Shown: piece by piece, positions 1 to 64,000 of the stretch | Numbering within the stretch: the first letter of the stretch is position 1 | How the letters are laid out: every line of letters begins with the position of its first letter | NCBI GenBank assembly: GCA_002269645.1 | Contig: NIVC01001147.1 | Coordinates: 62,001 to 126,000 of the forward strand | Source of the DNA: Macrostomum lignano | Lineage: Eukaryota | Length of the DNA: 64,000 nucleotides | Reading direction: 5' to 3' | The notes under the pieces: generated by a model | Seen by the model: the letters and a program-made list of their open reading frames with translations, nothing else | The model's database searches: none | What the model was told of the DNA's origin: nothing | Program-made: the position numbers and the translations under genes

Positions 1-129
1 TGGCTCAATTAAGCATCTGAGCAACCCCCTATGAGCCACAGAACTTCAACAATTCCCAGCATGAGTCTTTACATCTAAGAAATTCCCCAATGAGCCTTGA
101 GCCCCCTTCACAGGGACAGATGGCTGGGC

Positions 130-487
130 ACCCAGAACTGCCGGCAATCACGTGCTTCTGAACCAAAATCGGAAGGATTTTCGAGCCCTTGTCATGACCC
201 TTACCGGCCATGGCTACCTCGCCAGGCACTGCTTTATCCGAGGTGACCTCGAGAGCGAACTTTGCCCTTTTAGCGAGTACGACAATGAAGATGCTCAGCA
301 CTTTGTCTGTCACTTCCCTTTCTTTACCAGAGACCGGCTACGCTACCTCGGGCCGAAGCCGTCCATTGGCGAGGTCTGCCAGCCCGACAGCATCCCACGG
401 CTCATCCAGCTCCTTCGGGTGATAATACGAGCCAGTTTCTTCCCTATGGAAGATCCCGCTGCAGGACGGACCGGCGGACCACCCTGA
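130..487 (+). mobile_element. Decayed non-LTR retrotransposon (LINE) ORF2 C-terminal fragment
   Basis: Translation contains LVMTLTGHGYLARHCFIRGDLESELCPFSEYDNEDAQHFVCHFP. This matches the TGHG...C-x2-C...H...C C-terminal cysteine domain of I/R1/LOA-type ORF2, with two Cys positions mutated. It sits between related decayed repeats at ~30-100 and ~605-680. Confidence 0.6.
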
Positions 488-960
488 CCGGCCTCACGCC
501 TCTGCCTGTCTGCGGGCCTTCAGGGGCTGGCGGAATGTGCGACTCTCGCCTCCCCGCTGTGTCTACGGACCACCCTGCAGCTGAGTCAAAATACTTCAGT
601 CAAGAGCCGTGAGCCACAGCATTCCAGCAATTTCCTCCCATGAACCTTGAAATCTTAGCGATTCCCCATAAGTCTTTAATACAGTTTGCAGGGCGATTCT
701 TTTATGGTTGAACTCTGCTGGTGTATATGCTTGTCTACTCTGACCCGACTAATTGGATTTGACTTTGGACTAAGTACATCCTGCAATACAAACCTTTTTT
801 CGCTTTATCCTCCAGAAAATTTTCTATCATTTTTTGTACTATAAATAAATAAATAAATAAATATTTTCCTCCTATGTGAACCAGTTGCAGCTGCCTGATG
901 ATGTCTGCCTACGACAAAACGCCTTTCGGTATTGATTTGTATTAAAGAATATTGCATGTT

Positions 961-991
961 TTTGTCTGCCTGTCTGTCTGTCTTAGTGTCA

Positions 992-1043
<52 letters not shown>

Positions 1044-1072
1044 GCCTGCCTGTCTGCCTGTCCATCTGTCTC

Positions 1073-1133
<61 letters not shown>

Positions 1134-1134
1134 G

Positions 1135-1175
<41 letters not shown>

Positions 1176-1186
1176 GCCTGCCTGCC

Positions 1187-1251
<65 letters not shown>

Positions 1252-1265
1252 GAATTTGTCTGTCT
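961..1265. repeat. (TCTG)n microsatellite
   Basis: Read directly from the sequence. Confidence 0.97.
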
Positions 1266-1734
1266 GTTAAATTTAACTAAAACTCGTTTGAAAAAACGGT
1301 TTTCAAGAAATTTTTGTTAACATATCGGCTCGTACTTCTCTTCTATGCGTCAGAGTATCTGGGGTTGAAAATTTTCTAAGAATGACATGCGGCTTCCGGT
1401 TGGCCGATTTTATGATATTCTCGAACGATTGACTTTTCTTCGTATCGCGTGCTTATCAGTCAATATTTTAGCTATCAAAATAGATTTTTTATAAATCTTG
1501 CAGAAGTCCATTGCCCCCTTAAAAAGTTGGAAAATATTTCATAGCGGACGGCTGAATTCGATACAAAAGTGCTTTATGACAGTGAAATGTCGAAAGCAGA
1601 ATCTTGATGAATAAACCGGTAAAGATGTGATAGCTCTGGATCTGACAGTTTTTGGATGCGACACTTAGAGGATCTTCTAACAGTTCGAAGATGCGATGGT
1701 TTTGAGGTTGTGACATATGAGGATATGAGAGATC

Positions 1735-2035
1735 GAGGATGTGACAGATGAAGATATGACAGTTCCAGGATGTGATAGTTCGAGGATGTGACAGTTTGAG
1801 GATGTGACAGTTCCAGGGTGTGACAGTTCCAGGCTGTGACAGTTCCAGGATGTGATAGTTCCAGGATGTGAAAGTTCCAGGATGTGATAGTTCCAGGATG
1901 TGACAGTTCGAGGATGTGACAGTTCCAGGATGTGAAAGTTCCAGGATGTGACAGTTCGAGGAGGTGACAGTTCGAGGATGTGACAGTTCCAGGATGTGAC
2001 AGTTCGAGGCTGTGACAGTTCCAGGATGTGACAGT
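1735..2035. repeat. 16-bp minisatellite (GTGACAGTTCCAGGAT)
   Basis: Tandem copies visible, adjacent to the GPCR exon donor. Confidence 0.93.
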
Positions 2036-2083
2036 TACAACACGAAGCTATATCTGAGAAAGACGCGTCCGTCGGTTACTCAC

Positions 2084-5057
2084 GTAGAAGCCGGTGCCAT
2101 TGATCCTGACTATTTCGCCGTCGGGGTTTGCCCGGAGCTCCAGCTGTTCGCCGGAGCAGTAGTAGACGGTGCCCGTACCGCCGGTGACCATCTGCCAAAG
2201 GGCGACAGAGCTCAATGCGACTATTAATATTCCACCGGCGCGAGCGCAGAGCAGGCCGAGCTGCCTGCGGACGTCAACGGAGTCGTCAGCGTCCGCGCCA
2301 GCCGCAGACGCCGCGGTCGTTCGCCAGATGAGCCGGCAGCGGAAGGTACAAATGTAGGCCACCCAGTAGTTCCGGCATGGATAGGACGCAAAGCAGAGCA
2401 GGCGGAGCAGCTCGGTCGAGATGAAGCTGAACTTAATCTGGCTTTCGCTGTCGAACCACCAGATCGGCCTTTGGAACCTCACGTGACGACCATCGTCCGT
2501 GGCGATGTGAGTGAGAAATCGATCAGATCGCTCCAGCCATTTTTGGGTTGCACTCGAGACCTGGTTGGGGCAGCCAATGGGCGGTTCGTGAGCTCTGTGT
2601 TGATTTTCTACAAGGAGCTCAGATCCCTTTTTTGCTTTCCTTAGCCCCCGTCAGATCAGTACTAGCAGGCGCGGCCAATTTGCATGATGACATGTACATG
2701 TCTAGTAAGTGTAAGATTGGGGAGCTCTAAGACTGACTTAGACAGACAGACAGACATGAACATACTGGGATGGAAACTAGGACACTGGGACACTGGGACG
2801 GACTGATGGCGCACTACAGCACACTAAGAAAAATACAAGGAGACACACTAAGACAGACACTAAGACAAATACTTGAGGACACAAAACGACAGACACAAAG
2901 ACAAATACTTGAGGACATACTAGGACAGACACTAGGACAAATACAAGGAGAAACACTAAGACAAATACATGGAGACCCACAGAGACAGACACAAAAAACA
3001 AAATATACATGGAGACACAGAGACAAACAAAAAGACAAATACAAGGAGACACACAAGCTCTGACACAACGACAAATACATGCAGACACACAAAAGACAGA
3101 TACAAAGACGAAAACATGCAGACACACAAAAAGACAGACACAACTACAAATACTTGAGGACACAAAACGACAGACAAATACAAATACTTGAGGACACAAA
3201 AAGACAGACACAAAGACAAATACTTGAGGACACAAAAAGACAGACACAAAGACAGACACAAAGACAGACACAAAGACAAATACTTGAGGACACAAAAAGA
3301 CCGACACAAAGACAGACACAAAGACAAATACTTGAGGACACAAAAAGACAGACACAAAGACAGAAACAAAGACAAATATTTGAGGACACAAAAAGACAGA
3401 CACAAAGACAAATACTTGAGGACACAAAAAGACAGACACAAAGACAAATGCTTGAGGACACAAAAAGACAGACACAAAGACAAATGCTTGAGGACACAAA
3501 AAGACAGACACAAAGACAAATACTTGAGGACACAAAAAGACAGACAAAAAGACAAATGCTTGAGGACACAAAAAGACAGACACAAAGACCAATACTTGAG
3601 GACACAAAAAGACAGACACAAAGACAAATACTTGAGGACACAAAAAGACAGACAAAAAGACAAATGCTTGAGGACACAAAAAGACAGACACAAAGACCAA
3701 TACTTGAGGACACAAAAAGACAGACACAAAGACAAATACTTGAGGACACAAAAAGACAGACACAAAGACAAATACTTGAGGACACAAAAAGACAGACAAA
3801 AAGACAAATGCTTGAGGACACAAAAAGACAGACACAAAGACAAATACTTGAGGACACAAAAAGACAGACACAAAGACAAATGCTTGAGGACACAAAAAGA
3901 CAGACACAAAGACAAATGCTTGAGGACACTAACAGCCTGTCTGGCAGTGCATTTCAACCTCAGAGACGCAATTTTCTAGCGATCCTCGCTCAGCCTCTTT
4001 TCAATACAGGGTAGGTTAGTTTAATTGCCAGATGAAGAGGCAGACTTGAAACGTTTTGGCATAATGCATTCATCCCTTGCAATAAAAAACGTTAGAACGT
4101 GTTTTCAGCTGATCAAACTGATTCCATGCAGTCTGTAATCCTCGCAGCCACCGGCGTGTACTTTAATTTGCACAGCTAGTTGTAGTGGGAATCCTTCACT
4201 CCCCGGCTTGGATCGCTTGAGGCCAGGCAGGCTTACACCTTGAGCGTGCGCACGAATCAACATTAAACATGAGCGCTCGTAGTGCACGTGCACTGTTAGT
4301 CGGACAACTAGGGCCGCAGGATTAGCCAACGAGGTTTGAAAACAACTTGCGAATAAACTAGGAAAGTATCTGTAAAAAATAAGAAATCTATATTCTCATT
4401 TGATGAGGGATCGTTGCACTTTTGTGTTACGATGCCGGGTGCGATGGGTCTTGCATTCAGCTACTCGTTTCGCTCAGCTGACTGTCGTTTTCTGCCAAGC
4501 AAGCAGACAAAAAAAGCCGAATGAATTTTTTCATGCATAGCCGCAGGCAGCCGCATCAAGCGAACCACGTGCTTTCCCGCTTCTACCGGAGATTTCCTAT
4601 GCAGGTAGCTATTCTCTATTTCTTTGGCAACAGATGCGCTCAGAAACTGATACCGGTCTAGGTAACAGGTATAATATTGTTCCTCGACACCCGTTTAGCT
4701 GATGCATTCACCTGCTGTAGAGTTCAGTGGTTTCGAGCATATACTCTCACCTGATGCAGCAAGTCCAGAGCGCACAGCAGCAGCAGCAGCAGGCTGTAGG
4801 TCGGATAGCAACGACGGTGAACCATGACCGCGTACACCGCCGCCGCGATCCCAATGCCGATGGCGTTGATGCCGCCGAGAGTCAGGCTGAGGTACAGCGA
4901 TATCTGGTGCGACATGGGTACACCAGGAGCTGGCGCAGTCCCCGTCACACTGGAGTTGATGTTAATTCGCCAGACGCACTCGTTTATGAACGAGGGCACC
5001 GCCGGTACGCCCAGGTCACAGGCTGGCGGCTGAATGTATTCCTGGCTGGCGTTCTCC
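2084..5057 (-). CDS. Divergent rhodopsin-like (class A) GPCR, partial; exons 4751-5057 and 2084-2560
   Basis: Exon 5057-4751 (cacag acceptor, gtgaga donor) gives ...ECVWRININSS...ISLYLSLTLGGINAIGIGIAAAVYAVM (TM1)...PTYSLLLLLLCALDLLHQ (TM2). It splices in phase 0 to the 477-nt exon 2560-2084 (accag, gtgagt): ...ISTELLRLLCFASYPCRNYWVAYICTFRCRLIW (TM3)...AGGILIVALSSVALWQM (TM4)...GTGFY. The remaining exons lie outside the window or were not found. Confidence 0.65.
2820..3930. repeat. 36-bp minisatellite (GACACAAAAAGACAGACACAAAGACAAATACTTGAG) in GPCR intron
   Basis: Tandem array; it accounts for the QRQILEDTKRQT and VFLCPQ repeat ORFs. Confidence 0.95.
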
Positions 5058-5164
5058 CTGTGTGATGCGGAGTTTCCAAGATATTCGTTGAATCTTTCCT
5101 TACGTCTCAGACGAAAATTACGCTTTTCATAAGTGTTTAGGTCTTAAGAGTTGAATATAGGAGA

Positions 5165-6092
5165 AACGCAAGAGGGGGAAGAGGGGAGAGGGGAGAGGGG
5201 AGAGGCGAGGAGAGGAGAGGAGAGGAGAGGAATGGCGAGTGGACGGAAATGAGAGGACAGGACAGGAGGGACAATACAGGAGAGGAGAAAAGAGGAGAGG
5301 AGAGGAGAGGAGAGGAGAGGAGAGGAGAGGAGAGGAGAGGAGAGGAGAGGAGAGAAGAGGAGAGGAGAGGAGAGGAGAGGAGAGGAGAGAAAAGGAGAGG
5401 AGATGAGAGGAGAAGAGAGGAGAGGAGAGGAGAGGAGAGGAGAGGAAAAGGAGAGGAGATGAGAGGAGAGGAGAGGAGAGGAGAGGAGAGGAGAGGAGAA
5501 AAGAGGAGAGGAGAGGAGAGGAGATGAGAGGAGAAGAGAGGAGAGGAAAGGAGAGAAAAGGAGAGGAGATGAGAGGAGAAGAGAGGAGAGGAGAGGAGAG
5601 GAGAGGAGAGGAAAAGGAGAGGAGATGAGAGGAGAGGAGAGGAGAGGAGAGGAGAGGAGAGGAGAGGAGAGGAGAAAAGAGGAGAGGAGAGGAGAGGAGA
5701 TGAGAGGAGAAGAGAGGAGAGGAGAGGAGAGCAGAGGAGTTGAGAGGAGAGGAGAGGAAAGGAGAGGAGAGGAGATGAGAGGAGAGGAGAGGAGAGGAGA
5801 GGAGAGGAGAGGAGAGGAGAGGAGAGGAGAGGAGAGGAGAGGAGGAGAGGAGAGGAGAGGAGAGGAGAGGAGAGGAGAGGAGAGGAGGAGAGGAGAGGAG
5901 AGGAGGAGAGGAGAGGAGAGGAGAGGAGAGAGAGGAGAGGAGAGGCGAGGAGAGGAGAGGAGAGGAGAAGAGAGGAGAGGAGAGGAGAGGAGAGGAGAGG
6001 AGATGACAGGACAGGACAAGAGAAGAGAGGAGAGGAGAGGAGAGGAGATGACAGGACAGGACAATAGAAGAGAGGAGAGGAGAGGAGAGGAG
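5165..6092. repeat. (GAGAG)n pentanucleotide satellite
   Basis: Read directly from the sequence. Confidence 0.97.
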
Positions 6093-7217
6093 AGGACTTT
6101 ATTTTGCAAACTGCATTGAATCCTAAAATAAAAAATGGTTTTAGGAAACGAAGGCATGATTGACGGACGTGTCAAAAAATTAAAATTGCGATATGGAGTA
6201 TAATTTGCGCAATTAAAAACAGTAGATTGGCGTAAATTGTTAGTCAAGAATCTATCTGCCAATACGAGCTAGAGGCGCACAGTTCCAAGATACACTAAGA
6301 ATTTCCTGTTGTCCACACCGACTCGACTCCTATACTCACGATTCCTGTATGGAAGGAAGTCAGCTCTCAGTGATTTCTAGTGCATTTCGTGCCACGCGTG
6401 ATAAATAATGTGCTGGCTGACGCTGCCAGATGCTAGCGCAATTCTAAACCATATATTGGTGGCAACGTCTCTCTTCAATAACAAGAACCTTGACGATAAT
6501 TTGTCATGCAGAAAAGCCGGTATGATGGACACTGGCTCTTTATCAACTCACTTTTTCCTATGCATTTTCTGCACGCTAAGCATCGAGTATCAAAAAATCT
6601 GTTATAATGCCAAATGATTATAGCATTAGTAAGTAGAATTAACTTACATTCCGTAAGTGCCGGCTGTATAATATTGCAGACAGACTCGAAACTAATATTA
6701 CTCAGGTAAGGCCTCTTGGTGTAGCCTAAGTGCTTCAGTGCCGGCTGTTAAATACTAGATTGATGAATTGCACACGGCTTTTACCCAATGGCTCAGCGTC
6801 TTGGCCAATCGGAATGCGTCTGTATCGAGTGTCAAGCTGTCTTCTGGTGTCCTAAAGTTCGCTTCGTATTTTAAAAGCATATAGGCTGTGATCTAGCTCG
6901 TGTTTCCTATCCCTGCTGCTGATTGGACTGATCCTCTGATGAATGGGCTACGCCCATGCAGTTTGCTGACAATGCTAGGTCAAGCACCTCGCCTTTGTGT
7001 AGAGATATCCTTTTTGTGTCTTTAAAACGATGCGGGATGGAATCGTTCAAATTAAAATATTCTCCTCTGCCAAGCCCAACAAAATTGGCTGTTCAAGGAT
7101 CACAGGTGTCTTAAATGCAGGATTAAAAAAGATTATTTTTCTCAGTTTGATAATCAAATGAATTTCCTGTTAATTTTATGATTTCAGGATTCAATGCAAG
7201 TGGCTCAAATGCAGTCT

Positions 7218-7352
7218 GCCCGCGAGAATCGCCCCCCACCCCGCGAGAATCGCCCCGCGCGAGAATCGCCCCGTGCGAGAATCGCCCCGCGCGAGAATCG
7301 CCCCGCGCGAGAATCGCCCCCCGCGAGAATCGCCCCGCGCGAGAATCGCCCC
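7218..7352. repeat. Short 14-15-bp GC-rich tandem repeat (CGCGAGAATCGCCC)
   Basis: About 9 copies visible. Confidence 0.9.
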
Positions 7353-9316
7353 GTGATTTAAGAGTTATTCGGCTTGACATGTATTTTCTGTACTGTACTA
7401 TTGTATTCAAGGTGTTGAGTATTATTCTTCGTTAAGGTATAAGGCAGTAAAACAATAATCTGCAGGCAGAATATTTGTATAAAGTTTGATGCAGGGGGGA
7501 ACAAACACAATGGGAGCTATGGTGGCCTAATCGTGTTTCCTCTGCTTTTGAATCTTTTTAAAGAAAATTCAAAGCTTATCACAGACTGACTTCCTGTGAC
7601 TGCATGGGAAATTACACCTGATTAAATAGTGATTGTCATAAAATTTAGACATCCGCCCTAGCTTAGCTATACAATTGACTATCGATCGATTCCGGGGTTT
7701 CTACGTAAAATTGCTAATTATATGGAGCATAAATGAGGCAAAACGCTCTTAGGCTATAGTAGATCGCAAGGATGCGAGAACAGACGATAGTCGATGCCAC
7801 GGAGTTTATTACGATGGAAAAAGCACTATAAATTAATCCTTGTTGACATGCATGCACCATTATACATGTAAAATCATATCTGTCCCAGTTTGGCGCCCCT
7901 GGCTATGGAATTCCTTCTGGCGCTATAATTCAAAACTCCCCTGACACGATCATTTTCGCCCATGCACAGAAGGTTTCAGTCTCAGAAGTCCAAAGTTATC
8001 CTTTATTATTCTATACAACAACAAATTAAAATTCTTCCCTACAGAATCTTTCCCATTAGTATATAGTTTCCCGTTGGTAATTTCTCATTGACAATTGAGG
8101 ACTCTACTGTCCCTGTTATTTAGGCAAAGATTTTAATGTTTCTTTAAACTACACGTCACGTACATGTGCACGCATTGTCTAGATTAATGGCTATATGTAT
8201 ATAGATCACAAGGGAATATTGCCTTGATTTCATTATCTTGTGATTGTGGGAAACCATGTTTGCGCTATCCGACGCGTTTATAGCCCATATATATTCATTA
8301 ATTCACTAAACCTGTACACTGTACATGAAAAAGAATGCAGGGGGGCACATAAAAAATAGTACCAGATAGAATGTCTCTCTCTCTAGACAGGAAATTAGGC
8401 AGACGCATATTATACATTGATAAACGCCCTGTATGGGTACATGAACACCGATGAGATCCTTCCTGCCCACGAACACAATGAATACATGTAGAACACACAC
8501 AAAAGGATAAATGAATAGTGCAGTGAGTTATGGGATCAGATACTTCCACAGTTCCACGATATTTATCTGGTCTACAAAGCCCGAGTAATAAACCTGAGAC
8601 GAAATTTTTGTTATATTAGCTTTCTAGATGGCGTCTGCATCATATTTCAAATCTCAACTGTATTTTTCGCATTTTAGACTCGCTCGCTTTGCCCGTTTCA
8701 TTGCTTGCAGGGCGGGCGAGTCTTAGGCCTCAGTTAGGAATGACATACTGGTAACATTTATAATTCATTTAAACTAAGACTACCTATTTTCGTTCAATCT
8801 GATTCAATTTTTTCCAATTTTAAGTATTGTAAAATAAAGCTTATGTCTATATTCTAATGTGTTTTTGAAAATTGGGTTGTCAGTGTCAAAAACTTAGTCT
8901 GATGATCAAATAGTATTTAAAAAAAGTTTCAGTCACTAGTTTAATTTATCATATAATATTTATAAATCTAATATTTTATTAAATTTATTGCTAATAAAAA
9001 AGTAGGCTTATGACATAGTCATATGTTATTTTGTAAATGCAAAACTGTATCCTAGGTGTATTAATAATGCAACAAAACCTAGGGGGCTAAGCCTACTCAA
9101 GTCAAGTTTTTTTTTAAAATGGCCTTTTATGCCAATTAAGCATTTTATATATCAAATATATTTCCTTAGAAGCTAAATTAGGGGTCTATGACTATAGTAT
9201 TTGTTTGTGTTTTAGTTTATAGATGATAGAATAGGCATTAATTTTTAGTTAAGCTTTTATTACTAAAATAGATTTTGGAATAAATTTAGTGAATACTTTT
9301 TAGTATAAGGTCTATC

Positions 9317-9875
9317 GGCAATAGTGCAGCTTCGTTCGCAAAATTATTTTTTGTTTAAATTTGAAAGTTCGAAACCAGAAAACAATAACAACAATAAAAA
9401 TTGATGTTTTAGACCATTCTAACAATTGTGGCAAAGACTGTGGCAGCCATCAGGTCGCGCACATTTAGCTCTAGTTGTGGTAGAGCATTCGCTAGCAGCA
9501 CTTCATTTGGTGGAATTATCCACAAGGGTCTTGGTGGTTGTCCAGCCATGATACAATGTTGTCCAAAAGAAAAAGCAGATATTAGCAGCTTCTCAGCTAA
9601 AGGGAAACAGTTCAAGCCCACCATCACTTGAGCCCCTTTCAATTTTTTAAACTTTTTTTCCATAGACAAATTGTGTTTCAAGTAGCATTCAAGTGTGGCA
9701 CAGATTTAATGAAAAAAGTATATTAATAGAGCGCCCATTTGCTTTAAACTTCCGTGACTAGTGAGCTCTGGCACAGTTGCTAGAATGGTTTAAAACATCA
9801 TTGTTATTGTTTTCTGGTTTCAAACTTTCAAATTTAAATGAAAAATAATTTTGCAAACGAAACTGCACTATTGCC
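9317..9875. mobile_element. Non-autonomous DNA transposon (MITE), Merlin-like
   Basis: Imperfect terminal inverted repeats of ~105-120 bp (GGCAATAGTGCAGCTTCGTTCGCAAAATT... / ...AATTTTGCAAACGAAACTGCACTATTGCC). Perfect 8-bp TSD GGTCTATC at 9309-9316 and 9876-9883. The GGCAA terminus fits the Merlin GGNRM motif. Confidence 0.8.
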
Positions 9876-11046
9876 GGTCTATCATATTTAAGATCATATT
9901 TCATTTTCATATTTAATAGCCTATATTGAAAATTGTTTTTGAACTTAAAATTTTAAATAATAGCATCAAAGTATAGATTTAAAAAGTATAATTAAATCTT
10001 TGTAAAAAAGAAAAAGGGTTATATGCCTAGATTGATTGCTTTTGACAAGTTTAGATAGTTCATTAGATATTTTTATTATAAAAATATGTTGGATATAGCT
10101 TTGTAGCCTGTGACAGACTTAGATAGGATAGTTCCTATTACAACTAAGCAAATAAGTGGCAAATTCCACTAAGTTGAGAAGCTTAGCAAATGATACTAAA
10201 TAAGAGACTAATAAAATATTTGTGCATTTTGGCCAATTTCCATGCTTGAAATTTTATTCTAATAGGGAACATCATCATAGCTTATTGTACAATGCTTCTT
10301 AAATAAAAAGGGAAAGTAGGCCTATCTAAATTCAATTAAAAATGTATACTTCTAGCCCCTCATTGAATCTAAATTGTGGCCATATGTAGCTGACCTAGTT
10401 TAAATGCCATGCTCTGCATCAGAAAACTAATGCTATATGCTCTTAGTTGGCTCAGTTTTTTGATACAGTATCTATTTCCCTTAGGTTGGACAATCATGCG
10501 TAGAAAATGAGTAAAATAGGCCCAGCATTCCACATTTTAAATACAGGTTTCTTTTCACTTGGATAACAGAGAAGTGAAGGGTAGTCAGTTATAATGGTAC
10601 AAGCGTTCACATTCCGACATCATTCCGATTCTTTTTAAGTAGCACTCCCTTCAACTGAGAACGTTCCTAAGCACAAGTTCAGTATTGCAAATAAATTTAG
10701 CCATGTCAGGAATCGAATTTGTGTCCTTTGATTCAACCTGTTCAGTCTGAGATACAACAGGAGAGAGGCGGCTGTTGAGTCACGAGCGCATCACATCAGT
10801 TGCAGAGTTGCAAAAGAGTCGTCCAAGAGTCGTTGTGTTAGCGCTTAACTTTCTACTAACACAAGTAAACTAAATAAAGCTGTTATAAATGCAAAATGCA
10901 TTTCTAATTCATAAAATGACGCAGATGTGCTCTAGACGCAACTCTGTGATTCTACAGCGACTCCAATACGCCTCAGATACGATTCTATGGCCCCAGAGTC
11001 ACTTGCGTTGCAGTAATTTAAGGAGCGAGAGTCGGGATAGAAGGTT

Positions 11047-11416
11047 TTTTTTATTGGAGACAGGGGGGGGGGGTGTGTGCACCCTGGCGCACTTTAAGCG
11101 ACATAGGCACACAACCGGCGAGAGGCATTACTGCCCATTCCGCCGACTCCCCTGAGCAGGCATACAAAAAGCGCGCGGATACGTACGCAGGCACACAATC
11201 ACACAGGAGTGTACAGCGGCCCTAACTTTATATTATCGTTAGGCATGTACACTTCACTGCGTCTTGGGGGGTTGGCTCTCAAGGCCGTTAATTGCACAAG
11301 CAGAGCCAAGCCGAGATTCCAATTCAGCCCCAAATTAATGTGACTGCACTTGGAATCGAGCCTGGGTCGCTGGCACACCAGAGCAGCTGCGCTACCGCTG
11401 GGCTACGGCCCCCCTA
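11047..11416 (-). mobile_element. Full-length tRNA-derived SINE
   Basis: On the minus strand: head GGGGCCGTAGCCCAGCGG (A box), GGCTCGATTCC (B box), ending in CAATAAAAAAAA. Flanked by a 13-bp TSD GGGATAGAAGGTT at 11034-11046 and 11417-11429. Confidence 0.85.
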
Positions 11417-11605
11417 GGGATAGAAGGTTACTTAAGATTATGATTAATCTAGTAGAGCACTACCAGAGCATTGGTAATTTCGTGTTTCTCATTTATTCCA
11501 GCAGCTTGAAAACAAATCTAATCGGAAATAGTTTCTTTACTAAAAATATACACCTGCCGTTGTTAAAGAATATCCTGCTTCTACTACTTATTAATACGAG
11601 TAGCG

Positions 11606-14526
11606 ATGAACGAATGCGCAGACTGCAATCGTGGCGGTCAGCCTGGCCGTCTATCGGACTGTCTGCATTGTTCGCGCCGGCTCTGCCCCACCTGTTTAGC
11701 TGGGCACGGGCGAGAGCTGCGGAAACAGGTGCGTCATTTTTACCTGTTTTAACTCGAATTTTGGCTTCTAATATGCATTGTATGAAGTGATACTACTATA
11801 ATCCCATTATTTTGTGTATCTTAAATCATGCACCAAAATGTATTTTTCTTTTATCCTCAAATGTACTTTTTCAGCATCTTTAAAATCTACGAGTAATTTT
11901 CCCCGACCTTCAGATGTGCTATTCTGTATTCTCCGTAAACGCTTTAGCGTTTTTACTGCGTTTTTTTATTGTGCTGCTTTACAGTAGGGGTTTTAGCCCA
12001 GTGGTTAGAGCGGCGGACTCACTACTGAAAGGTCGGGGGTTCGATTCTCGACCCACTCAGAGACACTTTAACTCTCTGCATTGCTTCATTCCACCCAGCT
12101 GTAAAATGGGTGCGAGCATTAGCTGGGGTAATTGAGGTGCGTTTGGCGACCCCCCCCCCCCCCCAGTCCTTGGACTGAACAGCCGTTACGCAGCCTTCAG
12201 ATGCGCCGCGCAATGGCTGCGGCTGAGCTGTCGGTTGCACATCTGCGTTCCTGCGTTTGTTTTTTTTATTTTGGCTTTTGGCTAGCACTGGGAAAGTTGA
12301 AGCCTTTGTCGTCTAACTCCGCGCTTCCCTCGCCTCGCCATCGCAGGCGCTCGACCTCCATGCCGCCGCTGTCGGCCGCCTCGCCGAACTCGCCAACGGA
12401 GAAGCTCGAAATCGCGAACGCGCCGCCGCTGTTGCTTTTTTCGACGAAGCGGCCGCCGCCTTGGAGGACCGTCGGCAGCGCGTGCTTGACCGCCTGGCCG
12501 GCCATGGCGAACTCGACGACCTGCTGGACGAGTGCGGCCGGGCTCTGCGCGCCGTCGACACCGACGACACTGCCGATTCCGACGGCGGCAGAACCAACGG
12601 TGCGGACAAGACGGAGGCGGTGGAAGAGGAGGAGGACATGGAGGAGCTGGTCAGGCTGGTCCGCCTGCTGACGCCCCTGTCCGGTCGGCTGGCCGGGCCC
12701 GAAGGTCCCGTCTGCTGTCTGGAGGAGGCCCAATCTCGACTCTACGACCTCATTGACGCTGTCGACTACGCTATTGAAGCGGCCGACGCTGACGGATTCG
12801 GCAGTCTCGGCCTCGACTTCGAGGCCGACGTGAACTCCGCCGAAGCCGTCGGAACGACGACCCCGTCGTCAGCGACGCCGTCGCCAATGCTGCCTACTTC
12901 TGGCGGTGTCGGCGTCGGTGGCTCCTCGCTAGTCGACGATTTTGATCAACAATTCAGAGACGCCGATCCCGCAGCCGTCGCGTCGGCTCCGCACCGAGAC
13001 GAGCTGGAGTTCTGGGAGACGGATGCCGTCGCTATGGAATCGAGGCTGCGTCCGCGTAAAAAGAAGCGCCGCGGCAAAGTGGAAACTGACTCCAGCTGTC
13101 AGACGTTCAAAGCCGAGGGCCGGCCGGTGTCGCTGACGCATCTCTTAGGAAAATTCTACGCCGTGGAGACCCAGCCAGTGAAATGCGTTCGCGTGTACAA
13201 CCAGGGCGGCAATTTCTTGAACCAGTTGCAGTTTAAAGGCGAACCGGCCGAGACTGGGCCAAAGATTGATCCTTACCGGCTGGTGGCCTGCGCGGTGCGA
13301 GAGTGGCTTCTGTTAGTTGACAACCGTAACGGCTGCCTGCTGACCGTGTGGCCCAGCGGCTATGCGGAGCGCCGCATCGGCCCGGCCGTGTCGGCCAAAT
13401 ATTCGCTTAGCAGGTTTGTCTGCGCCGACTGTTGTTAGATCTGGCGCCTGTTGTTAGATCTGGCGCCTGTTGTTAGATCTGGCGCCTGTTGTTAGATCTA
13501 GCGCCTGTTGTTAGCTCTGGTGCCTGTTGTTAGATATCTGGCACCTGTTGTTAGATATCTGGCGCCTGTTGTTAGATCTGGTGCCTGTTTTTAGATCTAG
13601 CGCCTGTTTTTAAATCGGGTGCCTGTTGTTAGATCTGGTGCCTGTTTTTAGATCTAGCGCCTGTTTTTAAATCGGGTGCCTGTTGTTAGATCTGGCGCCT
13701 GTTGTTAGATCTGGCGCCTGTTTTTAAATCGGGTGCCTGTTGTTAGATCTGGCCCCTGTTGTTAGATCTGGCCCCTGTTGTTAGATCTGGCGCCTGTTAG
13801 TAGAACTTAGCTGCAGTCAGTAGATCTGGCAGCTGTAGTCAGTAGATCCGGCAGCTGTAGTCAGTAGATCTGGCAGCTGTAGTCAGTAGATCTGGCAGCT
13901 GTAGTCAGTAGATCTGGCAGCTGTAGTCAGTAGCTCGCCGCTTCCCGCAGACCAGAAGACGCGGCCACAGACGGCGAGCTGATCTTTGTCTGCTGTCCCC
14001 GTATCGGCGTGTTCATCTTCTCCTGCTCGGACGACTCTGTCCGGGCCACCCTGCCCCAGACTGACCCGGGCTGTCCGGTTCGACTCACCTGGTGTCCGGG
14101 CCCTCGCATCCTAGTTGCCACCCTGCGCTGCAAATCGAATAGATACGAATTTTTAGTACTGGAGGTGACCAATCCGGGTGGCAAGAATCCAGTCCTGTTG
14201 CCCTTGGCATCGGAGTCCTCGGCAAAATCCGACAACAGCTCGTCTGTTAGCCTGGTGTCGGCTGCCCAACCGGCTCTGGTTGCCATTGGCGACCGGTTGG
14301 TTTGCACGAAATCGGCCGAGAACGACTCGTCTGCTGGCTGTCTGATGTCGCTCGATTTGTCCGCCGCCGGCACAGCTGCCGCCGCTACCGCCGACGCGGC
14401 CGTCTGTCTGTTCAAGACTCAGTCTGGCCTGCTGGCCGACCTGTGCGAAGTTACCGACAGTCTGGCTGCCGCCTGCGACCCGCGGCGCAATGTTATCCTG
14501 CTGTTTGACTTGGAGAAGCTGCGGCT
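11606..14526 (+). CDS. RdRP gene exons 1-3: B-box-like zinc finger, coiled coil, acidic linker with basic NLS-like motif, NHL-like beta-propeller
   Basis: Exon 1: MNECADCNRGGQPGRLSDCLHCSRRLCPTCLAGH. Exon 2 has heptad-like helices (RERAAAVAFFDEAAAALEDRRQRVLDRL) and RPRKKKRRGK. NHL-like blades: IDPYRLVACAVREWLLLVDNRNGCL, LSRPEDAATDGELIFVCC, LAAACDPRRNVILLFD. Confidence 0.7.
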
Positions 14527-17500
14527 GTGACTGGCTCTGTTGTGAGGGTGTTGATCTCCCGGATATCACGTGGATTTGGAACCTTAGACAATCTCCCGGA
14601 TATCCCATGGATTTGGAACCATAGACAATCTCCCGGATATCACATGGATTTGGAACCATAGACAATCTCCCGGATATCACATGGATTTGGAACCATAGAC
14701 AATCTCCTGGATATCACATGGATTTGGAACCATAGACAATCTCCCGGATATCACTTGGATTTGGAACCATAGACAATCTCCCGGATATCACATGGATTTG
14801 GAACCATAGACAATCTCCCGGATGTCACATGGATTTGGAACCATAGACAATCTCCCGGATATCACATGGATTTGGAACCATAGACAATCTCCCGGATATC
14901 CCATGGATTTGAACCTTAGACAATCTCCCGGATATCACATGGATTTGGAACCATAGACAATCTCCCGGATATCACATGGATTTGGAACCATAGACAATCT
15001 CTCTCGGATGTCACATGGATTCCGAACCATAGACAATCTCCCGGATATCACATGGATTTGGAACCATAGACAATCTCCCGGATATCACATGGATTTGGAA
15101 CCATAGACAATCTCCCGGATATCCCATGGATTTGGAACCATAGACAATCTCCCGGAATCCCATGGATTTGGAACCATAGACAATCTCCCGGATATCCCAT
15201 GGATTTGGAACCATAGACAATCTCCCGGAATCCCATGGATTTGGAACCATAGACAATCTCCCGGATATCCCATGGATTTGGAACCATAGACAATCTCCCG
15301 GATATCACATGGATTTGGAACCATAGACAATCTCCCGGATATCCCATGGATTAGGAACCATAGACAATCTCCCGGATATCACATGGATTTGGAACCATAG
15401 ACAATCTCCCAGATATCCCATGGATTTGGAACCATAGACAATCTCCCGGATATCCCATGGATTTGGAACCATAGACAATCTCCCGGATATCACATGGATT
15501 TGAACCTTAGACAATCTCCCGGATATCCCATGGATTTGGAACCATAGACAATCTCCCGGATATCCCATGGATTTGGAACCTTAGACAATATCCCAGATAT
15601 CACATGGATTTGAACCTTAGACAATCTCCCGGATATCACATGGATTTGGAACTATAGACAATCTCCCGGATATCCCATGGATTCCGAACCATAGACAATC
15701 TCCCGGATATCACATGGATTTGGAACCATAGACAATCTCCCGGATATCCCATGGATTTGGAACCATAGACAATCTCCCGGATATCACATGGATTTGAACC
15801 TTAGACAATCTCCCGGATATCTCATGGATTTGGAACCATAGACAATCTCCCGGATATCACATGGATTTGGAACCATAGACAATCTCCCGGATATCACATG
15901 GATTTGGAACCATATACAATCTCTCTCGTATGTCACATGGATTTGGAACCATAGACAATCTCCCGGATATCACATGGATTTGGAACCATAGACAATCTCC
16001 CGGATATCACATGGATTTGGAACCATAGACAATCTCCCGGATGTCACATGGATTTGGAACCATAGACAATCTCCCGGATATCACATGGATTTGGAACCAT
16101 AGACAATCTCCCGGATATCCCATGGATAAAATCTCCTAAATATTCCTTGGATAAATCTCCCATATATTATTTGGATTTGCTGCTGAAAATCCGATTACAA
16201 AAATTCAGACTCCCAGAGCCTAATTCTCGTACCGTTTAACAACTGACACAATTTTTAATTTTGAAAATATTTTCTTAATGCAGATTAAAGAATCCCATTT
16301 TGCTTTCACTTCTAGTCTGGTGTCGAAGTTTTCCTCTCTCTGATCAAATTTTTTTGCTGGCTGTAGACAACATTCTAACCATTCTCGATCGTACAGTCCG
16401 CAATCTCCCACAATCTGGCCACATCATAATTTGTTTTAATGTTTTTCCTAAATATTTCGCGCCTTTTTTAAAAATTAACAGAGAATTTGGCCCTGTGTTT
16501 CGCCTTGTTGATGGAATTTCGAATTTTTAATGATTTCTTTTCCTTTTTCCTTACTGTTAGTAGCACAGTAAGGACTTTTGGACTTTTAAAAACAACTGTT
16601 TTCTTATTTAAAACCGTCAATTAGAAAACAGATATAGTCATTCCGGTCTTTGTACTTTTTCGATCTTTCTGCTATGTAATTTCTTTCGTCTTGTCAGAAA
16701 ATAATGTTTATAATCTCTTCTTTTTGATATTATTATTTATTATCAATTTTTGTTAATTTTTGATGAATTTTCTAATACAAATTTAATAATCTGACCCAGG
16801 TTATGACAAAAGTAACCCCGTTATTGAGCTATTGATTAATTGAACTCTTAAACTGCTGAACATACTACTATCGCATGAGTAGTTTCGGTTTCGTGAAATC
16901 ATAAAATAAGCTATTTTTTACAATTTATACTTAAGGTTGCCTTCCAGTTGTTAACTGTTTATTTTCTTTGATGAGAATTTTATTCACTGTTGATACATTG
17001 GATATTGCGGTCTAACAATCTTTAAAGTTTATTATACTCTTTTTGGTTTCTGAGTTTAACTTTTGTTTTTTTAAATAATTTTTCTCTAATCTCGTTTTAT
17101 CGGATTTGCAACTCGAATGCATGCTGAAACGTTGTGTAATGTTCGCCTCTATACTCATAATTATGCAGGTGTTGTTAATCTCACGGTCTGTGCATTTTTC
17201 TGCAAATAAGCCCCCTCCCTACCTCACAGCCCCATCCCACTGCCCCTACATCCCCATCCTCTCTCCCCCACATCACCATCCCACTCCCCCACAGCCCCAT
17301 CCCACTCCCCCACAGCCCCATCCCACTCCCCCACAGCCCCATCCCACTCCCCCACAGCCCCATCCCACTCCCCCACAGCCCCATCCCACTCCCTCACAGC
17401 CCCATCCCACTCCCCTACAGCCCCATCCCACTCCCCTACAGCCCCATCCCACTCCCTCACAGCCCCATCCCACTCCCCTACAGCCCCATCCCACTCCCCT

Positions 17501-20500
17501 ACAGCCCCATCCCACTCCCTCACAGCCCCATCCCACTCCCCTACAGCCCCATCCCACTCCCTCACAGCCCCATCCCACTCCCCCACAGCCCCATCCTACT
17601 CCCTCACAGCCCCATCCCACTCCCCTACAGCCCCATCCCACTCCCCCACAGCCCCATCCCACTCCCCCACAGCCCCATCCCACTCCCCTACAGCCCCATC
17701 CCACTCCCCCACAGCCCCATCCCACTCCCCTACAGCCCCATCCCACTCCCCTACAGCCCCATCCCACTCCCCCACAGCCCCATCCCACTCCCCTACAGCT
17801 CCATCCCACTCCCCCACAGCCCCATCCCACTCCCCTACAGCCCCATCCCACTCCCTCACAGCCCCATCCCACTCCCCCACAGCCCCATCCTACTCCCTCA
17901 CAGCCCCATCCCACTCCCCTACAGCCCATCCCACTCCCCCACAGCCCCATCCTACTCCCTCACAGCCCCATCCCACTCCCCTACAGCCCCATCCCACTCC
18001 CCCACAGCCCCATCCCACTCCCCTACAGCCCCATCCCACTCCCCCACAGCCCCATCCCACTCCCCTACAGCCCCATCCCACTCCCCACAGCCCCATCCCG
18101 CTCCCCTACAGCCCCATCCCACTCCCTCACAGCCCCATCCCACTCCCCACAGCCCCATCCCACTCCCCTACAGCCCCATCCCACTCCCCCACAGCCCCAT
18201 CCCACTCCCCTACAGCCCCATCCCACTCCCCTACAGCCCCATCCCACTCCCTCACAGCCCCATCCCACTCCCCCACAGCCCCATCCTACTCCCTCACAGC
18301 CCCATCCCACTCCCCTACAGCCCCATCCCACTCCTTCACAGCCCCATCCCACTCCCCCACAGCCCCATCCCACTCCCCCACAGCCCCATCCCACTCCCCT
18401 ACAGCCCCATCCCACTCCCCCACAGCCCCATCCCACTCCCCTACAGCCCCATCCCACTCCCTCACAGCCCCATCCCACTCCCCCACAGCCCCATCCTACT
18501 CCCTCACAGCCCCATCCCACTCCCCTACAGCCCATCCCACTCCCCACAGCCCCATCCCACTCCCCTACAGCCCCATCCCACTCCCCCACAGCCCCATCCC
18601 ACTCCCCTACAGCCCCATCCCACTCCCCCACAGCCCCATCCCACTCCCCTACAGCCCCATCCCACTCCCCCACAGCCCCATCCCACTCCCCTACAGCCCC
18701 ATCCCACTCCCCTACAGCCCCATCCCACTCCCTCACAGCCCCATCCCACTCCCCCACAGCCCCATCCTACTCCCTCACAGCCCCATCCCACTCCCCTACA
18801 GCCCATCCCACTCCCCCACAGCCCATCCCACTCCCCTACAGCCCCATCCCACTCCCCACAGCCCCATCCCACTCCCCCACAGCCCCATCCCACTCCCCAC
18901 AGCCCCATCCCACTCCCCCACAGCCCCATCCCACTCCCCTACAGCCCATCCCACTCCCCTACAGCCCCATCCCACTCCCCACAGCCCCATCCCACTCCCC
19001 CACAGCCCCATCCCACTCCTCACAGCCCCACCTCACTGCCCACAGCCCCATCCCAACCCCATAACCCCACCTCACTGCCCACAGCCCCATCCCAACCCCC
19101 CACAGCCCCACCTCACTGCCCACAGTCCCACCTCACTGCCCACAGCCCCATCCCAACCCCCCACAGCCCCACCTCACTGCCCACAGCCCCACCTCACTGC
19201 CCACAGCCCCATCCCAACCCCCACAGCCCCACCTCACTGCCCACAGTCCCACCTCACTGCCCACAGCCCCATCCCAACCCCCACAGCCCCACCTCACTGC
19301 CCACAGCCCCACCTCACTGCCCACAGTCCCACCTCACTCCCCTACAGCCCCATCCCACTCCCCTACAGCCCCATCCCACTCCTTCACAGCCCCATCCCAC
19401 TCCCCCACAGCCCCATCCTACTCCCTCACAGCCCCATCCCACTCCCCTACAGCCCATCCCACTCCCCACAGCCCCATCCCACTCCCCTACAGCCCCATCC
19501 CACTCCCCCACAGCCCCATCCCACTCCCCTACAGCCCATCCCACTCCCCTACAGCCCCATCCCACTCCCCCACAGCCCCATCCCACTCCCCCACAGCCCC
19601 ATCCCACTCCTCACAGCCCCACCTCACTGCCCACAGCCCCATCCCAACCCCCATAACCCCACCTCACTGCCCACAGCCCCATCCCAACCCCCACAGCCCC
19701 ACCTCACTGCCCACAGTCCCACCTCACTGCCCACAGCCCCATCCCAACCCCCATAACCCCACCTCACTGCCCACAGCCCCATCCCAACCCCCCACAGCCC
19801 CACCTCACTGCCCACAGTCCCACCTCACTGCCCACAGCCCCATCCCAACCCCCCACAGGCCCACCTCACTGCCCACAGTCCCACCTCACTGCCCACAGCC
19901 CCATCCCAACCCCCCACAGCCCCACCTCACTGCCCACAGTCCCACCTCACTGCCCACAGCCCCATCCCAACCCCCCACAGTCCCACCTCACTGCCCACAG
20001 CCCCACCTCACTGCCCACAGCCCCATCCCAACCCCCCACAGTCCCACCTCACTGCCCACAGCCCATCCTACCCCATCAGAGTTAGTTAGCCACAGAGGAA
20101 TCTCACATCACCCGCCCTGTCAGTGTATACACCTCTGCCTCCCATCTCATCGATTTTTCAAGGTAATTGTTTTGCTTGCAAATTTCATTTTTTAATAAAA
20201 AAATTTCGAAAGCATTCCATTAGCAGCAGTCACGGTGGGCTAGTATAGTGTGTCTCAATAGTTGTATTATTTACAAAGCAGCTATATACTTAATACCAGG
20301 CATTGTTATTACATTCCATACTCTGAGCTCTGACTAGAACATTTTTTATCTCAATTTTTTAGTAACGCACTTGCCCTAATGGCTGATTTTTTCCGGCCTG
20401 TTATAAAAATATTCGCCGCACTTCCAGATATTGTTGCTAACTTTTATTTGTTTTATTTACGCTGGTACTCTTGTCTTTAGGTGTTGGACTTCGTTTTTTG

Positions 20501-23500
20501 TTTGTTTTTGTTTCAATTTCAAATTGTTTAAACATTGATATTCTATTTAGAGAGTGGAAATATATACTGAGCAATAATGTCTAACACAATCGCAACAGAT
20601 AAATTATTCATTTTTAATGATTAATTAAAACCATTGTAGTCTAACCTGTTACTTATTTATCTGCTTCTTTATCAGTGTCATCTAAGCTGCTAAACTAAAC
20701 ATTATTGGGCTTTTGCTTATAATTGTTTAGTCAACAGCCCTACATCCCTACAGCTCTGCATCCGTTACCTTACGTGTCTGCATCCTTACAAACCTACATC
20801 CCTGCATCTACACGACCCTACAATTTCTACTGCCCTACATGCATAAAATCCTACATCCCCACATCACTACATCCCTACATCCCTACATCCATAAACCCTG
20901 CATCCCTACATCCATAAAACCCAACATCCCTACATCCATAAAACCCTACATCCCTACATCCATAAACCCTACATCCCTACATCCATAAAAACATCCCTAC
21001 ATCCCTACATCCATAAACCCTACATCCCTACATCCATAAAACCCTACATCCCTACATCCATAAAACCCTACATCCCTACATCCATAAAACCCTACATGGT
21101 ACATCCATACATCCATAAAACCCTGCATCCCTACATCCATAAAACCCTTCATCCCTACATCCATAAAACCCTACATCCCTGCATCCATAAAACCCTGCAT
21201 CCCTACATCTATAAAACCCTGCATTCCTACATCTATAAAACCCTACATCCCTGCATCCATAAAACCCTGCATCCCTACATCTATAAAACCCTGCATCCCT
21301 ACATCCATAAAACCCTTCATCCCTACATCCATAAAACCCTACATCCCTGCATCCATAAAACCCTGCATCCCTACATCTATAAAACCCTGCATCCCTACAT
21401 CCATAAAACCCTTCATCCCTACATCCATAAAACCCTACATCCCTGCATCCATAAAACCCTGCATCCCTACATCTATAAAACCCTGCATTCCTACATCCAT
21501 AAAACCCTACATCCCTACATCCATAAAACTCTGCATCCCTACATCCATAAAACCCTACATCCCTACATCCATAAAACTCTACATCCCTACATCCATAAAA
21601 CCCTGCATCCCTACATCTATAAAACCCTGCATTCCTACATCCATAAAACCCTACATCCCCACATCTTGCAGCTCCCACATGCGCCTGATTCTCTGCGGTC
21701 GCAGCCTTGAAGAGCTTCAGGACCGTCTGCTGGCCGCGTGTCGCCACTCCGACGCTCTGCGCAGATGTCGCCGGCGAACGATTCGACGAACTCGATGCGA
21801 AAATTTCGATTCGTCTCTGGCCGAAATTCGGCGCCAAGAGGAGTCGATGGCGCCAGATTTTGCCAGCGCCAATTCGGCGCTAGACTTGCTGCTCGAGCAT
21901 GGCCGAACGGACGTCGACATTGTCGGCGGACAGCTGGGCGAGAGCGTCGCCCTCTACCGCAGCTCCCTTGTCGTGCTAATTCGCCGTCCAGTTGTTGACT
22001 TCAACGCCGCTGTTGACGAGGAATATGTGAAAGAATTCGTTGAACTGTGCGACCACCTGTTGGTGCCACTCATGGGGCTGGTTGTTGACGCTTCCACTGA
22101 GGATGGCCTGGCTGCTGCGGTGAAGTGAGTGCAGCTCTGCGTGAAGTACTAACCACAGCCGGCTTTGCTTAACTTTCTATCTGTAACAAACTAGGCTGTA
22201 GAGAGCCTCTGAAGCATTAAAAACGTGAATGACGATAAGTGAGGATTTGGGAATCGTGAATGATGAGACGTGAGGATCAAGTAATCGTGAATGGTGATAC
22301 ATGATTTGGGAATCGTGAATGATGAGACGTGAGGATCAGGTAATCGTGAATGGTGATACATGATTTGGGAATCGTGAATGATGAGACGTGAGGATCAGGT
22401 AATCGTGAATGGTGATACATGATTTGGGAATCGTGAATGATGAGACGTGAGGATCAGGTAATCGTGAATGGTGATACATGATTTGGGAATCGTGAATGAT
22501 GAGACGTGAGGATCAGGTAATCGTGAATGGTGATACATGATTTGGGAATCGTGAATGATGAGACGTGAGGATCAGGTAATCGTGAATGGTGATACATGAT
22601 TTGGGAATCGTGAATGATGAGATGTGAGAATCAGGGAATCGTGAGTAATGAGACGCAAAGATTAGGAAATCGCAATAGATAAGAAATGAGAAAAAAATAA
22701 TGGGAAGTACCTGTGGAATGTGAGTAATCAGAGCGAAAGAAGAGAGTAAAATTAAAAGTACATAACTGGCCGAAAATTACTACTGTCCATCAGACAGGGC
22801 TGTCAATCAAACTATTCAATTTACCCCCATCCCCTTCATCCGCCAAAGATCCCTGAACAGCGCAATCGAAGGCGAGTTTCCCCTAGCAACGGCCTCGCTG
22901 AAGCACTACGCCGAGCTGGGCGCCAAAAAGAAGAAGCCAGCTGTCAAGCAGTCGATTCTGCATCATCTGGCCTTCTACGTGGATCCGCCTCCGTCAGCTC
23001 AGGACTGCGGCAACAAAGTACCGTTGTCGCTTCTCCACAATCAGTCGAGCAGTCGGCGACAGCGCGGGCACCGAATCCGGGTGCTGACTGTGTCGGAGCA
23101 CTTCGCCAAACAGTCCTGGGAGTTGGTAGAGAACCGATTGATAGATGTTGAAGGTCCCGATCGGCTTCTGTTGTTGCAGTTCGAACAGCGGGTGCCCAGC
23201 TCGACTGTGGAGCATTTTCTACTAGAGGGAAACTCGCTGCTAGTTGCTGGGCAGCAATTCTCATATCTGGGCTGCAGCTCTGGCGGATTGAAGCAGCGCA
23301 AGTGCTACCTGTGGCAGGGCGGCGCCTCCGATGCGGAGGCTGTGTTGGCCTCGCACGGGGAGTTTCAGGTGAGATTTTTGCCCATTTTAAGTAAATCCCT
23401 TTCTAGTGAGTTTCTCTTGTATTCGTTGATGAGTCACTGTCTAGCTTACGGAATGAGTCACTGTCTAGCTTACGGAATGAGTCACTGCCTAGCTTACGGA

Positions 23501-26500
23501 ATGGGTCACTGTCTAGCTTACGGAATGGGTCACTGTCTAGCTTACGGAATGAGTCACTGCCTAGCTTACGGAATGGGTCACTGTCTAGCTTACGAAATGA
23601 GTCACTGATCAGTTCACGGAACTAGTCACATATTAGTTTACGGAATGAGTCACTATCTAGTTGCAAATTCTGTTGCAAATAGCATGCTTAAAATGAATTG
23701 AAATCCGTCCGCGTGATTCTCAGGCGATCCCAAGCGTGCCCAAGCGCCAGGCCAGAATCGGCCTGCTATTCAGCTCTGTCCGCCCCAGTCACGTGACGGT
23801 TCCGTCTGACTGGCTGATCGAAGCTGCTGACATTCAAAACGCTCGCAGTTGTTTCACCGACGGCTGCGGCAGCGTCAGTCCAGAGCTGGCTCGTCAAATC
23901 TGCGCCGGTGTGTTCGGCGAAGGCGACGACACGGACGAGGAGTTCCTGGCGTCCATGGGGTGCGCAGACGGCGACGGACCCGCTGCACGCCAAGCTGCCC
24001 TACCGTCCGTCTATCAGGTTAGGGGACGGCTATCTGAATGCAAATTTAACCTTAACTCTGCCTTACCTGCAGCCACCCCACTCCGTGTTTTATCTGCAAC
24101 CACCCCACTCCCTGCCTTATATGCAGCCACCCCACTCCCTGCCTTCCATGCAGCCACCCCACTCCGTGTTTTATCTGCAACCACCTCACTCCCTGTCTTA
24201 TCTGCAGCTACCCCACTCCCTGCCTTATCTGCAGCCACCCCACTCCCTGCCTTATCTGCAGCCACCCCACTCCCTGCCTTATCTGCAGCCACCCCACTCC
24301 GTGTTTTATCTGCAACCACCCCACTCCCTGTCTTATCTGCAGCCACCCCACTCCCTGCCTTATATGCAGCCACCCCACTCCCTGCCTTATCTGCAGCTAC
24401 CCCACTCCCTGCCTTATCTGCAGCCACCCCACTCCCTGCCTTATCTGCAGCCACCCCACTCCCTGCCTTATCTGCAGCCACCCCACTCCGTCTATATTTG
24501 GTATTTATAAGTAATTTAAGCATCGAAGTTGTCAACCGCCGCCCAGATCCGCTACCGCGGCTACAAAGGCGTGCTGGCCCAGGACCGCAGTCTCGGCTCG
24601 GCGCCGCGTATGCTAGTTCGACCGTCGATGCTGAAATTTCAAACCGAAAAGCACTCGGAAATTAGTCTGTGCGAATATTCGCGACCTTACACTTTCGGAC
24701 AGCTGAACAGGCAGTTTATTACTTTGCTTTCGGGTATGTCAATGGAAAAATATCTGTTCTATTTGCTAGAATAGAAAACGGGTAGATTAAGTAGAATACC
24801 GGGTAGATTAAGTAGAATACCGGGTAGATTAAGTAGAATACCGGGTAGATTAAGTAGAATACCGGGTAGAATATCGGGTAGATTAAGTAGAATATCGGGT
24901 AGATTGAGTAGAATACCGGGTAGATTGAGTAGAATACCGGGTAGATTGAGTAGAGCACCATGTGATTTAAGTCAAGTAGAGCCAAGTGTAACTTTTGTCT
25001 CATCGTCTCCCTCCCTCAGGCCTGGGCGTGCCCGACTCCGCCTTCCTGGCCCGCCAGTCTGAGCACTTCGACCGGCTCCGCCGCATGGCAACGGATCCTG
25101 AAGCGGCCATCGCTGTGCTGCGCTGGCGAGGCGAATTCCTTCTGGCAAGTCAGCTGCTGCGCATGCACAAGGAGACGCTGACTGCGCCAGCCGGGTCCGA
25201 CTTGATTAGCGTGAGTGGAATATTCTTTGTTGCTGGGCACACAGATTCATTATTAGGCATTGTCCGGCTCTCAGGTGATTAGAGAGAGTCATCATTAGGC
25301 ATTGTCCAGCTCTCAGGTGATTAGAGAGATTCATCATTAGGCATTGTCTGGCTCTCAGGTGATTAGAGAGATTCATCATTAGGCATTGTCCAGCTCTCAG
25401 GTGATTAGAGAGATTCATCATTAGGCATTGTCCAGCTCTCAGGTGATTAGAGAGATTCATCATTAGGCATTGTCTGGCTCTCAGGTGATTAGAGAGATTC
25501 ATCATTAGGCATTGTCCAGCTCTCAGGTGATTAGAGAGATTCATCATTAGGCATTGTCCAGCTCTCAGGTGATTAGAGAGATTCATCATTAGGCATTGTC
25601 TGGCTCTCAGTTGATTAGAGAGAGTCATCATTAGGCATTGTCCAGCTCTCAGGTGATTAGAGAGATTCATCATTAGGCATTGTCCGGCTCTCAGGTGATT
25701 AGAGAGATTCATCATTAGGCATTGTCCAGCTCTCAGGTGATTAGAGAGATTCATCATTAGGCATTGTCTGGCTCTCAGGTGATTAGAGAGATTCATCATT
25801 AGGCATTGTCTGGCTCTCAGGTGATTAGAGAGATTCATCATTAGGCATTGTCTGGCTCTCAGGTGATTAGAGAGATTAATCATTAGGCATTGTCTGGCTC
25901 TCAGGTGATTAGAGAGATTCATCATTAGGCATTGTCCGGCTCTCAGGTGATTAGTGAGATTCATGTCTGTTCTGACTTGAAGGATCCAGACTCCCAGTTC
26001 ATCCTACATCATCAAAATCTCAGGACGCCATGGCGCAGAGGCACAAAATTCTGCGCGCCAGACTCGCCAGCTTTCAATCGAAGCTGCTTGAACGCTGCGA
26101 CCGCCTGCACATCCTGGTGCCGCTGTCCCGCAACCTGTTCGGAGTCTGCGACCAAACCAATGAGCAGCTGTTAGAATACGGCGAATGCTTCGTCCGGATC
26201 ACTGACGGCGGCTCGCCGCTGAGTCTGCGCGGTCAGGTTGTGGTGACGAAGAGTCCCTGCTACCTGCTGGGCGACGTTCGGGTGCTTCTGGCTGTCACTG
26301 ACGAGGACAAGCCGGGACTGGCGGCGCTGAACCACCTGGTGGACTGCATCGTGTTCCCGGTGCGGGGACCGCGGTCGCATCCTAGCGAGATTTCCGGCTC
26401 CGACCTGGACGGGGATCAATTCTTTGTGTGCTGGGATCCCGGTGAGGAGACCCAGTTGCTTGATCATTGTGTGTGTATTCGCTGTGCTGTCTGAGATGTA

Positions 26501-29500
26501 CTGTAAAAGGAGGCTAAAATGTACTTTAAAAGCGTTTAATTGCACTTTTAAAGAGTAGTCGAGATGTACTTTAAAGAGTGGTCGAGATGTACTTTAAAGA
26601 GTGGATAAATGTACTTTAAAGATTGGCCGAGTTGTACTTTAAAGAGTGGCTAAATTTACTCTAAAGTGTAGTGGAGATGTACTTTAAAGAGTGTACTTTA
26701 TAGAGTGGCCTAGGTGTATTCTTACGAGCGGCTAAAATTTATTTTGAAAAGTGGCTGAAGTGTACTCTATAGAGTAGCCAAGATGTTTCTAATTAAGAGC
26801 GCAAAGATAATGAGTTGAGGATCCTCATCCCGCAGACCTGTTGCCTCTGCATCAAGCTGAGCCGTACCACTACCCAGCTGCCGAGGTGCCTGCATCTGTC
26901 AGGCCGCCGACAAAAAATGATCTTATCCGGCACTTTGCCAGCCAGAATAAATTTCATGCTGTCACGTCAGAAATCGACACTCTGTACAAGAGCTGGGCAG
27001 ACAGCCTGGGGCCGGACTGCTGGCAGTGCTGTGAACTCGGCCGTCTGTTCTCCCGCGCCGTTGACGCCGCAAAGTCTGGCGAGTTGGTGAGCATCGACCC
27101 GAAGCTCCGGTTGCCGACGGCAGCAGGTGCAGCAAACCCCAGAGAATTCGTCTGGCAGCGAATGCTCGCGAGAGGTCGAAGACTGCGGAGCGATCTGTTT
27201 GTCAAAGCCGCTGTTGCCGCCCGAGCGACGGCGGCGACAACCAAAACCGACGACGATAGCTATCCGACCCTCACGGTGGACAACGTTCGGCCGGAGTTTG
27301 TCGTCGACCTGTTGAGCAGTCGGCACGAGTTCGGACGGATCAGCGAGTTTTGCAAATTCCAGTTCGCTTGGGATTTCTGTCGGGCCCGGTGCGAGCAGGT
27401 GGAAGGTGAGGAGGGAAGGTGGAAGGTAATTTTTCTTAGATGCCAGCACTGGCTTCCTATCGTCTTGGCGCCACTCCTATCATCCTGGCGCCACTCCTAT
27501 CATCTTGGCGCCACTCCTATCATCTTGGCGCCACTCCTATCAGCCACTCCTATCATCTTGGCGCCACTCCTATCAGCCACTCCCATCATCTTGGCGCCAC
27601 TCCTATCATCTTGGCGCCACTCCTATCATCTTGGCGCCACTCCTATCATCTTGGCGCCACTCCTATCAGCCACTCCTATCATCTTGGCGCCACTCCTATC
27701 ATCTTGGCGCCACTCCTATCATCTTGGCGCCACTCCTATCAGCCACTCCTATCATCTTGGCGCCACTCCTATCAGCCACTCCCATCATCTTAGCGCCACT
27801 CCTATCATCTTGGCGCCACTCCTAAGTGCCATTCCTACTATCTGAGTGCCATTTCTACTATCTGAGTGCCATTCCTACTATCTGAGTGCCATTTCTACTA
27901 TCTGAGTGCCATTTCTACTATCTGAGTGCCATTCCTACTATCTGAGTGCCATTCCTACTATCTGAGTGCCATTCCTACTATCTGAGTGCCATTTCTACTA
28001 TCTGAGTGCCATTCCTACTATCTGAGTGCCATTTCTACTATCTGAGTGCCATTTCTACTATCTGAGTGCCATTCCTACTTTCTGAGTGCCATTCCTACTA
28101 TCTGAGTGCCATTTCTACTATCTGAGTGCCATTCCTACTATCTGAGTGCCATTTCTACTATCTGAGTGCCATTCCTACTATCTGAGTGCCATTCCTACTA
28201 TCTGAGTGCCATTCCTACTATCTGAGTGCCATTCCTACTATCTGAGTGCCATTCCTACTATCTGAGTGCCATTCCTACTATCTGAGTGCCATTCCTACTA
28301 GCTGAGTGCCATTTCTACTATCTGAGTGCCATTCCTACTATCTGAGTGCCATTTCTACTATCTGAGTGCCATTCCGACTATCTGAGTGCCATTCCTACTA
28401 TCTGAGTGCCATTCCTACTATCTGAGTGCCATTTCTACTATCTGAGTGCCATTCCTACTATCTGAGTGCCATTTCTACTATCTGAGTGCCATTTCTACTA
28501 TCTGAGTGCCATTCCTACTATCTGAGTGCCATTTCTACTATTTGAGTGCCATTCCTACTATCTGAGTGCCATTCTTACTATCTGAGTGCCATTCTTACTA
28601 TCTGAGTGCCATATCTACTATCTGAGTGCCATTTCTACTATCTGAGTGCCATTCCTACTATCTGAGTGCCATTCCTACTATCTGAGTGCCATTCCTACTA
28701 TCTGAGTGCCATTCTTACTATCTGAGTGCCATTCTTACTATCTGAGTGCCATTCCTACTATCTGAGTGCCATTCCTACTATCTGAGTGCCATTCCTACTA
28801 TCTGAGTGCCATTCCTACTATCTGAGTGCCATTCCTACTATCTGAGCCACCTAAACCTACTCTGCAGACAGCAGGACGATGCTCAAGGACGCCTACACCG
28901 ATCTGGTAGACTTTGGCAAGTTCAGTCTCGATCAGCAGCGAATCGCAATCCACGAGATCGGCCTGCCAGCGCCTCTGGTGCTCAACGCGCTGAACAAGTC
29001 GCGCCTGCTCGCCAGGCCGGACGACCGGTCAGCTTTCGGCTTGGCCGGCGTGGACTGTCGATGGCGGCTGTACTTTCGGCGCGGCCAGTCCGAGTTCGAC
29101 TGGGCCCACCTGCTGCGCGGTCTGGAGCGGCATTCTAAAAGGTGAGACTTCCCTCGCGTTTAGGCGTGACAATTAACTGATGAAGCCAAGACATTGGAGC
29201 TGGAAAAGATTCTGGGGATCTGAGAGAAATTAGAGATTGGGAATTGAGAATAGGGATCTGAGAGTGAGATTAGGGATCTGAGGGTGAAATTAGGGATTTG
29301 AGAGTGAGATTAGGGATCTGAAAGTGAGATTAGGGATCTGAGAGTGAGATTAGGGATTTCAAAGTGAGATTAGGGATCTGAAAGTGAGATTAGGGATCTG
29401 AGAGTGAGATTAGGGATCTGGGAGTATTATTAGGGATTTGAAAGTGAGATTAGGGATCTGAGAGTGAGATTAGGGATCTGAGAGTGAAATTAGGTATCTG

Positions 29501-32500
29501 AGAGTGAGATTAGGGATCTAAGAGTGAGATTAGGGATCTAAGAGTGAGATTAGGGATCTGAGAGTGAGATTAGGGATCTAAGAGTGAGATTAGGGATCTG
29601 AAATTGAGATTAGGGATTGGGAAGTGAGATTAGGGATCTAAGAGTGAGATTAGGGATCTGAGAGTGAAATTAGGGATCTGAGAGAGAGATTAGGGATCTG
29701 GGAGTGAAATTAGGTATCTGAGAGTGAAATTAGGGATCTGAGAGTGAGATTAGGGATCTGGAAGTGAAATTAGGTATCTGAGAGTGAAATTAGGTATCTG
29801 AGAATGAAATTAGGTATCTGAGAGTGAGATTAGGGATCTGAGAGTGAAATTAGGGATCTGAGAGTGAGATTAGGGATTGGGAAGTGAGATTAGGGATCTG
29901 GGAGTGAAATTAGGTATCTGAGAGTGAGATTAGGGATCTGAGAGTGAAATTAGGGATCTGAGAGTGAGATTAGGGATTGGGAAGTGAGATTAGGGATCTG
30001 GGAGTGAAATTAGGTATCTGAGAGTGATATTAGGGATCTGAGAGTGAGATTAGGGATCTGACAGTGAGATTAGGGATTGGGAAGTGAGATTAGGGATCTG
30101 AGAGTGATATTAGGCATCTGAGAGTGAGATTAGGGATCTGAGAGTGAGATTAGGCATCTGAGAGTGAGATTAGGCATCTGAGAGTGAGATTAGGGATCTG
30201 AGAGTGAGATTAGGCATCTTAAAGTGAGATTAGGGATCTGAGAGTGAGATTAGGCATCTGAAAGTGAGATTAGGGATCTGAGAGTGAGATTAGGGATCTG
30301 AGAGTGAGATTAGGCATCTGAGAGTGAGATTAGGGATCTAAGAGTGAGATTAGGGATCTGGGAGTGAAATTAGGTATCTGAGAGTGAGATTAGGGATCTG
30401 AGAGTGAGATTAGGGATTGGGAAGTGAGATTAGGGATCTGGGAGTGAAATTAGGTATCTGAGAGTGAGATTAGGGATCTGAGAGTGAAATTAGGGATCTG
30501 AGAGTGAGATTAGGGATTGGGAAGTGAGATTAGGGATCTGGGAGTGAAATTAGGTATCTGAGAGTGATATTAGGGATCTGAGAGTGAGATTAGGGATCTG
30601 ACAGTGAGATTAGGGATTGGGAAGTGAGATTAGGGATCTGAGAGTGATATTAGGCATCTGAGAGTGAGATTAGGGATCTGAGAGTGAGATTAGGCATCTG
30701 AGAGTGAGATTAGGCATCTGAGAGTGAGATTAGGGATCTGAGAGTGAGATTAGGCATCTTAAAGTGAGATTAGGGATCTGAGAGTGAGATTAGGCATCTG
30801 AAAGTGAGATTAGGGATCTGAGAGTGAGATTAGGGATCTGAGAGTGAGATTAGGCATCTGAGAGTGAGATTAGGGATCTAAGAGTGAGATTAGGGATCTG
30901 GGAGTGAAATTAGGTATCTGAGAGTGAGATTAGGGATCTGAGAGTGAGATTAGGGATCTGAGAGTGAAATTAGGTATCTGAGAGTGAGATTAGGCATCTG
31001 AGAGTGAGATTAGGGATCTAAGAGTGAGATTAGGGATCTGGGAGTGAAATTAGGTATCTGAGAGTAAAATTAGGTATCTGAGAGTTAGATTAGGGATCTA
31101 AGAGTGAGATTAGGGATCTGAGAGTGAAATTAGGGATCTGAGAGTGAGATTAGGGATCTGAGAGTGAGATTAGGGATCTGAGAGTGAAATTAGGTATCTG
31201 AGAGTGAGATTAGGTATCTGAGAGTGAGATTAGGGATCTAAGAGTGAGATTAGGTATCTGAGAGTGAGATTAGGGATCTGAGAGTGAGATTAGGGATCCG
31301 GGAGTGAGATTAGGGATCTGAGAGTGAGATTAGGGATCTGAGAGTGAGATTAGGGATCTGAGAGTGAAATTAGGTATCTGAGAGTGAGATTAGGTATCTG
31401 AGAGTGAGATTAGGGATCTAAGAGTGAGATTAGGGATCTGAGAGTGAAATTAGGTATCTGAGAGTGAAATTAGGTATCTGAGAGTGAGATTAGGGATCTG
31501 AGAGTGAAATTAGGGATCTGAGAGTGAGATTAGGGATTGGGAAGTGAGATTAGGGATCTGGGAGTGAAATTAGGTATCTGAGAGTGAAATTAGGGATGTG
31601 AGAGTGAGATTAGGGATCTGAGAGTGAGATTAGGGATCTGAGAGTGAGATTAGGGATCTGAGAGTGAGATTAGGGATCTGAGAGTGAGATTAGGGATCTA
31701 AGGGTGACATTAGGGATCTGAAATTGAGATTAGGGATTGGGAAGTGAGATTAGGGATCTAAGAGTGAGATTAGGGATCTGAGAGTGAAATTAGGGATCTG
31801 AGAGAGAGATTAGGGATCTGGGAGTGAAATTAGGTATCTGAGAGTGAAATTAGGTATCTGAGAGTGAGATTAGGGATCCGGGAGTGAGATTAGTGATCTG
31901 AGAGTGAGATTAGGGATCTGGGAGTTAAATTAGGTATCTGAGAGTGAAATTAGGTATCTGAGAGTGAGATTAGGGATCTAAGAGTGAGATTAGGGATCTG
32001 AGAGTGAAATTAGGTATCCGAGAGTGAGATTAGGGATCTAAGAGTGAGATTAGGGATCTGGGAGTGAAATTAGGCATCTGAGAGTGAGATTAGGGATCTG
32101 AGCGAGAGATTAGCCCAGTCTAATTGAATTGAAATCCCAACATTCTGTTTAGCCTTCTCGTGCTGCGTCTGCCAGACCAGCTGTGCCTCGCCCTGCTGTT
32201 CCAACGGCAGCTGACAATCTGCGAACGGGCTGACATGCCTCCGGACAGTGTCCGGGCGTTTTTCTTCTCCGGCCTGCTCAACTGCCGTAGGCAGCACCGA
32301 CTGAGTCCGGGACACAGCCTGGACTTATCGGAGCACTCGTTGCAGCTCTACAAAGGCGATCGCATGGGCACTTTTGTGTGGCTGAATGACGGCGGCGGGC
32401 CCGACGGCCTGACGTCTATCAGCGTAGACCTGACCCGGTTCGACTTGCCTGGCAACAGGAGGCGGGCGCAAGCTGGCATGCTGGTACGGAAGGTGCCATT

Positions 32501-34511
32501 TATTGAGGCCGAGATGTTCGTGCTCGAGTCTGCCCAGGGCGACCCGGCGGACGGGCGGGCCACTGGCTATCTGGATGTGGCCGATGTCAACTGGTGGGCC
32601 GCTGATGTCCGACAGGTGAGATCTGCGTGGGAGCAACTCATCTAGACAGTGATTTTGTAGATCTAGACAGTGATTTTGTAGATCTAGACAGTGATTTTGT
32701 AGATCTAGACAGTGATTTTGTAGATCTAGACAGTGATTTTGTAGATCTAGACAGTGATTTGTAAATATAGGCAATAGTTTTGCAGATCTAGACAGTTATT
32801 TTGTAGACCTAGACAGTGATTTTGTAGATCTAGACAGTGATTTTGTAGATCTAGACAGTGATTTTGTAGATCTAGACAGTGATCTTGTAGATCTAGACAG
32901 TGATTTTGTAGATCTAGACAGTGATTTTGTAGATCTAGACAGTGATTTTGTAGATCTAGACAGTGATTTTGTAGATCTAGACAGTGATCTTGTAGATCTA
33001 GACAGTGATTTTGTAGATCTAGACAGTGATCTTGTAGATCTAGACAGTGATTTTGTAGATCTAGACAGTGATTTTGTAGATCTAGACAGTGATCTTGTAG
33101 ATCTAGACAGTGATTTTGTAGATCTAGCCTCTCCAGCAGTGCACTCTCCCGTCTCCTTCTGCCCAGGTCGAGTTCCCAGCTCCCAACCGGCCCCAACTGG
33201 CTCACGCAGTCAACGAGTTCGTCGACCCGATGCTGCTGCAGCCGCCGTCCCACGATTCAATGCCTTCGCCGACTCCGACGCTGCAGTGCCTGGACGCGGC
33301 CGTCGCCTTTGCCTCGCCTCGCTTGTTCATCGACTCGCTGCGCGCGTGGCCACCGTCGGAGCTTGGCTCGGTGCCAGACCGCCTGCGGGCCCTGCTAGAC
33401 CGTCTGCATTTGCTGGCGGCTCCGAGGCCGCTGCCAGCCTCAGCTCTGGCCGACATCGACAAGATTGTCGCTCAGCTGTTCTTCGACCCAGCTTCCGTCA
33501 GGTTCGGAGACCAGCCGTTTGTAGGGCTACTGGAACTGTTCACATCGCTGCGACGCCTGGCTGCCGACGCCACCGCTGACCGTCTGCTGTCGTCGCTTTT
33601 ATCGCTAGCCGAAGCTTCCACCGCCGAGCTGCTGGACGTTGCCGGCGCCTGGCACTGCTGGTGGCCGCTGCTCCACGTTGCCGCCAGTTCGCCTGCCGTA
33701 GCACAGAGATTTGCTGAACAACTTCTACTGTCGATGTTGACGGAATCTACTAGGGTGTCGCCGCTGACGCCGGTGCATCGGTATCTGCGGCGCCAGGCCT
33801 GGCTGGCCTGTCAGGGATTTCTGAGCGGCTGTCAATCATCCGGCCTGTCGGCTGACAGCTGGGAGTCCGACCGGTCGGTGCCGGCGGAGACTGTCGAGCC
33901 TGCGAATCCCGCTAACGAACTGTCGGAGTTTTGGCTGACAAGTCGGGCGCCGATTGACTGGCAGCGACATCAGCCGCGCCCAGGCCGGTTTATGTCGCTG
34001 CTGCTGGCATCGGCGACTTCGGCTGGCGGCTTCTGCTGCCTTGTTCAAGTTGTCGCCTGTCGGCGTCTGGACGACGGTCGAGCCTTGGTCTGTCTGCGCG
34101 GCTTGGACTCGCGCGGCTGCCTCCTAACAACGCTGCCGGCTTGTTGGCAGGGCGGCGGCTGCTGGCAGCTGCGCGAACCTCCTGCGGGTGGCATCGACAG
34201 TTACAGAGAAGTGTTTGACGCTCTGAGACGCTGCCTCCGGGCTGCTGACAACGAGGAGAATATTGGCAACGATCGGCTGTTGAAGCGAGCGCTCGATCTG
34301 CTGGCTGATCCGCGGGCCACCCGAAAGAGTCGCCGCTGGCCCGCTTCGAGTGCACGGGTCACGTGACTCGGTGGCTCGCAGAAACCGTCGCTCTTAGAGT
34401 GCGTGAGACTGCGGCTTGAGTTGATAGCTCGTAATAGTGCATCTTTGGACACGTTGCTGCAGCATACTTATCCCTATCTTTACCTCGTTTATCCTCTTCA
34501 TTATCATCATT

Positions 34512-34586
<75 letters not shown>

Positions 34587-34805
34587 TACCTCATCCTCAT
34601 AATCATATTCCCTATCCTTGCTCCAAAACAGCAGAAAGCTGTGTCGCTAAGCGCGGATATCGACGCAGATTTAGAGCGGCTCGACGCCTCGCAACGGGCC
34701 GCGCTGGCAGTCGTCCTGAGTTCGAAACCGGATCCAGGCCTGCTGTTCATCGGCGGGCCGCCGGGCACGGGAAAGTCCGCGCTGGCCGTCAGCATCGTCT
34801 GCCGG

Positions 34806-34837
<32 letters not shown>

Positions 34838-36419
34838 ATCGTTTCTGCCGATTTTCCTCTGCGCCCAGTCCGACGCCGCTCTCGACAGTCTGGCTCGACG
34901 GCTGCGCCTCGCCGCTCCGTGCCTACTGCTGCTCCGCCTGCCATCGTCTGGCCTCGTCGCTCCCGACGTCGCCGATCTGACAATCGACGCGCAAATCCAA
35001 CGTCGACGCCTGGAAGAGTTCGGCACGGATGACGACAGTTTAAACGACAGCCAGACGATGCAGCAGCGCCTTCTGCGCTCCGCCGACGTGATTCTGGCGT
35101 TGTCGACGTCGATTGGCGGCTTGTACGACGTCCGGTTTTCCTTGGCGCTGATTGACGATGCAAACGAGTCGCCCGAGTCGGCCGCGCTCTGCGCTCTGGC
35201 CCGATGCTCCAGGCGTGTCGTGCTGCTGGGAACTGACCATCGGCTAGCGGTGGCGGCGGCAACGACGTCGAACGCCCTGGCGCTGACTGTGCAGCACCGG
35301 ATGCGGCCGGAACTGGCCAGCCTGCCCAGCCGATGCTTCAGCTGGCCGGCACTCGAGATGCCGGCGCCGCCGCCCACCCTGCCGCCGCCGATGGTTTTTC
35401 CCGCTGTCTGCTTTATCAACTGCGATGAAGGCTCGGCAGCTTCATCTATCGAGCTGATTGACCGGGTTCTCGCTGTTCTACTGGAAACTGAATCTTTGGA
35501 AGCCATTGCCGTCCTGACACTGTCAGGTGCGTCCGATCGGGTTGGCCAATCCTTGCACCTTCGGGATGTTCAGGTGGCTAGCATTGATGAATTCCGTGGT
35601 CTCGAGACCGACTTTGTCATTGTACATGCAGATGCCAATAGCTTGCTGTCTGATGCTGAGCAGTCGGATTTTGAAGTTCTCTTTACGCGAGCGAGACGTT
35701 GTATTGTTGTCATTGGCGACCGGGTTGCTATGGAGACCAGCTCGAATATCTGGTGCAATTGGCTGTCGCAGGCTGAAGAGATTTCGGAATGCCAACTTTG
35801 GAATCAGAGTAACGGCGCCCGGAAGCAGTTGAGTCAGGGCGGTAAACATCAGAGAGACCGAGGAGGCAAACCATCTGCTCGCGGCGGCGGTGATCAAAGA
35901 GGCGGACAATCTGCTCGCGGCGGCAGAGATCAGAGAGAATGGCAATCTGCTCACGGCGGTAGAGATCAAAGAGAATGGCAATCTGCTCGCGGGGGCAGAG
36001 ATCAAAGAGAATGGCAATCTGCTCGCGGGGGCAGAGATCAAAGAGAATGGCAATCTGCTCGCGGCGGCAGAGATCAAAGAGAATGGCAATCTGCTCGCGG
36101 CGGCAGAGATCAAAGAGAATGGCAATCTGCTCGCGGCGGCAGAGATCAAAGAGAATGGCAATCTGCTCGCGGCGGCAGAGATCAAAGAGGCGGACAATCT
36201 GCTCGCGGCGGCAGAGATCAAAGAGAATGGCAATCTGCTCGCGGCGGCAGAGATCAGAGAGAATGGCAATCTGCTCGCGGCGGCAGAGATCAGAGAGAAT
36301 GGCAATCTGCTCGCGGCGGCGGAGATCAGAGAGAATGGCAATCTGCTCGCAGCGGCGGAGATCAGAGAGAATGGCAATCTGGTCGCGGCGGTAGAGATCA
36401 AAGAGGCGGACATTATTAA
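11606..36419 (+). CDS. Multidomain cellular RNA-dependent RNA polymerase: B-box/coiled coil/NHL-like propeller + RdRP + UPF1/ZNFX1-like SF1 helicase + RGG-repeat tail
   Basis: Phase-consistent exons: 11606-11728, 12347-13413, 13951-14526, 21705-22124, 22849-23368, 23724-24017, 24547-24733, 25020-25210, 26024-26441, 26836-27405, 28868-29141, 32153-32615, 33167-(34357 or 34402), 34632-36419. RdRP motifs: NRLID, YLGCSSGGLK, KRQARIGLLFS, FTDGCGSVS, PSVYQIRYRGYKG, LNRQFITLLSGLGV, LFGVCD, KSPCYLLGD, HLVDCIVFP, SGSDLDGDQFFVCWD, SRAVDAAKSG. Helicase motifs: LDASQ, GPPGTGKS, QHRM, TRAR. The exon 13/14 junction is uncertain. Confidence 0.85.
11987..12163 (+). mobile_element. tRNA-derived CORE-type SINE in RdRP intron 1
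   Basis: A box (TAGCCCAGTGG) and B box (GGTTCGATTC), followed by CACTTTAACTCTCTGCATTGCTTCATTCCACCCAGCTGTAAAATGGGT, which resembles the CORE domain of MIR-like SINEs. Confidence 0.7.
13430..13930. repeat. Two adjacent minisatellites (19-bp TTGTTAGATCTGGCGCCTG; 22-bp CAGTAGATCTGGCAGCTGTAGT) filling RdRP intron 2
   Basis: Read directly from the sequence. Confidence 0.93.
14555..16127. repeat. 37-bp minisatellite (ATGGATTTGGAACCATAGACAATCTCCCGGATATCAC), RdRP intron 3
   Basis: About 42 copies, identical units with no unique spacers. Confidence 0.96.
17210..20065. repeat. C-rich 21-bp minisatellite (CAGCCCCATCCCACTCCCCCA) and derivatives, RdRP intron 3
   Basis: Accounts for the 652-aa PQPHPTP pseudo-ORF. 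Confidence 0.96.
20835..21660. repeat. 24-bp minisatellite (CATCCCTACATCCATAAAACCCTA), RdRP intron 3
   Basis: Read directly from the sequence. Confidence 0.95.
22220..22650. repeat. 59-bp composite minisatellite, RdRP intron 4
   Basis: Alternating GGGAATCGTGAATGATGAGACGTGAGGATCA and GGTAATCGTGAATGGTGATACATGATTT half-units. Confidence 0.92.
22849..27405 (+). CDS. RdRP gene exons 5-10: cellular RdRP catalytic domain
   Basis: Full ordered set of eukaryotic RdRP motifs across six exons; the catalytic DLDGD is in exon 26024-26441. Confidence 0.95.
23430..25960. repeat. Intron-specific minisatellites in RdRP introns 5-8: 24-bp (23430-23610), 27-bp (24060-24490), 21-bp (24775-24955), 42-bp (25240-25960)
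   Basis: A different tandem unit in each intron, between conserved RdRP exons. Confidence 0.9.
27465..28848. repeat. Two abutting 20-bp minisatellites (TCTTGGCGCCACTCCTATCA; TGCCATTCCTACTATCTGAG), RdRP intron 10
   Basis: Read directly from the sequence. Confidence 0.95.
29240..32110. repeat. 20-bp minisatellite containing TTAGGG (GAGTGAGATTAGGGATCTGA), RdRP intron 11
   Basis: About 140 units; TTAGGT and TTAGGC variants occur. Confidence 0.97.
32640..33127. repeat. 21-bp minisatellite (TAGATCTAGACAGTGATTTTG), RdRP intron 12
   Basis: Read directly from the sequence. Confidence 0.95.
34500..34587. repeat. (CAT)n microsatellite in the intron before the helicase exon
   Basis: Source of the poly-H, poly-I and poly-M pseudo-translations in the ORF track. 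Confidence 0.95.
34632..36419 (+). CDS. RdRP gene terminal exon: SF1B (UPF1/NAM7/ZNFX1-like) helicase plus QREWQSARGGRD repeats
   Basis: LERLDASQRAAL...LLFIGGPPGTGKS...CAQSDAALDSL...LIDDANE...LLGTDH...LTVQHRMRPELA...VASIDEFRGLETDFVIV...VLFTRARRCIVVIG. Stop TAA at 36417-36419 overlaps an AATAAA. Confidence 0.85.
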
Positions 36420-37131
36420 ATAAATATGCATCGAACTTTCAATGGCTGAATTGATTAAATTGGCTGAGATTTTTACAAATATCTTATTAATAGCAATACT
36501 CCAGTTAAATAGCTAGGTTGCTATTTTGCGGCTACCGCAAGTGAACAAATTTTGTACTGGGTACTTTGAATGTAATTTCGGCGTTGATAAACTGTTACAG
36601 TTTCAAATCTGGAGTCGACTAATTCCATATACAAGTATAAGTCATATTTACTAACGCAGGATTCGTTAGTTGCTTTCCTAGAAAGCAAAATGTACTTATT
36701 AAACACAGCCATTTATCTTTGACCCCTACTATTTGATAGATGTTAAGAATAGTTTATTTTGGCAAAAAATTATTAAAACGCGCTGTGTACATGTCCTCAT
36801 GCTCAGTTTGAGCAAATATTTTACTCATTTATTGCCAAAAAGTATGCCACTTTTAGGCCAGCATTTTATAACAATTTTACCTTTCAATATAGATGAATCC
36901 GTGTGCGTGCCCTTTTAATACATACTGCATCAGCTTAAGACTGCTTGGTATTTTTCTATGTAAGAAAAACCTTATTTTTTAATCAGGTTTTTACTGTTAT
37001 GTATTATGCGCCCATTCAAGTAAGTAATTCTCTACCCATTCATATATATATCCCGACTATTTTTTTATATATTCTTACAAAAGCACTTTAGAACTTTGAA
37101 CTTTTTCCTTTTTATGGCTAAGTCGTCTTTT

Positions 37132-37718
37132 TAGCCGCTACCCTCCGCTCAGTCCATCATTGAGTGCCGCTACCCTCCGCTCAGTCCATCATTGAGTGCC
37201 GCTACCCTCCGCTCAGTCCATCATTGAGTGCCGCTACCCTCCGCTCAGTCCATAATTGAGTGCCGCTACACTCCGCTCAGTCCATCATTGAGTGCCGCTA
37301 CCCTCCGCTCAGTCCATCATTGAGTGCCGCTACCCTCCGCTCAGTCCATCATTGAGTGCCGCTACCCTCCGCTCAGTCCATCATTGAGTGCCGCTACCCT
37401 CCGCTCAGTCCATCATTGAGTGCCGCTACCCTCCACTCAGTCCATCATTGAGTGCCGCTACCCTCCGCTCAGTCCATCATTGAGTGCCGCTACCCTCCAC
37501 TCAGTCCATCATTGAGTGCCGCTACCCTCCGCTCAGTCCATCATTGAGTGCCGCTACCCTCCGCTCAGTCCATCATTGAGTGCCGCTACCCTCCGCTCAG
37601 TCCATCATTGAGTGCCGCTACCCTCCGCTCAATCCATCATTGAGTGCCGCTACCCTCCGCTCAGTCCATCATTGAGTGCCGCTACCCTCCGCTCAGTCCA
37701 TCATTGAGTGCCGCTACT
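37132..37718. repeat. 32-bp minisatellite (GCCGCTACCCTCCGCTCAGTCCATCATTGAGT), intergenic
   Basis: About 18 near-identical copies. Confidence 0.96.
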
Positions 37719-37815
37719 AATGCTTTGTGGATATCCCGCTAATTTCAGCTGCAGCCCCGAATACTTTTCAACCAAATAATTTTGCTGCAGCAAATCGAGC
37801 CAAACTAAACAGGGA

Positions 37816-37958
37816 ATGCCTGGTCGAGTCTCTTTAGTCAGCAGGACGACGTCCGCGACCATGCGGCTGGTTACGCGGCGTTGGTGCAGCGGCAGCTCCA
37901 GCGGAGCAGCAAGCGGTGGCAGTCAGCAGCGTCAGCAGCAATCAGCGGTGAGCTGATG

Positions 37959-38025
<67 letters not shown>

Positions 38026-41000
38026 GTCTGTCTGTCTGTCTGTCTGTCTGCCGGTTATTCCTGCTAATCAGTCCTACAGTAAAGCGGATCCCATTCGACA
38101 GCGCCGGATCATCCACAGCCCTGTGCCGGATATCCCTGCCTCTGAGCTCAACAGCCTTCTCGGATATCCTAGCTTGACGCTTAGTCGCGTTGACGAGGCT
38201 CCCAACCGCCCGGCGCTAATCGACGTCTCGGCGCGGACGGAAAATGACGATGGTGGCAGCCACCGAGTACTGACCCTCGCCGACGTTCGCGACCTTTCGT
38301 TGAACGCCGCCGGCGGCCTGGCACGTCACGGCATCGTTGATGGCGCCGTTCTGGCGCTGTTCCTGCACAACTGCCTGGAGTTCGTGCTGGCCCAATTAGG
38401 CGGCATGATCGCTGGCGCTACTTTGACACTGGCTAATCCGAATTTTACGGCCAGCGAGCTGGCTTATCAGCTGCGTCATTCCGGCGCCGTGGCTGTTGTT
38501 ACTCAGGCCGATAAATTCGAGATTGCCGCCAAAGCTGCCAAAGAGGCCGGCTGCGTGAAGGTGAGGGGAGAGGCTGCTCTGTTGCCAACTCCATTCTGTG
38601 TACATGTATTCACTGTGTATTCACTGCAATGTATACACGCGGCTATAGACTGTCCCCAACAACTCTGCCCCTCAATGTACACACCCAGCCATAGACTATC
38701 CCCAACAACTCTGCCCCTCAATGTACACACGCGGCCATAGACTGTTCCCAACATTTCTGCCCCTCAGTGTACACACGGGGCCATAGACTGTCCCTAACAA
38801 CTCTACCCCTCAGTGTACACACAGGGCCATAGACTGTCCCTAACAACTCTGCCCCTCAATGTACACACGCGGCCATAGACTGTCCCTAACAACTCTACCC
38901 CTCAGTGTACACACAGGGCCATAGACTGTCCCTAACAACTCTGCCCCTCAATGTACACACGCGGCCATAGACTGTTCCCAACATTTCTGCCCCTCAGTGT
39001 ACACACGGGGCCATAGACTGTCCCTAACAACTCTGCCCCTCAGTGTACACACGGGGTCATGGACTGTCTCCACCAGCTCCGGCCCTCAATGTACTCTATT
39101 CCTCCTCCAACTGTGCTTCAATTGTACACTACCGCTCCGCTGTCCCAAGGACATCTACGTCGTTGACAAGCTTATGTCCGGTGCGCATCACTTTGACGAG
39201 CTGCTGGTCGACTCCGACGGTCCGCGCAGCCTTGACGACTGGCAGCTGGACCCGTCGAAACGCGTGGCCATTCTACCCTACAGCAGCGGCACCACAGGCC
39301 TGCCCAAGGGAGTGCAGCTGAGCCACAGTAACATCTGCATTAACCTGCTGCAGTACAATCGCACAGTGCGACCGCCCGTCATGTCCGGCCCGTATCTGGG
39401 AGTGCTGCCGTTCTATCATATTTACGGTCAGGTGAGAGGCAAACATTGCAGTTGCGATTCTCACTGTATTTTTGTATTTTAAATGAATCTCATACCCTTT
39501 ACTTAAGACCGATCCACATACCTACAGCCCGATCCCTACAACCCCACCATCACGACAACCCCATCCCTACAACCCCATCCCTACAACCCCATCCCTACAA
39601 CCTCACCATCCCTACAATCCCATCCCTACAACCCCATCCCTACAACCCCATCCCTACAACCCCATCCCTACAACCTCACCATCCCTACAATCCCATCCCT
39701 ACAACCCCATCCCTACAACCCCATCCCTACAACCCCATCCCTACAACCTCACCATCCCTACAACCCCATCCCTACAACTCCATCCCTATAACCTCACCAT
39801 CCCTACAACCCCATCCCTACAACCCCAACCCTACAACCCCTTCCCTACAACCCTATCCCTACAACCCCATCCCTAAAACCCCATCCCTACAATTCCATTC
39901 CTACAACCCCATCCCTACAACCCCATCCCTACAACCCCATCCCTACAACCCCATCCCTACAACCTCACCATCCCTACAACCCCATCCCTACAACTCCATC
40001 CCTATAACCTCACCATCCCTACAACCCCATCCCTACAACCCCATCCCTACAACCCCATCCCTACAACCCCATCCCTACAACCCTATCCCTACAACCCCAT
40101 CCCTAAAACCCCATCTCTACAATTCCATCCCTACAACCCCATCCCTACAACCCTATCCCTACAACCCCATCCCTAAAACCCCATCTCTACAATTCCATCC
40201 CTACAACCCCATCCCTACAACCCCATCCCTACAACCCCATCCCTACAACCCCATCCCTACAATTCCATCCCCACAATGGAAATCCCTAGGCTATGGTCGG
40301 CCAAGCTCTGCACACCGGTTGCGCAACCGTTCTAATGCGCAAATTCGAACCCGAGAACTTTCTACGAGCAGTAGAAGAGCACGGGATCAACGTGATGCAT
40401 CTGGTGCCGCCGTTGGTGCTGTTCCTGCTTCAGCACCCGCTGTCGGAGCGGTACAACCTGTCCTCCGTGCGCCAGATCTACAGTGCCGCGGCGCCGCTTG
40501 GCCCGGAGATTCAGCTGCGCCTTGTGGACATGTTCAAGACTCGCTACGGGGTGGACATCGAGCTGCAGCAGCGTGAGTGACCTGCCGCCTCTCTGTGCTG
40601 CTTGGTGGCAAGATCCCTATCGATAGGGATGAGCTGGTGATTGGGTGAGGAGCTGTAAATGTAGCGATGGGGCTGTAGGGAGGGTAGGGTTGTAGGGAGG
40701 GAGGGTTGTAGGAATGGTACGATTGTAGTGATAGTAGGGTTGTAGGGATGGTAGGGTTGTAGGGATGGTAGGGTTGTAGGGAGGGTAGGGTTGTAGGGAT
40801 GGTGGGGTTGTAGGGAGGGTAGGGTTGTAGGGATGGTAGGGTTGTAGGGAGGGTAGGGTTGTAGGGAGGGTAGGGTTGTAGGGATGGTAGGGTTGTAGTG
40901 GTGGTAGGGTTGTAGGGATGGTAAGGCTGTATGGATGGCAGGGTTGTAGGGATGGTAGGGTTGCAGGGATGGTGGGGTTGTAGGGATGGCGGGGTTGTAG

Positions 41001-42647
41001 GGATGGTGGGGTTGTAGGGATGGTACGATTGTAGTTATGGTAGGGTTGTAGGGATGGTAAGGCTGTAGGGATGGTAAGGCTGTAGGGATGGTAAGGCTGT
41101 AGGGATGGCAGGGTTGTAGGGATGGTAGGGTTGTAGGGATGGTAGGGTTGCAGGGATGGTGGGGTTGTAGGGATGGCGGGGTTGTAGGGATGGTGGGGTT
41201 GTAGGGATGGTGGGGTTGTAGTTATGGTAGGGTTGTAGGGATGGTAAGGCTGTAGGGATGGTAAGGCTGTAGGGATGGTAAGGCTGTAGGGATGGCAGGG
41301 TTGTAGGGATGGTAGGGTTGCAGGGATAGTAGGGTTGTAGGGATGGTGGGGTTGTAGGGATGGTGGGGTTGCAGGGATGGTGGGGTTGTAGGGATGGCGG
41401 GGTTTTAGGGATGGTGGGGTTGTAGGGATGGTAGGGTTGTAGGGATGTCGTTCTTACAAAAGAGCACACTCGGCCCCGCGCACCCATCGCCAGTATACGG
41501 CCTGACGGAGACTTCGCCAATCACGCACGGGCCCCAGCCGCTGGGCGAGCGGCCAGCCAGCACTCTGGGCCAGATCGGAGCGCCCGTGTGCAACCAGCTC
41601 ACCAGGGTCGTCAACGTCGTTACCGGGCAGGACGTCGGCCCTGGGCAGGAGGGCGAGCTGGTTGTCAAGGGGCCGCAGGTGATGCTGGGCTATCTGAACA
41701 ACGAGAAGGCTACTAGAGATTGTATTCGCGAGGACGGCTGGTTTCATACTGGGGATATTGCCGTGTACGACGAGTTCGGCTACTTCAAGTAGGCGATATG
41801 CGAATTTTTTTCCTAAATTTTTAAATAAAGCTTGTACGATTGATTGTGATTACAAATATTCAAATCTATCTTCCTTCATCTATTGCCCTTTATCCTTCCT
41901 TTGTCCATCCTGTATCCTGTCTCACTGCATTCTCTTCCATCCCCTAACTTCAGTTATTACCTCCTTCTATTTCTCCCCTTCATTCACCTCCCTTTATCCA
42001 CCTCCCTTCATCTTTCCTCCCTTCACCCTCCCTTCCTTCATCCACCTCCCTTCACCCTCCCTTCATCCTCTCTCTCATCCTCCCTCCCATTCATCCTCCC
42101 TCCCATTCATCCTCCCTCCCTTCATCCTCCTCTCTCCCTCCCTTTCTCCTTTAACACCATCCATCTACGTCCCTTTACTCACCTTTCACTCGCATTCTCT
42201 TTCCCTTCATATCCCTCACTTCACCTACCTCTATTCACCCACTTCCCTTCATCTCCCTCCCTTCATCTCCAACCTTCCCTCTTTCTATCCTCCCTCTCCT
42301 CTCGCGCCAACCCACCCCATAGAATCGTGGACCGAGTCAAGGAGCTGATCAAAGTCAAGGGAAGCCAGGTGGCTCCGGCCGAGCTGGAGGACATCCTGCT
42401 GAACCACCCGTCCGTGCAGGATTGCGCCATCATTGGCAGGCCCGACGAGCGGGCCGGCGAGCTGCCCTGCGCCTTTGTGGTGCCCCGGCCTGGGGTGCAA
42501 CTGACTGCCGAGGAGGTCAAGTCCTACGTGGCCGACCGGGTCACCAAGTACAAGCGGCTGGACGGCGGCGTGGTCTTCACCGACTCGATTCCCAGGAACC
42601 CTAGCGGCAAAATACTGCGCAGGTTCCTGCGTGACTCACTGCACTAG
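37816..42647 (+). CDS. 4-coumarate-CoA ligase-like / firefly-luciferase-family acyl-CoA synthetase, complete, ~601 aa
   Basis: Phase-consistent exons: 37816-37947, 38072-38560, 39150-39431, 40290-40572, 41494-41788, 42323-42647. Motifs: ANPNFTASEL, LPYSSGTTGLPKGV, LPFYHIYG, AAPLG, YGLTETSP, GELVVKGPQVMLGYLNN, GWFHTGD, IVDRVKELIKVKG, PRNPSGKILRR. The start codon could be 37816 or 37861. Confidence 0.92.
38640..39065. repeat. 46-bp minisatellite, ligase intron 2
   Basis: Unit GCCATAGACTGTCCCTAACAACTCTGCCCCTCAATGTACACACGCG. Confidence 0.9.
39520..40272 (+). repeat. C-rich 14-bp minisatellite (CCCCATCCCTACAA), ligase intron 3
   Basis: Read directly from the sequence. Confidence 0.95.
40670..41445 (-). 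repeat. G-rich 17-bp minisatellite (GGGATGGTAGGGTTGTA), ligase intron 4, complementary to the intron 3 array
   Basis: Its reverse complement contains CCATCCCTACAACCC. Confidence 0.95.
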
Positions 42648-43625
42648 TGAGCTGGGTGAGCTGCGCTGAGTAAGGGGAGAGCTGGGTGAGTGTGGAGTGA
42701 GCTGCGCTGAGTAAGGGGAGAGCTGGGTGAGTGTGGGGTGAGCTGGGTGAGTATGGGGTGAGCTGGGTGAGTGTGGGGTGAGCTGCGCTGAGTAAGGGGT
42801 GAGCTGGGTGAGTGTGGGGTGAGCTGCTCTGAGTAAGGGGAGAGCTGGGTGAGTGTGGGGTGAGCTGCTCTGAGTATGGGGTGAGCTGGGTGAGTATGGG
42901 GTGAGCTGGGTGAGTATGGGGTGAGCTGGGTGAGTGTGGGGTGAGCTGCGCTGAGTAAGGGGTGAGCTGGGTGAGTGTGGGGTGAGCTGCGCTAAGTAAG
43001 GGGTGAGCTGGGTGAATATGGGGTGAGCTGCGCTGAGTAAGGGGTGAGCTGGGTGAGTGTGGGGTGAGCTGCGCTGAGTAAGGGGTGAGCTGGGTGAATA
43101 TGGGGTGAGCTGCGCTGAGTAAGGGGTGAGCTGGGTGAGTGTGGGGTGAGCTGCGCTGAGTAAGGGCGTAAGGGGTGAGCTGGATGAGTATGGCGTGAGC
43201 TGGGTAAGTATGGCGTGAGCTGGGTGAGTATGGCGTGAGCTGGGTGAGTATGGGGTGAGCTGGATGAGTATAGGGTGAGCTGGATGAGTATGGGGTGAGC
43301 TGCTCTGAGTATGGGGTGAGCTGGATGAGTATGGGGTGAGCTGCTCTGAGTATGGGGTGAGCTGCTCTGAGTATGGGGTGAGCTGGATGAGTATGGGGTG
43401 AGCTGGGTGAGTATGGCGTGAGCTGGGTGAGTATGGAGTGAGCTGGGTGAGTATAGAGTGAGCTGCTCTGAGTATGGGGTGAGCTGGATGAGTATGGGGT
43501 GAGCTGGGTGAGTATAGAGTGAGCTGCTCTGAGTATGGGGTGAGCTGGATGAGTATGGGATGAGCTGGGTGAGTATGGCGTGAGCTGGGTGAGTATGGAG
43601 TGAGCTGCTCTGAGTATGGGATGAG
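42646..43625. repeat. ~20-bp G-rich minisatellite (GTGAGCTGGGTGAGTATGGG) starting at the ligase stop codon
   Basis: Read directly from the sequence. Confidence 0.95.
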
Positions 43626-44094
43626 TATGGCTGTGAGCGCTGGGTGAATATAAATATTGCAGAATTAGTTTCACGAAATACATAGTGAAAATTCAATACT
43701 ATTGCTCGCTCATCGATGCAAATGCGGTCAATCATACGAGCTGCTAAATGCAGTGAATATTCACCCCAAAGGCATATTTTCTAGTGCTTTAATGCCCACA
43801 GAAACCCCAGGTTCGGTTAGAAAATACGGCATCGAATAATTCGATAATAATTTAACTGGATAGCGTTATGCTAATTCCAATTTATTTTACCGCTCACTCA
43901 TTTTCTCTCTTTTTCCAGACGAACTGCCATGGCCACTGCGAACTTGAAGGCGGTTTTTCGATAATCCTGCGTGCTTCACAGAACAAATTAACCAGTTTTA
44001 CAACTTTTCAGGATAATTTTTTTTCGATAGCAATCTTTACATGTTGATATTTTCCCGTATAATCACGCTTTGCTTAAATTTGATTAAATTGTAA

Positions 44095-45050
44095 CTGCAT
44101 AGCAACCGGGATTTGTGTCGTCTTTGCTGCATAGCAACCGGGATTTCTATTGTCTTTGCTGCATAGCAACTGGGAGATTTCTGTTGTCTTTGCTGCATAG
44201 CAACCGGATATTTCTATTGTCTTTGCTGCATAGCAACCGGGATTTCTGTTGTCTTTGCTGCATAGCAACCGGGATTTGTGTCGTCTTTGCTGCATAGCAA
44301 CCGGGATTTCTATTGTCTTTGCTGCATAGCAACTGGGAGATTTCTGTTGTCTTTGCTGCATAGCAACCGGATATTTCTATTGTCTTTGCTGCATAGCAAC
44401 CGGGATTTCTGTTGTCTTTGCTGCATAGCAACCGGGATTTCTATTGTCTTTGCTGCATAGCAACCGGGATTTCTATTATCTTTGCTGCATAGCAACTGGG
44501 GAGTTTCTGTTGTGTTTGCTGCATAGCAACTGGGGAGTTTCTGTTGTGTTTGCTGCATAGCAACTGGGGGATTTCTGTTGTCTTTGCATAGCAACCGGGA
44601 TTTCTGTTGACTTTGCTGCATAGCAACCGGGATTTCTGTTGTCTTTGCTGCATAGCAACCGGATATTTCTGTTGTCTTTGCTGCATAGCAACCGGATATT
44701 TCTGTTGTCTTTGCTGCATAGCAACTGGGGAATTTCTGTTGTCTTTGCTGCATAGCAACCGGGATTTGTGTCGTCTTTGCTGCATAGCAACGGGATTTCT
44801 ATTATCTTTGCTGCATAGCAACCGGATATTTCTATTGTCTTTCCTGCATAGCAACTGGGATTTCTATTGTCTTTCCTGCATAGCAACTGGGATTTCTATT
44901 ATCTTTGCTGCATAGCAACCAGGGGATTTCTGTTATCTTTGCTGAGCAACCGGGATTTCTGTTGTCTTTGCTGCATAGCAACCGGGATTTCTATTGTCTT
45001 TGCTGCATAGCAACCGGGATTTGTGTCGTCTTTGCTGCATAGCAACCGGG
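44095..45050. repeat. ~32-bp minisatellite (TTTGCTGCATAGCAACCGGGATTTCTGTTGTC)
   Basis: Read directly from the sequence. Confidence 0.95.
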
Positions 45051-45569
45051 CTTCTATTAATACACCCAATCGAACTCAATAAAAACGTTTTAGTTTAATC
45101 AAATCAATAATGACATTGTGACTTGCTCTTTAGAGCACTCACTATTTCTGTGTGTCAGTGCCAATTGTGCAAAAATCATTGATTTGCCTCGAATTATGAA
45201 ATTCCATAATTTTTTGTGTCACTTTTCTAGCAATTTGATTTGATTTGTTGAATTGGCTGTGCCTTTTACTCTTGCATCTCTCTCGGTTTTTTGTAGCAAG
45301 ATGCGTAACTTAGACCTTTTGTGTCCTCTGAACAAACCATTTGGCTCTACAAACTTTGTTTATTTTTGACATAGAAATCTTGTTCAATATTTGAATTTAA
45401 ATTTTGCCACGAGTTTTATGCCAGCCCTGATTATTGTTATACAATTTAATCCGCTTGACAACCAGCCAGGTTTTTATAGCCATTTATAATATATATCGAA
45501 TTAGAGCCGGCTGATTTCTGATTGTACCTTAATCCAATCTGTCTTTCACGTTTAGTTTGTCTTGGTTCA

Positions 45570-46497
45570 TTCACAGCCCCGCTCACCCAGTGCTCACAGC
45601 CCCGCTCACCCAGTACTCACAGCCCCGCTCACCCAGTGCTCACAGCCCCGCTCACCCAGTTCTCACAGCCCCGCTCACCCAGTGCTCACAGCCCCGCTCA
45701 CCCAGTGCTCACAGCCCCGCTCACCCAGTGCTCACAGCCCCGCTCACCCAATGCGCACAGCCCCGCTCACCCAGTGCTCACAGCCCCGCTCACCCAATGC
45801 GCACAGCCCCGCTCACCCAGCGCTCACAGCCCCGCTCACCCAGTGCTCACAGCCCCGCTCACCCAGCGCTCACAGCCCCGCTCACCCAATGCTCACAGCC
45901 CCGCTCACCCAGTGCTCACAGCCCCGCTCACCCAGTACTCACAGCCCCGCTCACCCAGTGCTCACAGCCCCGCTCACCCAGTTCTCACAGCCCCGCTCAC
46001 CCAGTGCTCACAGCCCCGCTCACCCAGTGCTCACAGCCCCGCTCACCCAGTGCTCACAGCCCCGCTCACCCAATGCGCACAGCCCCGCTCACCCAGTGCT
46101 CACAGCCCCGCTCACCCAATGCGCACAGCCCCGCTCACCCAGCGCTCACAGCCCCGCTCACCCAGTGCTCACAGCCCCGCTCACCCAGCGCTCACAGCCC
46201 CGCTCACCCAATGCTCACAGCCCCGCTCACCCAGTGCTCACAGCCCCGCTCACCCAGCGCTCACAGCCCCGCTCACCCAGCGCTCACAGCCCCGCTCACC
46301 CAGTGCTCACAGCCCCGCTCACCCAATGCTCACAGCCCCGCCCACCCAGTGCTCATAGCCCCGCCCACCCAGTGCTCATAGCCCCGCTCACCCAGTGCTC
46401 ACAGCCCCGCTCACCCAGTGCTCACAGCCCCACTGACTCAGTGCTCACAGCCCCGCCCACCCAGTGCTCACAGCCCCGCCCACCCAGTGCTCACAGC
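45570..46497. repeat. 23-bp minisatellite (CACAGCCCCGCTCACCCAGTGCT)
   Basis: Read directly from the sequence. Confidence 0.96.
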
Positions 46498-46911
46498 GCT
46501 CTCTGCTCAGTGCAGATATTCGAACCGGAAAATTTTAAAAGTACATACGCATTCCTAGATTTTATAGAACACACACGACAGCAGGATTTTAGACTCGCAA
46601 GATGGATATTTCGCAGACAGTGGGAACTTCGAAGATAGCTACTGAACGCTTCGCTGCTGCAGTCTCAGCCCTGCTTCAGACCGTGCAATTACATAATTGA
46701 GTCCGTCCTCCTCTAAGCCTCCTTACTGAGCTCGAAAGAAAAGTTTTAGCCATATTGAGCTTGGCAGACAGTTCTGAGTAATTAAATTATCCCATGGATT
46801 TTGACTTGGCTGGTCAGTCGTGTGCCAACGAGCTTATCGGAGCTGTGTGAACTGCATGGCTGAATTTCACACTGATGTTCAACAGGGCTAGCTTTTGCGC
46901 TTGGGTGAATC

Positions 46912-48305
46912 TAGATCTATGGGCTGGGTTCTAGATCTATGGGCTGGGTTCTAGATCTATGGGCTGGGTTCTAGATCTATGGGCTGGGTTCTAGATCTAT
47001 GGGCTGGGTTCTAGATCTATGGGCTGGTTTCTAGATCTATGGGCTGGGTTCTAGATCTATGGGCTGGGTTCTAGATCTATGGGCTGGGTTCTAGATCTAT
47101 GGGCTGGGTTCTAGATCTATCGGCTGGGTTCTAGATCTATGGGCTGGGTTCTAGATCTATGGGCTGGGTTCTAGATCTATGGGCTGGGTTCTAGATCTAT
47201 CGGCTGGGTTCTAGATCTATGGGCTGGGTTCTAGATCTATTTGCTAGGTTCTAGATCTATGGGCTGGGTTCTAGATCTATGGGCTGGGTTCTAGATCTAT
47301 GGGCTGGGTTCTAGATCTATTTGCTGGGTTCTAGATCTATGGGCTGGGTTTTAGATCTATGGGCTGGGTTCTAGATCTATGGGCTGGGTTCTAGATCTAT
47401 GGGCTGGGTTCTAGATCTATGGGCTTGGTTCTAGATCTATGGGCTGGGTTCTAGATCTATGGGCTGGGTTCTAGATCTATGGGCTTGGTTCTAGATCTAT
47501 GGGCTGGGTTCTAGATCTATGGGCTGGGTTCTAGATCTATGGGCTGGGTTCTAGATCTATGGGCTGGGTTTTAGATCTATGGGCTGGGTTCTAGATCTAT
47601 GGGCTGGGTTCTAGATCTATGGGCTGGGTTCTAGATCTATGGGCTGGGTTTTAGATCTATGGGCTGGTTTCTAGATCTATGGGCTGGGTTCTAGATCTAT
47701 GGGCTGGGTTCTAGATCTATGGGCTGGGTTCTAGATCTATGGGCTGGGTTCTAGATCTATGGGCTGGGTTCTAGATCTATGGGCTGGGTTCTAGATCTAT
47801 TTGCTGGGTTCTATATCTGTTTGCTGGGTTCTAGATCTGTTTGCTGGGTTCTAGATATATGGGCTGGATTATATATATATATATATATATATACATATTG
47901 GCTGTTGGATTCTAGATCTATAGACTCTTGGATCGTGGATCTATAGACTGTTGAAGTCTATATCGATAGACTGTTGAAGTCTAGATCGATAGACTGTTGG
48001 ATCCTAGATCGATAGACTGTTGGATCCTAGATCTATAGACTGTTGGATCCTAGATCGATAGACTGTTGGATCCTAGATCGATAGACTGTTGGATCCTAGA
48101 TCTATAGACTGTTGGATCCTAGATCGATAGACTGTTGAATCCTAGATCTATAGACTGTTGGATCCTAGATCTATAGACTGTTGGATCCTAGATCTATAGA
48201 CTATTGGATCCTAGATCTATAGCTGTTGGATCCTAGATCTATAGACTATTGGATCCTAGATCTATAGACTATTGGAACCTAGATCTATAGACTGTTGAAT
48301 TCTAG
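46912..48305. repeat. 20-bp (CTAGATCTATGGGCTGGGTT) array, (AT)n, then 23-bp (TAGATCTATAGACTGTTGGATCC) array
   Basis: Read directly from the sequence. Confidence 0.95.
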
Positions 48306-48929
48306 ATCTTGGATTCCGTGGGTTCGACCCCTGATAGTTTGATAAGTTTAGATCGATTAATTTTTTTAATATATTCGTTTGCTAATAGGGCCTATTCTTA
48401 TCTGACGAATTGATATTAGTATTTAATAAATATTCATAATTCTGGAATAAATATGTTGACTGCATGTACTGTAGGGGCGGATTCTCACTGCGGAACCCTC
48501 AGGCTATGTAGGTAGAATTAAGGCTAGTACACTCCATGATTTATAGCCTGCATATAGGTTGCTCCTCCATATAGACTTTATTATAGTATTACATGTAGTT
48601 AAATAAGATATGCTAGAGAGATATGTCTTTACAAGTCCTCCACGATCCAGCGCTGAGTTCTGGCTTCTCTTCCTCTCTCCCTCACCAATCAAATAGACAT
48701 ATATATTCTGTTTGTTTCACCATAAGATGGCGCTATTCGAGCCCGCTTCCACTGAATGAGTAAGTGGTCGGTACGGTTGTGCCGGAGATTGAGTCTGTTT
48801 TAAGCCTCATCACTCTTCATCGACGAAGTTCAGCTGCAGGAATGTCTGCCTGTCAAAGCATGGCGTTGAATTTATCGCCTTCGTGGCAAAACTCTACTAA
48901 GAAGTTTCTACGAGTAAATGGCAAAGTCG

Positions 48930-50186
48930 AGCTTATAGAGGCTGGAGTGGAGCTTATAGAGGCTGGAGTGGAGCTTATTTATAGAGGCTGGAGTGGAGCT
49001 TATAGAGGCTGGAGTGGAGCTTGTAGAGGCTGGAGTGGAGCTTATAGAGGCTGGAGTGGAGCTTGTAGAGGCTGGAGTGGAGCTTGTAGAGGCTGGAGTG
49101 GAGCTTGTAGAGGCTGGAGTGGAGCTTGTAGAGGCTGGAGTGGAGCTTATAGAGGCTGGAGTGGAGCTTGTAGAGGCTGGAGTGGAGCTTGTAGAGGCTG
49201 GAGTGGAGCTTATAGAGGCTGGAGTGGAGCTTATAGAGGCTGGAGTGGAGCTTATAGAGGCTGGAGTGGAGCTTATAGAGGCTGGAGTGGAGCTTATAGA
49301 GGCTGGAGTGGAGCTTATAGAGGCTGGAGTGGAGCTTATAGAGGCTGGAGTGGAGCTTATAGAGGCTGGAGTGGAGCTTATAGAGGCTGGAGTGGAGCTT
49401 GTAGAGGCTGGAGTGGAGCTTGTAGAGGCTGGAGTGGAGCTTATAGAGGCTGGAGTGGAGCTTGTAGAGGCTGGAGTGAAGCTTGTAGAGGCTGGAGAGG
49501 AGCTTATAGAGGCTAGAGTGGAGCTTATAGAGGCTGGAGAGGAGCTTATAGAGGCTGGAGTGGAGCTTATAGAGGCTGGAGTGGAGCTCATAGAGGCTGG
49601 AGTGGAGCTTATAGAGGCTGGAGTGGAGCTTATAGAGGCTGGAGTGGAGCTTGTAGAGGCTGGAGTGGAGCTTATAGAGGCTGGAGTGGAGCTTATAGAG
49701 GCTGGAGTGGAGCTTATAGAGGCTGGAGTGGAGCTTATAGAGGCTGGAGTGGAGCTTATAGAGGCTGGAGTGGAGCTTATAGAGGCTGGAGTGGAGCTTA
49801 TAGAGGCTGGAGTGGAGCTTATAGAGGCTGGAGTGGAGCTCATAGAGGCTGGAGTGGAGCTTATAGAGGCTGGAGTGGAGCTTATAGAGGCTGGAGAGGA
49901 GCTTATAGAGGCTGGAGTGGAGCTTATAGAGGCTGGAGTGGAGCTCATAGAGGCTGGAGTGGAGCTTATAGAGGCTGGAGTGGAGCTTATAGAGGCTGGA
50001 GTGGAGCTTATAGAGGCTGGAGTGGAGCTTATAGAGGCTGGAGTGGAGCTTATAGAGGCTGGAGTGGAGCTTATAGAGGCTAGAGTGGAGCTCATAGAGG
50101 CTGGATTGGAGCTTATAGAGGCTGGAGTGGAGCTTATAGAGGCTGGAGTGGAGCTTATAGAGGCTGGAGTGGAGCTTGTAGAGGCT
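48930..50186. repeat. 21-bp minisatellite (GAGGCTGGAGTGGAGCTTATA)
   Basis: Accounts for the ELIEAGV and SISSTPA pseudo-ORFs. Confidence 0.96.
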
Positions 50187-50462
50187 GAATCGATAATTGC
50201 TGCACGCAGTTTAAAAATACACCTGACTCAAGTTTTTCCGCAGTCTACGAATCGGAATTGTTAATTTCAGACAGGAAAAGTACAACCAAATTCGGAGTTT
50301 AGCAAACTGCGGCTTTTTTCTGAAGAACGCGCTTGCCAAATAAAACAGTATGCTGCCAGAGTTTGAGTGCGGCGCAAGAGCGACTTGAACGAAATTGAAG
50401 TGCGGCTGGCCTACATATCTATTGGTTGAAGCGGTGAGATATGTTGTGCCGAGAGAAAGAGA

Positions 50463-50505
<43 letters not shown>

Positions 50506-50799
50506 GAAGCAGCGGACAGGAGCCAAGATAAGAACAGTTTTGCAGCTGGGGAAAGCCAAAAGCAAAACTGAAAGAAGGAGCCGAGAGAACTTCGATCGCT
50601 GTCCTCGCAGCGCAACCTGTCCTTGCTCAGGATGCACGGCGGCTGTCATTATTTCTGTCTATCTCCCGTTTCGATTACCCAGTAGTAGTTTGGCTGGCAA
50701 TAATTGATGATCTAGCCTCCGGGTGCTTGCTGGGAGTCTTTCTGACTGGCTAAAAGGATAGCTGCCGGTGAAGGGAGCGGGAGGGAGAACAAGAGATGG

Positions 50800-52560
50800 A
50801 GTGGGAGAGACGGAGTGGGGGAGAGGGAGAGACGGAGTGAGAGAGAGGGAGAGACGGAGTGAGAGAGAGGGAGAGACGGAGTGAGAGAGAGGGAGAGACG
50901 GAGTGAGAGAGAGGGAGAGACGGAGTGAGAGAGAGGGAGAGACGGAGTGAGAGAGAGAGGGAGAGACGGAGTGAGAGAGAGGGAGAGACGGAGTGAGAGA
51001 GGGAGAGACGGAGTGAGAGAGAGGGAGAGACGGAGTGAGAGAGAGAGGGAGAGACGGAGTGAGAGAGAGGGAGAGACGGAGTGAGAGAGGGAGAGACGGA
51101 GTGAGAGAGAGGGAGAGACGGAGTGAGAGAGAGGGAGAGACGGAGTGAGAGAGAGAGGGAGAGACGGAGTGAGAGAGAGGGAGAGACGGAGTGAGAGAGG
51201 GAGAGACGGAGTGAGAGAGAGGGAGAGACGGAGTGAGAGAGAGGGAGAGACGGAGTGAGAGAGAGGGAGAGACGGAGGGAGAGACGGAGTGGGAGAGAGG
51301 GAGACGGAGTGGGAGAGAGGGAGAGACGGAGTGGGAGAGAGAGAGACGGTGGGCAACAGAGGGTGAGAGGCAGTGAGTTAGCTGAAATTATAAACATACT
51401 CTAACAGCCAGCCACCATTCTGTGGTAAACTATCGGCATTAGCATATAAGTAGCAATAGACATGAGATTGGCGCTTCGCTTCCGCTCCTCCGGCAGGCGT
51501 AGCGGTTTCTTGGCCACAGCTTGGCCACAGCTACCTTGGTAATGGCAGGATGTGCTGCGGCTGCTGCTGCTGCTGCTGCTGTTTTTGTTGCTAGAAAGTG
51601 GGGCAGCGCAAAATGAGGCGGCCTGGATGGCGGCGAGATGGGGGTGGACAGGGGTGGCTACGGCTGGGAGAGACTGGAGTGTCAGAAAATGAGAGAGCCA
51701 GAAAGTGAGAGAATCAGAAAGTGAGAGAGTTAGACAATGAGAGATTCAGACAGGGAGAGTCAGGAAGTGAGAGAGTCGGACAGGGATAGAGTCAGACAAG
51801 GATAGAGTCAGACAGGGAGAGAGTCATGCAGTGAGAGAGTCAGACAAGGATAGTCAGACAGGGAGAGAGTCAGACAGGGAGAGAGTCAGACAGTGAGAGA
51901 GTTAGACAGGGAGAGAGTCAGACAGGGAGAGAGTCAGACAGGGAGAGAGTCAGACAGGGAGAGAGTCAGACAGGGAGAGAGTCAGACAGTGAGAGAGTTA
52001 GACAGGGAGAGAGTCAGACAGGGAGAGAGTCAGACAGGGAGAGAGTCAGACAGGGAGAGATTCAGACAGGGAGAGAGTCAGACAGGGAGAGACTCAGACC
52101 GTGAGAGAATCAGACAGGGAGAGAGTCAGACAGGGAGAGAGTCAGACAGGGAGAGAGTCAGACAGGGAGAGAGAGTCAGACAGTGAGAGACTCAGACAGT
52201 GAGAGTCAGGCAGTGAGAGAGTCAGACAGGAAGAGAGTCAGACAGGGAGAGAGTCAGACAGGGAGAGAGTCAGACAGGGAGAGACTCAGACCGTGAGAGA
52301 ATCAGACAGGGAGAGAGTCAGACAGTGAGAGACTCAGACAGGGATAGTCAGGCAGGGAGAGAGTCAGACCGTGAGAGAGTCAGACCGTGAGAGAGTCAGA
52401 CAGGGAGAGAGTCAGACAGTGAGAGAGTCAGGCAGTGAGAGAGTCAGACCGTGAGAGAGTCAGACAGTGAGAGAGTCAGACCGTGAGAGAATCAGACAGG
52501 GAGAGAGTCAGACAGGGAGAGAGTCAGGCAGGGAGAGAGTGAGACAGGGAGAGCGACAGT
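50800..52560. repeat. GA-rich minisatellites: ~22-bp (50800-51345) and 16-bp GAGAGTCAGACAGGGA (51680-52560)
   Basis: Read directly from the sequence. Confidence 0.93.
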
Positions 52561-53494
52561 GAGATCCACCCAGTTAAGTTCTCATATTTCAGAGCCAGCC
52601 GCAGATTATCGCCCAGCCAGCTGCCCACTTAAATCGCTCTATTGATAAATGCGTGCCGGCCGCCCCCTCCCCTGGCTCCCATCAGGTCTCCCAGCTCTGT
52701 GCCTCCCGTCCCTCGTGGCTGGATAGCAGAACGGGGAAAACACACAGATGGGGTGGGTGCTGGGTCGCGCTTTGGTTTCAGCCATCGAAGGAGGGGAGAG
52801 TGAGACAGGGGGCAACCAAAATGTACTCTACAATGCGCGAATGAGATGTCCTGAGAGATGGAAAAGAGAAAGGCGAAGGATTGGGGTTGGGTTGGAAAAG
52901 AAGGAAATATTGGGAGGACTTTTCAGCGTCTGAGAGGCGCGGGCACACGTGGAGCCTCACAAAAGCGGGGGGGATAGCTGGGGGTGGGTGGGGTAGCCGG
53001 GCGGAACCCTATGCTAAAAGCTGCGGGTCGGCCCACCCCAGGGCCAGAAACTTCTCTTAGCATTCGTTGGAGTTCTTCTTCCAAACCGGGGGCTGCTCCG
53101 CTCTGCTCTCTCGCTAAAACTTTGGCATCGCTTTCTCCCCACCCCACAGCAACCCATCCCCCCCCCCTAGCAGGGACTCGAAGCTCGTCCCAGCGCTGGT
53201 CTCCAGGATCTATCAAACTGCAGCCGCCAACCACCCCCTGCAGTATCTATCTAATCTTCGTTCGCGTAGTTTAGAATTTGAAAAAAAAACTTCATTTCGT
53301 TGGTTTTTAAATTCGAATGGGCGAGGAGCTCGACCTGCGAGGCTGACGGTGGAGAGAGAGGGAGGGGGACGCAGGCCAGCGATCTCTGGCCACTGGTTGA
53401 AAACCAAGCCGCCCCGGATGGTCGGCCGGCCAGTTGAGATAATTGTCGCGGCTCAACTCAAGCAGGAAGTGAGCAGCAGTCGGCAGCTGCAGCA

Positions 53495-56400
53495 ATGAAT
53501 TTCGAATTCGGCAAAGTGTTCGACTGGGTGTCCAACCAGGCCAAGCAGGTTGGCGACCAGGTCTCGCAGGCTGGCTCAGCAATCCGCGGCATCCAGGACG
53601 AGATCACCAGCCGGGTGCAGAAGAGCTCCACTGAGCCGGCTAATCTGGTCGGAGTCGCCGCTGGAGCCGACGCCAGTGCGCCCGCGCCTGAGGCCAAGCC
53701 GGCCGTGGAATCGGCGAATTCAACAAGTCGGACGCCAGCTGCCGCCGCCGCTGTCGCTGTCGCAGAATCCTGCCAGGTGTGCAAGCGGCAGCTCGCTAAT
53801 CCTCGACGCTGTCACCGCTGTCGACAGACCGTCTGCGCTGACTGCAGCTCAGGCCGAGTGTCCTCGAATGCAGCCGGACAGGTGAGGCGCTGGGGCCGCT
53901 GATTAGGGACTGCTAATTAAGAGGAGAACAAGCAGGTGAAGGAGTTGTCCCGGCCGCTTTTAGCAAGCCAATGCAGAGTTTCCTTCACCTCAATTTGTCC
54001 AAAGTCGCCAGTTCGAGGGCAAGCTGTACACGTGCCCTGCGCAATATCACTATGGGATAATGATAATTATAGATTCCCTCAACCTGACATCCTGGATACT
54101 ATTTTGTCATACCTCAAAGGAAATTGAACCGAAATTTTAAGGCTACACTCGAATAACTGTGCAAATCTCATATCACTGCGGATCGGCTAAGTTTTTTTCA
54201 CTGCAGATACGCTCGTAAAAAGTTTTTAAATATTTATTTTATTATTACTATTATTAATACGCTTGTATTATTAAGTTTATTATTACAGTGCAATTCCGCC
54301 CATTCCCTGAGCACATACAAGCGCGTCAACTCATGCACACCACTCACACAGGGTGTACAGCGGCCCTGACTGTCTAATCGTCAGGCATGTACACTCTCTG
54401 TGACTTGGGGGTTGGGGGATTGGTTGTGGTTACGAGTCAGACAAATTCCCCCCTCTGTAGAGAAAATAATAAGACTAAACTAAAGACTAATTGGAGTTAA
54501 ATTGGAGTTAAATTGAGTTAAATTGAAGTTAAATTGAAGCAGTAAGTGGGCGCAGGGCCCAAACCGATATATTTATACGAGTCATTAACTTAGGGGGGTT
54601 GAATTGCAGATAATAAAGAGAGGGGGTGGAGTGCGCGACTGAAGAGAGAGGCGAGACCGGAGAGCCAATCAGAAGGCGGCGAGGGAGACAGAGATAAGAA
54701 TAAGAAAATTGAGCTAGACAGAGAGAGAGAGAAAACAGTAAACAGAGACAAGTGAAGGTGAACTAAAGAAATGACTAGGAAAGTCGCGACTAGAGATGCC
54801 AAAAACCGGCCCTTTTTGAGAACCGGTTAACCGGTTTGAAAACCGCCTTTTATAAGAAAACCGGTTTATGCGCCAAGTTTTTAAAAAGCACTAAATCAGC
54901 ATAGAACTTATATACAATCGTGAATTCACCCATTTTAAAACAATATCGATTGCTGAAGCTTTATTTTATTAATTTACTTGACTTTAAAAATGATAATGAT
55001 GCCGCCGATAATGATAACGATAACGATGTTTTGTGAATTGTGAATAACAAGATTGTGCGAACATTTTAAAGTTTAAACTTAAAACGATTCACTTGTTTGT
55101 GAACTTGTGGTTGTGATGCATGCATGCCGTGACGTTATGGGGTTGTCGTCACAGACTCATATCACATTATATTGCCTTAAGGCTCAAGTCAATCAAATAG
55201 TAATCTTAATAACTGGCTGTTATCCGAGTACATATAAATAAGTAAGTATTGCTCCGCCTGCAAATTCCATCCCCTTATTTTTTTAGTATCATTTGTAATT
55301 TGTAATCATTGACCTTTCTTAGAAAAATGAAAACAAACTTTTCTTGGTTCGATTAACGATTACGATTACGAATCATTACGAATCTATGATTACTTACGAA
55401 TACGATTTACGATTATTAAGTTACAAAGTAACGATTTAGAAAAATTATGTTAGCAGTTATTGTTTTCTCCAAAGTGCAAAAATTGTGAGGCATAATTAAA
55501 ATAAAAAACCCATTAAAAACCGTCAAAAAACCGGACAAAAAACCGGTTTTTTTAGAACCGGTTTTCCTGCTTAAAACCGGTTTTTTAAAACCGGTTTTAA
55601 ATCCGGTTGGCATCCCTAGTCGCGACACCCTCAAAGCATCTTAGAAGCTTATTATAACAAAATAGACGGGAAATGTTGTTCAAATTACGATTGATTTTCA
55701 CGTATAAGACGCGAAATTTTCTGCTCTAGAGAGGAGCAATCTGCTTCCTATGGGCTGCTGTCTCTGCGCCTCAAAAGAGGATTTCTTGTAGTCTGCTGAC
55801 AGTCTGGCAGGATGCGACGACAAAGACTGTAGCAACTATTTTGGAAACAAATCTTTCATTTCGACTTTGCGCTGACTGTTCCGCCTCAAGCTGGGTTTGC
55901 GAAGGCATCAAGTAGCCAATTCACCTTCAGCGAAGCGTGCTCGAGCAAAACCGCTGCTTGAGAGGAGAAGACGGTGCCTCGGCTTCTGCTGCTTCTGTTT
56001 TCTGCTGCACGCGGATTTTCTGGTATTAGCCTGGGAAGCAAGCGCTGCTTCTCCGTTTGGGTTTGCAGGAGCGGAATCAAGACGACAGCCCAGCCGCCCA
56101 TCCCGCTGACCTCTGAGAAGGCGCGCGCTCTCACGAGGTGTACAGAGGCCTTGACTCCCTTGACGAGAATCGCACAGTTTCCATTCCAATTCCAAATTGC
56201 AATTGGGCTCAGTAGTCCATGCAGCAGCTAACCCCCAGGGGGTGGGGTCGACTGACCCCATTGACCCCCCTGGATCCGCTATTGCCCCTAGGGGAAAATT
56301 TATTGCTTCTTCCATACCCAGATAGCCTAATTTATTATTAATTGGAGACTGCAGAAATCCCGGCTTCAGCCGCACCCCCAGTGACCCCCGGCCTGCGGTT

Positions 56401-59400
56401 TAGGGTGAGAAATTCAAGGACAGCGAGTTGCTTTGCTGGACGGAAGTATCCTGCTCTCCTGGGCCCGTGTAATAGTTGGACTCAGACCTCTCCCCTGTCT
56501 CCCCCCCCGCTCAAACGGATCCCAGCTGGGGGATTTAGGGAAAGTTTTTCCAAAGCTTTCACCTCGACCCCTTCCAACTGGGAGCGCTCCTGCCTGACGC
56601 TGAGATGGAGCAGTGGGTCCGCGAGCTGCTTCCTGCCGAGCAGAAACTTCTCCCAATAGGTTTCCCATTCAATGCAAAAGGTCATTTGCGGGGGGAAAGT
56701 GCAGCGGTGAGTGGCCCACTGTCAATATTTCCTTTTGGCCGAGATGAGGCTAAATGGGGCATTTTAGGCAGAAATCATGGGGCATTTCAGGCAGAAATCA
56801 TGATGTATGAGACAGCATTCATGGGGTATTTGACGCAGAAATCATGGGGTATTTCAGGCAGAAATCATGGAGTATTTGAACCAGAAATTATGGAGTATTT
56901 GAGCCAGAAATCATGGAGTTTTTTAGCCAGAAATCATGGAGAAATCATGGGGTATTTTAGCCAGAAATCATGGGGTATCTGAGCCAGAAATAATGGAGTA
57001 TTTGAGCCAGAAATCATGGAGTATTTGAGCCAGAAATCATGGAGTTTTTTAGCCAGTAATCATGGATAAATCATGGAGTATTTGAGGCAGAAATCATGGG
57101 GTATTTGAGCCAGAAATCATGGGGTATCTGAGCCAGAAATCATGAAGAAATCATGGGTATTTGTTTTAGAAATCATAGAGAAATCATGGGGTATCTAAGG
57201 CAGAAATCATGGAGCATTTTAGCCAGAAATCATAGAGAAATCATGGTTATTTGAGGCAGAACTCATCGAGTATTTGAGCCAGAAATCATGGAGTATTTGA
57301 GGCAGAACTCATGTAGTATTTGAGCCAGAAATCATGGAGTATTTAAAGCAGAACTCATGTAGTATTTGAGCCAGAAATCATGGAGTATTTGAGGCAGAAC
57401 TCATGTAGTATTAGAGCCAGAAATCATGGAAAAATCATGGAGTATTTGAGCCAGAAATCATGGACTATTTGAGCCAGAAATCATAGAGAAATCATGGGGT
57501 ATTTTAGGCAGAAATCATGGAGAAATCATGGGTATTTGAGCCAGAAATCATGGAGTATTTGAGCCAGAAATCATGGACTATTTGAGCCAGAAATCATGGA
57601 GAAATCATGGAGTATTTGAGGTAGAAATCATAGAGAAATCATGGGGTATTTTAGGCAGAAATCATGGAGAAATCATGGGTATTTGAGCCAGAAATCATGG
57701 AGTATTTGAGCCAGAAATCATGGACTATTTGAGCCAGAAATCATGGAGAAATCATGGAGTATTTGAGGTAGAAATCATAGAGAAATCATGGGGTATTTTA
57801 GGCAGAAATCATGGAGAAATCATGGGTATTTGAGCCAGAAATCATGGAGTATTTGAGGCAGAAATCATGGAGCATTTAAGCCAGAAATCATAGAGAAATC
57901 ATGGGGTATTCGAGGCAGAAATCATGGAGTATTTGAGGCAAAAATTGGGCTTTATCTCTGAGAGAAATCGTAGAGCATTTAATGCAGACACAAAACGGGT
58001 ACAATAAGGCGGACCCATCGGGGTATTTTGGGGCAGGCAACAGTTGAGAATGCTTCTCTGTTCCGCTCTCCCACAGCAAGGATACACCTGTGGTAGAACT
58101 GCTCAGAGCGTATTGATCAACCTATGAAGTATTAAGCGAGTTGAAACTGGCTGTGGTTTGGAAAGCAAAGTGAGTTTAAATAGAGAAGATAGGCAAAGGT
58201 ACTGCTGCTGCTGCTGCTGCTGTTGCTGCTAAAAGTGCTACAAGATACGATCGTCAGTTGGTTATTTGAGAGGCTGGCACACAGAGCCAGAGAAACAAAA
58301 AGGAGTTAAACTGTGATCGCTACACTCGCACAGTTTTCTAAATAGTGCCAGACTTAGAGGATAGGTGAGAATAACCAGAATCATCACATCGTATCTTAAA
58401 TCGTATGTTTTAACAATTATTTTATTATTGCAATATTAATACCGGTAGTACAGATCCTTACAAATGGATACATGTAGGGAAAATGACAAGAGAGACGGGT
58501 AGAGATGGAGAGTGAGAAATGCATAGGTAAGGTGATATTATACGAGAGAGACAATGAAGACAGATGAAGGAAAGGACAAGAAAGAGTTTAAGAAAGGGAG
58601 GGAGGGAGGGAGGAAGAGAGGGAGAGAGGAGGAAGAGAGGGAGAGAGGAGGAAGAGAGGGAGAGAGGGAGGGAGAGAAGGAGAGAAGGAGGAATAAAGAT
58701 GAAGAGGGAGGGAGGAAGGGAGAGAGGGAGGGAGGGTTAGGGTTAGGGAGGGAGAGAGGGAGGGAGGGAGGGTTAGGGTTAGGGAGGGAGAGAGGGAGGG
58801 AGGGTTAGGGTTAGGGAGGGAGAGAGGGAGGGAGGGTTAGGGTTAGGGAGGATGAGAGGGAGCCGGGAGGGAGGGTTAGGGTTAGGGAGGGAGAGAGGGA
58901 GGGAGGGTTAGGGTTAGGGAGGGAGAGAGGGAGGGAGGGTTAGGGTTAGGGAGGGAGAGAGGGAGGGAGAGTTAGGGTTAGGGAGGGAGAGAGAGGGAGG
59001 GTTAGGGTTAGGGAGGGAGAGAGGGAGGGAGGGAGAGAGGGAGGGAGGGTTAGGGTTAGGGAGGGAGAGAGGGAGGGAGGGTTAGGGTTAGGGAGGATGA
59101 GAGGGAGCCGGGAGGGAGGGTTAGGGTTAGGGAGGGAGAGAGGGGGGAGGGTTAGGGTTAGGGAGGGAGAGAGGGAGGGAGGGTTAGGGTTAGGGAGGGA
59201 GAGAGGGAGGGAGAGTTAGGGTTAGGGAGGGAGAGAGAGGGAGGGTTAGGGTTAGGGAGGGAGAGAGGGGTAGAGCGAGAAGGGGAAAATGTCACTGGGA
59301 CACCAAAACGACCCAAAGCGACTCAAAATGATTGATGATTTTCAACGTGTGCTGAGAGGTTTAGCAGACTCATTGGTATGAATGTTTATCTTGTAAAAAT

Positions 59401-62400
59401 GTACAATTTAAGCGGATGAAATTCTGCACAATGTTAGCTGATAGTAGAGAGGGCACAGCAAATAATTCAACTCGCGTTAATGAGCCTGTTTGGTTGTTCT
59501 ACATTTTTTTGCTTTCAGCTAGCGTGAACTCGGCAGACTTGGCTAACTGAGAGCTGCCATTATTGCTGGCATCCGGTATGCCGGTTTGAAAGTTTTTTCT
59601 AGTTTAAAAAAACCTCGCATTGATCTCAACATGGATTTTCTTCCCAACAAGTGTTGGCAGAATTTTTATTTCATCCACATCGATGCGAAACTTGAACGTC
59701 AAAAATTGAGGCAACTTCCGGGTTTGCTGGTATTTTCGATCACAGGGTTGGGATAGAGATTAGGAACTTTACTAACTATACACTGGCTCACTGAGGCAAC
59801 AATCAACTTAATGGTCTAAATTTTTTTCGCAAACAATTTTTATCTGTTCAAATTTTTTTACTTGTGTTGGAAGTTGTTCACAGAGCTGGTATAGAATCGA
59901 TGCATGATTTAATACGTTCGAGTCAGTCTATTTGGTTAGTTAAAATACGAGCGTACTTAGTCTTCCGTCTTTTTTGTTGTTTTAATCTTAAACTCATTTT
60001 GTTGTTGAATTTGCTGAACCCCTAAAGCTGAGGTGGAGGGTTCGATCGGTCCCCCGGACCCCTGCCTGCGTACATTTAGGGGGGGGTTTGATCATGACAC
60101 TTTACAGTAGGGGTGGGTTCGGCCGATCAGGAAAAGGGTTTTCTAAAAAAGGCATGGAACCGCGTACAATCGCACAGGCGGGGTCGCCTGAAATGGGGTG
60201 GTGGTTGATATGGCTCTTGTGTACATAGGACGACAGGAATCGTGTACATTTAGAGTTTGGGTCGCGGTCGATTAAGTGGGTTGTTTTTATCGTAAATTAT
60301 AAATAAATGTAGAATTAAAAGTCTGATTAAAGGTTAAATAGAAGCGTAACGGTCGCGTATTTCTAAGCATAACGAATCAATTTGTCATCCAGATGAGGTT
60401 TGACAGAGCCGGTACGGCAAATTAATTAAGCACGGGGAGATTCGTGGTTTAACTATTGGTGAAACAAAGCGCGACAGTCAATCAATTGCGTGGTAATGCA
60501 TCGTCCCACTCTCTCAGTGACTTGCAGTGACACAATTAAACACACTTAGCCATTGTGAAACGACAGATGAGTGCTAGCTACTCTATTTGCCTCTACTCGC
60601 TGTGCCAAATTGACAACCAGCCATGCTCCATTACAGTTTTATGCTTTATGATTCAGTTCTATAGATTTACTTCTGAAGTATAATACAGATAAGAAAAGTA
60701 CTCTTTTGCGAAAAGCATTAAATTTTCATTGGGGCGAAGCTGCTCAACGGTACATGCGTCTGACTCTCGCGTCACGACCCCGCGGTTCGATTTCGATTTC
60801 GATTGCCACATTAATTTGGTGCTTTGCACGAAAAATTGGCTCGGGGGTTGTCAGTTGCCACGCGATCCACGCATTTTCATGAGGGTCATTCTCAAGGCAC
60901 AGGGAGTTTATTGTACATGCCTGACGATTAGAAAGCCAGGGCCGGAACGGGCAGATTCTTAACGATTTGCTCTCATCGCAAGAATTTACCTGTCAACCGT
61001 CTGCAGACAGGCTGGCTCTGTCTCAAATGTCAGCGCGCCTCGACTGAGAAGCCTCCAGCGTCTCAGGTGGCTGAACAGCGGCTCTCTTCGCAAAGGCAGT
61101 CGCAGCAGCAGCAACAGCAAAAGCAGCAGCAGCAGCAGTCGCAACAGCCAGCTTCCAATGCTCGCGCTCGACGCTCGATGGACGCGATATCTAATGTTAC
61201 TCCCCAACAGTCTGCAGTGTTGCCATCAGCTTCTATGACGACGACAAACAAGACAGACAAGACTAGGCAGCAGCCAACCCCGCAGCAGCAGCAACAGAAG
61301 CACCAGCAGCACCAGCAGCAACAGCAACAGAAAGCGTCTGGAAAAACACTCTCCGTCGTAACTGCCTCTGGGGGCGGCGCTGGAGGTCGTCGATCAACTT
61401 CTTCACTGTCTGAGCGCAGCGGTGGAAGCCGGGCCGAACAAAGGCGTCGGATATCGCAGCCACCGCCGCAGCTGCAGGACAGGTGCGAACCGGGACTTGA
61501 CTCCTAATGTCTGAGATTGGCTGCGGTAGCTTCTTTTAAGGATTGAGTTTTCGATTCTCTGGTAGACTCAATCTGGAAGATCGAGAGTGTCTCTGAGATT
61601 GAGATTGGATTGAGAATGTCATTGGCAGAGAGTGTCTCTGGTAGAGAGTCTTGGATTGAGAATGTCATTGGCAGAGAGTGTCTCTGGTAGAGAGTCTTGG
61701 ATTGAGAATGTCTTTTACAAAGAGGTGTCTCTGGTAGAGTGTCACTTGATTTAGAGGAACTTTAGTAGAGTTTTTCTGAGGTATGCAAGTTGTGTCTCTA
61801 GGTAGCCTCATCGCCCTTTTGGTAGTTTCTTCCGTATTCTGGTTATTTACGAGGCATTGTAAAGGTTCGTAATTGCGCAAGCTTTTCTCCGTCTGTCAAG
61901 CGATAGACTTCATAGACAGATTAATGAGGCATGTAGTCTTTGATTAATGCTATATTTTAATAGCAATTGTCCTCCTCAGCTAGGATCCTGACCGAGTTTT
62001 AATTGACAGACGGCGTTGGGTGCTTTAATATGCATTTAATATAAAAAAACGCTAACATTTCTACTCGCAGTAGAGCAAAGAGTCTCGATTTTCATTCTGT
62101 GTTAAATGCAACTGTTTAAGCGGCCACTCTCCTCCGCACACATCTATCCAGTCAGCACTCGTTGAACGAGCCAGATCCGGTCCCGGGTTCGATTCCGACA
62201 AACGACGATGAAGCCGAAACGCCAACTGGAGCTCCGCCTCAGCTAGTGCAGCAGCCGTCGTTGTCCTCGATGTCAACAACGATGCAGTCCCGCGGCCGCA
62301 GCCACCGTCAGCAGTATCAGCTCGATCAGCGGCAGCAGCAGCAGGACTATCGCAGGCACAGCAGCAGCAGCCGTGGCCAGCGAGATCCGTACCGCGAGGT

Positions 62401-62893
62401 CAGCAGACGGGCGAGCAGCTACCATCAGCACCAGCAGCAGCTTCAGAGGCTGTCAGCCGATCCAGACAGACGCGGCGGTCGCTACTACAGCGCCGGCGTT
62501 GTCGGATCCAGAGAGCTGCAAGGCGGAGGTCGCTACAGCGGCGACCTCGGCGGTTCGTCAAGTAGGCGGCACAGCTCGTTGAGCTCCGAACCTGGAGGCC
62601 GCTACCGATCTTACCAGCAGCAGCACCAGCACCAGCGCCAGCACCGGTCCAGCCTGAGCTCCAGCGAGGAGGACGAACAACAACAACAACAGCTGATGAA
62701 TAGCTACGGCTGGGACGATTCCGGCTTCGACACGTTTAGCGAGATTGGTTTGTAGCTTTAATAACTGAACTGCATAACTGAAACCGAATCCTCTGATCAA
62801 TTAGTTTCTTATTGAAGTTTATCTGGTTTCATTTTAGGTCAGGACCGGCGACATCCGGCGGCTATTGACGCCAAAGTGAAAAGCTTTCTTTCG
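53495..62893 (+). CDS. RIMS: RIM/unc-10-family presynaptic active-zone scaffold, 5' part
   Basis: Phase-consistent exons: 53495-53881, 61007-61482, 62152-62747, 62838-62893. The zinc finger is split across intron 1: CQVC...CHRCRQTVCADC...|TGWLCLKCQR (RIM/Piccolo type). A long Q/S/R-rich linker follows. The last visible exon ends AIDAKVKSFLS|gtaagt, matching the KxKxFL(S/A) segment that I recall preceding HPVTWQPS and the PDZ domain in RIM/UNC-10. The gene continues beyond the window. Confidence 0.7.
54287..54420 (-). mobile_element. Partial copy of the 11047-11416 SINE family
   Basis: Shares CACACAGG-GTGTACAGCGGCCCT-ACT...ATCGT-AGGCATGTACACT and flanking sequence with 11130-11275. Confidence 0.75.
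54791..55618. mobile_element. Non-autonomous hAT-like DNA transposon (MITE) in RIM intron 1
   Basis: TIRs TAGAGATGCCAA and TTGGCATCCCTA. 8-bp TSD GTCGCGAC at 54783-54790 and 55619-55626. Clustered subterminal AAAACCGG(TT) motifs at both ends. Confidence 0.85.
56750..57945. repeat. 23-bp degenerate minisatellite (GCCAGAAATCATGGAGTATTTGA)
   Basis: Read directly from the sequence. Confidence 0.93.
58560..59270. repeat. GA-rich satellite with embedded (TTAGGG)2; ~32-bp unit from ~58735
   Basis: Unit GGGTTAGGGTTAGGGAGGGAGAGAGGGAGGGA. Confidence 0.92.
60729..60955 (+). mobile_element. Third, diverged copy of the tRNA-derived SINE family
   Basis: tRNA-like head (GCTGCTCAACGG...GGTTCGATT), then CACATTAATTTGG and TGTACATGCCTGACGATTAGAAAGCCAGGGCCG, shared with the other two copies. 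Confidence 0.65.
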
Positions 62894-62924
62894 GTAAGTT
62901 CTGCTGCTTGTACCTGCTACTTCA

Positions 62925-64000
62925 ATGATCCACTCCTGTTGCTGATAAAATGGAGTGACCACCACCACCCCTGTTGCTGATAAAATGGAGTGACCACCAC
63001 CACCCCTGTTGCTGATAAAATGGAGTGACCACCACCATCCCTGTTGCTGATAAAATGGAGTGACCACCACCACCCCTGTTGCTGATAAAATGGAGTGACC
63101 ACCACCATCCCTGTTGCTGATAAAATGGAGTGACCACCACCACCCCCAGCCGCTGATTAAATGGGGTAGCCACCCCTGCTGCTGATATAATAAACTGGGG
63201 CCACCACCGCTGCTGCTGATAAAATTGGGTAGCCACCCCTGCTGCTGATATAATAAACTGGGGCCACCACCCCTGTTGCTGATAAAATGGAGTGACCACC
63301 ACCACCCCTGCTGCTGATAAAATGGAGTGACCACCACCACCCCTGCTGCTGATAAAATGGAGTCACCACCACCACCCCTGTTGCTGATAAAATGGAGTCA
63401 CCACCACCACCCCTGCTGCTGATAAAATGGAGTCACCACCACCACCCCTGTTGCTGATAAAATGGAGTCACCACCACCACCCCTGTTGCTGATAAAATGG
63501 AGTGACCACCACCACCCCTGTTGCTGATAAAATGGAGTGACCACCACCACCCCTGTTGCTGATAAAATGGAGTGACCACCACCACCCCTGTTGCTGATAA
63601 AATGTAGTCACCACCACCACCCCTGTTGCTGATAAAATGGAGTGACCACCACCACCCCTGTTGCTGATAAAATGGAGTGACCACCACCACCCCTGCTGCT
63701 GATAAAATGGAGTGACCACCACCACCCCTGTTGCTGATAAAATGGAGTGACCACCCCTGCTGCTGATAAAATGGAGTGACCACCACCACCCCCAGCCGCT
63801 GATAAAATGGAGTCACCACCACCACCCCCAGCCGCTGATAAAATGGAGTCACCACCACCACCCCCAGCCGCTGATAAAATGGAGTCACCACCACCACCCC
63901 TGCTGCTGATAAAATGGAGTCACCACCACCACCCCTGTTGCTGATAAAATGGAGTGACCACCACCACCCCTGCTGCTGATAAAATGTAGACACCACCCCT
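62925..64000. repeat. 35-bp minisatellite (CCACCACCCCTGTTGCTGATAAAATGGAGTGACCA), RIM intron
   Basis: Continues to the end of the window. Confidence 0.95.

Follow-up and report, generated by a model that had tools for sequence, protein, structure and literature searches.

A Macrostomum lignano locus that most likely holds two neighbouring genes, one TRIM-NHL-like and one belonging to an RdRP/UPF1-like-helicase fusion family

Pairing of a eukaryotic RdRP with a helicase on template RNA is familiar from two complexes. The RDRC of S. pombe is composed of Rdp1, Hrr1 and Cid12, and in C. elegans EGO-1 and RRF-1 work with DRH-3 and ZNFX-1; Hrr1 and ZNFX-1 are both SF1 UPF1-like helicases, and in both complexes the partners are separate polypeptides, whereas the family considered here carries them in one chain. 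Such a fusion has been noted in amphioxus, where a single predicted protein of Branchiostoma lanceolatum, BL02069, is described as an RdRP with an intact catalytic site together with an AAA_12 domain (PMC6396948). RdRP-dependent small RNAs were not found in amphioxus and a role unrelated to RNAi was suggested (Pinzon et al. 2019, PMC6396948); for animals other than nematodes, the function of eukaryotic-type RdRPs is an open question (PMC6396948). In their count of RdRPs, Fontenla et al. 2017 (PMC5594548) give four for M. lignano and none for the other flatworms. These are of the same species and gene family as the RdRP gene described below, whose helicase fusion, TLDc-fold domain and RGG tail go unmentioned there.

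The DNA analysed (the window) is a 64,000-nucleotide stretch of M. lignano contig NIVC01001147.1. A sequence-only reading had proposed that positions 11606-36419 encode one protein of about 2,700 aa in which a B-box-like Zn finger, an NHL-like propeller, an RdRP, an SF1B helicase and RGG repeats follow one another. All of these modules do lie on the + strand, and the fourteen coding segments can be joined, as had been claimed, in consistent phase by GT-AG joins into a stop-free frame of 2,721 aa; it is the single chain that is unsupported. Positions 11606-36419 most likely represent two neighbouring + strand genes, gene A (11606-14530, three exons, 589 aa) and gene B (ATG at 21679 to the stop at 36419, eleven exons, corresponding to exons 4-14 of the earlier reading). 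We consider it fairly probable that gene A is TRIM-NHL-like, that gene B is a member of an RdRP/UPF1-like-helicase family, and that gene B acts by the mechanism proposed below. Gene A and the spacer that follows it are as follows:

11606-11728, + strand: gene A exon 1, start ATG and B-box-like zinc finger (UniProt A0A1I8JA16 match)
12347-13413, + strand: gene A exon 2, probable helical/coiled-coil region, low-complexity linker and first propeller blades (paralogue homology)
13951-14530, + strand: gene A exon 3, remaining NHL-like propeller blades, ending at TGA 14528-14530 (AF2 model, paralogue C-termini)
14531-21671, no strand: probable intergenic spacer (intron 3 of the earlier reading), three minisatellite arrays and two AT-rich unique stretches

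The N-terminus of gene A has the pattern C-x2-C-x11-C-x2-C-x4-C-x2-C-x3-H, a spacing that we take to fit B-box type 1 through the seventh ligand, the eighth lying 11 residues further on. An M. lignano UniProt entry, A0A1I8JA16 (P0033), is 100% identical over aa 1-202, has its exon 1/exon 2 join in the identical place, and carries the name 'B box-type domain-containing protein'; the top PDB matches of the finger are the B-boxes of TRIM3 and TRIM28, though these are weak (E ~0.2). Residues 291-589 form a six-bladed propeller in an AF2 model (pLDDT 81, pTM 0.84), which Foldseek matches best to NHL domains in the PDB, those of TRIM71, Thin, Brat and TRIM2/3 (TM 0.62-0.71), with WD40 propellers close behind (TM 0.5-0.57). 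The B-box-like and NHL-like assignments of the earlier reading agree with the Cys/His pattern, the UniProt name and the propeller model; Pfam finds neither a B-box nor an NHL repeat in the window protein. Pfam also finds no RING in gene A, and the B-box-like finger opens the protein directly. The likeness to TRIM-NHL proteins (TRIM71/LIN-41, Brat, Thin/TRIM32, TRIM2/3 and C. elegans NHL-2) includes the B-box-like finger, the modelled propeller and the probable helical/coiled-coil region, and the differences include the missing RING and the missing Pfam matches to B-box and NHL.

Exon 2 of gene A matches M. lignano paralogues P0034-P0044 with E values from 2e-22 to 5e-8, and the intron position at the exon 2/3 junction is common to gene A and its paralogues. 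One of them, P0034, contains a single borderline Pfam NHL repeat (21 bits against a cut-off of 20), and the B-box cysteine/histidine pattern is absent from all four paralogues whose N-termini were inspected. The matches to the gene A family found here are confined to M. lignano, and at another locus, L005, the paralogues are annotated as individual genes arranged in tandem, and no RdRP lies close to them. Gene A is most likely a RING-less TRIM-NHL-like protein from a lineage-expanded family of stand-alone genes, and by analogy with TRIM71, Brat and NHL-2 its propeller probably binds RNA or protein.

If genes A and B were to form one 2,721-aa protein, the TRIM-NHL-like module would have to be spliced from 14526 to 21672 onto the RdRP-helicase-RGG chain. 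The donor needed for this is a GT inside the stop codon (CTG TGA, 14525-14530; GCT/GTGACT), and it does not fit the M. lignano donor motif GT[G/A]AG (PMC8629364). Using a matrix built from 10 secure donors of this same locus only, it scores 0.0 bits, which ranks it at the 65th percentile among the GT dinucleotides of the window, as a random GT might rank, compared with 4.3-11.5 bits (leave-one-out) for the secure donors themselves. A stop-free 14-exon frame with GT-AG borders nonetheless exists, with both parts on the same strand 7.1 kb apart, but agreement in phase is expected by chance one time in three. Exon 3 ends in LEKLRL-TGA precisely where paralogues P0040, P0044, P0034 and P0035 end in an alignment of C-termini. 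On the other side of the gap exon 4 opens with MRLILCG, and its Met aligns with the N-terminus of the Dreissena homologue (MVNIILCG..., family pattern M-x-x-I-L-C-G); because this is where the Dreissena protein begins, we conclude that exons 4-14 most likely constitute a second gene. No TRIM-NHL module is present in the RdRP homologues found in Dreissena, in Volvox, and at L001, L002 and L003.

The gap itself can be read in two ways. Its minisatellite arrays (14554-16127, 17225-20068 and 20833-21665) reach from the gene A stop to the exon-4 acceptor in a manner similar to the arrays that occupy the true introns, and the exon-3 stop has no canonical poly(A) hexamer near it; the first such hexamer is ATTAAA at 16284, 1.75 kb downstream, unlike in paralogue P0040, which has AATAAA after 225 nt. 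Both observations would suit an intron. However, the arrays occupy 5,251 bp of the 7,141-bp spacer and leave about 1.9 kb of AT-rich unique DNA, while the other introns are no longer than 3 kb and almost wholly array. The case for separation rests on this comparative and splice-signal evidence. The single 2,721-aa protein appears very improbable, and the "super-protein" with its four modules is most likely an artefact that arises when a stop codon is read through. Nor is the exon 13/14 junction the only ambiguous one, as had been stated, since the exon 3/4 donor overlaps a stop codon, and exon 13 too meets an in-frame TGA (34364-34366).

Two separate genes could still be transcribed together, as cistrons of one SL-resolved operon encoding co-expressed functional partners. 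They are adjacent and on the same strand, no poly(A) hexamer lies near the 3' end of gene A, and the exon-4 acceptor TTGCAG fits the M. lignano trans-splice acceptor motif (PMC8629364), although it is equally an ordinary strong cis acceptor. Operons contain 15% of M. lignano genes, and repeats inflate the spacers within them (PMC8629364); after adjustment for repeats the spacer between A and B is still about 1.9 kb, above the 1-kb threshold used in that study. Moreover, an SL-derived ATG joined at 21672 would be out of frame, and the gene A paralogues sit in arrays that lack an RdRP. We consider an operon unlikely. The parts of gene B are as follows:

21672-22124, + strand: gene B exon 1 (exon 4 of the earlier reading), acceptor TTGCAG, ATG at 21679, vestigial AAA_28-like NTPase with P-loop apparently lost (homologue N-termini)
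22798-23368, + strand: exon 2, linker and N-terminal RdRP (Pfam PF05183; tblastn to L001, L002, L004)
23724-24017, + strand: exon 3, RdRP (Pfam, tblastn)
24547-24733, + strand: exon 4, RdRP with IRYRGYKGVL motif (Pfam, tblastn)
25020-25210, + strand: exon 5, RdRP (Pfam)
26024-26441, + strand: exon 6, RdRP catalytic core, DLDGD at 26402-26416 (Pfam)
26836-27405, + strand: exon 7, C-terminal RdRP, then the beginning of the helical linker (Pfam; donor AAG/GTGAGG)
28868-29141, + strand: exon 8, helical linker and start of predicted TLDc-fold domain, WRLYFRRG at 29062 (homologue conservation, AF2/Foldseek)
32153-32615, + strand: exon 9, rest of predicted TLDc-fold domain (homologues, AF2/Foldseek)
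33167-34363, + strand: exon 10 (exon 13 of the earlier reading), poorly conserved central region (homologue alignment)
34364-34366, + strand: in-frame TGA, 36 nt (12 codons) upstream of the only consensus donor
34403-34631, + strand: intron in phase with the exon 13 frame and occupied by an (ATC)n microsatellite, donor GTGAGA, acceptor ...AAAACAG
34632-35837, + strand: last exon, UPF1-like SF1B helicase core (Pfam AAA_11/AAA_12, PDB UPF1 match)
35838-36419, + strand: RGG-rich tail, 17 RGG in 194 aa, stop TAA 36417-36419, AATAAA 36419-36424

The RdRP had been correctly recognised. Pfam PF05183 matches the window protein at E=2.7e-94 (317 bits, profile positions 43-546 of 582), and the catalytic DbDGD motif, as defined in PMC6396948, is present within GSDLDGDQFF. 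Pairwise scores across the RdRP core are 171-285 bits in all pairs, M. lignano included; the catalytic motif is intact, and the core is as conserved as in the orthologues. We have revised the exon 10/11 junction of the earlier numbering to 27405/28868, which has a stronger donor (10.2 bits) and fits the homologues better.

Upstream of the RdRP, the homologues begin with sequences such as MVNIILCGSPGSRKS in Dreissena and IILCGASSIGKST in P0051. Gene B has MRLILCG followed by FASANS (FxxANS) and YRSSLVVL (YRxSLVVL) in the family order; its first exon resembles AAA_28-type NTPases weakly (profile P ~0.002, hhalign E=0.11, pairwise z=2.5) and contains no P-loop, which appears from the sequence comparison to have been lost. 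Downstream of the RdRP, the exon 8 region is conserved in P0051, P0052, P0009 and Volvox, and a structural model of the post-RdRP region, of moderate confidence (AF2 pLDDT 65), has TLDc entries as all of its top 15 Foldseek matches in the PDB, among them OXR2 (4acj, E=2e-5, TMt 0.63), NCOA7, TBC1D24 and mEAK7. The model thus places a predicted TLDc-fold domain after the RdRP, although the Pfam TLDc profile is unmatched in the window protein and in the Dreissena, L003 and P0051 homologues. No Pfam family was found in the central region that follows, and exon 10 ends in a conserved W-x-L...Y-x-R-x-x-x-A-L motif that precedes the helicase in homologues.

This arrangement is that of a family whose domain order, in a single chain, is AAA_28-like NTPase, RdRP, helical linker and TLDc fold, variable centre and UPF1-like SF1B helicase, to which some members add an RGG-rich tail. 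Members occur in Dreissena, in Volvox and on ENA contigs related to rotifer RdRPs, and BL02069 of amphioxus is probably another. Gene tables list a 1,941-aa product of Dreissena polymorpha and a 1,950-aa product of contig L002, each with RdRP and AAA_11/12, and at L003 a single ORF of 1,341 aa spans the latter half of the TLDc domain, the central region and the helicase. At the Dreissena locus (L004, beside LOC127868002, GCA_020536995.1 CM035916.1) one ORF, collinear with gene B and continuous over the stretch of the locus analysed, runs from the NTPase through the RdRP, a region that aligns with the TLDc-type domain and the central region into the beginning of a UPF1-like helicase; identity between the protein and the window model is 35% over aa 816-1721. 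It differs from gene B in that the part seen is intronless and the P-loop is intact, and its visible helicase start is canonical (GPPGTGKT...AETNVAVD). In Volvox reticuliferus, Vretifemale_12713 (P0001, 3,061 aa) has an RdRP, the post-RdRP domain and C-terminal AAA_11/AAA_12 collinear with gene B, matching window aa 832-1658 and 2144-2493 at about 30% identity; unlike gene B it has long low-complexity insertions and canonical helicase motifs, and no NTPase vestige is recognised in it. RdRP plus SF1 helicase is already in public databases and was noted for BL02069 (PMC6396948), which counts against the novelty that had been suggested. Gene B is a new member of an architecture that is represented there and functionally unstudied.

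The helicase belongs to the UPF1 side of the UPF1/ZNFX1 type to which it had been assigned. The last exon matches AAA_11 at 7e-16 and AAA_12 at 2.6e-8 in Pfam, and UPF1 (2xzo) is the best PDB match both for the window protein (8e-12) and for the L001 orthologue (3e-55), for which ZNFX1 (9q9z) ranks below UPF1 and SEN1. At E<=0.1 Pfam finds no zinc-finger family, the NFX1 type included, in any part of gene B, a difference from ZNFX-1. Walker A (GPPGTGKS, 34755-34778) is intact, but motifs II (DEx), III (GDxxQL), V (QGRE) and VI (RxNVxxTR) are degenerate in the M. lignano copy, which reads DDAN, GTDHRL, FRGLE and DFEVLFTRAR where L001, L003 and Volvox keep the consensus. With the consensus of these motifs lost, the protein keeps the helicase fold but is probably inactive as a helicase. 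Pairwise helicase scores are 81-109 bits between M. lignano and the others and 192-216 bits among the other three.

Collinearity by BLAST with P0001, L001, L003 and L004 extends along gene B, and linkage of RdRP to helicase is a family trait (the Dreissena ORF, L002, Volvox); in M. lignano the chain is broken by the TGA at 34364-34366 unless a weak donor is used. A TGA 12 codons before the consensus donor implies use of a weak upstream donor (giving 2,130 aa), a nonsense change or base error, or a split copy. Reading on to the TGA from Met 21679 gives 1,537 aa without helicase or RGG, and a quite possible, if not probable, alternative is that gene B is truncated or split in the genome copy, so that these 1,537 aa, comprising NTPase vestige, RdRP, TLDc and central region, are the whole product. 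The helicase-RGG frame would then be 3' UTR following a recent nonsense mutation, the apparent victim of a base-call error, or a downstream cistron trans-spliced at 34632 with the SL ATG in frame (ATG/CAG CAG AAA...).

The splice signals are in keeping with such truncation. Positions 33100-34700 contain just one GT[G/A]AG donor, at 34403, downstream of the TGA; its phase agrees with that of the acceptor at 34632, and the frame is open between TGA and donor. Donors that would avoid the stop are weak (2.1 and 6.2 bits), and the 6.2-bit one pairs only with poor acceptors. The helicase, with its degenerate catalytic motifs, is also far more diverged than the RdRP, and together with the TGA this could mean that it is non-functional in the M. 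lignano copy. Yet the helicase exon has no stops in 402 codons, where the other frames have 12-15, and its codon-position GC pattern is that of the other exons, from which we infer that it is, or was very recently, translated. RdRP and helicase share one chain in the Dreissena ORF and in the L002 and Dreissena gene-table products, and no poly(A) hexamer was found between 34367 and 34631. As to a split into cistrons, the gap from TGA to helicase measures 265 bp, of which about 100 bp are microsatellite, the M. lignano SL ends in ATG, and repeat-adjusted operon spacers are typically about 100 bp (PMC8629364); the acceptor AAACAG, however, is unlike the trans-splice motif [T/C]TNCAG (PMC8629364), and the first in-frame Met of the helicase exon falls after Walker A.

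Under the reading that we favour, with gene B an RdRP/UPF1-like-helicase family member, the RdRP would copy target RNAs, and the attached UPF1-like module, probably hydrolysis-impaired in M. lignano, would chiefly hold or remodel the template in the manner of an RNA clamp or loader. The protein would bring into one covalent chain what Rdp1-Hrr1, or EGO-1 with DRH-3/ZNFX-1, achieve as partners, and by analogy with these a role in small-RNA amplification is plausible; that none of the RdRP-dependent kind were detected in amphioxus, which has such a gene, counts against it. As a 'Rosetta stone', the fusion supports direct partnership of RdRP and helicase. It is an unlikely proposition that the single NTPase-RdRP-TLDc-helicase(-RGG) chain amounts to a complete RDRC-like machine with its own separate role, coupled in M. 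lignano to the upstream TRIM-NHL-like protein. Such a machine might act in antiviral or transposon RNA surveillance, or might produce long RNA, antisense or double-stranded, in place of classical secondary siRNAs, and the coupling might occur by operon-like co-expression or rare splicing. If this were true, M. lignano, which is amenable to RNAi and to transgenesis, would be a genetically tractable animal for finding out what non-nematode animal RdRPs do. The RdRP of this locus belongs to a widely distributed, unstudied family of fusions with a UPF1-like helicase, a TLDc fold and an NTPase. In the M. lignano copy the helicase is decayed and the in-frame stop is suspicious, and the public models of this gene that were examined are RdRP fragments (P0002, 585 aa; P0003, 270 aa).

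The RGG-coding tail is present in the sequence as had been described, with its 17 RGG motifs, although its linkage to the chain is interrupted by the TGA upstream; where translated it would add non-specific RNA binding or partitioning into condensates. Most of it is a 36-bp x 14.8 tandem array (35873-36405), a young minisatellite that is open in all three frames and has an atypical GC3 of 0.35. No RGG tail is present in L003 or seen in the Volvox region aligned. The L001 homologue, in which RdRP and helicase come in the same order, also ends in an RGG-rich low-complexity tail.

The window DNA is eukaryotic, with GC-rich coding blocks separated by introns that consist almost entirely of private-minisatellite sequence. 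The 14 coding segments previously recognized on the + strand between 11.6 and 36.4 kb were reproduced, and GT-AG joining does yield a 2,721-aa frame free of stops. The observations of the sequence-only reading are confirmed in part, and its interpretation is supported in part: gene B is an additional member of an RdRP-helicase fusion family that is known in databases and uncharacterised, and it lies beside an unrelated TRIM-NHL-like gene. The probable genes of the window, and one further ORF, are as follows.

11606-14530, + strand: gene A (exons 1-3), with a B-box-like finger and an NHL-like propeller, ending in a TGA stop at 14528-30
21679-36419, + strand: gene B (exons 4-14), encoding an RdRP and a UPF1-like helicase
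37950-42650, + strand: next downstream, a gene of acyl-CoA synthetase / 4-coumarate-CoA-ligase-like type (Pfam AMP-binding, 6.5e-38; AMP-binding_C, 2.3e-22)
53495-53902, + strand: a zinc-finger-looking ORF with a C-x2-C...C-x2-C...C-x2-C cluster (CQVCKRQLANPRRCHRCRQTVCADC) and no Pfam match at E<=0.001

Three of the features proposed earlier are present in gene B. There is a complete eukaryotic RdRP (PF05183, E=2.7e-94 in Pfam) with an intact active site, DLDGD being encoded at 26402-26416; the last exon encodes an SF1 helicase core (AAA_11, 7e-16; AAA_12, 2.6e-8); and the C-terminal tail is a tandem array (36 bp x 14.8) that codes for 17 RGG motifs and is followed by a TAA stop with an overlapping AATAAA. 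Pfam gives no match to exons 1-3 or to exons 11-13. The helicase had been described as UPF1/ZNFX1-type, of which the first half stands, UPF1 being its nearest relative, followed by SEN1 and ZNFX1; gene B contains no NFX1 fingers, and we reject membership of the ZNFX1 group.

The claim that the TRIM/NHL module shares a chain with the RdRP most likely fails at the exon 3/exon 4 junction. Four M. lignano paralogues align end to end with exons 2-3, their termini lying 0-4 residues from the TGA at 14528-30, and in the Mlig_3_7 assembly these paralogues are separately annotated genes in a tandem array with no RdRP nearby. The exon-3 donor needed for the longer chain is a GT straddling the stop codon (GCT|GTGACT), which does not fit the species donor motif GT[G/A]AG (PMC8629364). 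Under a matrix derived from the locus's 10 secure donors it reaches 0.0 bits and ranks at the 65th percentile of all GTs across the window, against 4.3-11.5 bits for the secure donors themselves (leave-one-out). The 7.1-kb gap between the genes includes 1.9 kb of AT-rich unique DNA, from which the true introns differ. On its other side, exon 4 has a TTGCAG acceptor directly before MRLILCG, with the ATG at 21679, and it retains M-x-x-I-L-C-G, FxxANS and YRxSLVVL in the order seen in the family, the P-loop of this putative, degenerate NTPase having been lost. Its resemblance to AAA_28 is suggestive only (profile P ~0.002, hhalign E=0.11, pairwise z 0-2.5), and Pfam reports no match to that domain. 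Because exon 4 matches the family N-terminus and the paralogues end at the exon-3 stop, we place the gene boundary within 14530-21672.

The N-terminal module is real, yet most likely belongs to a gene separate from the RdRP-helicase. This boundary is placed by comparison and splice signals; against it, the first canonical poly(A) hexamer after gene A comes only at 16284. An operon-type link between the two genes is possible and is not favoured, since PMC8629364 sets a criterion of 1 kb and the spacer, adjusted for repeats, measures ~1.9 kb.

Database entries from M. lignano bear on both genes. The UniProt entry A0A1I8JA16 (204 aa, 'B box-type domain-containing protein') shows 100% identity to residues 1-202, and its exon 1/exon 2 join is exactly that of the gene A model. 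It begins MAM-NEC where the window at 11597-11608 reads GTA GCG ATG (V-A-M). Trans-splicing of the spliced leader, with its ATG, onto the AG at 11602-03 was considered as the origin of the extra residues 'MA' and dropped, because the junction (ATG CGA TGA) is out of frame. No protein in a library of 1.84 billion representatives exceeds 37% identity to exons 2b-4, and gene models spanning the junction are therefore not recoverable from protein databases. RdRPs are already known from M. lignano, in contrast to other flatworms (PMC5594548; bioRxiv 10.64898/2026.03.11.711021); two M. lignano RdRP entries (P0002, P0003) are fragmentary, mis-modelled versions of gene B. We also note two public models, P0045 (1,733 aa) and P0050 (1,497 aa), in which TBP, spectrin and Ig domains are attached to the propeller family; both models are probably chimeras of neighbouring genes, and they call for caution in using the annotation of this repeat-rich genome.

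The RdRP-helicase part of the architecture is already present in public databases, as its occurrence in Dreissena, three ENA contigs, Volvox and amphioxus attests. The Dreissena polymorpha homologue is a single unbroken ORF with the N-terminus MVNIILCGSPGSRKS, in which an AAA_28-like NTPase, the RdRP, a post-RdRP domain, a central region and then GPPGTGKT...AETNVAVD follow one another; the annotated product has 1,941 aa with AAA_11 and AAA_12. AAA_28 is likewise fused to the N-terminus of the RdRP in P0051, P0052 and P0055 (ENA-contig homologues and a related named Rotaria protein). Among the contigs, L002 lists a 1,950-aa product with RdRP and AAA_11/12, of which the fetched locus covers only the first 681 residues; in L003 the post-RdRP domain is divided, its first half sitting with the RdRP and its second half in a 1,341-aa ORF that also holds the central region and the helicase; and L001 has RdRP, helicase and an RGG-rich low-complexity tail in that order. 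The Volvox reticuliferus protein (3,061 aa) is collinear with the window model, and Pinzon et al. report an AAA_12 domain on the amphioxus RdRP BL02069 (PMC6396948). The fusion is conserved, and as judged from these sequences RdRP and helicase belong together across the family. Beyond the one-line note on BL02069, we found in the literature no fusion of an RdRP with a UPF1-like, TLDc or AAA_12 domain, and no functional description of the RdRP-helicase architecture.

On the ENA contigs, which are related to rotifer RdRPs, AAA_28-RdRP-helicase genes are tandemly duplicated in L002 (9521-12313 and 19088-21131+) and in L003 (7807-17931); the upstream L002 copy, broken into several short ORFs, is pseudogene-like and adjoins an intact one whose listed product has 1,950 aa. 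Upstream of the RdRP-helicase gene of L001, the interval 135-3343 holds a 764-aa ORF with a GTGKT P-loop-like motif and no recorded Pfam match, together with an ORF that has a weak Death domain. Both lie on the same strand, in a setting reminiscent of invertebrate innate-immunity genes.

Directly after the RdRP lies a domain (28868-29141 and 32153-32615) that is conserved across the family. Its model suggests, with moderate confidence, a TLDc fold like that of OXR1/2, NCOA7 and TBC1D24; all of the top 15 PDB matches are TLDc-domain entries (best E=2e-5, TMt 0.63). Pfam does not detect TLDc here in any family member tested, and we found no published link between TLDc and RdRPs.

The RdRP core of gene B is as conserved as those of its orthologues, every pair scoring 171-285 bits. 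Divergence is far greater in its degenerate helicase, which scores 81-109 bits against the other members, whereas these (mollusc-like, rotifer-like and algal) score 192-216 with one another; in the gene B helicase Walker A is kept, and other motifs are changed (DEAx to DDAN, GDxxQL to GTDHRL, FQGRE to FRGLE and RxNV to DFEV). Since the motifs beyond Walker A are degenerate, we would expect at most an ATP-binding clamp and no active translocase. Where the last exon encodes the helicase, 402 codons run without a stop, against 12-15 stops in the other frames, and GC by codon position follows the pattern seen in the remaining exons; this part is therefore translated now or was until very recently.

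How the helicase is joined is less clear, as the exon 13 frame terminates at TGA 34364-66. The sole consensus donor in 1.6 kb, GTGAGA at 34403, lies 36 nt downstream of this TGA and is in phase with a good acceptor at 34632, the frame between TGA and donor being open. The TGA may accordingly be a nonsense change specific to this copy or a base error, with a product of 1,537 aa if it is read. Another possibility is splicing around it through a weak donor to give a 2,130-aa fusion; the donors that avoid the TGA are weak or have poor acceptors only, and the enumerated micro-exon paths, many of them frame-compatible and none with consensus donors, are uninformative. More speculatively, gene B could be split into two cistrons, a spliced-leader ATG being in frame at 34632.

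Rdp1-Hrr1 and EGO-1 with DRH-3/ZNFX-1 are partnerships of which the gene B chain may be a covalent analogue. The RdRP would copy target RNA, and the tethered UPF1-like module and RGG tail could keep the template in place and determine where the enzyme localises. A small-RNA product is to be viewed cautiously, because no RdRP-dependent small RNAs were found in amphioxus (Pinzon et al., PMC6396948).

For gene A, 'TRIM/NHL-like', without a RING, is a fair label, because residues 291-589 form a six-bladed propeller in a confident AlphaFold model (pLDDT 81, pTM 0.84) that matches NHL domains best, and the first 41 residues have Cys/His spacing of B-box type. In the PDB the propeller scores highest, at TM 0.62-0.71, against NHL domains from TRIM71, Thin, Brat and TRIM2/3, and WD40 propellers follow closely; the top matches of the finger by sequence are the B-boxes of TRIM3 and TRIM28, weakly, and Pfam gives the finger no match. 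Membership of the RING-type TRIMs is rejected. In an exhaustive HMMER scan, the only proteins with the module are those of one M. lignano family, ~400-830 aa long. Gene A probably encodes a TRIM-NHL-like factor that acts independently and binds RNA or protein.

In almost every intron of the two genes (window 11000-37500), a minisatellite private to that intron takes up the space, with units of 19-59 bp in up to 145 copies; the array edges are at most a few tens of bases away from the splice sites. The acyl-CoA synthetase-like neighbour is likewise broken up by minisatellite-filled introns, and the coding RGG tail is one further array of this kind.
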